Source: Amoebophrya sp. A120
Taxonomy: Eukaryota; Protista; Dinoflagellata
Direction: 5' to 3'
Assembly (NCBI GenBank): GCA_905178155.1
Contig: CAJINV010000001.1
Location: 1,601,904 to 1,665,903 of the forward strand
DNA length: 64,000 nucleotides
Numbering within the stretch: position 1 is the first letter of the stretch; every line of letters starts with the position of its first letter. The notes under the pieces are model-generated. The model saw only the letters and a list, made by a program, of their open reading frames with translations. It did not search any database and was not told where the DNA came from. The position numbers and the translations under genes are program-made. Below are positions 1 to 64,000 of the stretch, one piece after another.

Positions 1-2036
1 CCTGGAAAATAGTTTGTATTTCTGGTGGCCTAGGTCTGAATCTGAAATCGCTTCACATGACAAGAGGTTTCTACTCGGGATATAATGCTGTATCAGAATG
101 TAGTTGTCGATGTCGTCCTGTGCCGCTTCGCCGGATATTGAATCGTGCCAGGTGCTGCTGCTGCTCTTGTACAGATAATTTTTTTGGATTATGCGCCTCA
201 ATGGTAATGGACAAGGAGATTATTTTCATCTCAAATTAAGCTACGAAGTTAATACGCTTCAAGTCGTCGGTCTTCACGGTGTAAAATTAAGTAGGGCGAT
301 GAATCAATAAGGTGCCAACACTTCATCTCCGAGACATCGGGCAGCCAGATGTTGTCGCTGACCCGGAAAAATAGTCTCTTCCAATAAAATTGCACTAAAA
401 TTATGTTGGTGACGCGCTACCGCTACAAGATTTTCGCGTACAAGAGTTATGTTATTTCAGGCAAGCTGTCAATCGAAGATGGCGTCACTGCTGGGTTGCA
501 AAGAAAATAGTTTTTGGCTCGATTATTAGTCGTGCAGCTGCGACGTAAAAGCAATTTCAAGTCATGGAAAAGTCCAAAGATAAGATACGATAGTAGGTTC
601 CGGAAAAAGTTATTGCTAGTGATTGTATTCGCTAAGGATGTTGTCTGAACGATTTAAGGTATTAAGTGTGTCTTGATTCTGATAGATAGTCTCAGTTTTG
701 GTTTCTACTTTTACTTTTAGAAGTAGGTCGCTCGTCTCTAGGAAGTATGATTTCATCATGCTCCGCTTATCCGTTTTTTTTTTCGTTTACTGGAAATCTG
801 GTCGATTTATGATCGTGCCTTGTTCATCATTTCAATCGGTAGATTCATTCACGCGCCTTCCGCCGCCGGGGCTCCGAAGCCGAGGTTAATGCCGATGCTC
901 AACGGCTTCACGTGCAGGTTTCCCGCTCTTGATGCTGGGAGAAAATTTTGTCAATCCGGCTCTATTTCTCTACAACGTGCTCGACGTCCCATCGTTCATG
1001 ACCAATTTCACTTAGCGCGAACGTCAAGTGACCTCCTTTTCACTTTTGCGTTTGCCTTCCTGGCGCTCGCGTTGCCCTGTAAGAAACAGAATGGTAAAGG
1101 CGCACGGTCACTCAATCAAGTGGTGAAAATTATGAATGCCGTGGCTGTCTGCTGGTACATGTGTGGAAGAACAAGCCAGGGGACCACCACAACTAACAAA
1201 TAGACCGAGAGATATCTTCAACGGGATTGGCATCGATTTTTCAGGGAGGATAAAGCCATGCTGGCAGCCTGGATTCCGGATGTCAGGAGCGGGTCGAAGG
1301 AAGTTGCTGTAGGTATAGATTTCTGAACTTCGTAATCCTCTCAAAATTAAGCTCCTTGGCTTAGAATTGAAGACGCATGCAAATGCTGTAGTGCTGCTGC
1401 TCATTCAAGCACAGTAGACATGATCAATATTGCGACTCGCCTGTTGTACTATCTTGCTCAAGCCAAAAACGTATGAATAAAACACACAACCAAGTACACA
1501 GTCCCAGCCTGCTTTGACTCAGGGCCTGTTGGTAGGACTGGTGCGTCGCAAAGTTGTAGTCGTCACGCGGCAACCGCGGGAGCTGGACTTGCTGGTACTG
1601 CGCCGGGATTCAGTATCGATGTGCTGCAAAGCTGCGAGTCTCAGCCAGTACAGAAATCAACTTCATCAACTTGGACACCTTTTAGACACGTCGTGAAAAG
1701 AACCAAAAAGAGTATCACGACGAGTAATTATGTAGGTTTAACAAGTTGGTCTTGATTTCAATATAGGCTGATGGTGCTTTGAATCTATCATATCGAGGTC
1801 GTTTCGTCCCAGGCATGAACCACACTCTGCGTCATCGGGTCAAACGCATCACCGCTTTCGTGGACCTTAATTTTGAATTTTTTTCCTTTAGGTCGACAGT
1901 TCTAACATCACCAACATGGCATTGTTCCTTACGTCCAATTTCTTCCTCTTCCACTACAGAGAAGATGATGTTAACTCCCCACTACCAGTATAATTTGTAT
2001 TTGATGCTTACTATACCGAGTTGTACCACGTCAATA

Positions 2037-5000
2037 TTATACCTGTTCCCTCTCCACAGGCAAAAATCGTTCCTCTTTGCCTTCATTCACCACAACGGTT
2101 GCGGGCTCCTCGTAAACCTGCTCGTGGCTGTCCCTGGTAATCTCGATCACTTTCTCGATGCAGATAATCTTCGGCACGTCAACCACCTTGTCGACGTACT
2201 TGATCTCCGGTACCTGATCGTGTGGATCGTGATCATGCGTCTTCGATGCATGCATGACAAGTCAGCACATCGTATGGGTGTGATGCGGTACCTGCAACAC
2301 AAATTTTTGAATACTTAGGTGCTGTTTCCATGCCCTGATTCGAGCCTGAAAATACAAATAGCTGTACCTCGACGATCCTCTGGACCTTGCGGATGTTCGG
2401 CACCTCGACGATTTTGTCGACGTACTCGATTTTCGGGACTTCGATGATTTGCTCCTGGCTCACCGCTACATACTTGTCGACGTATCTGTTTTGTTGTTGT
2501 TTTGTTGCTACTTGTGTATGGTGGCGGTGGGAGGATGCGGTATGCATAATGGGAGAGACACGTTTTACTTCTGCGTCCGTCTATCTCTAGATGTAGTGAA
2601 CGCAGGACATGATCCACAGTCGTGCATCTCTAGACACGTGTAGCGCCACACGACCTTTGCGTGATGTAGAAGAGAGACCACGTTCAAGAATTAGCAACAC
2701 TACAGACGTAAAAAAGCTAGTACACACGTACATTCTACTTAACAAATTGAAATACCTTGGGACTTTCTCGATTTTCGGCACCGTGACAAACTTTTGGATT
2801 TTTTTCACGGTTGGGATCTCGACGACCTTGTCGACAAATTTGGGCACTTCGACGATCTGCTCCACAATCCGCTCCGTGGGCACGTCGACGTACTTCTGTC
2901 GTTTCTCGATCTGTGGGACCTCCTTGATGATTTCCACAACCTTCTCGACCGGGACTTCCACCAACTCTTCCTCAAATTGGATTCGCGGCACCTCGATGGT
3001 GTTCTCGATAATCCGATCTTCCGGAATGTCCACATATCTTACCACCTTCTGCGTCTGCGGCACCTCCACGTACTTCGGCACCCTCTTCACCACCTTCCGC
3101 TCTACCACCTTGTCGACAAACTGGGCCGGGCCGGGCACCTCCACGATCTGCTCGAGTTCCTGCACCTCGTCCACGTGCACGTACTTTTATGAGAGTGCAC
3201 AACTCGTCGATCATCTCGACCTTGTTCGATTGTAACAGCAACTGCAAGGACCACTTCTCGCCTTTATGTTTCTTTATGTAGTCATCATGAATACCTTGCA
3301 CGAAGACAAGCAACCCTGCCTCTACATTTTTCATGCAACGGCTCCAAATCCAACAGTAAATTCTGCTGGTGTTTCAGTTTTTGCTTCTCATGCCCAACTG
3401 CTCTTTTCCACCTTCAAACGAGGAGATGATCATGATGGGGGACCAACCACGACTTGTGCCCTTGCATAGCTTCTTGATCTTTTCCACTTGCTCGACCTCC
3501 ACATACTTGGTCACTTTCCGCTCCACTTCGTACTCCTCGATAATCTCCTCAGTGGTGATCTGGTGATAGATTTTTTCATTTTGCTCCTCACATCTCTATT
3601 TTCAAGTTCTGATGCGAGAAATGGAATGCAGGAGGTGGCACTTGTGAAGATGCCGCCCGGCAGGCCACTGTCATAGATACGACGTTCTTGCGACATTTTT
3701 TAAGTACTTTGCTTTCTACTGCATGTACTACATCACCATGATCGCTGTTGCCGCCATCAAGGCCAGTAACTGAAAAATCGAACGACATAGCAGGAACAGA
3801 TATTACCTTCGGCACTTCCACAATTTTTTCCACTTCGGTCACAACGGGCACCTCGACCAGTTTCTCAACGACGACTTTTCTCGGCACCTCGACGTACTTC
3901 GGAACGTGGATGATTTTCTCCTGGATCAGCGGTTTCTTCTTCTCGATGATCTTCTCGATTACCCGCTCCTTCACGACTTCCACGGTCTTCTGACGCTGTT
4001 CCACCACGTGCTTGTGGTGGACCACGTGCTTTTTTTCCACTTCCACGTACCTCTATCCGAGTGCATAATTGTTCCCCCTCCCTCTCACTTGCCATGCAAA
4101 ATCCCAAATCCGATTGCTCCTGCTTATTGTGGCATTGTTTGCATGACATATTCTGGAAGTAGCACAACAGCCAGTACTACACGACTATACACAGAACTGA
4201 ACTTGTCATGCACAGGCTCCACCTGCGTCGGTGTTTGTATTGATGCTCATGCCATACAAATGAGAGGGAGGGGGAGCAGTTGTGCATTCTCCTAACTTCG
4301 GAATCTCGATCTCCTGTTCCACCTCCCGTTGGAGCAATCGCTCAACAACTTCCACCTTTATTTTGGGGGTTGGTTTTCCTAGTCATTCTCATTCACGCAT
4401 CACAGATCTTGTTGTCCTTCCAATCTTGCATGACAAATTTTTTGCAATGCACAGATATACCTTCGGCACTTCGACGATCTCTTCTTCCACAACGTCGACA
4501 GTGACGTGCTTGATGCGCTTATCCAAGAAAAAAACTGTGTGAGAAGTGTAAATTTGTGTAGCAGACGACGCAAGACACTTGCGCCTGTCATGCTGGACAT
4601 GCGTCAGAGGCTCTTTTCGTACAACATGTTTCCACGTACTAGCTACGCATGACAGGTTTTCTATGTCGTGCAGGGGAAACTTGTCATGCTATTGTTTCTT
4701 CAAGAAAGTTACACTTACACAGTTTCTTTCTTGCATACCGCTCCTGTATCTGCGGCACCTCGACATACTTCTGCACCGTGGACAGCTGCGGAATTTCTCA
4801 TGCAGGAGGAGAAGGAAGTAGGAGAGTGCGATTTTTGCACGTGAAGTGCATGGTGTATTGTGATTGCTAGTGCTAGATGGTTAGTCTTATGCTTGGCTAG
4901 CAAAAGATCATGATTAGTTATACTATATTTTCCTTTTTGTTTCTCAGTGCTGTGAGTTTTACAATATGCAGAAGATGCAGAGGTCAGAGCCAGTGATACA

Positions 5001-8000
5001 GATACAGATACAGATGATGATGAAACGTGCTGCTCCGGATTTATTTCCTCATCCTCGTAACTCCCGTTCGATGATCTCCTCTTGGTATTCCACTTTGGGA
5101 ACCTGCAGTTGTTTTTGTTCGGTCCGTTTGTCATGCGAAAAAACACGACACGGAGCAATTAATGGGAATGGAATGGTGTGTAGCGTATTTTGCATGACAG
5201 ACAAGAATAATAAACCAGCTCACGTACTACTACTAGTTCATCTTCTTACAGTCACATCTGTACCTCGATGATCTCCTCCTCGTACACAATCAACGGCTGG
5301 TGCTGGATCCGCTCGTGCACTTTTTCCACGTACACGGGGCGAATTTCCGTGGTCTCGACCGGTCGCTCGACAATCTCTTCGTGGACGGTAATCACCGGCT
5401 TTTCCACAATTTTCTCCACAATCCTCTCGACGGGAATCTGATAATATTTTTCAGATGCTAAATTCCAAAGTTGTGGGAGACTACACGACTGCTGCTGTTG
5501 CGTACGACACAGCACAAGCGCAACTCACTTGCTATATAATTTCGCCTTCACTGCGCAATTCACCCATAGGACGAAGGCGCGCGCAACTGAACAGAAGCGC
5601 AAGTGTTGTTGAGACAGAGCGCGCCTCAGACCGAATCGCACGACGCCCTGCGACGGTCACACTGGCAGCAAACAGAAAACCCGGCCGGCACAGCAAGCTA
5701 CAGGGAGCAAGCCACGCAAGCCAGGCTCTCGAACCCCACAGAGCCACGTCCCGGACGTAGAGGTGGGCCAAGCCGTGGGACACGACATGGGCCGCCGGAC
5801 GCGTTCCCCAGATGTGACTAAATGCCGGGGCGGCCCTGCGAACGGCAGGGGCGAAATTTTGGGCGCGGGGGTGCCCTGTGGTGTGGCCGTTTGTTGCTTG
5901 CCGCTTCTAGTTGGTGAGGTGTTGTGTAGTTCGCTCCGGCTTATGATCACTGTAGTGCGATCTTATACCGGCTAACGCCAGTATTAGACTGGGCCCGGCC
6001 CATGGCAATTGCCAAGGGCCTTGCGGGCAATGCCCTAGGAAGCCAGTAGCGTCGTGTGTTTCTGATTTCTGTCAGCGTGAAACGCAGTGCCCCCTCTCTC
6101 GCGGTTTCACCGCTGACAGGCGAGTGGCCCACCACTGCTGCTCCTCTGCTGCGTCGCAGCTCACATCGGAGAGCAGAATCATGAGACACCCGCGGCACGC
6201 AGAGCGGCAGGCCGCAGCAAGGGCTGCGCTGTTTACCGTTGCGTGTTGCCGAAAGCGCCCTCAGCCAAAGGCCGAGATGACGCCGGACATGTGCCCTGGA
6301 CGGCGTGAAGAACCACACTGCCACATCGTGGCCAGCCCGATCCTTCCTACGCTCCCCCGCCAGTGGCGCCCGCGAGAACCGCGAACGCCGGTAATCACCG
6401 GCTTTTCCACAATTTTCTCCACAATCCTCTCGACGGGAATCTGTTATAGTGTTTTTCTCATCATGCTATTAAATTCCAAATTGGGAGACGCTGCTGCTGT
6501 TCCTGTTGCGTACAACAGGGGACAAGCGCAACTCCCTCGGCGTTAAAAAGTTCTTTGCCATCAACATGCATGATGTACCAGTCTGAACAAAAACCAGGCC
6601 GTGGTACGCAGGTAGGTATTTAAGTACTTACCTGTCTTTGTCTCTTCTGCACCAATGGCTTGTCCACGTATTTGGTTTCAAAATGGATTTTCCCGGTTCG
6701 TATGGAAAGGGAAAGCTATGATACTACCAAAGAGCCGCGGCGGTCTACTGTCATGCTGATTTTTAATATCGTTCAAAATGCATAGTGGTTGCACGTCGTG
6801 GAAAATGCATAACTTTCAAAGATCGGGCTAAGTAGTACTTACATCACGCGCATTAAACTACAGCACGACATCAATCCAACCGCTAGCGCTGTTACACAAG
6901 AACTTTCCTTCCCATAAGCACTTTTCTCTCCACGATTTCTTCTTCATACTCGATTTTCGGTACTTCGATGATCTTATGCTGTGCAAAAGTTTCGTAAAAG
7001 TAGTAATTGCAATCATGCATAGCAAATCTTTTTCTTAAGGTGAGTCAGCATTACAAATTTTATTTTTCCTCCTGCTGCGGAAATTTGTAATGCATTTATA
7101 CGAGTACGATACTTTTCTTGCACTGCATAGATCTCCTCCTCCTCGATTTCGACGAGTTTCTATCCTATGTAGAAACGTCCCCACCCCATTATAGTCGAGA
7201 TGGGGAATCGGCTAGACAAATCCACAAGTTTTGGCTGTTTTGCATGACAAATTTGCACTCGTAGTGTAGCGGTGCTGTTTGAGGTAGTTCAGCAACATCA
7301 CAGAGCGAGCGCATCGTGCTGACTGGAGCATGACAAATCCCAAAACACAACTAGAAAATGCTTCTCATCATGGGGCTCCGCATGAGCAACTCTTTTGGCG
7401 TGCTGATTTGCATGACAACTCTGGGGTGGGGACGTTTTTACAAATGATAGTTTCTCGATGATGTTTTCCTTGATGTTCGGCACCTCCACGTACTTCGGTA
7501 CCACCACGGTCCGGACCATGGGCACCCGCTCGACTTCCTCCTCGTAGACAATCTTCGGGATCTCCTATGCACTGCAAAAGTTGTATTGTATCGCACTAGT
7601 AGCATTCGCATCACAAATTTCTTCAGCGTGAAGAATTGAATTTCAATTTGTGATGCCGATTAGCGTGCATGTACTTACAAAGGTAGATCTGTCATGCATG
7701 ATTGCAATTAGTACGAGCACGATGCTTTTGCAGTGCATATCTCCACAATTTCCTCGATTTCTTTCTCCACCGGACGGGAGATGATGCGACGGTGGACTTG
7801 CGGCACTTCCACTATCTTCTCCACCTCGACCACCTTCTCCACCTCCTTCTCGATGATTTGTTCTTCGTACTGGACTATGCAGTGCAAAAGTATCGTCATC
7901 GCGCTAGTATAAATCGCATCGCAAATTTTCCCAGAAACAAAAATGCAATTTGTCACGCTGGAGAAGGTAGAAAGTTAGATTTGTAATGCATGCGTGCCAT

Positions 8001-8357
8001 TAGCATTACTACGAGTACGATACTTTTGCACAGGATATGGACGACCGGAACCTCGATCACCTCCTCGATCACCCGTTCCAGGGTCTGGATCTCCGGGATC
8101 TCGATGATTTTTTCGACGATGGTCTCCTTCGGGACCTCGATGATCTTGTCTTCCAGGTACTGAATCTCCTTGGTTTCCTGGTCCTCATGCACGACATCCT
8201 CCTCGTCCTTCTTGAAGATGGGTTTCGGCTCCCCCACGCTGAGAATGCGAAAATTTGTCGTGCCCATGCTGGTCGCGGACCCGCCTAGTATGCTCAGCCC
8301 CAGCACGCTGGCGTCCAGCGGACTGGGCTCCTGGTGCGCGTTCACAAACGCCGACAT
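2037..8357 (-). CDS. Alveolin / inner-membrane-complex (IMC/articulin-like) repeat protein, ~15 introns; the 3' end may extend to ~1517
   Basis: Exons rich in EKIVEVP/VPKYVEV repeats join in frame, from ATG 8357, after removing GT-AG introns (2214-2367, 2486-2755, 3560-3806, 5103-5263, 5438-6631) and TAT...ATA elements plus one 5-bp repeat (e.g. EVPVV|QYEEQ, IVE|IPKIV, IIEK|LVEIEEEEI|IEVPK). Confidence 0.85.
3188..3468. mobile_element. Introner, family C-like (TIR element acting as intron)
   Basis: tatgagagtgcacaa...ttgtgcccttgcata; flanks acttt/gcttc (3/5); removal gives KIKK-YVHVDEV in frame. Confidence 0.65.
4054..4294. mobile_element. Introner, family C
   Basis: tatccgagtgcataattgttccccctccctctca...tgagagggagggggagcagttgtgcattctccta; flanks acctc/acttc; restores IPK|YVEVEKK. 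Confidence 0.8.
4520..4737. mobile_element. Introner (singleton family in this window)
   Basis: tatccaagaaaaaaactgtg...cacagtttctttcttgcata; flanks gcgct/ccgct; restores QER|IKHV. Confidence 0.8.
5386..6535. repeat. ~145-bp direct duplication (5386-5530 and 6389-6535) flanking an ~860-bp GC-rich insert
   Basis: 55 bp identical (5386-5440 = 6389-6443; exon start plus AG acceptor); the adjacent ~90 bp of intron is similar but diverged. Confidence 0.85.
6701..6916. mobile_element. Degenerate introner
   Basis: tatggaaagggaaag...ctttccttcccata inverted repeat; direct repeat not retained, but removing element+5 nt keeps the frame (VERK..GKIHFETKYVDKP). Confidence 0.55.
6975..7129. mobile_element. 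Introner, family A
   Basis: tatgctgtgcaaaag...cttgcactgcata; perfect direct repeat gatct. Confidence 0.85.
7161..7449. mobile_element. Introner, family B
   Basis: tatcctatgtagaaacgtccccacccc...ggggtggggacgtttttacaaatgata; perfect direct repeat gtttc. Confidence 0.88.
7566..7739. mobile_element. Introner, family A
   Basis: Perfect 15-bp TIR tatgcactgcaaaag/cttttgcagtgcata; direct repeat tctcc. Confidence 0.9.
7876..8037. mobile_element. Introner, family A
   Basis: tatgcagtgcaaaagtatcg...cgatacttttgcacaggata; direct repeat tggac. Confidence 0.9.
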
Positions 8358-8680
8358 GGCTGCTCGTCGTGACCACTGGGTTTGTTCACTGATCCCGCAG
8401 CTGTTGGTCTGCGAAGATGTTGCGTTTTGAAGATTTCTTCCGGAGAACCCTCTCTCTTTCGACTTCTCAAGCTCGAACTACAACAGCGAGGAGCTGCTAA
8501 ATGGACCACTACACTTCTTGCTGATACTATCGGTAGAGTTTGTTTTTTGGGTGGAACTACGAGAGTATTCAAAAGTAATCCACCCACGATCACCAGTGAG
8601 ATAGAAGTGCCGGCCGGGGGTTGTACTTCGTCGATTCAGCTACAGAAGCTTTTCCTTGGGGATGTAGAGACGTCCCGCTC

Positions 8681-8729
8681 ATAGCAAAGGCAAAGCTTAG
8701 TCAAGAATTATAGCAAAGGCAAAGCTTAG
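8681..8729. repeat. 20-bp direct repeat, two copies, 9-bp spacer
   Basis: atagcaaaggcaaagcttag at 8681-8700 and 8710-8729. Confidence 0.9.
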
Positions 8730-9817
8730 CCGGCGGGGGCACCAGCATACCCTGCTGCTCTCTTACTCTTCAACTACTCGTCCGTCGCTTTTTGTCAAGT
8801 TGTGCTACGTTGTACTGGGGGTCGTGTTTCCCGGGGTAGAGCTCTGCTGACCCGTATCCCCGATTTCGCACAACATCGCGCCCCTGGTAGAATCTCCTCG
8901 TCCGGTCAACAAAATACTGTCGTCTCTCATTTTTGCATTTGCTCTGCCGCAATTATCAAAAATTGATGCCAGTCTGTCAATCTACTCGTCATCCTCACCG
9001 TACCTCTGTTGTAACAATGTGCGGCACTACTTTTCTTGTTCGTTCATTAGGTTTATTTTCGACACTAGTTCTGAATTCAGTCCAAATAGAAGTACACTGT
9101 ACTATGACTTCCGAGCCTCTAAATCTGTCTCCCCTTGATTTCAAGATGTGTATACGAGTTTTCCTCTTGGTTTTTACCATGTTCATGTCTGCACTTTGAA
9201 GACATGTCGTACCACAACGCCGAAATTGATGAAACAGCAGAAAATCATCGACGCATTGAAAGCGATGCTGTTCGCAAACTCCTATAACCTTGGATGGTGC
9301 AACAAATAGAGGAAAAACCAGTAACGTTGAAAGAAAAAGCATCCGACAAGAGGAGCCTTAAGAGACTTCCTCCAGACAAGGACAAGCACGCTACGCGACA
9401 GCTGACAGCACCTCGTAGTACCTCGCAACAAATCAATCCGAAGTAACGCGCAGCACCTAATTTATTTATAAAATGCTTGTTTTTGTTATTCATTGGACGA
9501 CACAACGAGTGGTTTTTCAAATTGCTATGCTACAAGAAACGAAATCTAAATCAGAATAGGCGACGAACACATCAACTAGGGCGCACCATACAAAATGGGT
9601 GAAGGTGCGACGTTTTCCCGCGTCTGGAGATTCCAGTAGCAGTAAGTAGCGTCATATCGCCCAAAAATTGTCACCGTGGTGCTCATGAAGATTGATATTT
9701 ATGGCGATAGATCATGAGGCGTCGCTATTTTTCATTTCTTGTCGTGGCATGCTCTTTGTTGTAGCAGTCGCTTATGCTAGACCTCGACCGACGGCGACGT
9801 CTTCTTGGCCGAAAGCT

Positions 9818-12025
9818 CTAAATTTTGTCTTCTTGTTTGCTAGTAGTTTTGTCACTTCCAGGTTGCACACAACTACTCGTCACGGTCTCCTTCAACGTTT
9901 TTTCTAGTCTCTGGAGGAAACACGTCAACTCCGCCCTGGTCGCCCCGATCGCCACGGCAGTCGCGAGGTAGGGGTAGGGATACGTATCGGAGTGCGCCCC
10001 GTAATTTTTGAACTGGACACCGTCGATGGTTTTTGCGCCGACCGGGCAGGCGACGACGCGCGGGCCGCTCACTCGGTGGTTGAACAACTTCGCGCCGATG
10101 GAATTCAGGACCTGCTTGCGCTTCTTCTCTGCTTCTGCGACTATCGCGCCATCTCCTCCCGGGACGTCGGTTGCAGTGACTAGACCTGACAAATCGACGC
10201 AGATGGAGATTTTGTTTTCTGGCGTGTGCAAAATTCGCAGCTTGAACTGGTCGCACGTCTTCTGCAGTTCCTCTTTGAACCACTCAAAGTCGGTCTTCCG
10301 GGTTTTCCACAAATTCTGCAGCCCGTCGGAGCCCATGGCAAGAAACGTGATCAATAAATCGACCATTTGTGCCCCCGAGGCGCGTCCGGGATAGCACTGC
10401 GCAATTTGGTCGAGCAAGGAGAGTTTGTTTGCTGTTGAAGGTGGGTTGCTAGTCGTGCTGTTAGCTGAAGCTGCACCCGCCCCAGCGTTTTTACTGACAT
10501 CTTCTACTACTTGCGGTCCACCACCACCACCACCACTCTTCATGACCGGCGGCCTTTCCTGTGGCGCGCACACGATGGCGCCGCCGACCGGCACCATAAA
10601 ATTCTTGTCTGTGCTCTGCACCACTACATCGACCCTGCCGGTCCTAGACGCCTGCTCGATGGCCTGCATCGTCCGCGAGCACTGGAGCCCGTATGCGTTG
10701 TTGATCAGAAACGCCACGTCGTGCTTCTGGCAGATTTATCCACAGAAAAAAACCTATCCACATCCAATTTGTCATGCAAAACACGTATAAAATGAAAATC
10801 ATGTTGTTGTCATACAAAAAAGGGATGTGGATGGGTTTTTTTCTGTGGATAAGATTTTCGCGACCTCCTCAATTTTGTCGGGCACGCGGGGGGCGAAGGT
10901 GGAGGCCGTACAGAAAACGCAGAGGATGTTGTCCGCGCCAAAATCCTCTATCGCTTGTTCAATCCCGGCCACGTCGGTCATGAGACCATCCCCGCGAGTA
11001 TCACAGCAAAAAGTTTCAACGTTAACGGAATTTGTGATGCAACAATGCATCACAAAACATGCCGAAATGTGTAATGCATAGCATGCATCTTGGGCTACAT
11101 TGACATTTGTGATGCATGACTGCAATCTGTGAAACAAACCGTTAAGGTTAACACTTTTTCTTGTGATAGCTCGGCGTTTTGATCAGCTCCACGACGATCG
11201 GCGTCAGCCCGCTGGTGTTGATCGCCTTGAAGCAGCTCTTCTGGTCAATCAGGTATCAAATGCAAATATGTCTGGGTCTGGAAGAGTCATGCTGTTTTTG
11301 CATGACGCAGAACCAGAAGGTCTGGAATGGAAGCTCTAGCATCACAGGTTTCGAGAAGCGTTCGCAATGCCGAATCCGCATGACAAATCCCTGATTTTGG
11401 TGACAGAAAGTGGGCAATTTTTGCTACCTATGCATGAGAGGTTTTTCTGTGTTCGGACATGCGCATCACAAGTTTGCATCCTTCCAGACCCAGACATTTT
11501 TGCAGTTAATATCCGGGACCAGATCACGAATTTTCTGTCCTTCGTGGTGTCGCGTTGCTGCAGTGCGAGAAAGCACAACGTCATGGTCATGCCCGTGGCG
11601 AGGGGCACGACGAGCGCGTTTTTGCAGTTTTTAAAGCCGGCGAGTCGCACCGCGTCGAGCGCCAAATACTTGCACAAACTCGCCAGTAAGCTGCTTCCGG
11701 CGGCTTTGGGCTGTTGCGCCACCAAATCGCCGGACCGGCCGACGCCGTGCGTCAAGCCAAAGTGCCGCTCCTGGACGAGTCGGGAAAACACGCGACCCTC
11801 TCGCTCCCCTACCCCAACGTTCCCGTTCGCGTTGTTGGCGTCCATGAGGGAAATTTGCCGGAGAAAGCTCTCGATCTCGAGGTCGGTCCAGGGCTCCTTC
11901 GGAAGTTTCCGCTGGGTGAGGAGCACCATGATTTTCTTGGACAGACTGTTAAAGCCCTGTTCCGCCTGCTGCACGTACCCCGGGTCGAGCAGACCCTGCA
12001 TCTGGCCGAAGTGGGACGCTTGCAT
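9818..12025 (-). CDS. SEPSECS: O-phosphoseryl-tRNA(Sec) selenium transferase (4 exons)
   Basis: Motifs GVGEREGRV, HGVGRSGDL..QPKAAGSS, VVPLATGM, WSR|IDQKSCFK, STFAPRVPD, INNAYGLQ, VQSTDKNFMVPVGG, YPGRAS; frame is restored by removing three TAT...ATA elements. Confidence 0.95.
10737..10851. mobile_element. Introner (115 bp, ~29-bp TIR)
   Basis: tatccacagaaaaaaacctatccacatcc...ggatgtggatgggtttttttctgtggata; direct repeat agatt; restores VAKI|CQKHDV. Confidence 0.92.
10999..11168. mobile_element. Introner (singleton family)
   Basis: tatcacagcaaaaagtttcaacgttaacgg...ccgttaaggttaacactttttcttgtgata; flanks gcgag/gctcg; frame restored (KTPS|GDGLMTD). Confidence 0.82.
11254..11511. mobile_element. 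Introner, family D
   Basis: tatcaaatgcaaatatgtctgggtctggaag...cttccagacccagacatttttgcagttaata; flanks tcagg/tccgg. Confidence 0.9.
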
Positions 12026-12847
12026 CTTTTTTTCTGTCTTCACGTGGTGAAAGCGAAAGCGCGCTTGCTGCTGATGTTTTATTTTGTGAGTAAATCAAAA
12101 TCTAGCTCTAGCACAAGCACTAACTACAGAGGTCGAATAAATTCAGTATATCCTGCTTGTAGTCGGAGACGGAGTTCTTGTTGTCGCTGTGGTAATGAAA
12201 CCCGTATAGCAAAACGACCACGAAAATGCACAATCTAGACAAGAAGACTTCCACTTCTGCAGTTGTCTACTTGAGTTTGACGTTCTTTGGCTCCCCTTCA
12301 ATCAGACAAGCGCGTGCGTCTTCGATCGGGGTGCCAGATCATCTTTGTCCTTCGTACTGAACAAATTTTATACACTAATTCGGCAAAGAAATTTACAATC
12401 AAATTACGAGTACTGGTGAACTCCCAGAGATCTTCACCTGGTTGCTCGATCACGCTGGTGCCTGGAGCCTCGATGAGCTTTCTTCGCCTGTAGTCTCTGT
12501 TGCAAAGAAAAGGCGTTCTGTCGCAACTGTGACTACAGCAGCAGCCTCTACCGCCTTTTCTACTTCGGTACCCGATAGTGGTTTCGCCACATCAGCGCTA
12601 CATAGTCGTGATCTTTTTGATCTTTTTTCTTTCCACTTCAACAACACCGTACTTATTGATCAAACTTGGGTAAGCCAAATTGCGACTCGGGACCAACGAG
12701 AATGAAACTGATCAGCATAAGCTAGGCTGGGTTGGCACGAGGAAAATACGGGCGCCTAGAACACACGAGGGCCCTGACATCCGCAAATAGAAATGCCGAA
12801 AGCCGTATGCGTCACTTTTCACCCGTGTCTTGGTTGCAAATCTTCAG

Positions 12848-13918
12848 TCAGTCTCCTTTTTTTCGTTTCTTTTTCATTGGGCTAGCAGATGATTTTGAAG
12901 ACTTTGCTTTTGATTGATCGGTATTTTTCCTCTTCGCCTTCCCTACCTCGTCTCCGGCCCCGCACTTTTCAAGTAATGCGCTCTCCGGAACCCCCATGCG
13001 CTTCGCGATGACTTTTACGACCGTGTCACTGTCCGTCCCTCCGAGGCCGTCACTTTTACCGTGCCTGAGAACTTCTAACAGCTCCGTATCTTCTGGCTTC
13101 CTCGCTGCGCTGTTTTTCTTGTCCGGACTTTTCGTAGTTCCGATTGTTCCACCCCCAGCTGATGCATGGTCTGCACAGCGGAATTTCGCGTACAGCGCGC
13201 GCTGAACTGAATCGGCAGTCCAGATGAAGAGATTCGCATCTTTGTTTGCCGCACCAGTAGTTCTTGTAGAAGTTGCTGCAAAATTCAGTTCTTTTGCCTT
13301 TTCAACACAGCGTTTGTTGAATTCTGCGTAGATTTTCAGGGTGTATTTCAGATCGTTCTTGCCCACCGACTCCGGAAAAACACCACTACCCAACAGGGCT
13401 TCGTCTGACATGAAGGCGCAACACTCCGGCAGCACAGCCGCTACGACGGCCGACGCGGTTGCCGGGCCGACGCCGAATAAGTGCTTGTCCAGCTGCTTCA
13501 CCCCCTCCACGCCAGCTTTATCCAGTTCGATCGATGTACTGTTATTTCCACCTCCTTTAACATCTTCAACGAGCGTCTTCGCGATCGCGACAGTGGCGTC
13601 TAACCAAGCTGTGTCCAACTTCTCCTTCGTGTTGCTCTCCGCTTTTTGCAACAGCCCCGGGCGAAAAGTGCCCTTTTTCAGCTTCCATTGGACGACCTTC
13701 GAGAGCTTTTCCTTCGTCAGCGGGCCCGCGAATTCTGTGGACACGAAGTGGTCCAGCTTGGAAAGTTCGAGTTTCCTGGCCTCGTCCATTGTGCTGATGG
13801 TGAGGGCGGCTGGGTACTGTTTCCGCGCGTCAGACCAGTTTGCGAGAGAATTTGACTTCATCAACGCCCGTGCTGCGGTGCTGCCGTCTGTAGTGCTACT
13901 TGATGTTGTGCTCTTCAT
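12848..13918 (-). CDS. Amun-like protein with putative HhH DNA-glycosylase-like motif; basic C-terminus
   Basis: Intact 356-aa ORF with LTKEKLSKVVQWKLKKGTFRPGL, GVGPATASAVV, FMSDEA, KYTLKIY; C-terminal KKKRKK NLS-like stretch. Confidence 0.7.
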   Translation of the reverse strand: MKSTTSSSTTDGSTAARALMKSNSLANWSDARKQYPAALTISTMDEARKLELSKLDHFVSTEFAGPLTKEKLSKVVQWKLKKGTFRPGLLQKAESNTKEKLDTAWLDATVAIAKTLVEDVKGGGNNSTSIELDKAGVEGVKQLDKHLFGVGPATASAVVAAVLPECCAFMSDEALLGSGVFPESVGKNDLKYTLKIYAEFNKRCVEKAKELNFAATSTRTTGAANKDANLFIWTADSVQRALYAKFRCADHASAGGGTIGTTKSPDKKNSAARKPEDTELLEVLRHGKSDGLGGTDSDTVVKVIAKRMGVPESALLEKCGAGDEVGKAKRKNTDQSKAKSSKSSASPMKKKRKKGD

Positions 13919-14927
13919 CTTTTGCGAATATTGTCGACTAACTATGCGAATTAAAGGGCTCTTATGCGGATCTTAAGTCGCTGAGATACAGTTTTGTGTT
14001 TCAAGATCTACTTTAACTTTTTACTCAACAACAACAGCACAAGGCGGTCTAAAGGCAAAGTTCTCTTGTAGCGTCATCGACCGCCAAAGTAGAAATACAG
14101 ACCGAAAGGAAAGTTGCTGCGTGCTTTCGTTTTCCCAGCAAGTGTGTTGTCCGGTCGTGTCCAGGCACGATCACGGTAATAGAATTAGAAAGCCTGTCGT
14201 GCATCATGGAAAAACATAAACATACCGAGCGACACAGGGCCGTCCGGGCGAGCAAGAGCGCGATATTACAGGTACCATCTGTATTCTGTTTCGGGAGAAG
14301 AACTGAAGAGCTCAAGAACAATGGATCCCGGACCTTCTCCTTCCGATCGGGGGCAAGCGTCTTGTCAGACTTGTATTTACGCCAGATAAAAACTCCCGTC
14401 GTCCTGTCTTACTGACGACAACGTCATCAATGTGATTGTCCTTCGCTACAAGTACAAGCGTGGTCGGACTGACTGATTATATCAGAGGACATCACCACCA
14501 CCACGGTCCTTCGATCTCGGTGCTTGCGCCCGGGAGCCAGCACACACCCTGTGACGCGTACATCGTGCAAATCACCTTCCTGTTACTGCACTGTACTTCC
14601 ATTAGTCAAAATCCACGCTTCGATCGGGAAGATCGACATACAAGGTGGCCCGTTGCGAGCACGAGTTTTCAATTTCAAGCGAATAGGAAGAAGTAGTTGT
14701 TTAAAACATGTACGTAATTGAGTAGTACATGTCTATATTTCAAGCGAAAAATAGGAATACTATATTCAGTAGTACTATGCCAAAACAGAAATGACAAAAA
14801 CTTTTTATCTTTTCTTTCTTTGTACAAGTTATGACTTTCGTTTTACTGCCTATGTTTGTAGAGCTTCCCGCCGGCATTCTTGCACAGCGAGCCGGGCAAC
14901 GAGAAAAGAGAAAGCCGCGGTCTTTTT

Positions 14928-17900
14928 TTATGTTGTTTCTCTGGACGAGAACGGGTCCCGCTCCCCCGGGAGAAAAGCTGGCACGCGGAAAAAGTCCTCC
15001 CTGCTAACACATCGTGCCTCGTCCATAATTGGCAATGCGCCTGCTGCTTTCCGTTTTGTTTGCGCGAAGGGAAGCCGAAAGAGATCGGCGTCGGGAGAGT
15101 CCACTATCCCGCGCACGCTGGTGCCATGTAGGTACTTTGGCGACACCAGTTGCACCTCCTGGAGTTGCCGTGGTTGGAGGGCCCACCGCAAACCTGCATC
15201 GTAGCTCTGCAATGGCGCTCGAGGCATCGTTTCGGCGAGGTGTGGATGTAGCAATTCTTCTTGCGCGGCACCCGCAGAACTCGAAGAGATCGGTAGGACG
15301 GCAAACTTTGCCGCCCCCTCGTCATAGAACAAGATTGCCACTGTCGTCCGGGTAGTTCCCTCTGGTGCTTTATTCTCCATGGGGCCGCTCTGAAAGTCCG
15401 CCACTGTGGTGTAGGCAACCGGCAATTGCAAGGTCGGATGGTACTCCACAAACGCTCCGCCCGGGGGCGCCTCAAATGGAAAAATTTCCTCGAAGTCTGT
15501 GTTTGGCCTCACTGCAAGCGCGCCTCCGTCAGAAAATGAAAGCGTCGAGCCGCCACCGCCAAAGTCTTCCGCTTTCTTCCTGCTGCCATAGGGGAGGGAC
15601 TGTGGCATCAGCTTTCTGATGCGAGAAGCGTTCTCCAACAAAAGGAGACGGCTATTATCGTCTTGAAAGAAGAAGTAGTATATACCCAGCCATAACTTGT
15701 CGCAGCCACGTTCTTGATCTTTTCTGATCATTCTCGCCTCCTCGTCGCGGTGTTCCAGAGTCTGGACGATCCCTCTTTGGCCCAACTCAATAATGCAAAT
15801 GTTGGCCCGATCGCCGTCACTTCTTTGGATTTTCAAGAAAAGCCAGTCGAATAACTCCGCCGTGCGACATTGGTCTGCCAGCCTCGTGCGACGTAGGTCT
15901 GTCAGAATAGCAGTGTTCGTGTTCTCCTCGTATTGCAGTTTCTGTGCGATGGTGTCACTCAACCCTTCAGCGTTACGCATCACCATCTTCACAGCCCTCT
16001 CGCCCTTTGAAGGGGCATCTTGGAGGTCCTGGTCCTCCACCAGCCCTGATAACCGGATCGGCAACTCCAGCCCCAAGCTCTCAGCGACAACTGAGGCCAC
16101 AGACGGTCCGGACGATCGACGAAAAATCTGCTCTATTGTGGATGCCGCACCGCCTATCATGTCAATCGTGGCCGGTGCGGACGGACCCGTTCCTGCTGCT
16201 ACGCCCGGCATAGGATTCATCTCGTGTTGCCTTCTAGTCCAATTACTTCGTGCCCAAGGCGACGCTAACCACAGACGGTCGAGACGCCTTTCCTCCGGCC
16301 AGTCCGGCCTTGGTTGTGTTCTCTTTTCCACCACATCTAAGTACTGTTCTCGCTTCCCCTCAGCATCTCTCATGCGCAACCGCCCGAGGCCGAAACGACC
16401 CCGGTACAGGACGGCGTCCTCTACTTCTTCGTCCTGACAAGAGGAGTCTTGCCCTGCTCCTCCTCTGGTGCACGCTGCGGCGGACAATCTGGCCTCCACG
16501 TTGGCTGCGAAGGTAGTTGGCTCGAGCGAGAGTTGCTGCATTAGACTGACAGGAAGATCGGCGAGCGAAAGCAGAGGCGGTGGCGCGAGGAAGGCCGGGG
16601 AAGTGGAGCGTCGTTTTGCTTCAGGAGTTGTACCACGGAAGTCGATCCCGGCGTATTGTAAGTCAATGCTGAGAACCAACTCGTGCGCGGGGATGTATAC
16701 GTCGCGCGCCTGTTGCAAATTCTTGACGTAGGAGGCAGTTGCCCGAAAAACATCGCTCCCCCGGCAGATCGAGGCAGTGCTTCCCTGATGTTTCAAGAAC
16801 ACCTTTGGGATTTTGTGGAGATTTTTGAGAAGCAAAGTTTGCTTTTCTTTTTCCACCGCCGCAGCAACTACGTGCATCTCCAACAGCCTTCGTTCGAATC
16901 CGTTTTTGCGCCAATCAATCGAGCCGGCGATAGGTTCGTTAGCAAGGTTCTTCGAAAAGAAAGCCGCTTCGCTCTTCAATGCGTCGCGAGCAGAGTTGCA
17001 AGCATGCGTGCATTTATTTTTTCCCATACCCTGCGATGTCTCCGTACTCAATGGCAGAATCACCGTTGCGACCCAGTTTTCGAGACTTGTCAACAACGAG
17101 TCGAGCAGGTCCGTCGCCAGCGGTATTGCAGCTTTGGTGAGCTCGTCCAAAACGCGTTCGGCGGTTGCGCGGTAGTTTCCCCGCGTGGCCAAACGAATAC
17201 CCGCATTGTTGGCATGCAGTGGCGCTGTGAACGTCGTGAGAAGGTTGCCTAGAACCTGCATAGGTTGCTTCATCATTCGCGCATACCAAATATACGAAGC
17301 ATCTTGCGACGTTTGAGCTCCTGTACCCGCCCGAGTTTGGCTCTGTTTGCGCCCCCCGAGTTGGGGTCGAGGCCCTTTCGCCCAAGTGTCGTCGATCGCG
17401 GTACGGATGTTCAAATCTTTTTCTATAAACGTCGGTGCCCAGGTCGACATTTCGTTGAAAACGAATTGAGCTGCCGTCACCGTCCCGAGCACGACACCCA
17501 GGTACGACAACTCGTCTGCCGGTCCAGCTTGCTTCTTCTTCTTCTTCTTTTGCTTTCCGGCTGCAGCAACGGCGGGCGCCGGGCTGGACGGGCCTGCGCC
17601 GGCCTCTTTTGCGTCGCTGGGACTAATTGACGCGAGGAAGGCGCGCAACACAGATTGTGACTGGGCCAACGAGCTGCGCACCCGGCGTACCACCGCAATT
17701 CGGGCCCAAAGCCGACCCAAGAGCTCCCCCCCTTCTGGCGGAAGCCAAGATTGGCCCAAGGCGTGGATGCCCGCGGAGGGGGAGGGGGCCGACGACTTGT
17801 TAACATTGCCAAAGTGCTCGCGAAAAGACTTGGCGCAGCCTTCCTGATAGGCTGAAAAATCAAATGCGGACGCAGGCGCTTCTTCTACATTGGCGGGGGA

Positions 17901-20285
17901 GACACGTCGACCTCCGGCGCCAACACTTCTCTCCTGCTCGTGCGCCTCCACCCCTGTTGCTGTCGCAACGTTCAGATAATCCGTCAGCTTTTTGGAAGCG
18001 AATTCAAGACCGCGCGGACTGCCACAGTGCTGCAGAGCGACTTGAGCCTGGCTTCGGAACCAATCCAGAGGAGTCATCCAGGGTTCTTTTTGCTTTTTGT
18101 CGTTGACCACGTCGTGACTTTTCTCACTACCATCTTCTGTTGCTCCGTCGCTGCCCGCACTCTGATCCTGCTGTGTGCGTGAGGAGCTTCTGCTAGCGCT
18201 TCTGCTACTTATTTTCTGAGAAGGAGAGCGCGAGGTGGACTTTGGACGACGACGGGAACTGGACGACGATCTTTTCCGCCCCCGCCTCGCAGACGCCGGC
18301 CGGCCTCTGGTTCCGGTATGGAATGCAGAGGGCGATGCGTCGGCTTTTGCTGCCGCAAGAACTACATCGCCAGAGCTAGGAGCAACCTGGGGCGAGGACG
18401 TCCTCGCTGAAGCTGCATATTTGTGCCTCTGATACAGGTGCGCAAACTTCGCAAACCGCGTTAACAATTCTTGCTCCAGCTCAGAGGTCTGCGACGGACC
18501 ACGTGGTTGAATCCCTGCGACTGCGTCGCGCGCCGGTGTCAGGACGCTACTCAGGCGCGTCTTCAGATCCTGAAACATCGCTTTGCAGCTGACATACAGC
18601 TGCGGGGCGTCGGCCTTTTTGTTGGCGAATTCATCTTTCGGCGGAACAGGAGCGGCACCTGCCGCCCCTGCCGCGGTACTTGGCTTTCTGCTCGCGCTTG
18701 CCTGTTCTGCAGGGGCCGCGGAAGACGAGGGGCTTGTCCACCTCGTGCTCTTCAGCCACCCGCCGGGGTTCTCACAGAACTGCTTTGACAGTAGGTCCAC
18801 TGGCGCTGCGCCAATTTGGTTCATCAATGTGAAGCCCGATGCAAGCTGGTCCGCCAAGGCGTTTCCGAACGTGTAGGCCTTGAGCGACGTTGTGGCCTCG
18901 CTAGGAACTACTTCCTCATCGGACACAGGTTCGTCCGAACTGGAAGTGGTTCCAAAAGCTGCATGACCCGCCTGTTTCTTGCGAATCACGCGGGACGAAC
19001 TCCGCACCTGGAGGATCTCCACATGCGGCACAGAAAATTTCGTGTGGTCCCCTGCTGCTAGTTTTGCCAACGTGGTCCGAAAAGCAGCCGTAAGCCCAAC
19101 GCGGGAAAACAAGTCCGCCATAGGCTGGGCCACGGTATTTTGCATGTGCCGCGCAAGGCCTGCCCCAGGTCCTCCGCCGTCCACGACATCCGCAAGAGCG
19201 GGCAGCTCTCCGTGAAAAATCCATTCCAGCGCCAGGACTAAGTCGAGGGAATCCGTCGATGCGAGCAATTTCGCGCGCTCGCTGGCCGGCGCACGACCTT
19301 CGACTTCCGAGCTCTCAGCTTTCATCCGTTGCAGCTCGTTGTGTACCAGATTGAGTCCCTGCAGCAATGCCTCGCCCTCGGCGACGGCGGTCAGCGCATT
19401 ATCTTTCCAGGAGTCCGAATAAAACAAAAACGCTCTCTCGTCTTCCGTCGATGGTTCCTTTCCCACCCCCCGACGTGCTGGTGTCCTCAAAAGCTTCTGT
19501 GCCTCTTTGAAGCGGATTTGCCCCAACCCCGCGGCAAGTATGTCCGGAACGCGGTCGTAAAGCGAGTCGATCACTTCGGAGGCGGCTTTCTCTTCCGTGA
19601 TTTTCCGGGCTTCCGCCAGGCCGCGCGTGTTGTAAGCGACGATCCCCAATTGCGCAAAAGTAGGCGTAGTAGATGAAGTTGCTCCAATGTTGCGTGGGCG
19701 GGTGCTGGTGCTACTTCTCCGAACGCTTGCGTCGGTGAACAGAAGAAACCTGTCTGTGTCGTCGTCCGTAGTGCAGAAGTCGGAATGGGAATCCTCGACG
19801 GTGCGTGTCCAGGGGAAAATGATCTTCACACCCATGCCACCAGATCCGCGTATACTGTGTGTCATGCAAAAACTTTAGTACACCAGAAGTTGTATATGTA
19901 CATACTTTCATTTGGTTTAATAGCACCGCGACAGAAGCAATCTAACCAGTTTTCGATCATGCAGTTTGCCCGGTCGCATGGGTGTAATTTGCAACTAGTT
20001 CTGTGGGATACAACCATCTCCACGGCACTCGATCTGCCGCTGCAGATAATCATAATGCGTGTTTCCAGCGTTGCCCTTGTACGGCGCGGTATACCGAAAG
20101 GTGATCTTTTGATGGTGCGCTAGAGAACCAGACTCACCAGTGCCGCCGCTACTTTTCGTCAACGAGTCATTGGACGGCTTGCCTGACGTGATCGAGAGCC
20201 CTTGCACCAACATCCGCAGATTGGACGGAGTTACCGTGCCGCCCGCGCAGCTGAAGACGAAGACCAATCGAACAAAGCCCAGCAT
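14928..20285 (-). CDS. ~1,724-aa protein with N-terminal hydrophobic leader and RNase H1-like domain
   Basis: 4.9-kb open frame joined in frame to an upstream exon (ATG 20285) by removing 19833-20010 plus 5 nt; motifs LLFTDAS, AEGEALLQGL, ASTDS, GNALADQLA. Confidence 0.75.
19833..20010. mobile_element. Degenerate introner
   Basis: catgccaccaga...tctgtgggata imperfect inverted repeat; flanks acacc/caacc; internal tgtcatgc motif; removal keeps the frame. Confidence 0.55.
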
Positions 20286-21532
20286 CTTGTTGCTGTGCGC
20301 GAGTGAGTCCTGCGAGAGGTACAATAGTCTTGTTTTTACTTAGCGGCGCTCGCGCTCCACCGTGGCCCTTAGCTTTTGCGTATAGAAAGAAGCAAAGTGT
20401 AAAAAAATAAAGTTGAAATTATACGTATGGCAGTGACTGACTGAAATACAAAAATTTTAGTTGAGCTTTGCTTTCTTCGGGCGAGACAGCTTAAATGTGG
20501 GCTGCGCGTGCGGGTTAATACTAGCTGTAGCTACCAATAAATATGAAAGGGAAATAAAGTGAAGACCTTTAGTGTTCTAAAAGAACGACAGGGTAGCTTT
20601 TTAACTGATGCAGCTCGGATACTTTAGGAGACTATTTTTTTTTTATATTGTCAGCGGAAAACTTTTTCCGAGCTGGGACTGGCGGAGTTGGCACACTCTC
20701 AGTTCCTTTGCTTTTTGAGTTTTCTTATTTATATATTGCTCATCCAGCACGTCTTGATGATGGTCTTGCGGACTTTGAAAGAATTATTCAGGTTCGTTAG
20801 AAAATTCTCCTAGGCGAAGTGTCCCGAAGGAATAAAAAACCTGCTGAAAATCAAACCTATGAGTGCGACATGCGTGCTCGTTTGCATTTGCGAAGACCAA
20901 AAAAATCGAGAGTGACTTTGATCCATTCACCGCCAACAGGGTTTAGCGACTCATGTTGACCTCGATTTAAAACCGATCACTAGTAAGATCTTGATCTCCG
21001 GAGGTCACGGAAGTCCACCAACCGGGTTTTCCGATTCATGACGCTTATTTTTCTAAAATACCGATCAACATCAATATTAAGATCTCGATCTCCTGTGGTT
21101 ACCGATTACTTTCAAGGCTGCTTGCTTGTAGGCTCGAAGATCATGATTCGACAATATAAAGGAAAAAAGATGCACGCAAAAGCAGCGAGCTACTTTTGTG
21201 GCGATTCATTCAGATCTGCTCTCAATGCGATTTGTTTTAATGAACCTGATCGGCATCTTTTGGCGAATTTGATCTATGAGCGTTCAATATGAACAAGAAC
21301 ACTTTGTACCTCGCAGCGATTGGCTGCTTCACCACTTAAGTAGTGATCCACTTCAATCTCGATACTACGAATACCAAAGCCTTTCCCTTTGACTAGACAT
21401 CATTCAATAAACTCCGGCGGAGCAAAGAGCTGTATATATAACAGGGGGAATGCGCCTGCATTTCTTTGCAGCTGAATCCGCATTGATTTCTGTATCACTA
21501 CCGTTATCTTCCCAGCAGAAGTGGGAGGTCAG

Positions 21533-22573
21533 CTATAAGAGTTGAACTTTTTCGATGTTTACGCTGTATTCCCCGTCGCCGTCATCGTAGAAGTCGGTGC
21601 TCAACAAAACACCAGAGTCGGGCGGGTTCTCGGTATTGTCCATTTCATTGAACGGGACACCTTTGTGTCTGCGGTCGTGACCGGTTTGCTTGTGGATTCC
21701 AAACGTTTTTTTTCCCTTCTGCAAATCCCAGACCGTGGAACCCTTCCAGACGGACGCTGCGGCTGCTTTTTTGTCTCCGTACACGCGAAGGCCCAAGGGG
21801 AAAGAATTACTACAGCTCTCACCATCACCACCCCTGCATTGCTCCCAAACCACATAGACGTACTCCGCGTCCTCGTCCCTTTCCTGCTCGGGCGGCACGT
21901 GGTGTTGGTCTGGAGAAAATTTCACTTTCTGGATGCAGAGGTGCTCAACGGCAGAAGGCAGCTTCGAACCCTTTACCGTCGGGATGTCCGGGTCGTGTGG
22001 ATCGAAGTAATCGTGCAGCTCATAGTAAAGTAGTGACTCTTCGCGGTCGTAGTTCTGTTCGTCCAGCCCGGTGGTCCCATCAAGAACGGCTTTGAAGTCA
22101 AGCCCGTCGATTTCACACCCGTTGTCGTCCTTTAGCTCGTTCTTCAACGTCTTCCCAAAGTTCCGTCCCGGCTTCTGCTCCGTCTCTGCAAGATGCAACT
22201 TCGGCAGCATGTTAAACACGTCCGGGTTTTTCTGCAACCCAAGGCGGAAAGCGTGCGCACGTGCGGTGTCCAAATTTTTGAAGGCGCACAAGATCTCTAT
22301 ACGGTCCGTTCCCGTGTCCTCATCCAAATAGGGTTCTCCCGGTTCAGAATCCTCAAGCCACTTGCGATAAATCACGTACAAGTTAATAGTGTCCATCGCA
22401 GGCTTTGGCTTGCTCTGTTTCGATTTCGCCTTCGCCTTAGTACCAGCGGCTTTCTTACCCCCCGTGCTTTCCTCCTGAGGCTTCGCACCATCCGTGTTCT
22501 CCTGAGCCTTCGTCTCTTTTTTCATGACTGGGGCCTTGGAGCCGCCTGCAGAAACCATTTTCTTTTTCACCAT
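21533..22573 (-). CDS. Hypothetical protein (Lys-rich N-terminus, acidic body)
   Basis: Intronless 346-aa ORF with ATG start and coding-like composition; no family recognised. Confidence 0.75.
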   Translation of the reverse strand: MVKKKMVSAGGSKAPVMKKETKAQENTDGAKPQEESTGGKKAAGTKAKAKSKQSKPKPAMDTINLYVIYRKWLEDSEPGEPYLDEDTGTDRIEILCAFKNLDTARAHAFRLGLQKNPDVFNMLPKLHLAETEQKPGRNFGKTLKNELKDDNGCEIDGLDFKAVLDGTTGLDEQNYDREESLLYYELHDYFDPHDPDIPTVKGSKLPSAVEHLCIQKVKFSPDQHHVPPEQERDEDAEYVYVVWEQCRGGDGESCSNSFPLGLRVYGDKKAAAASVWKGSTVWDLQKGKKTFGIHKQTGHDRRHKGVPFNEMDNTENPPDSGVLLSTDFYDDGDGEYSVNIEKVQLL

Positions 22574-23498
22574 GGTGACAACAGAGCGATGAAGCTATAT
22601 GGAGCTATTCTGCACTTTCACAAACACAAACCAACAAAGGAACGAAGTTCGTCCCGGTTCGTGTTGTTTTTGACTGCTCGTGTTAGTTTGTATCTATGTA
22701 TACGGACGAACAAATGTCTTTGCCGCCTGAGAACTCCTCCTCCGGTAAAAGCCGTGATCTTATCAGACGGTGAGGCCCTCTTTTATCCGTTGAACTTTTC
22801 GGACTACTGGCACTTCACCTAATGATCTCTACAAAACAAGAACATGATCATCGCGTAGAAAGAAACGGATCACGCACGATTCGCTGGGATCGAGAAGCCA
22901 TTGATTTCCTGTGCGAATGAATGATCTCTGACGTTGAAGCGACAACACAACACTTAAGGCACGCGTTTCTTGCTTGGAGAAGAATTTGTAAGACAGCTAA
23001 AAAAGTACTAGACCTAGCAAAGGTGGAACAATCACATGACACAATGTTCTTGACTAGAATTAGAAATCGGCGTCCGACATAATGTCTTCGTCTGCACACC
23101 GTATGAAAGCAATTTTCTTCCACCTCCATGCGATGAGGGTCTTTCCCCAGCAATGTATGATGCAGCAGCCAAAATTCGAGTCAACTTCGAAGCCGAAGCG
23201 TTGCTGTCAGTCGTAGACATGACAGGAAGTTAATAAATAAATTCATCCGTGTTTCGACGTTTCCGCGGAACAGTGATGCCGTATCTGCATCTGAAGGAAG
23301 TCGAAGTCAGGACCGGAAGTTTTCTGTTCGCACAATCTTTCCTCGCGCACAAAGAGATATAATTTGTAGGCTACAGAGTCGGAGAAACCAACGTCTTCCT
23401 GCCTCCCTCTAGTAGATCAATATCAAAAGTGCATGTGTTCTTGTATCCAAAACCAAAACTCTTTGCGGTAGAAAACAATCAAACAGACATTATCTACT

Positions 23499-26400
23499 TC
23501 AAACCCGATGCCGGACCAACGCGGGCGAGACACTGGCGATCGGGGGATCAATACAATTGGCAAGCATCGTGTATGGCTTGCAGGGGCAGTGACACTCCGT
23601 CTGCCGCAATGTCACACCGACACCGCCGTCATGGTCCTCCCGTCCCGCTTGACCGTTCGGTGTTGCGCTGAAATTGAAAAGTGAACGGAGTCGCAGCAAG
23701 CTTTGCGGCAGGCAAGACAAAGACACCGTCCACCTCGGTCGTTGCCCGGACGATCGGAACACCATGTCGCCCCCACAGGTCGACCTCCGCACCCGTGGGG
23801 CATCTTTCTTGTCCGCACTGGAAGTGAGTAACTTTGCAGAAATCTTCGCGGTAGAAGGGCGCGAAGCTGCAGGTGGTGGGCCACTTGCAGAGTTGTAAAC
23901 CTGCTTCGGCTGGACGAACGTGTGTGCGAACGAGGCCGCACTTTGTCTTAGCGCGACGCGATCCTGCGCCGGCGCAGCGAGAAGTTCATTCTCGGCCCGC
24001 CGCGTCAAGTTCGAGGCGCGTCTCCGCGGGGCCGCGTCGAGGGCAGTATCTCGTCCTGTGGCGGTTGTTCCGTGAGTATTGCCGGCAACTAGCTCAGGCT
24101 GAGCGTTTGGATTTCCGGGGATTCGGATAATTCTACTGCCAGTTAGTAGAGAATTGGAATTTCTAGAAGTACTTTCATCTCGTCTGCTCGACGTCCCAGC
24201 ACGACGCGACGGGATCGAGGATTGGTGCTCTTTTGCTTGAAGACTTGGTCCATGACGACGAAGAAAGGCTGCTCGATTCACCGCATCCGCGGCCTGGTGC
24301 CTCAAAAGGGTAAATTCGTACGTGCGGGCTCGATTAATTAGAGCTTTAACACCCGTTAGCATGAGAAGTGGTGAATTTGTAGTGAATTTTGCATGACAAA
24401 GTGCAGATGAGTCCGCCGGGACATTGTCCCTCTTGCCCTTCTTGGAAATGGATTCTGCACACCGCAGAAGTCAAGGCTTGCTTATGCGGCGGGCAACTTC
24501 TAGACATGGCCTGGGTGCTGGTCTTTGGCCATGTCTATGCGCCTCCCTGTGCTTGCATAAGAGCACTGTAGCAGCCGCGGCAAAGACGCCAAAAAGAAAG
24601 GCTGCGAAGCACATGCAATTAGGGAAGAAGGCGCAAAAAAACGAGTGAAAGGACCAGGCCGAGAGCTTTGACGCCTCTACCCGGCAGGCGCGTGAACTCC
24701 CCAGGCCTTTTCGGCAGAATATAGACGGGCCGAGTGCAGCAGAGGGCGCTTGTCTTTTCCCCTCGGCCCCACTTCCCAGGGCCTACCCGCGCGATTTTTT
24801 GAGCACTTTTTTGCGCTAGACTTTGCTTATCACGGTCGAAAAGTGGCGCTCGGTGAATTTTGGGGAGAATTTTGAAAAGGGCGCCGGTGAATTTTGTCCT
24901 CCGGCTCCTGTTCGAAATTCGCTAGCGCGTGGGAAACTCCGGGTTTTGGGGCTTCAAAAAAGTGTCGCAAAAGCAAAAAGCTTCAAAATTCACCAAGAGA
25001 AATCTTGACCTGGGAGCCACCTCGAAAATGTCTCACTCCGGAGACAAAGACACACCTGGGGAGTTGTAAGCAGGGCACAGCAGGCGAAGGAAGCTAGTGC
25101 CCGCGGCCGAGTCGTGCCTTCCACCCGAGGCTACTCCCAGATGTCCAACTCCACGCCACAGCCAAAGCCCGTGAGAGCGTACGTGTTGAGCTAGTGGGTG
25201 CCCCTGTGTTCAGGCGTTCCTTTGCCTTTCGACAATTCCGGAGAGGAACTTCTGAGGCAGACGCGCAGAAGCATAAGAGCCCCCCGACCCACCTTCTCTG
25301 GTCGCTAAATACGCACTACACAGCCCGGCGAGCCCCCGCAAGACCACCTCTTTTGGTGCTGCAAGCGCCACCACGCGGCGAGCAGCCCTTCAGGCTATGT
25401 GTCCATACGTAGCGCACTTCTCTTTTAAGTAAATGCAGGTCACGCAATACAAATTCACTGCAAATTCACCCTTCTGTACGCCAACGCCCGTTGAAGACAT
25501 AATCGATTCACCGCATCCGCGGCCTGGTGCTTCAAAAGGGTAAATTCGTACGGAGCGGTGCCTATGAAGGGAGAATCGACAAAATTCAACCCCCCCGGCC
25601 TCTGGCTAAAGCCAGCGAGGGTGCTGGCTAAAGCCAGCAAGGGCGCTGGCTAAAGCCAGAACACCGCCACAGGCGGCCGGATGCTTTTTGGTAATCGCGC
25701 GGCCTGTCCGATGAAAAATTTTCGTGGTCACAGAGCCGCCCGAAGCGGCGCTCTGTGATTTTCTCTATCACAGGATCCCGCGCGAAACAGACGCGGCGTG
25801 CCGAAACTTTGCGGCCTTTCTATTGGGGCGGCAGCTCGCCGGGCCACAATTGAACGCGTGGGCCTCAGCGGAAATGGGGCGCGCCCCCACAGACGGCCGC
25901 ACGCAATCGCGAAAAGGGACTGGGCGAACTTGATACCAAAAAACCCCAAAGGGCGCCAACGGTATCGGGCCCCGCTGGGAAATATTTTGCACAAATTGCG
26001 CAGCCGGTTCGGCGATTGGGCGCTGCGGGTTTTTCTCTTCTGCAACAAAATCGAAGAAAATTTGCGCAGGCAAGCCAACGTGGCAAGCCCGCAGAAGGTG
26101 CGCCCGGCTTTTCACGGAGGCCACACCATGGGGCCCCGCGCGTCCTGCAATCCCGATACCCCACCCCAGCCCCCCCTGGCCCTTTCTGCTTTACTTTTCC
26201 CCGGGATTACATAGCCGGCGCTGTAAAGCCTGGCCCGGGCGCTCCCGCGTGTTGACTTCTGCCGGCGCCCCTGCCTTCTTTCCTTTTTCGTACAATATGA
26301 GTCGCGGGCTGCTCGATTCACCGCATCCGCGGCCTGTCAGTCAGACGAGGCCGGGCGACCTAACAACTTTAATCGGGCCCTAAAAAGTTGCTAATTTGAA

Positions 26401-29284
26401 AACCATCCCAGACCGGAAAATATTCCCAAAACGAAAACGGGAGCAGACGGAGCTAGGCGGGCGGCGCCCGAAGGAAGGCCGCCGCGATTGACGAGGCACA
26501 GGCGAAGAAGGAAAACAAACCCGGGAGCCCACCTCCTCCACCCAGCATTGAGAACCCACACACCAGGCCAACACCACACAACAATAAATGGCCGGGCCCA
26601 CCACCGCTAATTTGTCTGCTAATTTTGTCTGCTAATTTGCCCCCCGAGTGCCCCCAGAACCTCCCCCGGGAGTCTGCTAAATGGCACAGCCAGGTCCCAG
26701 AATCCCTCTGCTAATTGGGCCCCTAATTGGGTTCTAATTTTTTTCAGGGTCTGCTAATATGTCTGCTAACCGGGGCTTTAATTTGCTGCTAAATGGACCC
26801 CCCCATTTTGCTCAAGGCCAAAAATCCAATGGGATTTTCCCTGTGCGTTTGGAGCACAGGGAAATCGCATTGGGATTCCGATACCCTGCGCAATTAGCAA
26901 CAGATTAGCTGACTGTTAGCGCTAGGTTAGCGCACGGTTAGCGGACGGGTTAGCAGACCCAAAATCAGAAGGGGCCAAAAATTTAGCGGACTATTAGCCC
27001 CCCCAATTAGCAAGAGGGTTCTGGGCATTTTTGGGGCGATTTGGGGGCCGGGTTAGCGGGCAATTAGCGGAAAATTTAGCGGACTCCTGCGCCCTCCATG
27101 GCCCAAAACCGAAAGGCCCCAGGGGGAGCCCGAAAAACGAAGCCGGCAGCCCAAGGCGCGAAGCTTCGCCCCGAAGGGGCGACCCGCCCGGCGTCCGACG
27201 GGGTACGGGAAAAGCGGCCCCAACATTCAAGCCCCGAAACTCTAGAAGGGGCCGGCCAAGGGACTGCGCCGGGCCCAGGTGGCGCCGGGCCCGGGGGACT
27301 TGCCCGGGGCCCCGGCGCCGCCGCAATTTAGCAAATTTTTAGGCTTCAATTAGGGCGGGAATTCGCCCGGGCCTGTCTGCCTGAGGCCTGGTGCTTCAAA
27401 AGGTTACAGCTTTAACACCCGTTAGCATGAGAAGTGGTGAATTTGTAGTGAATTTTGCATGACAGATTGCAGATGAGTCCGCCGGGGCATTATCCCTCTT
27501 GCCCTTCTGGGAAGTGGGTTCTGCACACCGCAGAAGTCAAGGCTTATGCGGCGGGCAACTTCTTCTAGACATGGCCTGGGTGCTGGTCTTTGGCCATGTC
27601 TATGCGCCTCCCTGTGCTTGCATAAGAGCACTGTAGCAGCCGCGGCAAAGACGCCAAAAAGAAAGGCTGCGAGCAAGCGCATGCAAATTAGGCAAGAAGG
27701 TGAGAAAGCAAGGGCGAGAGGACCAGGCCGAGAGCTTTGACGCCTCTACCCGGCAGGCGCGTGAACTCTCCAGGCCTTTTCGGCAGAATATAGACGGGCC
27801 GAGTGCAGCAGAGGGCGCTTGTCTTTTCCCCTCGGCCCCACTTCCCAGGGCCTACCCGCGCGCTTTTTTGAGCACTTTTTTGCGCTAGACTTTGCTTATC
27901 ACGGTCGAAAAGTGGCGCTCGGTGAATTTTGGGGTGAATTTTGAAAAGGGCGCCGGTGAATTTTGTCCTCCGGCTCCTGTTCGAAATTCGCTAGCGCGTG
28001 GGAAACTCCGGGTTTTGGGGCTTCAAAAAAGTGTCGCAAAAGCAAAAAGCTTCAAAATTCACCAAGAGAAATCTTGACCTGGGAGCCACCTCGAAAATGT
28101 CTCACTCCGGAGACAAAGACACACCTGGGGAGTTGTAAGCAGGGCACAGCAGGCGAAGGAAGCTAGTGCCCGCGGCCGAGTCGTGCCTTCCACCCGAGGC
28201 TACTCCCAGATGTCCAACTCCACGCCACAGCCAAAGCCCGTGAGAGCGTACGTGTTGAGCTAGTGGGTGCCCCTGTGTTCAGGCGTCGCCCTTCCTTTGC
28301 CTTTCGACAATTCCGGAGAGGAACTTCTGAGGCAGACGCGCAGAAGCATAAGAGCCCCCCGACCCACCTTCTCTGGTCGCTAAATACGCACTACACAGCC
28401 CGGCGAGCCCCCGCAAGACCACCTCTTTTGGTGCTGCAAGCGCCACCACGCGGCGAGCAGCCCTTCAGGCTATGTGGGATGCTTGGGCTCGTGTCCATAC
28501 GTAGCGCACTTCTCTTTTAAGTAAATGCAAGTCACGCAATACAAATTCACTGGAAATTCACCCTTCTGTACGCCAACGCCCGTTGAAGACGTAATCGACT
28601 CACCGCATCCGCGGCCTGGTGCTTCAAAAGGGTAAATTCGTACGGAGCGGTGCCGTCGCTCGAAGCCGCAGAATAATTGGCCGCACGAGACGAGGACGAC
28701 GACGAGGAGGCCCGGGATGCTGATGGTGATGGGGTTGCAGCGCTGGTTTTCTGATGTTGATTTTTCTGGTGGTCGTATTCTTGAAAGGCTGGTGGTGCCA
28801 GTTGTTCTTGTTGTTCATCCTTCCCGATGAAGTTGACTTTTCTTTGTCGGTCTTCGCTTGCGCTGGAAAAGGATGTAGTTGCGGGTACTACGGACTCTAC
28901 TACTCCTGTAGAACAAGCAGAGGTAGAGGCCGCTGAGCCGGTCGCGGATAATTTAGAAGCGTTTCTCGCAGCTGTAGTTTGGCTAGCCAATTCTGCAGAG
29001 GTTCTTGCGGGCAACCACGCCGTCGTCATCCACGACCGGTTCATGCTAGCTGCTGTGACAGGTAGGATGCAGCTAATATCAACCGGAAGCAACTTGTTCC
29101 ACAGCCCACTGTTCCGACTTCCGCTGCCAATCACAAGAAAGAAAAGAGCCCGGATGTAACTTCTCGTCTGGAGAAACATCGCTCGGGAGGGTCCCTTCGA
29201 TTTCTTGTGGGGAAAATTGGTGGACTGCACCCGTCGTCGTGGAAAAGAGACTAGAGGCGTACTGAAGGCGAGGCGGGACAACAT
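23499..29284 (-). CDS. Low-complexity hypothetical gene split by a 4.3-kb stack of insertions (intron or pseudogene)
   Basis: ORFs 28547-29284 and 23499-24322 share YEFTLL(K/R)HQAADAV(S/N)R and join in frame through it. Confidence 0.5.
24338..25502. mobile_element. Element X, copy 1 (~1.17 kb, non-autonomous, ~65-bp imperfect TIRs)
   Basis: Near-identical to 27404-28594; ends carry gaagtggtgaatttgtagtgaattt / aaattcactgcaaattcacccttc; termini TTA...TAA. Confidence 0.85.
25563..26306. mobile_element. Element Y (GC-rich ~745-bp insert between target copies)
   Basis: Bounded by copies of the exonic target; contains three copies of the palindrome ctggctaaagccag at 22-bp spacing (25602-25659). 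Confidence 0.6.
26337..27384. mobile_element. Element Z (foldback-like TIR element with 6-bp TSD)
   Basis: tcagtcagacgaggccgggcga...tcgcccgggcctgtctgcctga; ggcctg on both sides; central hairpin ~26823-26877. Confidence 0.85.
27404..28594. mobile_element. Element X, copy 2
   Basis: Direct-orientation near-identical copy of 24338-25502. Confidence 0.85.
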
Positions 29285-29853
29285 TATGTTTGAAAAAACC
29301 AATACGGTCGCGCGTGTGGTGGAGAAACCAAAAAAGGTCCGAAAAGCAAAAAATGTTGCAAAAAGCACCACCTGTTAAACTCAAATAAATTTATTGCCGC
29401 AAAAAACCCGCTGCAAAGGCGAAACCTGGTGGTGTATTGGATCAAGTTTGATTTCATTTTCGGTAAAAAATAGCAAGGGTGGCAATGCATATGCAAGGAG
29501 TTAAAAAGGTAGGTCAATAAATCCAGCAAGACGCTGCGCCTGCGCCATCACATTCATTGCAGAACTAGAACACATCAGAGCTCGCTCGCTCACTCACGCT
29601 GCACTAAACAAAGTACTGCTTCAAAAAGCGGCTTCACACTTCATGTTCGTCCGAAGCACAGATAATTCACGCGGCGCTGCAGCGAGCTAGAAAAATGATA
29701 CTTTCTATTCACATCAACATGCGCGAGCATTCATGTGGTCTTCGAACTCTTTGTTTGATTAAGAGATTGCCATCGTACCTACACGACGCAGACTATGCTG
29801 CATCAATAAAAAAGTCACACGAAATGCTCATCGCATCCCCTTGGATTAGTTTA

Positions 29854-30581
29854 CCAAATATAGCCGCCGGGGCGGAGGTAGTGAGGTCGTGGGCGTTTTC
29901 TTGCCGGCCGTCGCTTTGGCCGCGGCTGTGCTTTTCCTGGGTTCGCCATGCCGTCGCGAGTAACGTTAGGCCGCACGGTATGGTGGCCGCTTCATAAACG
30001 TCGCAAATTTTGGCAAATTCCCGATATTCCCTTCCGAAAGCCAGCCCCCATGCTATGGGGCCGATCCGGGTGCCACGGGGGGCGCCCAAAAAGCGAAGGG
30101 AAATCGGGCCCGTAGCATGCGGGCTGGCTTTGCGCGTCTGGCGCGCTTTTGCTTTTTTGCGTTTTTATTTTTCGCGCCGGCGCTTTTTGCAAAGCTTCCC
30201 AGGCTCTGAAACAGGCGAAAACTCGGCCGCTTTCGCGGCCGCCCAAAATGCTCCGAAATCGCGGCCGTGCCGTGCTGTTTCGCTGTTCTGATTTTGGGCG
30301 CGTTTTTTTCGCGCCCCTTTTTGGGCGCCCCAAACCGCCAGAAACTAAGGCGGTGGGCGCCTCAGAAGGGCGCCCCTTTTGCTGGCTTGTCTGCGTCGTT
30401 TTACCCAGCGGCGATCGATAGAATCCGCTGGCGATTCGGTGCCGACACAGCCAAAGCCGCTTGATAATTGAAAATTTTTTATGCTCAAAAACACTTTCGC
30501 CCGCTTGAAAACTGCCGGTCGTTTTGCGCGATGCATGTCAAGAAAACTCCCCGGCTAGAACCGTTCGGTGACCTCACTACA
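29854..30581 (-). mobile_element. Non-autonomous Helitron2/Helentron-like element, copy 1
   Basis: On the minus strand it begins TGTAGTGAGGTC and ends GACCTCACTAC + CCGCC-cc-GGCGG hairpin + CTATATTTGG (asymmetric inverted repeats); homologous to 30895-32368. Confidence 0.7.
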
Positions 30582-30693
30582 TATTATGTACTTTTCAAAA
30601 ATTGGCAAACATACTGTCTGCTACACGAAAATGAGGCATCACCCTCAACAATTGCGCGGAGTACTATGAGTTGGAGCTCCCGGCGCATAATTC

Positions 30694-33600
30694 CTAGCAC
30701 TGGTTCTTGACTTGCGAGTAGACCTGCCGCGAGTAGTCGACACCGACCACCAAGGGAAACACGTTATGCAATGCAAAAGCATCGCACTAGTATAAATTGC
30801 ATTACAAATTAGCCCAGCTTTACAAATTGAATTTGTAATGCTAATTCACCTTGAGAAAGAGACTTGTAGTGCTTGATTGCAACTAGTACGAGTGCCAAAT
30901 ATAGCCGCCGGGGCGGGGGTAGTGAGGTCGTGGACGTTTTTTTGCCGACCGCCGCCTTGGCCGCGGCTTTGCTTTTTCTGGGCTCGCCATACCGCCGCGA
31001 GTAACGTTGGAGTGGAGGGCTTGGATTAATACCGAGGCGCCAAACTTTTTCGGAATTTTTCGCCGAGCCATCTCCAAAGCTACCGACGGAGATCCTCCCA
31101 TCCTCTTGACCACCCTACCAAAAATTATAGCGGGCGACACTTTTCTTTTCATTTTGGAAACTTTGCAAAATGGGAAACGATATCCAGAAGAAAAAGAATG
31201 CGACTCGGAACACAAATCCGCATGGTATGGTGCCCATTCTTTGGAACGAAATCAGGCGACCCCAAAAAAAATGGAAATCGATTTTTAACATAAAAAATCG
31301 CAAAAAACTTTTCAAAAACTTTCCGAAAACTTTTCAAAAACTTTCGCAATGTTTCAGAAAAAGTTGGAGTCCGCTCGTGATTCGAAGTTTTTGAAAAGTT
31401 TTTTGAAAGTTTTTTTTCCCTTTTTTTGTGTTTTTCCTTTAGAAACCGGAAAACGGCAAAGAAAAAAAAACCACGTCCGACTTATTCTCATGGCTCTACC
31501 CTCCGCCCTGATTTACATTTCATGCCCCACCCCATGACCTGCGAAAAATCAAGGAAAATTTGCAACCCGGTCTCCGACCCACATCACCAGAACGACAACA
31601 ACGATCGCCATCACCACCAAGCAATATCGGGTGGGGGATAAACTCTTTCCCACCTGGAATACCACGGACCATTGTGTTTGAAAGGCTCGGCGAAAAATTC
31701 CAAAAAAGTTCTCCACATCGAAAATACTGCCCTCCTCCCCTCCAAGTAACGTTATGCCGCACGGTATGGCGGCCACTTAGGAAACGTCACAAATTTTGGC
31801 CCATTTCCAAAATTCCTTTCCGAAAGCCAGCCCCGATGCTATGGGACCGATCCGGTTGCCAGGGGGGGGCGCCCAAAAAGCGAAGCAAAACCGGGCCCAT
31901 AGCATGCGGATTGGCTTTGCGCGTCTGGGGCGCTTTTTATTTTTCGCGTTTTTATTTTTCACGTCGGCGCTTTTTGCAAAGCTCCCCAGGCTCTAAAACC
32001 GACGAAAAGGCGGCCGCTTTCGCGGCCGCCCAAAATGCTCCGAAATCGCGGCCGTGCCATGCTGTTTCGCTGTTCTGATTTTGGGCGCGTTTTTTGCGCG
32101 CCCCTTTTTGGGCGCCCCAAATCGCCAGAAACCAAGGCGGCGGGCGCCTCAGAAGGGCGCCCCTTTTGCCGGCTCCCCTGCGTCGTTTTATCCAGTGCGA
32201 ATCGATAGAATTGGCTCGGGCTTGTTTGACAACAAAGCCCCGGCCGCTTGATAAGTGCAAATTTTTTATGTCCAAAAACGCTTCCGGCCGCTTGAAAACT
32301 GCCGGTCGTTTTTCAGGGTATATGGCAAAAAAACTCCCTGGTTAGAACCGTTCGGTGACCTCACTACATACGATACTTTTGCACAGGATACACGTACTGC
32401 CACAGCAAATCCAGCCCCTGCGACAGCAAGCCCAACAAGCCAAACTTCAGCACCGCCTGTGACACCACCGCGGCCCAGGAAAACCGACGCGCGGACCCGG
32501 CAAGCACGACTTTGATCTGAATACCATGAAGGGTGCGCACGCGTCGGAAATGGGAATGTTTGTTCGGCAGAAGATGCGGAGGACGACGCTCGGGATCTGC
32601 GCCTGGATGGTCATCTTCTGGGCCGTGACTGATCTCTGGCACCGGTGAAGACGCTCCACCCATGATGTTCCCGTCGCTCTCGCTGGGCGTGGTGAATATT
32701 CTCGATGAATCTGTGTTCATCTTCCCACTAATCATTTTAGAAATTGCAATTGGCTGCACCTCCCTCAACTTGTATTCAGAAAAGGGAATGCGATCGACAG
32801 TGGCGGTGTATTTCGCGGGGACGCTTCGGTTTCGATTGCTGTCGATTGCTGAACTCCAAAAGGACAGTTGCTCTTCGTCCGGTGCAAAATGTAGGGTCAG
32901 CACCAGCACCGAGCCCTTTTCACGCACCACCGTGTCGTCAGGCTGCTTTTCGTCGAGCGAGTCGATGCCAGCGGCGGAAAGTAACTGCCCGAGGGAAACG
33001 TCGAGGGACGTCTTCGGTTTGTGTTTTTTCGAATTTTTCTTTTTATTTCTCTCGTCAGCTCGTCCTGCATCAGATCGCTCGCGGCCCGCTTCTCCTATAT
33101 GAGGATCTTCCGCGAGGTGGACCGCGACAGTTGGAAATGGCTGTTTTACAACGCCGTCGAACCCGAGAAACTCACCTCGTACGGCCGGGTCCGTGGTGGA
33201 GTACAGGAACGGACACCTTTTCCGGTTCTTCCGATACTCCGAGCAAAATTCCACCGCCTCGGCATGCGCAGTCACGGCCACGCGGAAGTCCGGAAGATTG
33301 GCCACATAACGGTCCTTATTAAATGTAAAAATGTCTGGGTCTGGAAAAGTGTAGACTTGTCATGCAGATTTTTCATGGCCCATGAGGTCTGGAATGCGGG
33401 ACTTAGCATGACAGACTCTGCGAGGTCTCTGCCGTGCCTATCCTGCATGAGAAACTCCCCTCCAACCTGGTCAAAAGTGTGCAGCTTTTGGGACTCATGC
33501 AACGCAGATTTTCGCATGCTTCAGATTTACGATGACAAATTGAAATCTTCCAGACCCAGACATTTTTGCAATTCATAGTCCTTCCGAGACAAACGCGTCC

Positions 33601-34393
33601 AAGGAACAGGACACTCCGCGTCGTCGACTTCTTGATAATGAAAAGACTCGTCTGGTGGCTTGAAATAACCGGCGGGGGCTGATGAAACAGCGCTCCTATG
33701 AATACTGTTACCACGTCCACCTCCATCAGCAGAGTTCGAATCCCCGTCCTGTGATGTTGATGATGACGAGTCTGTAGGCGAACTGGAAATTGGTCCACCA
33801 CTACTTGGAGGAAGATGATTCGTGCGACCCCGCCCAGCACCTGGAATAGAATACTCACACTTTTCCACAACGTCCTTAATCCTTGTTACAACGAACAACT
33901 CGCTCGAAGCAGACCGCCCCGTCGCGTCGGCGTCCCAATGCGTGCAAAGTCTTGATGTCGCTGTGTTTTGATGTTCAACTACATCGCTGGTCGTGGCGTG
34001 TTCCTGCTGCTCGCCATCAAGTATAGCGCTTTCAAACAATCGTCCGCATGGTGCAACAAGAAGACTTCCGGCGGATGTTGATGTTGAAGCGGTGACAAAA
34101 TCATTGGTACTGTTGTTCGACGAAAACCCGCCGCTAGACGAGAGGGTCTTCTGTAGCTCCAGTCGCTTTTCATCTCCTCCAGAATCGTGGCCACTACCTC
34201 CACTAGCAGTCGGGCCATTTCGCAAGCGCAGGCGCGCGACCCCCTGGAGGCGGTCAGACTCCAAATACGACTGGCCGACAAAGACGTCGAAACACAACCA
34301 GCTGAAAATGGCGACAAACCCAAAATTGTACAGGTACACCAATCGGGCATCGGGAATCGCCACGTAGGGAATCGTCCAGTAGGAAAGCAGCAT
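30694..34393 (-). CDS. P2X purinoceptor-like ion channel
   Basis: SYWTIPYVAI..RLVYLY + TM1 + SYLESD..GVARLRL; Cys-containing ectodomain with low-complexity inserts; HGIQIKVVLAGSARRFSW + TM2 (GLLGLLSQGLDLL); two introners. Confidence 0.8.
30895..32368 (-). mobile_element. Helitron2/Helentron-like element, copy 2 (inside the introner)
   Basis: Same termini and body as 29854-30581, plus an internal insert. Confidence 0.72.
31008..31744. mobile_element. MITE-like TIR element with 8-bp (possibly 9-bp) TSD
   Basis: agtaacgt[tggag...ctcca]agtaacgt; the empty site is present in copy 1 (~29958); long imperfect TIRs (ggaatttttcgccgagcc / ggctcggcgaaaaattcc). Confidence 0.88.
33317..33577. mobile_element. 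Introner, family D
   Basis: tattaaatgtaaaaatgtctgggtctggaa...ttccagacccagacatttttgcaattcata; direct repeat gtcct. Confidence 0.9.
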
Positions 34394-35134
34394 GCTTGAT
34401 GAATGTGGGTATTTTGTACAGTCAAGTGATGGCGCCTCTTGGTCTTGTAGCTGAGCAGGCAATTCTTGTGGAGAGCGAGCAGCCAGCACTGAAACCAAGA
34501 ATAAATAGCAATAGGTATTTTTACAGAGGTGAAAACTATTAATGAGAGTGAGACAAGGCTTACTTTCGAAGAACTACTCTGGCTTTTTAAGGCGCACAAT
34601 GGCTACAAAAAGAGCATGATGTCTGGTTTCGCTGTCGTAAAGCAGAAGCAAGTGGCACTTCTTACGATGAAATTACAATTAGCACAATACTGGAGATCAT
34701 CTACTGCGATCAGCTGTAGTGAAATCAACAGAACAGCAACGAAGAGACGACAAAGAACATATTCTTGATTATGGCGGATTATTTGCTGGTGGCAAACACG
34801 AAAACACCACACTCACACCAGAGTCGAGGAGGAACATCATCATACCGGTGTCGAGTCCCTGCTTGCACTACTTTCGCAGATACGTCGTGTGGATTCACTT
34901 ATTGCCGCTTGCGCGTAGAAGAGGTGACACATGAATTGGCGAACGTCGAATCTTCCACGCATAGCAGAGCTGGTATAGCAGCGCTGGTATCTTTATCTTT
35001 TACAACCAGCATGACGAGGACGCTGTCGCCGATCTAAATGTCTCTCGCATAGCGCATTTGCAAGACCACACGGGCGACGGCGAGCAATATCATGAATGCT
35101 CAAAGAAAGCATGCTCTCTTGTGTTTATTTTTCA

Positions 35135-36460
35135 CTATGCGATTACATCCTCCGACGAACCCGAAGCCCCTCCTCCGTTCGCGTTCAAGTCGTCCAAGGC
35201 ACTGTCCGCCCATTTCGCAATTTCCCTGGCGATGCTCTTGTTACCCTGGACGAAGGATTTTCGCGCGATCACGATTTCCCGTTCGAGCTTGCGAAACTCA
35301 AGATCAGGTCTCCCGTCCATCAGCAACAGTTCCTTGCCGCTCTGCACGTCGCGCTGCGCGTGGTCGAACTTCTTCCGGGCCAGCTTCGTCTTCGCGCGTA
35401 AGAAGTAGGCTTTGGACACTTTCTCTCGCGCGTCGGACGGCGAGACGGTTACTTCGAAATCAAGAACATTCGACGCCGCCGGCGGGGGGTCTTCGCTACT
35501 ATTTGTTCCGGCAGCACAGGATCCCTGTGAAGATGTTGTGCTGCTGAGGACCAAATCACTGTAGAGGCCGATGACCACGGTGAAATCCTGTGCGGCTTCC
35601 AAAAATTTTCCGAGTTTCTCCAAACACCTGCCGCGGTTCAGGTACAGCGCCCCGGTGGTCGTCCGATCGACCACGATTATGCCTTTATTTTTCTCGCCTT
35701 TATTACTCCTCGCGGCGCTTCTGCTGGCGAGGCACAGGCTCCCGGGATCCGTCGGGTCCTGAACGAGGATGCACGACGGAATAAAATTGGAAGACTGGTC
35801 TTCTACAGGCGAAACCTGCAGTACCTTCATGCCGTCGATGCCAATCGTGTAGTGCTCGAATGCGGCGGTGTAGTCCTGTCTCTTGAACAAAAGGTTCCCG
35901 TCCTCCTTGATGCGCGAGGCGGCGGCAAGGACGTGTTGCGTTGACCAACTTTCTCGACTGCTCGAGGATGACGTCGCACCACCTCCTCCGCCCATGGCCG
36001 CGCCGATGACCAGCTTGCGAAAGAACGCAAGATCCCATCGTTTGTTTAAATAGTTTTGGTCTTCTGGTTCATCTTCACAACTCTGTTCGATCCGTCGAAT
36101 CTTTGGATCCCGCATCTCCAGCAGTTCGCGCTCGAACCCGAGAAGTGGGGTGAGCTTGGAAACAGGAATATTACACAGTTCGTCGCTCGGACCGTCGCCA
36201 TCGATATTTACTCTTGTGGGAGTAGAATGTAACGTTTTATCGTCCTCTTGTTGTGTCGTGCTTTGCCTTAGGCTGTACTGCTGCTGCTCTGGGGACAGAG
36301 ACGCATCGAGCAACAAATCCACGGTGTCGTCATCTAGAAAGGAAATTGTCGCTCGTCGCTGTTCTTGCTCGGACACTCGGACACGGACGGTCTCCCCTAC
36401 GGAAAAGTTGGTTCCACCAGGAAATGCCTCCATGGTTTTCATCTGAGTCTGATTTTGCAT
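35135..36460 (-). CDS. TPR-repeat protein
   Basis: 441-aa ORF; ASRIKEDGNLLFKRQDYTAAFEHYT, LYLNRGRCLEKLGKFLEAAQDF, KAYFLRAKTKL. Confidence 0.85.
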   Translation of the reverse strand: MQNQTQMKTMEAFPGGTNFSVGETVRVRVSEQEQRRATISFLDDDTVDLLLDASLSPEQQQYSLRQSTTQQEDDKTLHSTPTRVNIDGDGPSDELCNIPVSKLTPLLGFERELLEMRDPKIRRIEQSCEDEPEDQNYLNKRWDLAFFRKLVIGAAMGGGGGATSSSSSRESWSTQHVLAAASRIKEDGNLLFKRQDYTAAFEHYTIGIDGMKVLQVSPVEDQSSNFIPSCILVQDPTDPGSLCLASRSAARSNKGEKNKGIIVVDRTTTGALYLNRGRCLEKLGKFLEAAQDFTVVIGLYSDLVLSSTTSSQGSCAAGTNSSEDPPPAASNVLDFEVTVSPSDAREKVSKAYFLRAKTKLARKKFDHAQRDVQSGKELLLMDGRPDLEFRKLEREIVIARKSFVQGNKSIAREIAKWADSALDDLNANGGGASGSSEDVIA

Positions 36461-37429
36461 GTACTATATATGAATATGAAAGTTGTGGCACTCTGAAGTT
36501 CACTTGGCGTTGATTGTCTGATGTGTTAGGCTGCACTGCAGGAAACATGAACTCGAAGTCACAAAGCAGTCTTTTTGCACTATCCCCAACCGCGGCAACA
36601 CATTTCGTGCATGATCATGCAAAAACCACCGAAAAAAAAAACAAAATCAGGATCGGTGCTACCACTAGAAGATCGGACCCACAAGAACTTTACAATTGTC
36701 ACTTCGTTTTTTTTCCTGTCCTGATCTGTGCGTTTAGGAACTGGATGATCTGTAACGGCACTACGAGCCTCTCCTCATCAAAAGGTGGGCCAGATGCGGG
36801 CGATTGCACATGACCTCACTACATATCACGACATTCTTCGTGATGAATACAGCACTCGGTACGTGGCGGCGGCTCGTGTGTCTACACTGAGTTCTTTTTC
36901 GGAGTTATCGACTTCACGTGTTCATTCTCTTATGCATGATGGTATACAGTGGCAGCATTAATCTCATTTCTATGCGCATTCAATGTTTAAATACTTCAAG
37001 TTCTCAATCTTTCCGACCCGTGATTACTTATTCTAACCACGTGCTTCATGTCACAATTCATGTTCTTCATGCCTCGCGCAAACGCTACTTGTTTTCTGTC
37101 ACTGTGCTCTATCTTAAAACGCGACACTGGTGCCCATATCGCTTCCACAACTCCGGTGGTGCTTAAACACCATCCAAAAGCATGGATGTCTTAGTTATTA
37201 CGCGCTATTTTGGAAAAAATCTATACTTCATAATTAGGTGGAACGATGTTTTTGCAACTTTTTTTCTGTCATCTTCACCTCTGTAGCTTTTCGATGCTAA
37301 TGCTTTTGCAGCACCAACAGTTACAGTCAAGTTGAACTTGAAGCTGGAGTGAAATAGTCATCACAACAACATAAGAAAGCCAATTTGATTTCATTAGTGG
37401 TCCTTTGATGTGCAGCCGCAATCATAGCA

Positions 37430-38950
37430 CTACATCGACTTCTGGCCCGGCTCCGCCAACCCCGACAAATCCTTCATTTCCTGCAGTTCAGAAAGGGGAA
37501 GGTACAGGTTGCGCAGATCGCCCGGCACCTCCAGCCACCCGTCGCCGCAGTCATACCCGCGCACCGCGAAATCCGGGCGCAACACGAGCTCGACTTCCTG
37601 ATCTTTCAGCTCCACGGTGGCCTGATGAGGTTGAGTGCTCAGTATAAGTAAGTAATAGATCAAGAACAACTACGGGTAGTAGAATAGCGAAACAAGCAAG
37701 AAACGCGTTCTTGCATGAGCATGTTGACCACGATTGGATTAGCATGCTGTGTTGGACGAGGAGCAAATGGAAATTTTTATGCAGACAAAATAAATCTATC
37801 CGCTTTATTTTACCGTCTCTCGCACGTCTTTGTCCGTTCTGTATGGGAGTTCCTCCAGGAGCGTTTTGTAGACCCCTCTTCCCTCCCCGGCGGCAAGCGC
37901 ATCCGGGGTCGACTTCGGGTTAAATTCCATGGGCACGACCACGCAGAGGCGAAACGCTGGCTCCACACTGCAGGCGAACACGTCGAATCTACAGGATGAT
38001 AGATTATTGTGAAGCACCATTGGCATTGTGCATGACAGTGCAAATTCCTGATGCGACAACACGCATTGCAAATTAAACGAAGTTTTAATTTTAATCGTGG
38101 CACTTACCTGCACATGTCCTGATTGTAGTCCAGCCAAAATTGGAGCTCGGTCTTTCCTATCCGGTGCAAAAATATCGTACTCGTAGTAATCGCAGTCATG
38201 TATTACAAATCTCTTTCTCAAGTTAAATCCGCATCACAAATCTTATTTCTCATGCTGAGATGAAAGAGGAGCTTTGTCATGCGACTTACACTAGTACGAT
38301 GCTTTTGCATTTCATATTTCCCCTCCTTCTATGAAAGGAAAAAGCCACTCTAACATGATCCAAAATGACTCCGATAGAAGACTCGCTTGATGAAGATGAA
38401 AAAAAAAAAGAAGAAGAGCATTCACATTGTCTCGCTCTCTGCAAGATAAATCTGACTGTGTCGACGCTGGTGACAAAAATAGGTCGTAGTATAGTGGTCT
38501 TTTTCTTTCCGATACTTGCTCATTGACCTGCAGCAATCTCGCATCAACTCCGTGCCTTTTGGTGACAGCCGGTGCCAGTACCTTTTTTTTCCATTTGAGT
38601 ACTATGGATAAACCGAAGGACCTGGCGGCCCAACTCAACTCGTCGTCACGGTCGTGAAAAACAAAAACTTTTCAAAACAGTGTAAGTACATTAACATACC
38701 CGTCCGCTCCCCAGTTCTCCCGCAGGATTTCGTTTGCCCTCTCGAGACCGGTGCGGTAGGCAGAGCGGTCGGGAAAGTATGCGTGCAGCCGTGAGTCCAT
38801 AAGATCGGGGTCGGTGCGGAGCTGCGGCTTGCCGCCCGACATGGCAATAGAGGGGATGAACACGATTTCGGCCAGTTCAGGAATGCGGGCGAGGTCGTAC
38901 TGGGTCATGTACATCAGCTCGCCCTGCTTGTGCCCGCCGAGGCACGACAT
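37430..38950 (-). CDS. Hypothetical multi-exon protein
   Basis: GC3-rich exons separated by GT-AG introns (e.g. 37989-38107) and one introner; exact model uncertain. Confidence 0.6.
38158..38316. mobile_element. Introner, family A
   Basis: tatccggtgcaaaaatatcg...cgatgcttttgcatttcata; direct repeat tttcc. Confidence 0.88.
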
Positions 38951-40770
38951 GGCTATGGCTGTGTGCTGTGAGATTTACTTTATCGCTTCTACGGTCCTCG
39001 CTTCCTGTTGAAATGAATAGTCTACGAAGAAATTTTTTTTCTCACTTCGTCCTGTCCGAAGTGCGGGTTATTGACGTGCGTTTTAAAGCGAAAAAGCCGC
39101 AAATAGTAATAGAGTAAAGAAATCCCGTCGTAGGTATCAGAAACAAGAAAAGGAAAAAAAGATACGACCTCAATAAAAACGCTCACTGTCACTCTGGAGG
39201 CTTTCTCTCAAGAAAAGAGAAACAAAAAAATGACGAGCTCACCGCGTTGAAGGAGCTCGTCAACAGATATCACCACAAAAAAAAAACTACGCAAGGTCGG
39301 AAAAGGACGAGCTCGAGCCTTAGACTTCGTTACACTTCGAGTGGGAGGAAAAAACAACAAAACTGACCACGACCTGCATGCTATCTCGGACTATCACAGA
39401 CCGCTTAGTGATGTAAGTTGCGCGCTTCCTCGAGGACAAAGAACGCCCGGGTAGACTTGACTTTCGCGCCCAGAAGTCAAGCACCACGCACAAAGCACGC
39501 GTGCGACTGATCCATTCTTTCAAAAGCATTAACAGTGGACGTAACCGTTGCAAGCAAGTGTTATCTTCTGCGCGAGGAGCTCTTCGCGTACCCAGTGTTC
39601 TAGATATATTTCCATTTGTTCAACATCGTTGTCAGCAAGCTCTCTAAAAGTAAGTGTGAGTTAAAGTGATTTTCCAAATCCTTCCTCCGAACGAGTTCTT
39701 GTAAGTATAATCTATTAAGTTTTAAGGTAGTAAGCGTCAAGTGTGTCAGAGCATGAGGTATCGCCAGGTCGTGCTATCGCCGTCGCGGTCAGGTCGAGGC
39801 ACGAGGTGATCAGGGGTGAGGGTAGTGTAGTGTAATTTGGTTCCGTACATTGATATTCATTTTTTTTCCCGAACTTGTACTGGTGCGGCTCCGCTAGGGG
39901 GGAAGTAGCAGCGTAGCAGCCCGCACGTTAGGACTTGAAGAGGAGTATCTGTTAGGTTTTTTGTAGTAGTGAGTCAACAGCGTAAGAAGGGCCGGGTTGT
40001 GTAGTGCTCAACACATCTCTTGCTTGACCTACCAGACATACGAATGCAAAGAACCTGCATGTTGGTACCAAAGGCAAAGGTTTATAGTACCATCATGGGC
40101 CCGATCTGGAAAAACGCGTATGTTTTTGCCTCAAACGTTGCTGCGCAGTTGAAGGACTTCCCTACGATGCAGTGCCACCCGGGAACATACTTGGCGTCGA
40201 AGAAATTTTTTATCTGTGATTTGGCATTATATCATGATTTTGCTAGCTGCTGTAGCTGTTGTGGATGCACCTACTGCTGCCGCAGTAGTTGTCAGAAGGA
40301 GAGAGACAAATATGAACGGCAGAAATGGCAAAGAGGACACAGCAGAAGATGAAAAGGACAAAAATGTACGTGTTTTGCTATGTCCTTTTCGGTCTCGAAC
40401 TTTTGGACGGCCAGGGCACCTTGTGAGATGGCGTCTTGTCTCATCTCGGAGCCCTCCTCCATGTCGCAAGTGAGCTGTTTTTTTTTGTCGATTTTTTTTC
40501 TCTTCGGTGCTGTGCAATACCAGAAGAAACCAAAAACATGCATACACTTTCTTGGATTATCAACCATCACGAAGCCATCAGCTTCATCAAGAAATAGAAA
40601 CAAATAAGTACCATTGTCTCCGACATCTTGCAGGAAGATGCGGGTTGCTCACGACGCAGAGGATATTGTTTGTCTTCCTTTTATTTTTGCTTCCTATCGC
40701 TTTTTCCTTTCCCCCCCTAAAAATTGGTTCGAAGAAAAATAATTAAAATCATCCGCGTGTCGTGGGTATA

Positions 40771-40792
40771 TGTGTGTGTGTGTGTGTGTGTG
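40771..40792. repeat. (TG)n microsatellite
   Basis: About 11 TG units. Confidence 0.9.
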
Positions 40793-41485
40793 GTCTTGCA
40801 CCGCCGCGAATGTTGCGAACGAAGCTACGAGTTGGTCACAGGCACATGTTCCAGTGGTATTCGTCTTGTGGTTTGTGCAACAATGATTGTCTATGTCACT
40901 CCACCACCATACAAACGAGCGGAAAATCTACGATCGAACTCGACAAGAAACGTCCGGACGCTCCTCTGCCACTCTTGCAACTCATATTGCTCGTCGCGTC
41001 GGACGAGCAAAAAGTACGTTCAAAATCTTTTTTCTCTCATACGGAAACTGTGAAATCACAGGGCTCATCGCTCCTCAAAGTACATATGTAAATGAAGGTT
41101 TCAACGCGACGTCACCAACGTAGGTTATTCTTTTTGACAAACAAGAACTTCAACAGGGAGAACTCACTGTGTATCATCTTCATACTGCTTGTACAACTGT
41201 ATTCAGTACGTAGGCGCACTTTAATATAACATTCGCCTTCGCGTTGCCGTGTCAAACCGCTGGAACGAGTCCAGTACACGGCGAAGAATAGTTAAAAACC
41301 AGCAGTCATTCCAGATAAAAATTTCAATATATCATTGGTCAAGATCATTTTTGTCGTGGTACAGGCATTCTTTTCTGCGAGTATTGGTGTCGTGTCGTCA
41401 TCTGTGGTTAAAATTACAATCTCTCCGGCGCCCAACGAGTGGGAGGTTCTTTAATATCATCGATCCATCGCCGTCTGCGCTCCTT

Positions 41486-44400
41486 CTACAAGTGTTCCAG
41501 CAGGGGAACGTGGTAGGTCGCCGCGATCTTCTTTGTTTCTGTCATCAAGTCACTTGAGATCAACACCAAGAGAACTCCGCCCTCCATCTCGATCGTGTAA
41601 GTTTTTTCCTTCTTCTCTTCGGTCTGGCTTTGAGTCACTGTGGTGACAGTCGTCGGCTTTTCGTCTTTCGCCTCTTTCTCTTGACCTGTTGTTGAAGTAG
41701 GTTTTTTGTCAGTATCTGCACCCGCAACCGCATTGACGACATGCGGATTCTGGTCTTTGGATGTTTCGGAAGATTGTTTTTCCGTCTCCACTCCCGGCGC
41801 TTTGAACTCCAAAGCCGCCTTGAGCGCCTGCCGGGGGGTCAGGGCTTCTTGGTCGTTGTGTGTGTCGTCTTCTTTTTCGTTGGCACTCTCGGCGACCCCG
41901 GAGGAGACGACTGCATCGGATTTTGGCGGGTGCTCTTCCGGAGCGGTGCCAGCCTTTCCTTTCACCTCCTGCTCTCCCGTGGGAAAGTGGTCAAACGCCC
42001 TGATAACATCCTCCAGCGTGTGTATGGTCAGCCCGTTGATCCGCTCGACGATCAAGTTTCGGTGGGCGTACCCAGCGGTTAGGTCGGCTTGGAGGACTTT
42101 GGTGCAGAGCACATACTGTGGGTTTTCCTCTGTGCGGTAATCCACCATTAACTTCTTGATCCGGGCCCGCGCCCACGCGCCCTTGAGCGCCAGGTTCCGC
42201 GTGAAGGGTTGGAACACAACGCCCCCGCGCAGCACAAATCTCGGTCGCACGTCGTACAGGTGCTCTATATCCTGTGCAAAAGTATCGCACTCGTACTCTT
42301 TGCAAATATGCATGGCAAATATTTTTCCTAAGGCAAAACAGCATTACAAATTCCACTTTCCTTCTTGCCAAATTTGTCATGCAATTTATAAATAGTACGA
42401 TACTTTTGCAATGCATACTCTACCGCGTACCGCAAATCGGCGGGACGCTGGGTCAAAGCCACCGTCGCGGAGTGAATGGCGCCTGTGTGTCGAGATTACG
42501 TAGGTTATGCTTATCATCTGCTTTTGCATATGGTGCATCTCCACGGAGCGTTCAAGATCTCTGAAGCAGCAGGGAAAGCTGCAGGTGATTGAGGCCGGAA
42601 GTAGGTGGACGCGGATCTACAAACTACGACGGCTAAGCTGTTGTATCATGACTGAATGCAGCTGCACTAAATCAAGTTGAACGTCGTGCACTGAGAAAAT
42701 TAAAATTAAATCTTCATACCATCCCGAAACCACTTGAAGTACACCGACTCGCCCAGGGTTTTCCCCGTGTAGCACGCGTGGGTCCAGCGGGTGCGCTCGC
42801 CTTTTCTGAGCTCGATGGTCCCGTTCTCTCCCACCGGGTAGGCCCCCACCTGCAGCAGAACATCCTTCGGCTCCAAGACGCCGAAGAGGGGCGAATACTC
42901 CCCGATCTTTGATACCATCACGCCGCCCTCGAGCGATTTCGGAGAGATTTCGTGGTGCTTCGTCACCGTCACCAGGATCCCCGCTTTCGTCGTGACCTCG
43001 GATATTACGTTTTGTTCCGCTACAACACCCGCTCCGACCACGGCCTCACCCTTCGCACTTGCTTCCTCGGCTTTCGATTCGTGATCCAGGCACTCCAAAC
43101 CGAGTGCGCGGCGGAAGGATTTGTTTTCCAGCCTCTGCACGTTAATCCCGACGTCCGGCGTCACCAATATGGGGTTCTCAAACGTTACACTCTCAACTGT
43201 TACATGATTTGTCATGCAGAATGACCATGACCCGCCAGACGATCAAGCTGCTTCGCATGACAAATTCTCGAAAGGCTAAATAGCACTGTAATCCGGATCA
43301 AACCTGTAATGCAAGACGCGCAAGGTTCTCCCTCTGCTCTCACCTGTGCTAGTCTTGCATTACAAATTCATGTAACAGTTGAGAATGTAACGTTTCCGTT
43401 TGAGAACGCCATAACCAAATTTCGATCTTCGTCGTCCAACGCGATGACGCGCTTGAGCACGTCGACCGCAATCATGTACCCCCCCGGCTTGTTGTCGTAG
43501 CCCTGGAACACCACGCCCACGACTTCTATGCACTGGAAAAGTATCGCACTCGTACTAATTGCAGTTATGCATTACAAATCTAGGTTGTTAAGGTAAATCC
43601 GCATTACAAATTTAATTTGTAATGCTGAGCTAATGCTAATTTGTATTGCAATTTATACTAGTGCGATGCTTTTGCAGTTCATAACCTCCTCATTATCGCC
43701 AATCACCGGACCGCCCGAGTTGCCCCCGACAATCGCCGTATCCATGTCGCAGCTGAGAACCTCAGACCCGCCGCCGTGAGCAGTTTCGTTCATCTCGACC
43801 CGGGAAACGACACCTGAAATTCGAAAGGCAGATAATTTGCTGGGGTTTTTAATTTCTGTACCGGCTACTTCGTCTCGTTGGTCTTGGTTCTATCCTTGAG
43901 ATTTGTTTTCATTTCATTTGCCATGGTGCCTCTTGTGCATCAAAAAAAAGTACTATCATGTTCTCATTTAATTGCAAGGTGAAGAGAAGTTTTCACTGCA
44001 AAGCGCTAGCTCAGCTATCAGGAAACAAAGGTTACCTTTCGTCAAGCTCATTTCTTCTCCGCCCCAGGGAAAGCCGTACGCGAAGACTTCGTCCCCCACC
44101 CGTGGGGTTTCCCCGAACTTCAGTGTGATGGTGTCTTTGAAGAAGCTTTGCAGCACTTTCTCCCGCTGTTCGTCCATCACTTTCTTTGCCGTTTCTGGGT
44201 CTTGCTGCTCGCTACTGCTCGCATTGTTGCTATTATTCAAGGCCGCAACTGCAGCAGCATCAGGATTTCCTCCTGTCGTACTACCCTCGTTGCCGCTCGC
44301 TGCTGGTTCTGCTACTGCGAGTTTATTCTTCTTGGACCGCTTCGAGGGCCGTGTAGTTCCGGACAAAATCGCGTCCGCGTCCAGTTCCAAAATCGCCAGG

Positions 44401-45391
44401 TCCACCGAGTGCATATCCTGTGCAAAAGTATCGCACTCGTAGTAATCGCAGTCATGCATTACAAATCTCCATCCCACGGTTAAACAGCATGACAAATTCC
44501 ATTTTTCATGCTGAGCCAATTTGTAATGCAATTACTACTAGTACGATACTTTTGCAGAGCATAGTGCAGGATTCTTCGTAATTTTGCCGGGTACTTGCGG
44601 CTCGTGCCGGCTTTCCGCAGCTGGATGAACGTCGTGTTAGAAACCACATGGGCGTTGGTCACGATCCGGTTTCCAGTGATGAAGAACCCGCTGCCGCTGC
44701 CCTGGCCCTGCTTGGGCGCCGACCACGGGTTGTCATAGTCGTAACTTGCGGCGGTGTTGTAGATCTTCACCAGGGATTTTGCAATTTTCCCGAACACCGA
44801 CTGCTTCTCGGCGGTTTTGGTGGCCAGCTCCGTGGTCTCCCCCAGTGTGGTAAGCAGGGAACCCAGGGACTTCAGCGTCTTGGTTACATCGTCGGAAGTA
44901 GAACTTCCCGGCGTACTAGCCGGAAGAAGTGCACTGCTACTTGCGTTATTGCCGCCAAGCGCAGTCGCCAACAGCTTTGAAACCATTTCAGCCGCGGCTG
45001 CACCTCCTCCGGCGTTCAATAAAGTAGAATCCAGTTGTTGTGCAGGAGGGGATGAAGACAACTCGGGCTTGTTTATCATTCCCGCCGTAGGATTTGTTGT
45101 AGTAGCATTAGCTGTGGTTGTGCCTCCAAGTTGTACCTTCTTGGACGAAGTAGACAAGTCTACTGCAGCCGCTGCTGTGCTGGGCAATGCCAAGCCAGCG
45201 TGTCTTGCGTCGTCAGATATGCGCCTGGCCTTGAGGACCGACGCTTTGTCGGTTGCGCCGCCGCCGTCCTGCGGCCGCTTATTCATCTGACTGTTGGAGC
45301 GCGGTCGTGCCATCTGATCGACGGCGTTCTCCTCGGGCGAATCCTCGGCGGCGGGAGGGGGTGCGGAGAAGTCTTCTTCGGCTCCTTCCAT
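41486..45391 (-). CDS. DegP/HtrA serine protease with PDZ region (Deg2/Deg9-like)
   Basis: GSGSGFFI, VTNAHVV (His), ILH|SVDLAIL (Asp), GFPWGG, AIVGGNSGGP (Ser), VVGVVFQG; C-terminal GGVVFQPFT and INGLTIHTL; four introners plus canonical introns. Confidence 0.92.
42268..42417. mobile_element. Introner, family A
   Basis: tatcctgtgcaaaagtatcg...cgatacttttgcaatgcata; direct repeat ctcta. Confidence 0.9.
43168..43413. mobile_element. Introner, family E
   Basis: tatggggttctcaaacgttacactctcaactgttac...gtaacagttgagaatgtaacg...tgagaacgccata; direct repeat accaa. Confidence 0.9.
43527..43683. mobile_element. Introner, family A
   Basis: tatgcactggaaaagtatcg...cgatgcttttgcagttcata; flanks acttc/acctc. 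Confidence 0.88.
44414..44563. mobile_element. Introner, family A
   Basis: tatcctgtgcaaaagtatcg...cgatacttttgcagagcata; direct repeat gtgca; restores the spacing before the catalytic Asp. Confidence 0.92.
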
Positions 45392-46852
45392 AGTTTTAGT
45401 TTCGCTGTACTTCTTCTCCTCTTCAGTGTCGGTAACGTGCGGACTTAAAAACTTTTGTGGTTGTGCCGAAGATACTGATACGGAATAAACTACGAGAGTT
45501 AAACAGCTAGAATTCTACAAACAGACATTGATATGATTGACCCTTCGCATACCTTTTTCTGCTGTAGTAACCACTTTTTTTGTATTCGGGAGATCAATTT
45601 GTCTTTGTGTTCATCAGATCTAAAAAATGTATGGACGTCCTTCTTTTTGATTTTGGGATCACCGCCGTTCTTATCGGAGGCGGAGATTCGCTGTGAATGC
45701 GATGACATCTCCCGAAAATAAAGCGAGAGCCGTTATTGAAAAACGTGTACAAGTGATTGGAAAACAAACAAACAAGCCACAGACAGTCCGATTCCTGGTG
45801 ATGAGGGGAACAATTCCTTCTTCTATGAACTTCTTCGCACATGCGCGGGTCCAGGAGCAGGCACCACATAATATCGTTATCGACGGGACAAGAGAAGAGC
45901 AACTGTTGTTTCACACAGGTGCCCTCGCCACGCGCGTCGTGCACATCAAGTGGAAATACAGGAGAGTAAGAACTCATCTTGGGGAAAATAAACAGTTAAA
46001 AGGAACTACAAAACTCCAGCAGTCGCAGGACCTGGGTGGATCTTCGTATCATGAAAGAACCTAAGAAGTTGTAAAGTATGAAACAGACCACGATCATCCA
46101 ACATACCATTGTCGTGACGATCCGCCAGTATCTGTATCCAAAGAATAAAGGTCAAATGAAAGATCGCATTCGCAATCGGCAGCACAAATGCACACAGTTT
46201 ATCAACATCCCACTTCCGACGCATCGCACCGAACACAACAAGGAATTTCCAAACGCCCGCCGTATTTGGGGGGTACTTATTGTATGACGTCGCAATCGTG
46301 CGAGTGTCGTATACAAAATGTAAAATCTAAATTCGGTATCGGTATAGAAAATATGTGCGCACTGTCTATTATCATCGAGCGAAATTATAAAGAGCCGCAA
46401 CTTAGAAAGCCAGTGTCTTTTGATGACTGATTTTCCAAGAGCAAAGGCTCTGCTTCAAAAACAAGAAGTCAGGACCAACGGTTATCACAGTCAGCACGTG
46501 CACATTGCCCGATCTCGCGCATGAGAAGCAAGCCGTGTGCTCGTCGCAAAAACAGCATCGAAGCGCTGGCGGCGCTACAAAACTCCTGCTATGTCCAAAT
46601 TTTTATTTTGTACACTTTTGTTGCGCATAAAAAAAGTGAGCAGTTCTACCTGCTCATGCTGTTGCTGGGTCACGGTCATATATGCGGTGCGCGAAATATA
46701 CCCAGACAAAGCATGATCGGGTGAAAGAAAGTTCTCCGGTATTTGTTTTGTTTGATATGATCTGATACTCTCTGGCTCGTGACCAGGCGGACTGCTCTGG
46801 AGTCGGTCCACATGCGTTCTTCCGTCTCCAACTTTATTTTGCCTTCCATTTT

Positions 46853-49800
46853 TTATCCCGGCACCCCATCTGCTTTTTTCGCCGCGTGCTGCGCTGCTAG
46901 TGCGTTTATCCTATGTTGCACGGAATGCCACTTGTTTTGCGTTGCGAGCGAGTAGGGGTGGCTCGGGCCGCACAGTATGGCAAACTGCGACTGCGCTTTC
47001 CGGTACAGAGTGAGGCACTCGGACAGTCGGGAAAGTCGCTCGCGGTTGTTTTTCCCCTTGTCCGCCGGCGAGCTTTGAGAACTACTATTGCCACTTTTCA
47101 GCGGATTCGCGCTCGACCCGCGGCTCGGAGAGCTGGCTCCGCCGGCAGACGGGGAGCTGCCGCCACTTTTAGTGCCCCCGGTCTCGGGCTGCGCCATCGA
47201 CTGGAGGTTGTCGGCGAGGGCTTCGAGATCGCCCGCCCAGATGAACGAGGGACGCCCAAACGTGCGCTCGTGATAGGAGATGCGATTGCGCTGGTGGAGC
47301 ATGGAGGCACCGAGGTCCTTTCTGGTCTCGGTGTAGTACTCGCCTAACAGTTGTTCGCACTGGAAGACGCACCAATGATTCTCGTGAAAGAAATCCAGGG
47401 TGGCATTGTATACCTTTAATCATTAAGAGTATTTGTAATATTATAGTGACGAGACCACGTCGTGGCGTTAGTTTGCTGGAAGTGGATATCCATATTTGTT
47501 GCAAAGAGGGAAACAACAAGCACGAGTATGACCAGGACGATAAAGAAAATCTTTCATCATCAACAAGATAAAAATACCAGTTCCATGTCCTGGATGTTTG
47601 TTTTGTCCAGTTGCTCAATCCTTTGTACGTATTTTATGGCGTTCTCAAACGTTACATTCTCAACTGTTACAACATGATTTTTTGTCATGCAAAATGACCA
47701 TGAGCCGCCAGACGATCGAGCTGCTTCGAATGACAAATTATCGGAGGGCTAAACAGCATCTAACTCTGGGCCAAATTTGTGATGCACGACTCGCAAGCTT
47801 GCCCCTTTCCCTATTGCTGTTTTTTGACAAATTCGTGTAACAGTTGAGAACGTAACATTTGAGAACTCCATATATTCCGGCTCCAGAGACAAGCACTGCT
47901 CGGCCGCAAAGTCCGTGCAGGGTTCCCCGCAGACGTCGCAGGCGGTCAGCCGCTCGCTCGGCCGTATCTTGGCCTTCTTGGAAGCCGGAGACAAGCTTTT
48001 TGGCTCGTCGTTCATATCGTTGGTCTCTGCCTCGCGAAGTAGACCACCTCCTCTACCTGGCGACGCGCTTTTCCTTCCATTTGAAGCGTCCTTCTCCCTC
48101 ACGCCACTGCTCCGGCGATTGGAGGACCCACTTGTTCCTCCCGGTGATTTGTCCGTGCGGCTGATTTTCACGGGCGATTTCTGGCCGCTCTTGCTGCGCG
48201 CGGTGGGGGACGCGGCGCTCGGGTTTTGCCGTTTGCCGGCCGGTATCAAATGCAAAAATGCCTGGGTCTGGAGTGTTGCCGGGTTTGTCATGCATATTTT
48301 GCATGACCCAGGATGTCTGTAATGTATGACCTAGCATCACAGATTTTTAGAGGGCTTCCTGGTGCCTATTCCGCATGACCAAGGCCCTCCCCGCGTAGCA
48401 CAAACTAGACTCCTCCTGCTGATCATGCAATACAGATTTTTTTTGAGTCCAAAGCTCGCATCACAAGCTCCAACCTTCCAGACCCAGATATTTTTGCATT
48501 TGATAGCCGGGTCCGACCCCACGATTCGGCCGTGGAGGAGCGCGGAGCTGTATGAAGGTGCACAAGTACTACCCCTCCCCCTCATTTGTGTTGCATGAGC
48601 TGCAATAGAAACACCAGTGCACATGGAGCCTGCGCATGACAAGTTCATGCGCGTAGCTAGTGTAGTACTTTGTAGGCTTCCAGAATCTGTCATGGTGGAA
48701 ACGGTGCGACAAGGCAGCGCTTGGATATGGGATTTTGCATCACAAATAAGGGGGACGGGGAGGGGGAGCTGTGCACTCTCATAAGCTGCTGCTGGCCGAC
48801 GAGGAGGAGGACGAGGAGGACGCGGACCGCGTCGACTCAGAGCACACGTCCTGGTAGAGCAGCTGCTGGCTCTGCCGGCCAAACCCGGTGAAGTTGGTGC
48901 TCTCCCCGACGGCCGTTTTCACCCGCGGAACATTCCACGTGAACAGCTTGTGGTCCTTCTCCTTCTCCTGTAAATTTACGTTCTTGCACTTCGGACTACT
49001 GCTGGACGACGTGGCTTGGAACCGCATTTCCTCCTCGTTCTTCGTGTACTGCTTGCGAATCTGCTCCGTCTCGGACGGGTTGTAGTTCTCCTTGTAGTAG
49101 TGCGCCCCCGCGCGGCACCGCAGGCACCGGTAGCCGCGGCTAACGTCCACTTTCAGGTTGCACCGCGTGCAACCGCAGGTGAACTTCCAGTTCTCGAGCT
49201 TTTCGCGCCGGACGTCTGTGCTCTTCAATAGGTCTTCGTCCTGAAGAGAGGAAGTAGTTGTGGGGCTTTTTCTACTAGGAAGAAGTCATGGATTCGTAAG
49301 GCTAGAAGCATCATCAAAATCAAGTTTCGATGCGAGCGCTGCGATGCGCAGCGCTGGCTCCGCCCTGTATACCTGAAGATAGCTGATGGTGAGTTCGGAG
49401 CCCGCTTCCAAGGCCACCCGGGCCCGCAGCACGAAGGAGTCGTCATCCCCATACGTCCAACAGCAGGACGGGTCGCAGGAGTGCGCACACATGCTGATCC
49501 GGTTGTACAGAACGAGTCCGTCCTCCGTGTGGTGCCCGAAACTGTTGTACCGCCAGGCGTTGTATCCTGTGCAAAAGTATCGTATTCGTAGTAATCGGAG
49601 TCATGCATTACAAATCTCCATCCCAAGGCAAATCGGCATGACAAATTGCGTTTCTCATGCTCAGCTAATTTGTCATGCGATTTATACTAGTACGGTACTT
49701 TTGCAATGCATACGTTGATCAGCGTTTGCAAGAGCGTTTTGGTGAACTTCTTGCCGGAGGGAAACACGGCCGACGTGTCGGCAGGCATCACGCTCTTGAC

Positions 49801-50992
49801 CGCGACAAAATTCTGGGGAAACCCGAGCTTGTTGAAAATCCGGTGCACGTCCGCGCCCACGACCTCTTTCTCCTCATCCGGAACGAATTTGTCTTGGACG
49901 ACCTGCATAGCATTTGTGTATGAGTCCAACAAGCAGCACATGCCGATGCCGAACCGATCACGATGGATATTTATACATGAATTGCAGTAGAACTAGCATG
50001 CTGACAGACGGTGTTGCGGTTCTTGCAGCAGCATTAGCATTACGCATCACGTCCACGCTCTCGCCCTCGCCCACAAGTTATTTCCCTTCTGCCTTACCTG
50101 CAAGTCCGATGAGCCGAGCTCTAGCAGGCTGAGCAATGCTGCGTAGGCGAAGGTCCAGGTGCCGAGCTCAAACTGTTCTTCCTCGTGTAAGGACTTCAAG
50201 GCGTCCCACAAACCTTGGTGCCTGCTTTCGATCGCGACCAGCGTCGCCGCCTCGCAAAAAATGACTTCCCCCGAGCGGAGCGCGTAGCGGGTGAAGAGAC
50301 AGCGACCTTGTTGTATATGGTTCGATTTGAAGTCGGCGGTGAAATAGTTAGAGTTGGCGCTTGTTACACACCTCGCAAACAAGCAACATTCGAGAATCAT
50401 GGAGGCGCTGTTAGTCTCAATGCTGCAAGTAGGACATCTTGATCTTCAATGCCACACGAGTGACGGAAAAACTAGGACAAGAAGGGCAATAAACCTTTGT
50501 TTGGTAGGTCTTGGACAAAGGCCGCGTCCTCTATTTGGTGCCTGGGATAGGGTCGTGCGTCCTCGATCTTGGAAACGTCGGAAAGCGCGATAACGCGGTC
50601 TACCGTGTCCCCATCGTCCCAATCCACCACGACTTCCCCGCCTTTCAGCTCCCGAATCACCGCTGGGTAGTAGGTATGCATTGCAAAAGTTTCGTACTTA
50701 GTACAAATCACACCACAAATTTGCGCAAGAAGAGGAAACGTAGAATTTAAAATGCGTGTACAGCTCGGGAATAAAGACAATTTCGTATTTCACTTGTCAT
50801 GCATGATTGCAAATGCCATCTCCTGTACGAGTGCGACGCTTATTGCATTTCATAGTAGGAGCCGTTTTGGGTCCACTTCGCATGCACCCGGTCCCCCACG
50901 ACGAGACTTTTCCGGGAAGACGTGGAGTTGCGGGCTGAGGTGTGGTTGTTCTGAGGCGCCGCGGGCGGCGGGGGTGAGAATGCAGAGGCCAT
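46853..50992 (-). CDS. Tudor-like + SET (SMYD-like) lysine methyltransferase; the Tudor exons may be a separate gene
   Basis: VGDRVHAKWTQNGSY|YPAVI..VVVDWDDG (Tudor/Agenet-like); GRCLFT..LRSGEVIFCE; YNSF..LYNRISMCAHSCDPSC; GSELTISY; WKFTCGCTRC (post-SET); CGPSHPYS. Confidence 0.82.
47635..47872. mobile_element. Introner, family E
   Basis: Homologous to 43168-43413; flanks tattt/tattc. Confidence 0.87.
48244..48505. mobile_element. Introner, family D
   Basis: tatcaaatgcaaaaatgcctgggtctgga...tccagacccagatatttttgcatttgata; direct repeat gccgg. Confidence 0.9.
48551..48783. mobile_element. Introner, family C
   Basis: tatgaaggtgcaca...tgtgcactctcata; direct repeat agctg. Confidence 0.88.
49563..49712. 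mobile_element. Introner, family A
   Basis: Direct repeat cgttg; restores LIN|AWRYNSF. Confidence 0.9.
50675..50854. mobile_element. Introner, family A
   Basis: tatgcattgcaaaag...ttattgcatttcata; direct repeat gtagg. Confidence 0.87.
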
Positions 50993-52301
50993 TATGGACG
51001 AACTGCACGTGCTGGGTCTCGATTGTGTGGTGGTGGTGCGCTCTCGCTCTGTTGTCGGTCGGCGACGGAGGTTGTGCAGCAGTTGTTTACTTATCGCCCC
51101 CTTTGTTCTTTCTGTCAGGCAACGGTGACGTGTCGCAATTGAACCTCGTCTCACCGAACGGAAGCATCCATTGCAGAAGTTTGAAAAAATCAGTAGCTGC
51201 ACGGGTGCGATTTCTGCACTGACGCAAGGTGGGTGCTGAGAGCGCTTATGCTAGTCGTGGCGGTCGAAACGGGCAACGCGCTGGAAGGGAAAGAGCGCAG
51301 AGGCACTAGGGCATCGACATCGTCCCGCGAGCCGCTCCCGATGTTGTTGCTTCTAGCGGCACTGACTTGGCTTCCAAAAATTTGCGATCATTTGATTTTC
51401 CAAAAATATGGTACATGTACAGGCGGGAATGGCAAAAGAATGCAAAACATATATGCACTCAAACGACCACACGCGACAACACGTCCGCGTCGCTCGTGCA
51501 CAAGCTGGCTAGTACTACTGTTCCGCATCATCTGTAGCACGAAGAAACACGGAAAAAGAAGATCTAGACAACCAAAGCTACAGGTCAACACAACACACAA
51601 CCACTGCACGCCCCCAACCAAAAAATGAAAGACACTCGCCGCTCTCTGGTACTATGTCTATGGGTGTATCGCGCGACGCAGTTACACTTACAACCTCTTT
51701 CGATGATGTCATATGCTATCAAACATTGTAGTTGCAGCGACCATCACAAAAAATAACGTGTGACGCGGGTCGTAGAGCTGCAGCTGCACGCTCCACGAAC
51801 CAAATGAACAGAAATTCGCATGACCGATTATACTCGCAGCTTGTACTATGGGAAATACAAATAAGACGAACTCGCCTCAAATTATGGTCCTCAAAGATGA
51901 AGGAAATTGAAATTATTTCCACCACTCAAGTTGTATCTCTCAAGACACTGCGACAAACGCCATGCGTGAAATGATGATGATGTTGGCAGTGTGCCCTTTG
52001 GCGGACTGCTGCGTGCTACTCCCTCCTCCAGCCCGAGGGGAGCTGAACGCCGATCTTCCATGAAAGAATGGCGCGGAAAATAAAGTCGTGCGGGAGCTGA
52101 TGCTGTTTGATGCTTGTGTTGACATAATTAAGCCTGCAGCGCTGACTGCCCAGAAGTCTAATCGGTCGCCTTTCGGAAGAATTATCAGATGATCGTCTCC
52201 GCGAGATGGAATTATTCGCGGACCGAAATTTCTGTGCGTTGTCTACTTTTGTATATTCAATTGATGAACTACGTACATGATCCCGCGATCGGTATTCGCA
52301 G

Positions 52302-53796
52302 CTAGCAGAGGATGGTCGTAATATTTTTCGCCATTTCGATTTCGAGGGTGACGAAGGGGTGCACCTTGAGTCGCTCCGCCGTGATGAAGTTCCCCTTGCC
52401 GAAGCGCTTGCCGACGCCGCCAGCGATCCCCGTCCGCGTGGTTGTATTGTATACTCCATCTAGCTGTTGCTTGCTGACCAGTAGACCCTGGAAGTGCAGC
52501 TCTGCTTGGCCGGTAGCCAGAGCTATGGTTGCTTGGGCCCGCACACACTTGTTTCTTTCATCCGAAACAAGGTAGACACCGACGTGACCGGCGTTGTATC
52601 CACTTGTGTTGATGGGGTACACCTCCACATGCCACGCGAATTCGGAGACAGAAAACGACGGGGAGGAGATGAAGTCCGACGAACTTTTTGCCTTCCGAAA
52701 CAACTTCGCCACATCAATAACCCATGCGAACTTTGCGTTGGCAATGCCAGTGATTGCCTTGTTGAAATCCCTAACGAGGTTACTCATTCCGGAATTGAGG
52801 CCTGCAAGAATGTGGGTCTTGAACCCCTGCAGCGATTTATCCATAATGTTATGGGTATCATTCATACACTCGTCGATCGCCTCCTGCTTCTGCGAGATTT
52901 TCCGCAACTCCAGAAGTACGGGATTCGCGTCCTGAAACTTTCTTTCCAAAATTTGGACATGAAGCTCCGCTTTCGATCGCCGATGCTGCTCCAGTTCCTT
53001 AGGCCGCATCTTGTCCCCACAAATCGAACACTCGGCAAACAACTTTGCACAGACAGACTCATGCGCACTTCTGTCTTTGCGTTGCATCCGCTCGCCACAG
53101 CCTCGCGGGCAGTCGATCTCTTGATACGCGCACTCTCCCAAGTGCTTGGCCAGCAAGTCTCCGTAAGATCCAGACCACAGACAAGCCGCTGAGCATGTGT
53201 CTGGGCGATAGGGGTTTGACAAAGATGAAACCGAATCGCCACCTGCACCTCCACAGGGAACGCAGGATAAAGTCACATCGGATTCATCACAGAGAGCCCT
53301 TGAAGAAGAACCAGAGACTGCGAATGGTTTTGCGATTTTGGCCCTCTTCGAAAGCGGCTCTCCGGCCCCGCCCCCTGCACTGCCTTCAGCGTCCCCTGAA
53401 TCTGGTTGCCTTCTCGAATTGGGACAAATCACCTGGAAGAAGTTGACGTTGCAATGGAAATTCGAAATAAGCTCTTCGCCTATAATACTGAAATGAAAAG
53501 CGGCTCAGCGTCACTATTTTCTATACCTGCACCGCGTTAACCTGCCGGAGAACAAACGGATTCGATTGCTGCAGCGGTGTAGGTCTTTTGTCGCCCCCGA
53601 AGGGCATGCGGCAGGTCGGACATGCGAGCTGATCTTCCACGCACGTCTTGCAAAAGATGTGACTGCAATCCGGAGTCTGCACAGGATTGTCCCAGAGACT
53701 GTAGCACACCGCGCATTTGAATTCATCAGCCTTGCGCCGCTCATCAGGGTCCGCAACAAGATCTTCGAACATATACCCACTGTGTAAATTCGACAT
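52302..53796 (-). CDS. RING + TRAF-type zinc finger + MATH domain protein (TRAF-like E3 ligase)
   Basis: CAVC..CSHIFCKTC..CPTC RING; HLGEC..CPRGC..HESVC..CSIC zf-TRAF; FAWVI..SPSF..WHVEVYP..VGVYL MATH; one GT-AG intron 53433-53526. Confidence 0.9.
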
Positions 53797-54517
53797 CTTT
53801 TTGTTTTGATTTTCAGAGAATCGATTTCACTTCGGAATAACGCTTGCGGAGATGACGAGAAACGCTCGTGACAACGACGTACAGATCATACAATCTACAG
53901 ACCACGAGCACGTACCGATAAATAAAATCTAAGTAAGCTTTACACAACGCAGTTCAAGAATCTAGTTTAGGTGACATAAACAGTACTAGCACCAGTACCC
54001 AGTTTCTATATGACGAAATATGCCAGGTTAAAAATGAATATAGCTAGTCCAAGTCCTTGCGTGTTCTTCCCCTTTTTCGCTGTTCGAATGTACATGTAGA
54101 TATAAACTCCGTGCGTGCCGCATGATTTTTTTTTTCTGTGAGCACACGACTCGTTCGGAGTCGGACTTAAGCTGCCAAAACTAGCAGGAAGACATACTAC
54201 AACCACAGGCTGTCCGAAGGAAAACGAGCACTCCGCATCGTGAGATAATTGCCGAACGAGAAGATCACCAGTTCTGAGCGCCGCTCTGTTTCTTGAGTGA
54301 TGGATCATACTTAATCGAGATCGAGATAGTTAGGACCGTTCTCCTGTGCGTGAAGGGTGCTGCAACTTATGCTGCGTCTTTGCGTTACATGTGTGCTGAA
54401 TGGCACGACACGTAGTGTAGCCACAAGAGCTATGAAGCAATGCCCGTGGTCACCAGAAGTCTGCAGGTGCAATAATGGCTCCAATACAGTAATTCACAGC
54501 TACTTTTGCTTTCCCGA

Positions 54518-57500
54518 TCAGCAATACCACGAGTCTGGCCTACAGGTGGTTGTGTGCACCCGAAAACTGTATTTCGGGCAGTAATTCACCGTGTAGGGTT
54601 CCCACAATAACCTGTTCACGCCGTCCTCCTTCCACGGCTTCAATGGGCCGGTCCAGTGGAACAAGCCTCCCTCCTCCAGCACCGGTTTGGGGTAGTTCAA
54701 CCGGTGCCCCAGCCCGTCGACGTTCCACTTGTAGGGCAGTTTGCAGGCCTCGTCGTGGAAAAGGAGCAGCATCAGGGGCTGCGATCCGTGCCGCCAGAGC
54801 GTCTCCGGCCCGGAGTTGTCGCGGGACTGCAGCCAGTGGTCCAGCTTCTGCTGGATCTCCGGGCGGTTGCGCCACCGGGCAAGGTCGATGAGCAAAACGC
54901 CGGCGTTGAAGGCCGGATTGTTCATGGGAATCCATTCCGGCATAAAGGGGTACATGATCCCGGGGAGATAGTTGAACAGCGGCGAGGACGGCCGGATGGC
55001 GGCACAGATATGAACTGCAAAAGTATCGCACTCGTAGTTGATTTCTTAAGCCAGGTAAATCCACATTACAAATTCTTTGTTTCTCATGCTCAGAAAATTT
55101 GTAATGCAATTCAAACTAGTGCGATGCTTATGCTTTTGCGATTCATAACAGACCGTCGCTTGCGATTTTTCCAGCACTGGGGAGAAGTCGGTCCACAACG
55201 ACCGCAAATCCTTTTTGACCAGCACGTCCACGTCGAGGTAAATGACTTTTGCTATCTGCTTTGGTAGCAACTTATGCAAATAGAATCTCACGTAGTTGTG
55301 CAACGCTTGAAGATTCCCCGTGTCCCGTTGAAACCCTTTCGACACGTCAATGTCGCCCCCGACCTGGAACCGTTTCTTCTGCGCCAGCTCGGAGTCCGGA
55401 ATCAAATTTTTCCCGACCATTTGCTCGTCGAGTCGATGAAGAAGAATGGGCGCTGGGCTGCGAGTCACGTCCGGGTGCTGGTGTAGAAGTCGTGTGGGGG
55501 AGATTTTTGATGTTGCAGTTGGGTCATTAGGGGGCCTCATGTTGTTCTCGTCGTCCCTTTGGTGCTGTGCCGCGTACTGCAGTTGATTCGTCACAGTCTC
55601 GGGATTGTCCGCACTCGGTTCTTGTGCTGAACCGTCCTCCTCTCCGTCATCATCTTCGTCCACTTGAGCGACAATGCCTGCGCTTGTCGTGATCGTTTCG
55701 GGAGACTGCTCTCTTTGAGGATTTCCTACCTTGACTGAGTCGTAGAGGACGAATTTTCCAAGTTTCGCGTATTCCGCAGATTTAGATGTTGTTGCTCCTT
55801 CCGGGAGGTCTTCATTTGATTCCGCTTGTGGCGACGTTGAGAACAGCGAGGAGAACATGCCCGCACTACTTCCACTTGCACTCGGATGTTGGTCTAGTAC
55901 TTCTTGCGCTACTTCATCTGGAGGACCACGCGCCGCAGTAGATTTCGTCCCTACTTCGTGAAACCTTTCCGCCCCAAAAGCACACTGCAGCCCGTCCACG
56001 AGAAATTTCCGCTCGTGTTCCAGCAAGAAGACATGAATGCAGGTGTTGGACTATCCTGAGTAAAAACGTCCCCACACCAGAGTCGAGATGGGGACTTCGC
56101 AACACAAACCTTGAAGTTTTGGGAGTCACACATGACAAATTGCAGGCTGTAGTGTAGTGCGGTTTAGCAAGGGAAGCCGCAAAATAAATCCACTCTCTTA
56201 TCCTGTTTGGAGCATTACACGTTCCAAAACACACTGGGAAATGCCTCTCATGGGGATGCGCACAAATCCTCTTGCGTTTGCAGATCTGCATGACAACTCT
56301 GGGGTGAGGATGTTTTTACACAGGATATGGCCGGATTTTCCGCGTGGCGGACCATGGAATTCAAAGCGACGATGATGCCGTCGATCTGCTGGATGTCCGC
56401 AGAGACGGCGACGTGGACAAGATCACCGACGGTTCTTGTGTGGTGATCCAACTGAAAACATCGGCTGGTAAAAACAGATCCACCTCCTGCTCTTTCGTCA
56501 ACTGTTTGATGTCCCTCTACAACCTGCGGCGCAGCGGACGATACTGCTGGCACAGCACTGACACTCGTCTCCTCTTTCGCCCGATTATACTTCCTCCCCG
56601 TCTGCACGGCTTTGTTTGGTGGCGGAATGTAGGAGGCAGACTTCAGATTGAAGAAAAGCATGGGTAGCACCCGCCGGCGCTCGATCCGCGACAGGACTTG
56701 CCAGTACGCCCAGTCAGACCGGAGATGGTGGTAGACCGTCATGTTGGTCCTGCAATTGTGGACCTGCGCCTCCCCGAAAAGAATGAAGTTTTTCGTCTCG
56801 TTCCTGGCCTGCTCGAATGCATTGCAAAAGTATCGTATTCGTACTGATCGGACTTATGCACGACAGATATATCATATCTTGATACCTGACCTCGCATGAC
56901 AAATTGCATTTTTGTTCTTGAGAAAGTTTGTAATGCTATTTCTACGTAGTACGATACTTTTGAAATGCATAGCTCCATGCTGTGCTGGTTGTTCCTCTGA
57001 AACTCCGCCACCGCGGTCTCGATAAGTTGCTCCGCAAGGGTGAAATACGCACTGGCGATCCCACCGTGGCACTTCGCGTCCTCTTGCTCTGCGAGGTAGA
57101 GCAGCGAGCCGAAAAACCCAGCCTGCGTATGCATTGCACAAGTATCTTCGCACTCGTACGTAATTGCGGCTGTGCAGGACAATTGTGTTTCCTAAAGCTA
57201 AACTAACATGACAGATGCCATTTGTAATGCTGAGCAAGGTTGTAATGCAATTCCAATTTCGACCATGGCGGGGACGCGTGCGATGCTTTTACGATGCATA
57301 CTGCGCCGTCTTCGACAGTTCGTGGAACGAACGATCGAGGGCGCGGTCTTCGCTCGGAACTACAGGCGGTGTAGTCGATTGGGGCTGCGCTGCAGCACCT
57401 GATACAGGTGGTGATGAAACAGCATTCGCAAGAACACTGCTGCGCTGGACTCCTGCTGTTCCTGCCCCTGCTGCCTCCCCTACTATTTCCACAAACGGAG

Positions 57501-59850
57501 AATCTACGAACGCCGGCGTCATGTCCATGCTCAAGCCGCTGATGCCAACACCAGTCGGCGTATGAAAGTGCACAACTCCGCCTCGCCCGCATTTGTATTG
57601 CATGAACAGCAAAAATACGAGCACAAGTGTCCTCAGCAAGAATACAGGTTTTGCATGACAAATTATTTGGACAGGAGTGTATAGCTGTTCGGGCTGCTGA
57701 AAGAAACTTGTCATGCAACCAGTGCCAACACGGGCCAAGGCGTAAATTGGGAATTTTGCATGACAAATGAGGGGGAGGGTTGTGGTGCAGTGTCATACGG
57801 CGCCGGGTACTTCATGACGTCCACTTCGTACCTGGAGACTTATTATCCTGTGCAAAAGTATCGCACTCGCAGTAATCGCAATCATGCATTACAAATCTTT
57901 ATCCCAAGGCAAAACAGCATGACAAATTCAATTTGTCATGCTGAGCTAATTTGTATTGCAATTACTATACATTATATTCATGCGAAAAAAGAGGTAGACA
58001 GAGGGTAAACAAGAGGTGGCCGAGAGGTCAAAAAGAGGTCAAAAGAGGTAAAAAAGAGGTCGACAGAGGTGGAGAGGTGGCGCGGACCCCTTTCGAGAGG
58101 GTCGGCGAGAGGGTGCGCGAGTATAGCCCGCCGAAGGCCCCACCTTAAGGCGGCGCCTAAGTGCCTCAGAGGGTGCAGAGAGGTCAAAAAGAGGGGGCGC
58201 GAGAGGTCGACAGAGGTCGAGAGAGGTGGCGCGAATAAGGGGCGACCTTTCGCGGACCCTCTTGGCCACCTCTCGGCCACCTCTGTCGACCTCTACCCGC
58301 GAGTATAGCCGGACTATTAGCGGGGACCCCCAAAAGAGGTAAAAGAGAGGGTCTGCGAGAGGTCTGCGAGAGGGTAAAGACACAAAGTGGCGGGCGCGAA
58401 TCCGCATGGCACTACCCATATTTGGCACTGCAGGCCATTCGCGGACTTGTTTTGTTCGGTGCCCGTCCCCACCACCCTCTCGCGCCACCCTCTCGCGCAC
58501 CCTCTCGCGCACCCTCTCGCGCCACCCTCTCGCGCCACCCTCTCGCGCACCCTCTCGCGCCCCCCTCGCGCCACCCTCTCGCGCCACCCTCTCGCGCACC
58601 CTCTCGCGCCACCCTCTCGCGCTACCCTCTCGCGCCACCCTCTCGCGCTATCCTCTCCCGCCGCGCGCCTTCTGTTCGCCCCCGGTGTTCTTTGCAGCTG
58701 CTCCCTGCGCCGAGCGCCCGCAGGCGCGGGAAGCGCGCAAGTGGTCCTGCGGGTTGGCGCGGCGCAAACCGGCGGCACGAATGCAGTATGTTTCGTTGTA
58801 CATAGGCCCGTGGGGTTGTGGTCCGATCGGCAAACAGTCTTGCCCCGGCCCAACAGCCTTGCGCTCCGGCGGCAGCCGGAGCATGGCTGGTTACTACTAG
58901 TGCGATACTTTTGCAGTTCATACCTGTCCAAGAATATCCAGTAAACTGAACAGTGGCCATCCCGAATTCAGCACGTCCCAGTAGGACAAAGGCACCAACT
59001 TCTTGAAACTCGCGCCGCCCATTTTTGTCGTCTGGAAGTACGCCAGCCGGTCTTCGGGCGGGTGGAGGTAGACTTTGAGGAAATTCAAACACATCATCCC
59101 CAAGTAGCATCGCGACAATGGTGTGAACTCCATCTCTAAATACGGCATCAGAAAATCGATCGCGTTGGATCCCTGCCGGCTGTGCACCACGTCCTCGACG
59201 AGTTGGTACATGCCTCGTTTCACCCCGCCCCAATCCAGGCCGTCCGGCTGCTGAAACGCCTCGCAGGACAAATCGGACACCTCGGCAGCCATGCCACCCT
59301 CATATATCAAATGTAAAAATGTCTGGGTCTGGAAGAACGCAACTTGTGCTGCTGCATTTGGATTCCAGAAGAATCTGTATTGCATGAGTACCAAGAGCAG
59401 GAATGCAATTTTTGCTACGCGGAGAGGGCATTTGTCATGCGGAATAGGCATCGAGAAGCTCTCAAAAAATCTGTGATGCTAGGGCATGCATCACAGACAT
59501 CAGGGCTCATGCAAAACGTGCATGACAAGTGTCAGAATCTTCCAGACCCAAACATATTTGCATTTGATATCATAGCAGTGCGGGCAACTCCACATGTTGT
59601 AGTTGCCGGGCTGCTGTGCGAAGGTAAGGGTTGTCAGAATGGCGAGGAGCGCCGTGAATAGTAGGGCTAGGCGGGGAATGAGCCGAACGATGTGTTCTGC
59701 AGGTCCACCGAGCGGTTTTTGCGGCCACACTGCTCTTATCTTTTCGAGCCAGCGTGGTCTGCGACTGCGTCGCCGTCCAACCTGAGGCTTTCGTATTCGC
59801 GTTCGGGGATACGGCTTCCATGCTGCCGCGGTGGGAATAAGGTCCGCCAT
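54518..59850 (-). CDS. Glycosyltransferase family 8 (GLT8D/GAUT-like) type II membrane protein with a long N-terminal extension
   Basis: N-terminal TM; NYVRFYL, VIYLDVDVLV (DxD), FNAGVLLIDL, GSQPLMLLLF, HWTGPLKPW; seven introners. Confidence 0.88.
55009..55147. mobile_element. Introner, family A
   Basis: tatgaactgcaaaag...cttttgcgattcata; direct repeat acaga. Confidence 0.88.
56052..56327. mobile_element. Introner, family B
   Basis: tatcctgagtaaaaacgtcccca...ggatgtttttacacaggata; flanks tggac/tggcc. Confidence 0.88.
56816..56971. mobile_element. Introner, family A (AAT variant end)
   Basis: aatgcattgcaaaagtatcg...cgatacttttgaaatgcata; flanks gctcg/gctcc. Confidence 0.83.
57128..57300. mobile_element. 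Introner, family A (diverged)
   Basis: tatgcattgcacaag...cttttacgatgcata; direct repeat ctgcg. Confidence 0.85.
57561..57797. mobile_element. Introner, family C
   Basis: tatgaaagtgcac...gtgcagtgtcata; direct repeat cggcg. Confidence 0.87.
57968..58890 (+). mobile_element. Nested ~920-bp element with a Helitron-like 3' hairpin and CTGG end
   Basis: Interrupts the introner at ttacta (present on both sides); ends gctccggc-ggca-gccggagc-atggCTGG; many gaggt repeats in the first third. Confidence 0.65.
58473..58655. repeat. Minisatellite, 12-13-bp unit accctctcgcgc(c), ~14 copies
   Basis: Tandem units visible directly. Confidence 0.92.
59305..59569. mobile_element. Introner, family D (opposite orientation to 11254 and 48244)
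   Basis: Direct repeat tcata; the interior is the reverse complement of the 48244 interior. Confidence 0.9.
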
Positions 59851-60517
59851 CTTGCTTTTTGAAGAAAGTGGTACAGGGTGAAACTGAAAGTGTGTGTCTT
59901 GTCGCTTCAAAGTCAGCATGGTGATTTTAGTAGTTTCAGTGAAATACCTCTACCTAGACAGACTTCTGCATGTGTCGTACTGATTCGAAGACTCGATCGC
60001 TTTAATCCGTAGCGTATGGGCACTAGTACATCAAGGTCACTACACAAGACCATGCTGTCCAACTCCAGGTTAGCTAGGTAGTTTCGATCAAACAGAACAA
60101 AACAAAACCACAGAAAACCACAGTCATACACGACAGAAGATGCGGCCAATCGAGATCATCAACTTCTAGGGCACGACGAAATTGAAGAGAAAAAACCGAT
60201 AACCAGGATGCGAAAATGAACAGTGTGACAGACTATATTTTTGCAATTACATGAGTAAGGAACTGTTCGTAGAATAGAGATCTGAAAAGGCCGAAGGCTG
60301 CAAAACTATTTTTCCACACCGGAGAACGAAAGTCACCATGCCGTGTACGAGAATTATGATCAAGAGGTCGGGAGCAGAAAAAACACCGATCATGGTCTGA
60401 CCATTCTGCAACACCAGATCCACGAAATGAATACAACTACACTGAACAGCACGAGCTAGCGCTTAGAGAAAGAGCGACCCCACCTGTTGGCAGACCGCTG
60501 CACTCAGAACCCATTTT

Positions 60518-62363
60518 TCATCTGATGCACACACCCAGACAATCTGTGACGCGTGCCACGATTCGATTTTGAATCTCGTTGACCTCTTCGTGAGTCAGTG
60601 TTCGGCTCATGTCTTGGTACACAATGCGATACGTTTTCGAGCGTCTGTTGGTTTTTGGATGCGTGAAGTCGGAAATTAGGCGGACCGACTCAACTAGGTT
60701 TCGACGTTCACTTAGTCGTGAACGTGATGTTGTTTCAGGCGGATAGTAAATATCGCTGCGCGTGTGTTGCTCATTGTCATCCCCGGCCAGCGGGAGCGCC
60801 AGATCGGCCTCCTCGCGAATGGTCTCGAAGAAATCATTCTCCGGAAACGTGTAAAGGTCTTGTTGCACCGCCGGTTTGACATCGCTGCGAGACATGTAGT
60901 TAGTACTCCCGTTATCCCGTCCTTCACCTTCTGCTTTTTCGGAGCTGCGCAATACTCCTCCCAGATTCTTCTCTCCAGCTGCTTCAAGTGCTGGTAGCCA
61001 AAAGCTGAGGTCTTTTGCAATGGCTGGGTATTTGGAAAAGGGCTTGAATTCAACTTCTCGCCACTTCTCGCCGCCAGCTTCCAGATCCTTACTCAGTGTG
61101 TGAAACTGTTCAAGAAAGCGCTCGTCGTGGGACCAAAACAACCGGATGTCTGGAATCTGGAATATGGATGTGTCAGGTGTGAAATCGTCAAAGTTGAAAT
61201 AGTTTGTCATGCATAAAACGGATACCAGTTAGACCTACAGTTTGTAGTCGGTGCATGGCAAATTTTCCCGGTCCTGGAAGCGAGTCTGTCATGCGGTTTA
61301 GGGCAAAAGAGCTGCCTTCTGTCATGCTAGTTAGCAGTCCAACTTTTGACCCTTACCAGGACTATAATCTGCCTCCCGTGGGTCCTCTGCAATAGAGTCA
61401 CTTTTTGTGTTGCATTTTATGCATGACAAACTATTTCGATTTTGCTGATTTCGATCCTGACACTCCCATATGAAACAGCAGCATCGCAAGGCGCTCCAGA
61501 CCGAAACCAAAGGCCCACCCGGAGAATCTTTTCACGTCGACGTGGCCCTTTGCGAGCACCTCGGGGCGTAATATCCCGCAGCCGAGCACTTCGAGCCAGG
61601 GATCATCGGCAGACTGGGTGGAGCTCCTGTCGGTGCTTATTTCTCCGCGGGAGGAGGGCTTTGAAAGCTTCACTTCCAATTCGAAACTCGGACTGGTAAA
61701 GGGAAAGTAATCGTCGCTCCAACGTAAGAACTCCATGGAAGAGTGATCACGTCTTCTCCCTTGATGTCCAAACAAGTGCCGCATGGTACTCTCGCATGTG
61801 TGGCGGAGGTCAGACTGGATTCTTTCCAAGAACAAATGATCTACCTCGCCGGCCCTTTTTTCGAACAGCTTCACTCCTTCCATTTGGTGGAAGACCGGAA
61901 AGTGCGTGCGGTCAATCTCGTCCCGCCGGTAGACGTCTCCGGTGAGCAGGAATTTCCCGCGCCAGTAATTCTCCGGCTCGTGCGTCGTCGTGTGCGTGCG
62001 GAGGCATTTTCCCTGGTCGTAGTCCTCGTAATACGTGTCATTCGGGAGGCGGCTGCTGTGCCCCTTGGGGATGAGCAAATTGTCAAAATTCTCCGCCACA
62101 GTTACCACCGGGTTAAGCGGGGCGGAGACAAGTGCGAAATCTTTGTTAATATTTTCGACGAAGTGCCGCTCGACGATTTTGCGCACGAGAAATAACGGAT
62201 GATCGTGAGTCTCATGCAAGGTCCGACCGATCTTCTCGCGGATGCCGGAGGGTATGTTCGAGGTGAGTTTCGTGTTCGTGGCAGGCGGTGGAGGCGAGAC
62301 TTGATTGGACAACCGAGGAAGGGCACTTGCGAACGTACGCCGGGAAGACAAAATGGTAGACAT
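60518..62363 (-). CDS. FARS2: Mitochondrial-type monomeric phenylalanyl-tRNA synthetase
   Basis: Arg/Ser-rich presequence; NFDNLLIP..HSSR..DTYY, LRTHTT, GDVYRRDEID.THFPVFHQMEG, YFPFTSPSFE, WLEVLGCG, GWAFGFGLERLAM.LF|QIPDIRLFWS; C-terminal FDX-ACB (FTHPKT..YRIVY). Confidence 0.95.
61163..61470. mobile_element. Introner with ~56-bp TIR
   Basis: tatggatgtgtcagg...gaaatagtttgtcatgcataaaa / ttttatgcatgacaaactatttc...cctgacactcccata; flanks tggaa/tgaaa. Confidence 0.9.
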
Positions 62364-62957
62364 GAATGATGGCTGGTATCTCGTACGCATCTACATCTAC
62401 ATACACGTAACCCAAATATTGTAGCTGTTGCACCACACTTCATGATTTTTGCAAACAGACACTCTCGAAGATGAGTATTTTTCCAGGTGGTAGGGTTGAG
62501 GTTGTGCACGCAAGAAAATGAAATCACGAAGGATGAAACACCCCAGGGATAGATTTGCTCTTACTTTCGGTACGACAAGAAATACTATATTTTGTTCGAA
62601 AATTCTTCGCGGAAAAAAGGTGGATGAACACATTTATGCCACCTGAGAAGTTGCCTTTATTGCGAACCGGCTAGCTGAGGCTCTTCTAACAAAATATACA
62701 TGAGTTTTTTGTGCGCTTTCATTAGTTTTGTTTTTAATACACCAATGAACGATAGTAATCTTCCCAACTCTACTGCGCAAAAATGCGCTCGTATCCTCTT
62801 CTTTCGTTCATGCAAACGCAATCGCCATGTGTCGCCTAGAATATTACTTCTTCACGTTTCTTTTTCCGTAATACATCGACACCAGACTGGTGCGCTTCGA
62901 CTTTGCTCCCACCTGTGTTGCAAAAATACTACCTCACACAGCAGCTGCGCCCTCACT

Positions 62958-64000
62958 TCAGTCCGTATCAAAGTCGTCATCCTTGCAGAGTTTGTAGAAC
63001 CACAGCGGGACGGCGATGACAAAGAGCACCCACGCAGCCCACTTGACCGGGTTCGGCTCGTAGATGCCCGGCCACAACACGTCCCAGAGCGAGTACAGAA
63101 CGATCGGGACCGGCTTCGGCTTCGTTCGCGTCTGGTCCGGCTCCACCCAGGGCGCCGTGGCGATGGCCAGGTCCTTATCCTGTGTAAAAACGTCGCCACC
63201 CGAGGGCTGTCATGCAGATTTGCCATGACAGGAACATTTGTGATGCGCATCCCCATGACAAGTTTGTTCGATCGTGTTTGGGTGGAATTTGTAATGCTGT
63301 AAAGAGGATAAGCAGAGCGATTTGTAATGCGGCTGTCCTTGCTAACTTTCACTACCTTACGGACTGCAACTTGTCATGCGTCACTTCCAAAACTCCTTAG
63401 GTTTGTCTTGCAAAATCCCCATCTTGACTCTGGGGTGGGGACGTTTTTACCTAGGATAGTCCTTCCGGCCCTTGGTGCGCGCGTAGAGGATGGGGGTTTC
63501 CGGGTTCCGCGGGGTCATTTTATCGTAAGGAAAAATCTCCTCCCCATATCGAGACAGGATTCGTGATGCTGGATCTGCGTACACAAATGCGCTCTGTATT
63601 GCAGGAAGGCATTGCGGCCAGTAACAAGTCTAGGTCGGGGCGTTTGGTCTAGTTGCTCAGCATTGCAAACGGCTGCCCCCTAGGCCCAACAGCATGCCAA
63701 ATCGCTTCCATAATGGGACGGGAGCTTCGGCGCTTGTGTTCTTGCAAGACAAATGTGATTTGTGAGCACAAATTAGCAACACAAATTTTCGGAAACATAC
63801 CTTTTCAATATGGGGAGGGGGATTTTTCCTTGCAATACATTTCCGTGATCCACCACTGGTGCAGCGCCTTCTTGTTGTCCGGGTCCGGCGGTGCGTGGAT
63901 CAGGTAGAGCTGGCTCCTCCCCGTGTCTATCAAGTGCAAATATCGATCTGGGTCTGGAAACTTGTCGTGCTAAAGTGTGTTTGGTGGGCGGACTGCAATA
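62958..64000 (-). CDS. 3' part of a hypothetical gene with a C-terminal TM helix
   Basis: ..TKGRKD|LAIATAPW..WAAWVLFVIAVPLWFYK..*; continues beyond the window. Confidence 0.65.
63176..63458. mobile_element. Introner, family B
   Basis: tatcctgtgtaaaaacgtcgccaccc...gggtggggacgtttttacctaggata; direct repeat gtcct. Confidence 0.9.
63597..63837. mobile_element. Possible degenerate introner
   Basis: tattgcaggaa...ttccttgcaata inverted repeat; no direct repeat retained. Confidence 0.45.
63928..64000. mobile_element. Introner, family D (cut by the window end)
   Basis: tatcaagtgcaaatatcgatctgggtctggaa. Confidence 0.75.

Follow-up and report, generated by a model that had tools for sequence, protein, structure and literature searches.

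Non-canonical introns in Amoebophrya sp. A120 were described by Farhat et al. 2021 (PMC7789003), who report that approximately 65% of the RNA-supported introns of this organism are non-canonical and that its introner elements start with TAT in inverted repeats, are flanked by direct repeats of 3 to 5 nt (5 bp in the legend to Fig. S19), have RNA support, and form hairpins; their splicing is left unexplained there. According to other reports (bioRxiv 10.1101/2020.10.14.339549; PMC11282704), the introners of Polarella, Symbiodinium, Micromonas, and Aureococcus are likewise non-autonomous terminal inverted repeat (TIR) elements that create introns together with target duplications, some of them in both orientations, and class 12 of Polarella makes a 5-nt duplication. 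The duplications in those organisms are constrained because GT, GC, or GA and AG are recruited from the element or the duplication, whereas those of A120 are not (GT-AG fits 4 of 82 elements in our frame-called set). The non-GT/AG introns of Fritillaria borealis (PMC11282704 and PMC13326754) are also TIR- and duplication-bearing, genome-wide, and devoid of GT-AG, but prefer AG-AC and AG-AT ends and are accompanied by a conserved U1. Euglenid nonconventional introns, according to PMC12501133 and PMC11282704, share the lack of GT-AG, paired ends, frequent direct repeats, slidable junctions, and a proposed MITE origin; they carry the signature N3CDG...CH'GN5-6|R and release circular products, whereas in A120 the arms are long and differ between families, the ends are TAT/ATA, and the repeat length is fixed at 5 bp.

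The window analyzed here, a stretch of 64,000 nt, contains the introner elements published by Farhat et al., which are therefore already known. An exon of its FARS2 gene is 100% identical over 304 aa to P0001, a protein named as belonging to Amoebophrya sp. A120, the elements are flanked by direct repeats, and their end profile agrees with the published motif (TAT, about 7 variable nt, and then at least 3 A). A TAT inverted repeat, a direct repeat of 3 to 5 nt, and genome-wide families are found in the same host; the preliminary description was right to cite Amoebophrya introners with inverted and direct repeats as precedent, but the host is A120 itself and the elements are the same, not a parallel. 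What we add, though the figures of that paper may contain some of it, is a tighter rule, in which the element is removed with one unbiased 5-bp copy and may lie in either orientation. Where PMC7789003 gives repeats of 3 to 5 nt and variable splice sites, the repeat here is strictly 5 bp, lies outside TAT/ATA, and is unbiased in sequence and orientation. Every A120-predominant motif in Table S4 of that paper starts with N-T, which is what the final base of the repeat followed by the first T of the element would produce. The published "variety of splice motifs" is likely to be a consequence of random target duplications, and one rule would fold that spread into a single geometry, correct gene models, and supply simple substrates for tests of the catalyst.

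A scan of the window at an arm identity of at least 14/20 returned 35 TAT...ATA pairs, 25 of which were flanked by a repeat matching at 4/5 or 5/5 positions, against one to four pairs, and none or one with such a repeat, in each of 20 first-order Markov sequences of equal composition. Curation with the end profile left 32 complete elements (Table 1), with duplications of 5/5 in 21, 4/5 in 8, and 3/5 in 3, and only a length of 5 matched among the window elements tested. The single rule put forward in the preliminary description, a TAT...ATA TIR element plus a 5-bp duplication, is borne out, and its tally of about 34 complete elements (20 perfect and 8 at 4/5) is revised slightly. Thirty elements measure 115 to 317 bp; the other two, of 1,079 and 1,626 bp, contain nested inserts. 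There are a few departures from the rule: one terminus is mutated in each of the elements at 56816 and 4054, that at 19851-20010 is without a matching duplication, and that at 30765-32390 could not be assigned to a host gene.

Table 1. TIR elements and related features of the 64,000-nt window
Feature	Coordinates	Repeat copies (match)	Host gene	Remarks
TIR element	3188..3468	ACTTT/GCTTC (3/5)	minus-strand repeat-protein gene 1, presumably alveolin/IMC-like	
TIR element, mutated terminus	4054..4294	ACCTC/ACTTC (4/5)		sole exact GT-AG fit
GT-AG intron, minus strand	4356..4460			TIR relic and two GCAT-N-ACA motifs; by its sequence, likely a decayed element
TIR element	4520..4737	GCGCT/CCGCT (4/5)		
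TIR element	6975..7129	GATCT (5/5)	repeat-protein gene 2	
TIR element	7161..7449	GTTTC (5/5)		
TIR element, 150-bp family	7566..7739	TCTCC (5/5)		
TIR element, 150-bp family	7876..8037	TGGAC (5/5)		orientation opposite to DegP copies
TIR element	10737..10851	AGATT (5/5)	SepSecS-like	
TIR element	10999..11168	GCGAG/GCTCG (3/5)	SepSecS-like	
TIR element, 263-bp family	11254..11511	TCAGG/TCCGG (4/5)	SepSecS-like	
Decayed element	19851..20010	none matching		cut of 156 or 165 nt restores frame, neither GT-AG
150-bp-family element	30765..32390	CACGT (5/5)		nested repeat inside
TIR element, 263-bp family	33317..33577	GTCCT (5/5)		
TIR element	38158..38316	TTTCC (5/5)		
TIR element	42268..42417	CTCTA (5/5)	DegP-like	missing from putative RNA contig by length arithmetic
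TIR element	43168..43413	ACCAA (5/5)	DegP-like	missing from putative RNA contig by length arithmetic
TIR element	43527..43683	ACTTC/ACCTC (4/5)	DegP-like	directly after GNSGGP motif
TIR element	44414..44563	GTGCA (5/5)	DegP-like	putative RNA contig lacks 155 nt (element + 5)
TIR element	47635..47872	TATTT/TATTC (4/5)	SET-domain	
TIR element	48244..48505	GCCGG (5/5)	SET-domain	
TIR element	48551..48783	AGCTG (5/5)	SET-domain	
TIR element	49563..49712	CGTTG (5/5)		adjoins PF00856 SET match
TIR element	50675..50854	GTAGG (5/5)		
TIR element	55009..55147	ACAGA (5/5)	GT8	
TIR element	56052..56327	TGGAC/TGGCC (4/5)	GT8	
TIR element	56816..56971	GCTCG/GCTCC (4/5)	GT8	one end AAT instead of TAT
TIR element	57128..57300	CTGCG (5/5)	GT8	
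TIR element	57561..57797	CGGCG (5/5)	GT8	
150-bp-family element	57844..58922	CTTAT/CCTGT (3/5)	GT8	1,079 bp via nested repeat
TIR element, 263-bp family	59305..59569	TCATA (5/5)	GT8	
TIR element	61163..61470	TGGAA/TGAAA (4/5)	FARS2	removal gives deposited protein P0001
TIR element	63176..63458	GTCCT (5/5)		
TIR element	63521..63837	CATTT (5/5)		
Left end of further element	63928..64000			cut by window edge

Removal of an element together with one repeat copy restores genes, as had been claimed from the sequence. The FARS2 product becomes identical to the deposited protein of 519 aa; the GT8 gene, relieved of seven elements in this way, encodes a 989-aa protein collinear with its A25 orthologue, which aligns without gaps at six of the seven junctions; and the gene that we take to be SepSecS-like and the DegP-like gene yield open frames of 549 and 907 aa. 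Pfam returned sub-threshold trypsin matches alone for the first DegP exon, and no family for one DegP exon or for two open reading frames inside the 57844 insert. A conventional explanation, by which the spliceosome uses GT-AG pairs close to the elements or the genes are simply dead, can draw on one exact GT-AG fit among the 31 window elements tested, on five of 31 that fit GA-AG or GC-AG, and on a 150-bp family with a TTTTGCAG-like tract close to its ends. For all other elements, however, the nearest frame-keeping GT-AG pair is at least 3 nt away (at least 5 nt for all but one), two elements having none within range, and the earlier statement that most cannot be given GT-AG ends stands. Because it is contradicted by the RNA contig described below, the restored proteins, and the frame calls, we regard this explanation as scarcely credible. 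The GT/GC...AG ends of U2-type spliceosomal introns were rejected as a description of these elements, with GT-AG at 1/31 in the window and 4/82 in the frame-called set.

The RNA evidence spans positions 42000 to 61900 of the window and comes from a run that was only guessed to be RNA. One of its contigs joins 44407 to 44563, directly bracketing a junction that skips exactly the element plus 5 nt. The lengths of two unlisted pieces of this contig, 64 and 236 nt, agree by arithmetic with the loss of a further three elements together with two introns of the GT-AG type; absence from putative mature RNA with non-GT-AG ends is thus seen at one exact junction and at three by arithmetic. The preliminary description had predicted that motif-blind read mapping would find junctions deleting the element plus 5 nt, and in one contig of the putative RNA run this holds at the bracketed junction and fits the other three. 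Two raw RNA runs under the same species label matched with just 132 and 203 reads, 99 to 100% of them continuing into dissimilar sequence, and so carry no information on these genes. Template switching by reverse transcriptase would yield an identical deletion. Precise excision from DNA is equally marked by inverted repeats with a single direct repeat left behind, and the elements might be removed from the DNA of expressing cells in the manner of ciliate internal eliminated sequences. Yet a DNA-like run retains them, with exons and element edges evenly covered at a depth of about 37 to 46 and contigs that enter the elements, and the RNA-like contig alone lacks them, together with GT-AG introns. 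Contigs from this single DNA run drop rare variants, leaving room for a stage-specific excised form, but we consider DNA excision very improbable and removal in RNA likely.

The 5-bp rule extends beyond the window. Among 110 copies examined in a second assembly, the duplication is exact at 5 bp in 87, and exact matches of 3, 4, or 6 to 10 bp occur in none or one of the 110; when 398 elements were detected without regard to repeats, 284 matched at 5/5 and 80 at 4/5. From 335 elements submitted to independent frame calling, 240 were set aside because no confident call could be made and 10 because the strands disagreed, and 82 of the remaining 85 calls require that one 5-nt copy be kept; a cruder test by open reading frame length favored the extra 5 nt in only 130 of 277. 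The duplicated 5-mers are unbiased in sequence and, at element-assisted offsets, GT and AG occur in 21/82 and 24/82 elements, which is the G frequency, with no dinucleotide enriched, in agreement with the earlier claim that none is required. The two orientations are equally common (17:17), as judged by a crude marker (position 4). An intron start of N-UAUG mimicking a GUAUG donor finds no support: G is not in excess at that position (21/82), nor are TATG ends at the 5' side. The terminal TAT is kept at 95 to 98%, with about 3% change per position, and is not strictly required. Extra selection on it is likewise unsupported, its conservation being no higher than that of inner arm positions, which are themselves favored by detection.

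The repeat copies mismatch at 6% per site, flat with respect to nearest-neighbor identity, a pattern that, save for a mild synonymous excess, gives no support to selection holding the two copies identical. Mismatches are synonymous in 27 of 45 cases (26 once two wrong-strand window rows are corrected), against an expected share of 0.38 to 0.45 under a fixed cut. At 57844, a stop arises if the entire downstream copy is retained, and the cut must fall after upstream position 2 of the 5 nt; motifs that we assume to be conserved point to upstream position 3 for both 11254 and 4054, and for 3188 to downstream position 5. A distant homologue at locus L055, however, has a third residue, and a search for locus L029 found nothing. 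False introns in cDNA can arise where a hairpin lies between direct repeats, and the elements might be kept in the mRNA while ribosomes hop between matching codons of the repeat copies, any 5-nt repeat containing one full in-frame codon; the cDNA deletion would then reflect template switching. The synonymous excess would suit such hopping, but amino-acid-changing mismatches lie inside the full codon in 12 of 17 cases (a hand count excluding the two mis-stranded window rows), about the three in five expected without protection, the landing codon at 57844 would be a stop, and one gene would need seven hops, one of them over 1.08 kb. We judge ribosome hopping to be likewise very improbable.

We suggest, with a probability of roughly 55% for the joint reading, that these introner elements are removed by a remodeled spliceosome that cuts inside the duplication under guidance of the stem. 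A DDE transposase or integrase making a 5-nt staggered cut would insert the element; in the pre-mRNA its arms would pair in either orientation, best at positions 8 to 15 and loosely at positions 4 to 7, so that both copies of the repeat become neighbors; U1/U2AF-type recognition would be replaced by the stem, possibly aided by a protein that binds the recurring GCAU-N-ACA motif; and cutting and joining at an equal offset in both copies would leave exactly one. Inner arm pairs form in both orientations in 20 of 21 elements folded. Hairpin folding gave z scores of -6.7 and -7.2. Strong folding is expected for any inverted repeat. That the splice sites are set by the element's ends or terminal stem, as the preliminary description proposed, we infer from its blindness to orientation and the lack of dinucleotide bias. 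A remodeled spliceosome is favored because A120 retains 83 of the 89 proteins of the spliceosome, although U1 snRNA is undetected, because this anatomy recurs in 15% of the canonical introns of A120 (PMC7789003), and because GT-AG introns with element relics are present in the window. A spliceosome blind to dinucleotides and orientation is without demonstrated chemistry.

The same elements could also be removed from RNA by a separate endonuclease and ligase that recognize the terminal stem and release linear or circular RNA, an alternative that we hold to be possible but doubtful. The absence of dinucleotide bias at any offset and of orientation bias would suit it, as would the synonymous excess, a weak hint of a sliding cut, and the Euglena introns, which, according to PMC12501133, depend on complementary motifs at their ends, are proposed to rely on non-spliceosomal factors, and give circular RNA. 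Against it stand the near-complete spliceosome of A120 and the Fritillaria introns, likewise TIR and duplication derived, which are reported in PMC11282704 to be spliceosomal. Only tentatively do we entertain a second, non-spliceosomal mRNA splicing pathway in A120 that reads the hairpin alone, measures to the 5-nt duplication, and cuts anywhere within it; if this were true, any insertion of these transposons, in either orientation and at any target sequence, would be removed without a scar and exons would be free landing space. A catalyst other than the spliceosome would mean that nuclear mRNAs can be spliced in a new way.

The elements are short, TIR bounded, without coding capacity, and flanked by a target duplication of fixed length, the hallmarks of MITEs, and they are likely to be non-autonomous DNA transposons. 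Long TAT...ATA elements encoding a transposase, a search for which had been proposed, did not turn up in the window or in loci totaling 490 kb; seven long TIR pairs were present there, and the four inspected contained nested repeats or host exon. Viral contigs gave no matches to one 28-nt end pattern, and no transposase was found in A120 by Farhat et al. 2021 (PMC7789003). Ginger2/Tdd transposons (PMC2836005) resemble the elements in that TDD-4/5 also make 5-bp duplications, but Ginger ends are TGT...ACA rather than TAT...ATA, and identity with Ginger was rejected on these termini. Family 38 of the A120 introners, which in PMC12130899 comprises TIR elements with Copia-like open reading frames and is said to lack Ginger termini, is a candidate mobilizer by virtue of its integrase-like frames. 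In the DNA-like run, depth over elements far exceeds that of their flanks. Element lengths range from 109 to 417 bp within a scan restricted to 80 to 450 bp, and 364 elements, mostly from the second assembly, fall into 29 clusters, the largest with 168 and 72 members.

A scan of the window for TAT...ATA pairs returned 35 candidates, 25 of them with a flanking repeat matching at 4/5 or 5/5 positions, against one to four pairs, and none or one with a repeat, in each of 20 composition-matched random sequences. End profiling and curation gave 32 complete elements (repeat 5/5 in 21, 4/5 in 8, and 3/5 in 3); the counts in the preliminary description were nearly exact, and the system that it portrayed is real and correctly described. 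It is the introner system that Farhat et al. 2021 (PMC7789003) had already described from the genome itself. In the available portions of that paper, 29,850 repeated introns with RNA-seq support are reported; the inverted repeats open with TAT, followed by seven variable positions and a run of A, and the accompanying direct repeats measure 3-5 nt, the one in Fig. S19 being 5 bp long. No transposase is reported, and U1 snRNA went undetected.

Removal of an element plus one repeat copy (element+5) restored the minus-strand host genes, as had been proposed. FARS2 became identical to the deposited 519-aa protein, its first exon matching a protein labelled Amoebophrya sp. A120 at 100% identity, and the GT8 gene, after seven removals, encoded 989 aa with 50% identity to the orthologue of strain A25, the alignment being gap-free at six junctions while the seventh adjoined a gap within a variable region. 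One of the seven is a nested 1079-bp element, and the frame implies that this enlarged intron is still removed. The SepSecS-like and DegP-like genes yielded 549 and 907 aa. Pfam confirmed FARS2, GT8, and SET and gave the DegP exon a below-threshold trypsin match; SepSecS and IMC-like are putative labels. The statement that most elements cannot be placed with GT-AG ends also held, with an exact fit in 1 of 31 and the nearest frame-keeping pair for the remainder 3 to 56 nt away or absent. One decayed element (19851-20010), with neither a matching duplication nor a frame-restoring GT-AG placement, is an exception to the rule; its host gene continues for >1650 codons.

A larger sample was obtained by matching one end pattern in a metagenome collection (149 loci, 490 kb; the 80 loci listed all lie on JACKZZ01 contigs, an assembly that may not be of the same strain as A120); the pattern was not found in viral contigs. 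An exact 5-bp repeat flanked 87 of 110 family members, with even base use; repeats of 2 bp were seen in 13 members, and those of 3, 4, or 6-10 bp in 0-1. Repeat-blind detection recovered 398 elements, of which 364 had a repeat of 4/5 or better; these fell into 29 clusters that follow the same rule. A codon model that had been trained on the window's exons was used to call frames independently on the two sides of 335 elements: 240 gave no confident call, 10 were strand discordant, and 82 of the remaining 85 required that 5 nt be kept; a cruder ORF-length test favored +5 in only 130/277. Among the 82, orientation was 17:17, GT-AG ends fitted 4, and neither GT nor AG was more frequent at element-assisted offsets than G content predicts. 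This uniform, orientation-blind 5-bp rule is a useful sharpening of a known system; we did not find it stated in the accessible texts, though figures may show part of it.

Terminal TAT was 95-98% conserved when detection did not require it, and the arms agreed at 79-98% at positions 8-15 but at only 35-57% at positions 4-7. GCAT-[GTC]-ACA, which could be a binding site for a transposase or RNA factor, occurred in 352/364 elements, on both strands, at about 10 times the flank density. Two elements gave folding z scores of -6.7 and -7.2, and inner pairs formed in both orientations in 20/21 folded elements. We favor, at a probability of roughly 55%, removal by stem-guided splicing on a remodelled spliceosome, because A120 has a nearly full spliceosome, decayed elements in the window shade into GT-AG introns, and, from the account available, Fritillaria offers a precedent. 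GCAT-N-ACA was present in 4 of 9 other introns checked, and these four may be former elements turned ordinary introns. The main rival, which we consider possible but less likely, is excision by a nuclease and a ligase of the kind suggested for Euglena in the material available; the absence of any sequence or orientation bias favors it. Mismatches within the shared codon that change the amino acid speak against ribosome hopping, as does a stop at the 57844 junction of the GT8 gene. Mismatches between repeat copies were synonymous in 27/45 cases (26 after correction of two mis-stranded rows), above the fraction of 0.38-0.45 that a fixed cut predicts (P of 0.003-0.03, uncorrected count), a model-dependent hint of a sliding cut. 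The A120-predominant splice motifs in the accessible Table S4 of PMC7789003 all start N-T, as expected from the last repeat base plus the element's first T; they do not fix the true cut, because aligner preference could have put junctions there. The mechanism is still treated as open in later papers, in the portions available of PMC11282704, PMC12005148, PMC12787238, PMC12501133, PMC13326754, PMC12130899, PMC2836005, and bioRxiv 10.1101/2020.10.14.339549.

The fixed, unbiased duplication would point to insertion by a DDE enzyme whose two cuts are staggered by 5 nt. No autonomous copy, of the transposase-bearing kind for which a genome search was suggested earlier, was seen in the window or in 490 kb of loci. 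A120 family 38, by its available description a TIR element with Copia-like ORFs, is a candidate mobiliser; Ginger was rejected, since its ends, as documented in the source available, do not match those of the window elements.

Coordinates of other introns, nested inserts, and repeats (window unless a metagenome locus, L, is named)
Feature	Coordinates	Setting	Remarks
Candidate GA-AG intron	4797-5047	repeat-protein gene 1	putative; borders by eye
Introns with GCAT-N-ACA	2214-2367, 4356-4460, 5103-5263, 37990-38110		4356-4460 also retains a TIR relic
~0.9-kb second repeat	57966-58890; L008 505-1608	within TAT...ATA elements (the first in 57844-58922)	short GA repeats abundant; L047 and L017 also entered as sites
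~0.7-kb third repeat	29852-30595, 30898-32368; L039 7338-8028	one window copy nested in element 30765-32390	two window copies; no clear target duplication by eye
1.25-kb duplicated segment	24338-25562, 27404-28654	GC-rich repeat region, no recognised genes	95% identity, ~3.07 kb apart
~50-bp piece of first exon	6390-6440, 5390-5440	repeat-protein gene 1	recurs 1 kb upstream; read from sequence
150-bp-family element with insert	L077 2085-3440		perfect repeat; grown to 1356 bp by insert with own long inverted ends and a 268-codon open frame

Four of 13 listed sequencing runs were compared with window 42000-61900. X1 was DNA-like, with even depth over genes and gaps and very high summed depth over elements; X11 and X12 had almost no match; and X3, with near-zero depth in several intergenic bins, was guessed to be RNA. 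In line with the predicted absence of element+5 from RNA, X3 record 9 joins 44407 to 44563 at consecutive positions, a 155-nt skip matching a 150-bp element plus 5. Its unlisted stretches, 64 and 236 nt long, are just as long as the exons would be without three more elements+5 and two GT-AG introns. Since cDNA template switching can yield the same deletion, the protein-frame argument weighs as much as this contig. At 59304-59336, 73-90 RNA reads of the otherwise nonmatching X11 carry the end of a 263-bp-family element in different flanks, and a related organism therefore transcribes a copy of this end, unspliced, elsewhere.

Follow-up and report, generated by a model that had tools for sequence, protein, structure and literature searches.

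Introner elements in the window and the word they share

The 64-kb window, that is, the whole stretch of Amoebophrya A120 DNA analysed here, contains an alveolin gene with an IMCp domain and 34 TAT…ATA elements, which were listed by hand and include one doubtful element and one cut by the window end. The elements are short, non-coding, high-copy inserts with terminal inverted repeats and a target duplication, and they agree at their ends with the introners published for Amoebophrya A120. In run X1, the summed contig depth exceeded 34,000 in three element bins compared with approximately 28 on unique DNA. Elements (given without strand) and other motif-bearing stretches of the window are as follows.

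3188–3468, decayed family-E element; 5/5 family sites damaged, one weak matrix match; still spliced
4054–4294, family-E element; 4 matrix sites; excision readable as GT-AG
4520–4737, family-S1 element; 4 sites; spliced
6975–7129, family-A element; 3 sites
7161–7449, family-B element; 3 strict and 5 matrix sites
7566–7739, family-A element; orientation opposite to 44414
7876–8037, family-A element; opposite orientation; pieces of RNA contigs start again at 8038
10737–10851, family-S2 element; removal inferred from contig arithmetic
10999–11168, family-S3 element; 4 sites
11254–11511, family-C element; 4 sites
30765–32390, family-A element; holds a nested insertion of roughly 1.5 kb
33317–33577, family-C element; 5 sites
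38158–38316, family-A element; 4 sites
42268–42417, family-A element; spliced, 155 nt (element + 5)
43168–43413, family-D element; spliced (251 nt); alternating sites 46–49 bp apart
43527–43683, family-A element; spliced (162 nt)
44414–44563, family-A element; spliced (155 nt); site centres 47, 78, 94, and 112
47635–47872, family-D element
48244–48505, family-C element; 6 sites
48551–48783, family-E element; 5 sites
49563–49712, family-A element
50675–50854, diverged A-type element; one internal site
55009–55147, family-A element
56052–56327, family-B element
56816–56971, family-A element; left end AAT
57128–57300, family-A element
57561–57797, family-E element
57844–58922, family-A element; holds a nested insertion of roughly 0.9 kb
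59305–59569, family-C element; 6 sites
61163–61470, family-S5 element, a singleton in the initial annotation; 6 sites
63176–63458, family-B element; 4 strict and 7 matrix sites
63521–63837, family-S6 element; 0 strict and 6 matrix sites, three pairs 32–33 bp apart
63928–64000, left end of a family-C element truncated by the window end
4356–4460, minus strand, GT-AG intron; two sites in the same orientation with a 31-bp spacing; perhaps a decayed element
2214–2367, minus strand, GT-AG intron; two strong sites
5104–5260, minus strand, GT-AG intron; ends approximate, read from frame; two strong sites 64 bp apart
24359–24399, plus strand, site pair 32 bp apart in an intergenic 1.25-kb repeat; second copy at 27425–27465

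The initial annotation had proposed that an internal motif, GCAT(G/C/T)ACAA, occurs in both orientations and links otherwise unrelated introner families. The motif is real: this strict word and its reverse complement match 66 times in the window, 33 times on each strand, while dinucleotide shuffles of the window gave 2.13 matches on average and 7 at most. The supposed rarity in exons and intergenic DNA was also borne out: 62 of the 66 matches lie inside the 34 elements, three fall in GT-AG introns (2252, 4428, and 5128), one in the intergenic repeat (24391), and none in the coding sequence of the window as read here. Intron composition does not explain the enrichment, because the short elements (32, together 6,636 bp) hold 57 strict matches, whereas 200 rounds of dinucleotide shuffling of these elements gave 0.56. 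Of the 34 window elements, 30 contain the strict word and just 22 contain it more than once; thus, the statement that nearly all carry several copies went too far for the strict word, while it holds fully with the wider matrix. The wide form of the word is GCA(T/A)(G/T/C)A(C/G)A(A/G)A. The copies that had been cited as examples were found again (three strict copies in 7161–7449 and in 44414–44563, two in 11254–11511 and in 48551–48783), as was the single strict copy approximately 41 bp inside each end of 61163–61470. In the intergenic 1.25-kb repeat, the motif pair at 24359–24399 lies near one end.

In the examined loci of a second assembly, where 386 elements were called without use of the motif, it was present in 353 of them and in all 14 families. 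Per kb, called elements held 19.8 matrix sites and homologous uncalled DNA 16.9, whereas other DNA had 0.50 and shuffled sequence 0.23, so the enrichment over background was repeated there. Single matches at two loci, L025 and L059, lay outside any element and were discarded as chance-like.

The families proved less unrelated than had been assumed. Their consensus ends start with TAT and finish with ATA in 14/14 cases and mostly show an A-run at positions 11–15 (less marked in E, S5, D, and F11), while weak similarity was left after masking in 7 of the 91 family pairs. The target duplication was exactly 5 bp in 297 of 385 elements, 4 bp in two, and 6 bp in none, the element caller having demanded a direct repeat of 3 nt or more. 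The 14 families are one superfamily in terms of their termini and target duplication. Family A occurs in minus-strand genes 4 and 10 times in the two orientations. A viral contig collection gave no matches to the end patterns of families A and C.

Spacing and conservation of the motif

The sites are arranged on a 16/32-bp lattice, which was absent from the initial annotation. Same-orientation pairs at 30–34 bp numbered 22 compared with 4.2 expected, opposite-orientation pairs at 15–17 bp 17 compared with 3.4, and those at 46–50 bp 15 compared with 4.4, and none of 20,000 permutations reached any of these values. Same-orientation pairs at 15–17 bp numbered zero in the same pair count. In a look-elsewhere test, the best 3-bp windows scored 20 and 17, compared with maxima of 13 and 13 in 5,000 nulls. 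The 30–34-bp same-orientation pair is found in 12/14 families, and the spacing stays while the spacers between sites are unalignable among families. The first site lies approximately 36, 46, or 56 bp from the element end, with a significant phase relative to that end (R = 0.81, p = 0.00065, one end per family). Periods of 10.5 and 11 bp gave R values of 0.83 and 0.81 and are not separable; the site spacings correspond to approximately 1.5, 3, and 4.5 helical turns. In the only copy of an 815-bp element (L041:6184–6998), the sites are confined to 146 bp from the ends.

In held-out copies, mismatch was 3.5% in motif columns, 3.5–4.6% in terminal repeats, and 9.2–9.9% in other pre-selected interior columns, and the motif columns were 2.6-fold better conserved than their equally pre-selected, matched neighbours (3.5% vs. 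9.2%). The motif is under selection, and its conservation equals that of the terminal repeats. Neither of the outcomes that the initial annotation had named as refuting, a lack of enrichment or a motif conserved no better than its surroundings, was observed. Its centre base was T in 367, G in 343, C in 190, and A in 6 cases, and A was avoided in each of the eight families counted. Target duplications decay at 4.4% per site. Motif mismatch was 3.5% in copies with damaged and with intact duplications alike, and terminal-repeat mismatch rose from 3.5% to 4.6% in the damaged ones (p = 0.03). The flat motif mismatch leans toward selection after insertion, that is, toward a host role; duplication damage is, however, a weak clock because the interior columns showed no significant rise either.

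Excision of the elements and the role of the motif

At all seven listed element joints in RNA-type contigs, the removed segment was the element plus 5 nt and one target duplication was left; one of these joints is also readable as GT-AG. The same contigs also lack GT-AG introns, and it was from this loss that runs X3, X4, and X6 were guessed to be RNA, while the DNA-type run X1 covers 2809–4613 without skipping elements. The genes of the window are not covered by the raw-read runs X10 and X11. The exon arithmetic for 4048–8038 did not close and this segment was left out of the splicing evidence. Where RNA fixes the junction, the intron starts 1–2 nt before TAT and ends 3–4 nt after ATA. The element at 3188–3468 has lost the lattice, yet it was excised exactly in three RNA-type runs (one element, one study).

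The phasing of the lattice, kept between unrelated spacers, suggests that a protein binds the double-stranded DNA. We consider it likely that the motif is the binding site of one shared transposition protein, either a transposase or a helper, which would move all families; this DNA-level reading is favoured by the helical spacing, the indifference to orientation, and the subterminal placement in the long element. Protein units would line up in register on the element and draw both ends together, and the assembled complex would cut at TAT/ATA, while the sequence of spacers and terminal repeats could drift freely as long as word and phase stay. The enzyme predicted from the termini and the duplication length would be an integrase-like DDE protein of the IS3/Ginger clan. 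Splicing would be a separate step, probably set by the terminal hairpin. A precedent is the Emigrant MITE, whose subterminal repeats are bound cooperatively by Lemi1 proteins (PMC1636448). Evidence against a transposition role comes from the search for a transposase, which found none, from the accessible text of Farhat et al. (2021), where A120 is likewise described as having no putative transposase (PMC7789003), from the motif mismatch, which does not rise with duplication damage, and from the strong sites in four GT-AG introns of the alveolin gene. The initial annotation had offered a transposase or a dedicated splicing factor as the common binding partner: the shared protein site and the first option gained support, while the second is disfavoured.

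Alternatively, a host DNA-binding protein, related to chromatin or coupled to transcription, could occupy the lattice and mark the inserts for co-transcriptional splicing or tolerance, whereby marked, harmless elements would spread. This is unlikely in our judgement, even though it accounts for all DNA-level features (phasing, strand symmetry, and the lack of a centre A) and for the failure of motif mismatch to rise with copy age. Of the 14 GT-AG introns examined, 4, all in the alveolin gene, hold strong sites, which also speaks for it, as does the TGCATG start of the motif, which may resemble the ApiAP2 site TGCATGCA. As far as the available text of the A120 genome study goes, U1 snRNA was not detected and no putative transposase was reported in this organism with its 29,850 repeated introns (PMC7789003), which would suit a marking host protein. 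However, 3188–3468 is excised exactly though its lattice is destroyed, and the splice register tracks the ends and does not follow the distance to the first site, which varies (36/46/56 bp). A transposition complex would need sites locked in phase to the cut end, and motif decay (3.5%) is near that of the target duplication (4.4%), as if the sites decayed freely after insertion. A combined possibility, in which a transposase or its domesticated form polymerises on the phased lattice, mobilises the elements, and also marks them for U1-independent co-transcriptional excision, seems quite improbable; if true, tens of thousands of introns would be read by a chromatin code rather than by splice sites.

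It is very doubtful that the motif acts as an RNA signal, such as a site for a splicing factor or snRNA or a stem of the folded intron. Inverted copies are able to pair in RNA, with mean predicted probabilities of 0.46–0.87 in 13/14 consensus folds; motif–motif pairing is expected of any inverted repeats. Centre bases co-varied at p < 0.01 in 2 of 17 site pairs, and tail-to-tail pairs at 15–17 bp had 63 matched centres compared with 36.5 expected when families were pooled. This excess, however, is gone within families (413/963 Watson–Crick centres vs. 401 expected), and in family C, 20 of 71 copies have a matched outermost pair compared with 30 expected. Besides, no single guide base would pair with C, G, and U yet not with A, same-strand genes hold elements in both orientations, and the 31–33-nt same-orientation spacing would have no clear single-strand meaning. 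A splicing code is less likely because the sites are indifferent to orientation, their centres do not co-vary, and the decayed copy is spliced exactly. The absent co-variation is moderate evidence only, since the control on terminal repeats, which gave a clear signal in S1 and in two columns of family C, failed in A. Passive inheritance of motif and spacing from one ancestral element, with no present function, would agree with the common termini and the weak similarity of a few family pairs. It is already largely refuted and appears highly improbable, since the spacing is kept though the spacers are unalignable, the motif columns are conserved well beyond their neighbours, and the centre takes three bases and avoids the fourth in 8/8 families counted.

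Relation to known systems and the search for a transposase

Introners and subterminal sites are already known, while the motif and the lattice were not found described in the literature searched. In the available text of Farhat et al. (2021), both the movement and the splicing of Amoebophrya introners are stated as open questions (PMC7789003). The A120 introners described there resemble the present elements in their inverted-repeat start (TAT, seven variable positions, and AAA), short direct repeats, non-canonical splice ends, length (approximately 150–320 bp), co-oriented genes, and 51% GC content. Their terminal repeats are 8–20 nt long, they fall into 1,954 families, and the direct repeat at the exon/intron boundary is given as 3–5 nt, compared with 5 bp here. 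That text argues against general transposase-mediated mobilisation and, as far as it was available, mentions no internal motif or spacing rule, both of which are present in our elements. Gozashti et al. (2025) class most A120 families as "TIR DNA, unknown" and stress diverse origins in the part available (PMC12130899), whereas the motif binds the 14 families into one system.

With their short, non-coding sequence, inverted repeats, target duplication, high copy number, and conserved near-end repeats (placement judged from one 815-bp copy), the elements have the features of MITEs. Subterminal repeats are also carried by hAT and CACTA elements. Emigrant/Lemi1-type MITEs are alike in their short repeats inside the termini, in both orientations, and in the cooperative binding expected (PMC1636448). 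Unlike in these precedents, one word is common to families with different terminal repeats, the lattice extends through the entire short element, and excision of the elements as introns leaves no scar; among the MITE precedents compared, as far as their sources were available, so strict a 16/32-bp lattice across unalignable elements is unusual. According to the accessible parts of the respective papers, IS3EU/GingerRoot elements share the TA..TA termini but usually have a 6-bp duplication (PMC10045372), which no element showed here, while TDD-4 and TDD-5 of Ginger2/Tdd share the 5-bp duplication, and the Ginger1/Ginger2 termini are TGTNR instead of TAT…ATA (PMC2836005). Euglenid nonconventional introns are similar in their terminal hairpin, non-canonical junctions, duplication-like repeats, and proposed MITE origin; they differ in that their conserved features lie at the paired ends, and the available text describes no internal phased motif (PMC11282704).

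With one word and a strict spacing rule, many "families" would thus belong to a single system served by a single trans-acting partner. The lattice offers a defined bait for protein pull-down, paired minigene mutants could part mobility from splicing, and an autonomous element would be recognisable as a long TAT…ATA insert that has the lattice close to each end. Neither such an element nor a transposase was found in the approximately 0.55 Mb examined, and no transposase domain was detected in 58 of the 219 locus frames of at least 200 aa or in five window frames. Among the six long TAT…ATA pairs found, L075:4652–8859 was rejected as an autonomous element, being a host gene flanked by a separate family-C copy on each side, and the others, L041:1255–9905 aside, are either the 815-bp element or short elements interrupted by insertions. 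The frames of L041, including 6184–6998, and of L039 gave no Pfam transposase match. One longer homologue, P0001, was likewise rejected as a transposase, as it is probably a spurious gene model with no domain. By its dimensions alone, the motif-carrying 815-bp element L041:6184–6998 can be likened to fam38, which is listed in the available text as a Ginger-like TIR DNA family with a 5-bp duplication, TA/TA termini, a length of 808–810 bp, and TIRs of 49–53 (PMC12130899).

Motif content and conservation of the introners

The strict word GCAT[GCT]ACAA or its reverse complement was matched 66 times in the window, 33 times per strand, where dinucleotide shuffles averaged 2.13; this confirms the enrichment in introners and in both orientations noted in the initial annotation. 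Of these matches, 62 lie inside the 34 elements with TAT…ATA ends compiled from an arm-pairing search and inspection by eye. The other four are in GT-AG introns of an alveolin gene (three) and an intergenic repeat (one). The 32 short elements alone contain 57 strict matches, compared with 0.56 after shuffling just those elements. The statement that nearly all elements carry several copies stood in part: 30 of the 34 have a strict copy, but only 22 have at least two. The 34 include a doubtful element at 19851–20010, which has weak arms, no matching duplication and one site at position 13, and is probably not a true member of the set. A weak motif variant was also seen inside the family-A terminal repeat itself, centred at position 8 (e.g., 30765–30780).

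Metagenome contigs were scanned with the family-A end pattern alone, without use of the motif. This gave 165 stretches from 16 of 64 collection parts, and 160 loci were taken on. A single assembly (contigs JACKZZ01) contributed 157 of them; its best copies are 72–94% identical to the window copies, which places it in the window's own organism or a very close one. After exclusion of six redundant loci and the three from other assemblies, in which the motif is absent, 151 loci (491,895 bp) remained. A motif-blind caller, which recovered 24 of the 34 window elements, added three others and made 0–1 calls in shuffles, identified 386 elements in these loci, 353 of them with a strict copy, and 749 of the 1,146 strict matches in the loci fall within the 82,912 bp of called elements. 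The 386 locus and 31 window elements formed 33 clusters, 14 with at least three members, and the word is carried by most members in every family. Family A makes up 167 of the 417 clustered elements, being over-represented because the loci were picked by its end, while the supposed singletons S1, S2, S3, S5, and S6 turned out to be families.

A matrix derived from 14 consensus sequences, GCA(T/A)(G/T/C)A(C/G)A(A/G)A, has 77 sites in their 3,191 bp, compared with 0.95 in shuffles. Called elements have 19.8 sites per kb and homologous but uncalled DNA 16.9; the rest has 0.50 and shuffled sequence 0.23. Across the seven families represented by 15 copies or more, conservation was 0.84–0.94 for the eight outer motif columns, 0.70–0.81 for the interior and 0.66–0.87 for the motif centre. 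To guard against circularity, conserved columns were picked from one half of the intact copies and evaluated on the other, where the mismatch was 3.5% in the motif (108/3,056), 3.5% in the terminal repeat and 9.2% in other interior columns; the motif is thus more conserved than neighbouring element positions, one of the two points on which the initial annotation had let its proposal depend. The centre base is T in 367 sites, G in 343, C in 190 and A in six. Avoidance of A on one strand means avoidance of T on the opposite one, a pattern that would arise if the 5-substituent of thymine clashed in the major groove. The start of the motif may resemble an ApiAP2 site.

Spacing of the sites and relationship of the families

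A regular spacing, absent from the initial annotation, was found when distances between site centres were measured in the consensus set. Same-orientation pairs at 30–34 bp numbered 22 (4.2 under random placement), and opposite-orientation pairs 17 at 15–17 bp (3.4) and 15 at 46–50 bp (4.4), none of these counts being reached in 20,000 trials; same-orientation pairs at 15–17 bp were not found in this set. Since the distance windows were picked after the histogram had been viewed, the best 3-bp window anywhere was tested too, giving 20 and 17 against null maxima of 13 and 13 in 5,000. The 30–34 bp pair occurs in 12 of the 14 families (null 0/5,000), the 15–17 bp pair in eight (11/5,000) and the 46–50 bp pair in eight (62/5,000), and the spacers between sites are unlike one another. 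In family A, the final two sites of like orientation lie 31 bp apart in 101 of 130 copies. Outward-facing first sites group at 36–38, 44–48, and 56–59 bp from the element end with a period of about 10–11 bp (R 0.81, p 0.00065; one end each, 12 families), although the p-values for the spacing are all optimistic because related families are not fully independent.

The description of the families as otherwise unrelated was not upheld. TAT starts every consensus end, and an exact 5-bp target duplication flanks 297 of 385 elements (4-bp in two, 6-bp in none; the caller itself required at least 3 nt). Masking of motif and termini left weak similarity (p ≤ 0.01) in seven of 91 family pairs and none such in the rest. 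The families form one superfamily. The window, at 51% GC, has minus-strand genes as read and one protein with an IMCp domain, and its element ends agree with the A120 introner end consensus, TAT followed by seven variable bases and three A, in the accessible part of PMC7789003. On these grounds the organism is probably Amoebophrya. We concluded that the elements are members of the known Amoebophrya introner class and that the motif is a real, selected and spatially ordered site common to it.

Excision and the candidate role of the sites

Seven elements are skipped in contigs of sequencing runs X3, X4, and X6 (all one study, taken as RNA by guess), each as the element plus 5 nt and alongside GT-AG introns; run X1 covers 2809–4613 without skipping elements. 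Across elements 10737, 10999, and 11254, one contig is 558 nt shorter than the genome, corresponding to their summed length with 5 nt added per element. Imperfect duplications, combined, place the intron start 1–2 nt upstream of TAT and its end 3–4 nt past ATA. The family-E element 3188–3468 is excised exactly despite damage to all five sites and two mismatches in its target duplication. Excision at 4054–4294 can be read as GT-AG because the element finishes in TAG, with the remaining bases coming from the duplication. Introners might become canonical introns in this way. At 59304–59336, a family-C end is matched by 90 reads that continue into different motif-bearing sequence; they come from X10, a raw-read RNA run with no coverage of the window's genes, and represent an unspliced copy belonging to another locus or strain.

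The spacings amount to 1.5, 3, and 4.5 turns. Together with the phasing of sites relative to the cut end and their disregard of gene strand (family A lies 4 vs 10 in the two orientations), this suggests a protein bound on duplex DNA. Between the transposase and splicing-factor roles proposed initially, the first is favoured: quite probably, the sites are where one shared transposition protein would recognise the elements. This reading draws on the DNA-level spacing and phase, the subterminal sites of an 815-bp element (below), near-chance matching of centre bases and the exact excision of damaged 3188–3468, the last two of which speak against an RNA signal. Centres of potentially paired sites match in 413 of 963 cases, against 401 expected, and even with two of 17 site pairs significant for centre-base matching we regard an RNA signal as very unlikely. 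Recognition by a host DNA-binding factor is somewhat less improbable, yet still unlikely. Three results count against a transposition protein: no transposase was found in the examined frames of the loci and window; copies with damaged duplications show raised mismatch in the terminal repeat but not in the motif; and strong sites are present in four of the 14 GT-AG introns inspected. These four may be decayed elements, two having weak HMM matches (E 4.5e-5 to 0.004) that the motif itself may drive.

Related elements and neighbouring repeats

An 815-bp element in metagenome locus L041 (6184–6998) has family-D-type ends, a 5-bp duplication and subterminal sites, at 48, 96, 146, 684, and 770 with none in between; its frames gave no Pfam match. 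Subterminal repeats are known from hAT and CACTA elements. The introner sites would work like the subterminal transposase sites described for MITEs in the available part of PMC1636448. By dimensions alone, the L041 element agrees with fam38, characterized in the accessible text of PMC12130899 as Ginger-like with a 5-bp duplication and TA/TA termini, and this likeness is the sole lead to an integrase-like partner. Assignment to Ginger or GingerRoot was rejected on defining termini or duplication length, as given in the available portions of PMC2836005 and PMC10045372. The term "subterminal" is absent from the accessible text of PMC12130899, as are GCAT, TTGT and "internal" from that of the PMC7789003 supplement, motif-logo figures excluded. 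Neither word nor spacing is described in the available introner and MITE literature, including parts of PMC11453091 and PMC11282704, a body from which subscription papers are mostly absent and beyond which supplements or theses may bear on novelty.

Other repeats were observed in the window. An intergenic 1.25-kb direct repeat (24273–28654; copies 24338–25562 and 27404–28654, 95% identical) is bounded by a repeated 50-bp unit at 24273, 25503, and 28595, lacks TAT ends and, close to one end, carries two motif sites with a spacing of 32 bp. A separate 730-bp repeat without the motif (29852–30583) has a 91.5% identical copy at L055:10423–11154 and a longer relative at 30895–32380, nested in the family-A copy 30765–32390. 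Near the end of another family-A copy lies an insert of 0.9 kb that contains ACCCTCTCGC units in tandem (about 57968–58895); its relative at L011:505–1608 is placed likewise in an S5-like copy, and the insert may be a second element targeting introners. A 4,266-nt contig bridges the alveolin (IMCp) frames at 2041–8766, which belong to a single transcript, and 5386–5529 is duplicated at 6389–6537 with 81% identity.

Follow-up and report, generated by a model that had tools for sequence, protein, structure and literature searches.

A giant protein family of Amoebophrya sp. A120 with a signal-like leader and a probable RNase H domain of archaeal type: candidate secreted nucleases

The gene and its paralogs

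The window analysed here is a stretch of 64,000 nucleotides from Amoebophrya sp. A120 (assembly GCA_905178155.1, contig CAJINV010000001.1, positions 1,601,904 to 1,665,903), and its minus strand carries a gene of two exons (Table 1) whose joined translation, a product of 1,715 aa, is exactly the database protein P0002. Upstream of the ATG there is an in-frame stop at 19 codons and no intervening ATG. The intron is absent from contigs of runs X1 and X4 (presumed to be RNA, which is a guess, and both from a single study); the junction is without ambiguity and the splice joint restores a single reading frame. The raw-read runs X7 and X8 gave no reads at all here, which says nothing for or against splicing or expression. 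An upstream exon is thus joined, as the sequence-only reading had proposed, but not across 19833-20010: the true intron is 19802-20011. No inverted repeats of at least 5 nt were found between the end regions of this intron, so it is not an evident introner.

Table 1. Features of the P0002 gene, in positions of the window
Feature	Position	Strand	Basis or remark
Exon 1	20012..20285	-	aa 1-91 and first base of codon 92; ATG start 20285
Signal-like leader, aa 1-29	20199..20285	-	hydropathy only
Intron, non-canonical GT..CA, 210 nt	19802..20011	-	skipped in contigs of runs X1 and X4
Exon 2, 4,874 nt, TAA at end	14928..19801	-	ORF and contig junction
Likely type-1 RNase H domain, archaeal/RVT_3 flavour, aa 109-415	18831..19751	-	motif chain, ESM Atlas
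D115, on strand 1, first of the predicted catalytic acids	19731..19733	-	motif chain
E233, predicted catalytic Glu, helix A	19377..19379	-	motif register scores
D275, on strand 4, third of the predicted catalytic acids	19251..19253	-	motif chain
Strand-5 motif, aa 354-361	18993..19016	-	paralog alignment, anchored scoring
D409, on helix E, fourth of the predicted catalytic acids	18849..18851	-	motif chain
Basic Arg/Ser-rich low-complexity linker, ~aa 596-640	18156..18290	-	same place in 3/3 paralogs
Lysine tract, NLS-like, aa 841-848	17532..17555	-	P0003 has a similar tract, P0004 lacks one
C-terminal region, aa 1222-1660	15096..16412	-	conserved blocks in all three paralogs

Among 1.84 billion representatives, the only relatives of P0002 found were two A120 paralogs, P0003 and P0004 (overall identity 51% and 32%); across the three proteins 315 of the 1,161 gap-free columns are invariant, and two of the three genes (ids GSA120T00011112001, GSA120T00021335001 and GSA120T00021336001) bear consecutive numbers. 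Pattern matches in metagenome contigs (351) and in viral contigs (17) yielded no confirmed relative. A word search with the C-terminal part overlooked the known paralog P0004 and such searches can therefore miss relatives; Amoebophrya proteins are described as fast-diverging (PMC7789003). The literature covered by our search, which took in few subscription papers, held no account of the P0002 family or of a secreted RNase H effector.

Similarity to archaeal-type RNase H

All four RNase H motifs of the sequence-only reading are present where it placed them, within the minus-strand ORF 14928-19874 (1,648 codons), with D115 at 19733, E233 at 19379, D275 at 19253 and D409 at 18851. These D-E-D-D acids, in RNase H order, are invariant in all three paralogs, and the stretches around them are invariant or near-invariant in both P0003 and P0004. 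In helix A, E233 is preferred as catalytic residue over the Glu that follows it, since a register set on that second Glu scores negative. The acids are spaced 118/42/134 residues apart against 40/24/50 in the reference L083, inserts bringing the domain to about 2.5 times its normal length. Given that these inserts sit between core elements and differ among the paralogs, they would be surface loops.

A gapped chain of six motif blocks, built on 30 archaeal-type RNase H (RVT_3) sequences, scores 52.6, 62.9 and 56.0 in the three proteins, where the highest-scoring shuffles give 31.8, 33.4 and 32.1 (0 of 200 shuffles each, z 8-10), and 55.8 in the three sequences jointly against a maximum of 13.2 (300 column shuffles, z 13); the test is post hoc, the blocks having been chosen with the motifs known and an E. 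coli-type reference set having been used first. When each block takes its best site among the 1,161 gap-free columns, all six fall within columns 85-338 and in native order; this order ranks 1 of 720 at all four pseudocount settings, and none of 1,000 shuffles within the blocks matches the result. The 74 other, shorter ORFs of the window reach a chain score of 15.4 at best, against 52.6. The E. coli-type chain is weak, its scores being reached by 6, 15 and 1 of 150 shuffles (z 1.4-2.6). At anchored positions, the three paralogs fit the archaeal type with 45.4, 57.9 and 58.8 bits versus 20.9, 21.2 and 17.9 for the E. coli type, in a comparison whose references hold neither eukaryotic nor retroelement RNases H. 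The near-invariance of the motifs in the paralogs, together with an archaeal-type chain that beats all shuffles, argues that the motifs are more than chance.

An ESM Atlas search, given no family as input, placed RNase_H/RVT_3 clusters on top with a score of 0.79, a result at the level of a lead, as one third of shuffled control proteins obtain 0.8 or an all-ten clan match; all of the best 10 family-bearing matches belong to the same family or clan, and the top cluster is PF00075. Pfam returned no family at E up to 10 (neither PF00075 nor PF13456), which the long inserts can explain. NCBIfam gave no match, and the PDB sequence search gave no RNase H, only compositional Arg/Ser matches (for example SRRM1, E 0.013). 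With our own profiles, neither hmmsearch --max (E 0.018-0.13 at Z=1) nor hhalign (probability 3.9%) was significant. AlphaFold models were unusable, with pLDDT 41 from one sequence and 34 from three; Foldseek and VIA-align, run on the second of these low-confidence models, returned generic helical matches only (best Z 6.1), and with such an input the lack of RNase H in the output is no evidence against it.

With archaeal-type RNases H (aRNH; RVT_3, PF13456), reported from archaea, some bacteria, plants and oomycetes (PMC5348765), the P0002 family shares the order and local sequence of five motifs, those of the strand-1 Asp, helix-A Glu, strand-4 Asp, strand 5 and helix-E Asp (45-59 bits at anchored positions), but there are a number of differences: (i), the region spans ~300 rather than ~130 residues and has no Pfam match; (ii), the GNPG and TNN residues, present in all 12 displayed references, are missing in register from the paralogs; (iii), the Arg that replaces His at the fifth active-site position as the hallmark of aRNH (PMC5348765), which all 30 archaeal-type references carry, is out of register, the paralogs having Ser there and invariant Args at -1 and +3; (iv), in the P0002 family the domain lies inside a protein of 1,400-1,700 aa with a signal-like leader. 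The loss of GNPG and TNN in register and the ambiguous fifth catalytic residue make specificity for hybrids doubtful. The solitary aRNH 1-3 of oomycetes, compared by description only, are likewise RNases H without reverse transcriptase, in low copy, in a protist parasite; section 6 of PMC5348765 mentions neither a leader nor a long C-terminal extension for them. RNase HI of E. coli, fungi and metazoans (RNase_H, PF00075) has the same D-E-D-D order, positive scores for the first and last motifs and the top Atlas cluster, but helix A and strand 4 fit poorly (18-21 bits in total), its chain is weak and the paralogs lack the fifth-position His. The RNase H1-type call made from the sequence alone is supported for the D-E-D-D motifs by the chain tests, and the Atlas search points to the same clan; its subtype shifts to archaeal-type/RVT_3, and AlphaFold, Foldseek and profiles did not confirm its fold. 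DEDD exonuclease and transposase types were set aside on motif order. Taken from sequence, an RNase H fold is very likely for the aa 109-415 region. RNases H cut by a textbook two-metal mechanism, and the four retained acids make such a nuclease activity probable.

Leader, basic tracts and C-terminal region

The leader of P0002 has a hydrophobic run at aa 2-13 and no acidic residue before aa 40, and is followed by a G-L-S-[IL] motif common to all three paralogs. Scanned over their whole length, the three proteins have their top hydropathy windows of 9 and of 12 residues within the first 46 residues, so that hydropathy agrees in the whole family with the signal-like leader proposed earlier for P0002. 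The leader's score is equalled by 8 of 222 methionines of window ORFs and by none of 78 internal paralog methionines; the paralog leaders were scored from M14 and M19, chosen after the fact, the annotated starts lying upstream of the hydrophobic run, and from M1 the first 30 residues of P0004 score only 0.7. No other segment of the paralogs reaches a 19-residue mean of 1.4, and therefore no membrane anchor is evident. Among A120 presequences listed in a supplement and compared by eye, six mitochondrial ones are Arg-rich without a hydrophobic run and two labelled SP have one. Judged by hydropathy, secretion through this leader is somewhat more probable than not.

Both NLS-like tracts of the sequence-only reading are present (aa 597-612 and 841-848), but their reading as nuclear signals is weak: only the lysine tract passes a test for 6 K/R in 10 residues, P0004 has no such tract, and 3 of the 14 other window ORFs of at least 250 aa also pass this test. 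For the ~1,300 residues outside the RNase H region, Pfam, word and Atlas searches gave no family, and an Atlas search with aa 1215-1660 gave no match.

Possible roles of the P0002 family

Our best explanation, held tentatively, makes P0002 a candidate nuclease that would be secreted and attack nucleic acid of the host, because it combines a signal-like leader with a likely archaeal-type RNase H domain. The leader would likely take the protein into the secretory pathway; once in the host nucleoplasm or feeding vacuole, the predicted RNase H would cleave RNA or RNA:DNA hybrids of the host, the Arg/Ser-rich linker would bind nucleic acid or help nuclear retention, and the C-terminal 1,000 residues would serve targeting or scaffold roles. 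Crinkler/RHS-type effectors have nuclease domains related to transposons, and dense-granule effectors of apicomplexans reach the host nucleus; if our best explanation holds, P0002 would resemble them as a lineage-restricted secreted protein whose nuclease module targets the host nucleus. Crinkler nucleases are restriction-enzyme-like and not known to be RNase H; the likeness would be one of function. The proposed delivery to the host nucleus, where P0002 would contribute to its breakdown, fits the biology of A120, which eats the nucleus of its host within 24 h (PMC7793755). RNase H alone would not degrade chromosomal DNA, which counts against this explanation. As to stage-resolved expression, the gene ids are absent from the supplements of PMC9478091, PMC6176090 and PMC7789003, and full tables may lie elsewhere.

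Alternatively, the enzyme might stay inside the parasite and work in its nucleus or mitochondrion on R-loops, primers or introner intermediates, the leader being a transit peptide or incidental. We regard this as somewhat unlikely. The Arg/Ser-rich basic linker of all three paralogs and the 39 initial positions free of acidic residues would suit such an enzyme, as would the A120 genome, in which non-canonical introns are reported to exceed 60% and introners, in part retroelement-derived, to be active (PMC7789003, PMC12130899); plants and oomycetes, moreover, are reported to carry free-standing archaeal-type RNases H as cellular genes (PMC5348765). A housekeeping enzyme should, however, have relatives in other Amoebophrya, and only three A120 proteins were found, though divergence is fast; an RNase H of another strain is recognisable through ordinary annotation (PMC12005148), and the hydrophobic run retained in all three paralogs is unlike the six mitochondrial presequences. 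A mobile-element ORF, whether still active or stranded only recently, is a highly improbable reading of the gene: archaeal-type RNase H domains do occur in plant and oomycete L1 and Ty3/gypsy elements, of which some solitary copies may be remnants (PMC5348765), and A120 has LTR and non-LTR elements (PMC7789003), but the three proteins have no YxDD, HHCC or CCHC motif and no Pfam domain, the flanks (12500-23500) hold only short, chance-level repeats, and a spliced intron, a leader and only three divergent copies in the protein search, two with consecutive gene numbers, do not suggest an element. The missing YxDD also confirms the earlier remark that no reverse-transcriptase motif is recognisable, and a retrotransposon polyprotein is disfavoured.

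The RNase H fold could also be a binding or scaffold module, or an enzyme with a different substrate, within a secretory or surface protein that leaves host nucleic acid alone. The lost GNPG and TNN residues, the fifth catalytic residue out of register and the ~1,300 residues without family are consistent with this, but it is unlikely given that the four acids are invariant down to 32% identity, where only 315 of 1,161 columns are, the pattern expected of a catalytic site. Finally, four short acidic motifs might resemble RNase H by chance in a long, unrelated and mostly helical orphan, with acids two to three times as far apart as usual and nothing significant from profile and structure methods. 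This is quite improbable: each of the six blocks finds its site independently, yet all of them lie in native order inside 340 columns (joint z 13), the independent Atlas search gives the same clan, and none of the 74 shorter ORFs of the window comes near the chain score.

Decelle et al. report that host chromosomes shrink ~3.5-fold at a stage when young trophonts remain membrane-bound, and that they could identify no parasite nucleases for this early shrinkage (PMC9478091). The three paralog genes are concrete nuclease candidates, with named predicted catalytic residues, for the dismantling of the host nucleus. In a bolder and rather unlikely version of the secreted-nuclease reading, an archaeal-type RNase H would have become a giant secreted nuclease family that acts in the host nucleoplasm and strips RNA and RNA:DNA hybrids off host chromosomes and nucleolus, silencing the host genome and starting the shrinkage; if so, part of the nuclease activity would have been missed in earlier genome annotation, masked by the long inserts. 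Even on milder readings, an RNase H domain stretched beyond Pfam recognition suggests that more enzymes are hidden among the ~59% of A120 proteins reported as unannotated (PMC7789003).

Gene structure and family

The gene is real and spliced. On the minus strand, a short frame starting at an ATG (position 20285) lies upstream of a 1,648-codon open frame, and a 210-nt intron with GT..CA ends between them is absent from one contig each of the sequencing runs X1 and X4; both are guessed to be RNA and come from a single study, so together they make up a single piece of evidence, which may coincide with the data underlying the gene model. Two other runs, X7 and X8, gave no reads over this stretch and weigh neither way. 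The joined exons translate identically to the 1,715-aa database protein P0002 (gene GSA120T00011112001, Amoebophrya sp. A120). The exon join proposed by the sequence-only reading thus stands, while its boundaries (19833-20010) give way to those in the table. A GT..CA intron is ordinary for this genome since most A120 introns are described as non-canonical (PMC7789003, excerpts). No inverted repeat of at least 5 nt was found between the end regions of the intron. Low-depth X1 contigs at 20142-21033 extend ~750 nt upstream of the ATG, and could stem from an extended 5' UTR, from transcription running on out of the neighbouring upstream gene, or from DNA present in X1.

A word search with aa 30-380 (7,994 candidates scored) returned P0002 itself and two A120 paralogs, P0003 (1,616 aa) and P0004 (1,421 aa), and the same three proteins came back from a complete HMMER scan of 1.84 billion representatives and from a profile search restricted to 7,989 longer candidates. 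Sensitivity was limited because a search with aa 660-1715 found P0002 and P0003 but missed P0004. None of 351 pattern matches in metagenome contigs and none of 17 in viral contigs was confirmed. As judged from these searches, this is a three-member family restricted to A120. End to end, the two paralogs align to P0002 at 51% and 32% identity; their consecutive gene numbers suggest a tandem pair.

Features of the window
Feature	Position	Strand	Evidence or remark
Studied gene, main open frame	14928-19874	-	1,648 codons
Studied gene, intron	19802-20011	-	X1 and X4 contigs
SepSecS (selenocysteine synthase)	9818-12094	-	Pfam E 7.5e-39 and 2.8e-46; at least two open frames, presumably one intron-split gene
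Pfam-orphan frames neighbouring the studied gene	12848-13972, 21533-22594, 23499-24470	-	No Pfam match, as for the studied gene
P2X receptor	32364-33359	-	Pfam, weak (E 0.041)
TPR protein	35135-36463	-	Pfam
DegP/HtrA-type protease (likely one protein)	41486-45514	-	PDZ_3 frame 41486-42343 (E 1.3e-17); trypsin-like frame upstream, 44480-45514 (weak)
TRAF-like protein	52302-53504	-	Pfam, zf-TRAF and MATH domains
Glycosyltransferase family 8	55046-56050	-	Pfam
Shorter tandem arrays	57985-58375
GC-rich tandem array	58472-58662		15 copies of a 13-nt unit, 91% match, amid many overlapping open frames
Phenylalanyl-tRNA synthetase core	61431-62390	-	Pfam

Evidence for a probable RNase H domain

P0002 very probably contains an RNase H fold. 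Pfam, NCBIfam and PDB sequences gave no relevant match for the protein, and the structural check proposed with the sequence-only reading yielded AlphaFold models of pLDDT 41 (single sequence) and 34 (three sequences), the latter uninformative in fold searches. The motifs were therefore tested with chains of six position-specific blocks with free gaps between them. Built from 81 E. coli-type references, the chain was weak, its score being reached by 6/150, 15/150 and 1/150 shuffles of the three proteins. Built from archaeal-type references (the best 30 of 75 RVT_3 matches, found in 72 out of 121 genomes belonging to a single bacterial phylum), in a post hoc test that was the second of two tried, it scored 52.6, 62.9 and 56.0, while the highest shuffled scores were 32-33 (0/200 shuffles each). 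Jointly, the three sequences scored 55.8, whereas none of 300 column shuffles exceeded 13.2; among 74 other, shorter ORFs of the window, the highest score with the archaeal-type chain was 15.4. Single-sequence runs put one block elsewhere in P0002 and one in P0004, but in the joint run all six blocks landed at their expected sites. In a further test, the best site of every block among 1,161 gap-free columns fell within columns 85-338, in native order; this order ranked first of 720 at four settings, and shuffling within blocks never matched the score in 1,000 trials. The motifs first read as RNase H1-type are supported with archaeal-type references and weak with E. coli-type ones. Standard profile comparison of these 30 references by hmmsearch and hhalign gave nothing significant, which is expected if inserts break the match, the predicted catalytic acids being spaced 118/42/134 residues apart versus 40/24/50 in a reference protein. 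ESM Atlas, queried with aa 55-445 and no family supplied, placed RNase_H and RVT_3 clusters on top, with a family or clan common to 10/10 of the best family-bearing matches; at a score of 0.79 this is independent support at the level of a lead.

The domain is likely a cryptic archaeal-type RNase H: anchored positions gave 45-59 bits as archaeal-type versus 18-21 as E. coli-type, in a comparison without eukaryotic or retroelement references. Archaeal-like RNases H, which are reported both from cellular genes and from retroelements of plants and oomycetes, are defined by an Arg where fungal and metazoan enzymes carry His (PMC5348765, excerpts). Here a Ser replaces the defining Arg in register, with invariant Args one position before and three after, so that placement in this group is tentative. 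The four predicted catalytic acids (D115, E233, D275 and D409) are invariant across the three proteins, against 315/1,161 columns invariant overall; this favours catalysis without pointing to a particular substrate. In RNase H, GNPG and TNN residues have a role in substrate binding; present in 12/12 displayed references, they are missing from all three proteins.

Signal-like leader and possible targeting

In each of the three proteins, hydropathy averaged over 9 or 12 residues peaks within the first 46 residues, consistent with the signal-like leader noticed initially. The P0002 leader score (2.37) was reached by 8/222 window-ORF methionines and by 0/78 internal paralog methionines; scoring of the paralogs assumes later starts that we chose, M14 (P0003) and M19 (P0004). 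When the sequence preceding the P0002 ATG (20286-20342, minus strand) is translated in frame, it looks similar by eye to residues 1-13 of P0003 as annotated, which fits a start at M14 and suggests that the annotated start of P0003 is 13 codons too early. No membrane-anchor-like segment was seen after the leader in the three proteins. In supplement 3 of PMC9478091, also judged by eye and in part, six A120 mitochondrial presequences (6/40 mTP) lacked a hydrophobic run and two SP-labelled A120 proteins had one. The NLS-like lysine tract exists, but it makes poor evidence for nuclear targeting because it is absent from P0004 and similar tracts occur in 3/14 other ORFs. An Arg/Ser-rich basic linker follows the domain in all three proteins (9, 8 and 19 RS/SR pairs per 50 residues).

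Possible roles of the family

The possibility that the gene is a mobile-element ORF is ruled against by motifs, repeats and gene neighbourhood. YxDD, HHCC and CCHC motifs are absent from the three proteins, in agreement with the initial failure to recognise a reverse transcriptase; repeats in 12500-23500 are short and at chance level; and elsewhere the window carries ordinary cellular genes. The C-terminal 1,000 residues contain conserved blocks, to which the searches made gave no assignment. The main rival, that the enzyme serves the parasite's own nucleus or mitochondrion, is rather unlikely: A120 does have active introners (PMC12130899, excerpts), but the RNase H of another strain is recognised by ordinary annotation (PMC12005148, excerpts). 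Expression values for the three genes were not found in the supplements of PMC9478091, PMC6176090 and PMC7789003, nor was this family in the excerpts of PMC6176090, bioRxiv 2025.04.10.648098 and PMC13524835 or by term search of PMC11453091.

A120 is reported to grow inside the host nucleus and to consume it within 24 h (PMC7793755, excerpts). The chromosomes and nucleolus of the host become smaller at a stage when the young trophont remains enclosed, and the study that reports this did not identify a nuclease responsible (PMC9478091, excerpts). A secreted RNase H-type enzyme might fill this gap, a tentative reading in which we infer every step beyond the gene structure: the leader would direct the protein to secretion, the enzyme would cut host RNA or hybrids by a two-metal mechanism, and the nucleotides released would then be taken up. 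An RNase H by itself would leave DNA undigested. Literature searches returned no paper on a structural role for RNA in dinoflagellate chromosomes or on dsRNase activity of archaeal RNase HI, and therefore we use neither as support. With a probable fold and a proposed secretion and target, the finding makes the question of host-nucleus breakdown directly testable.
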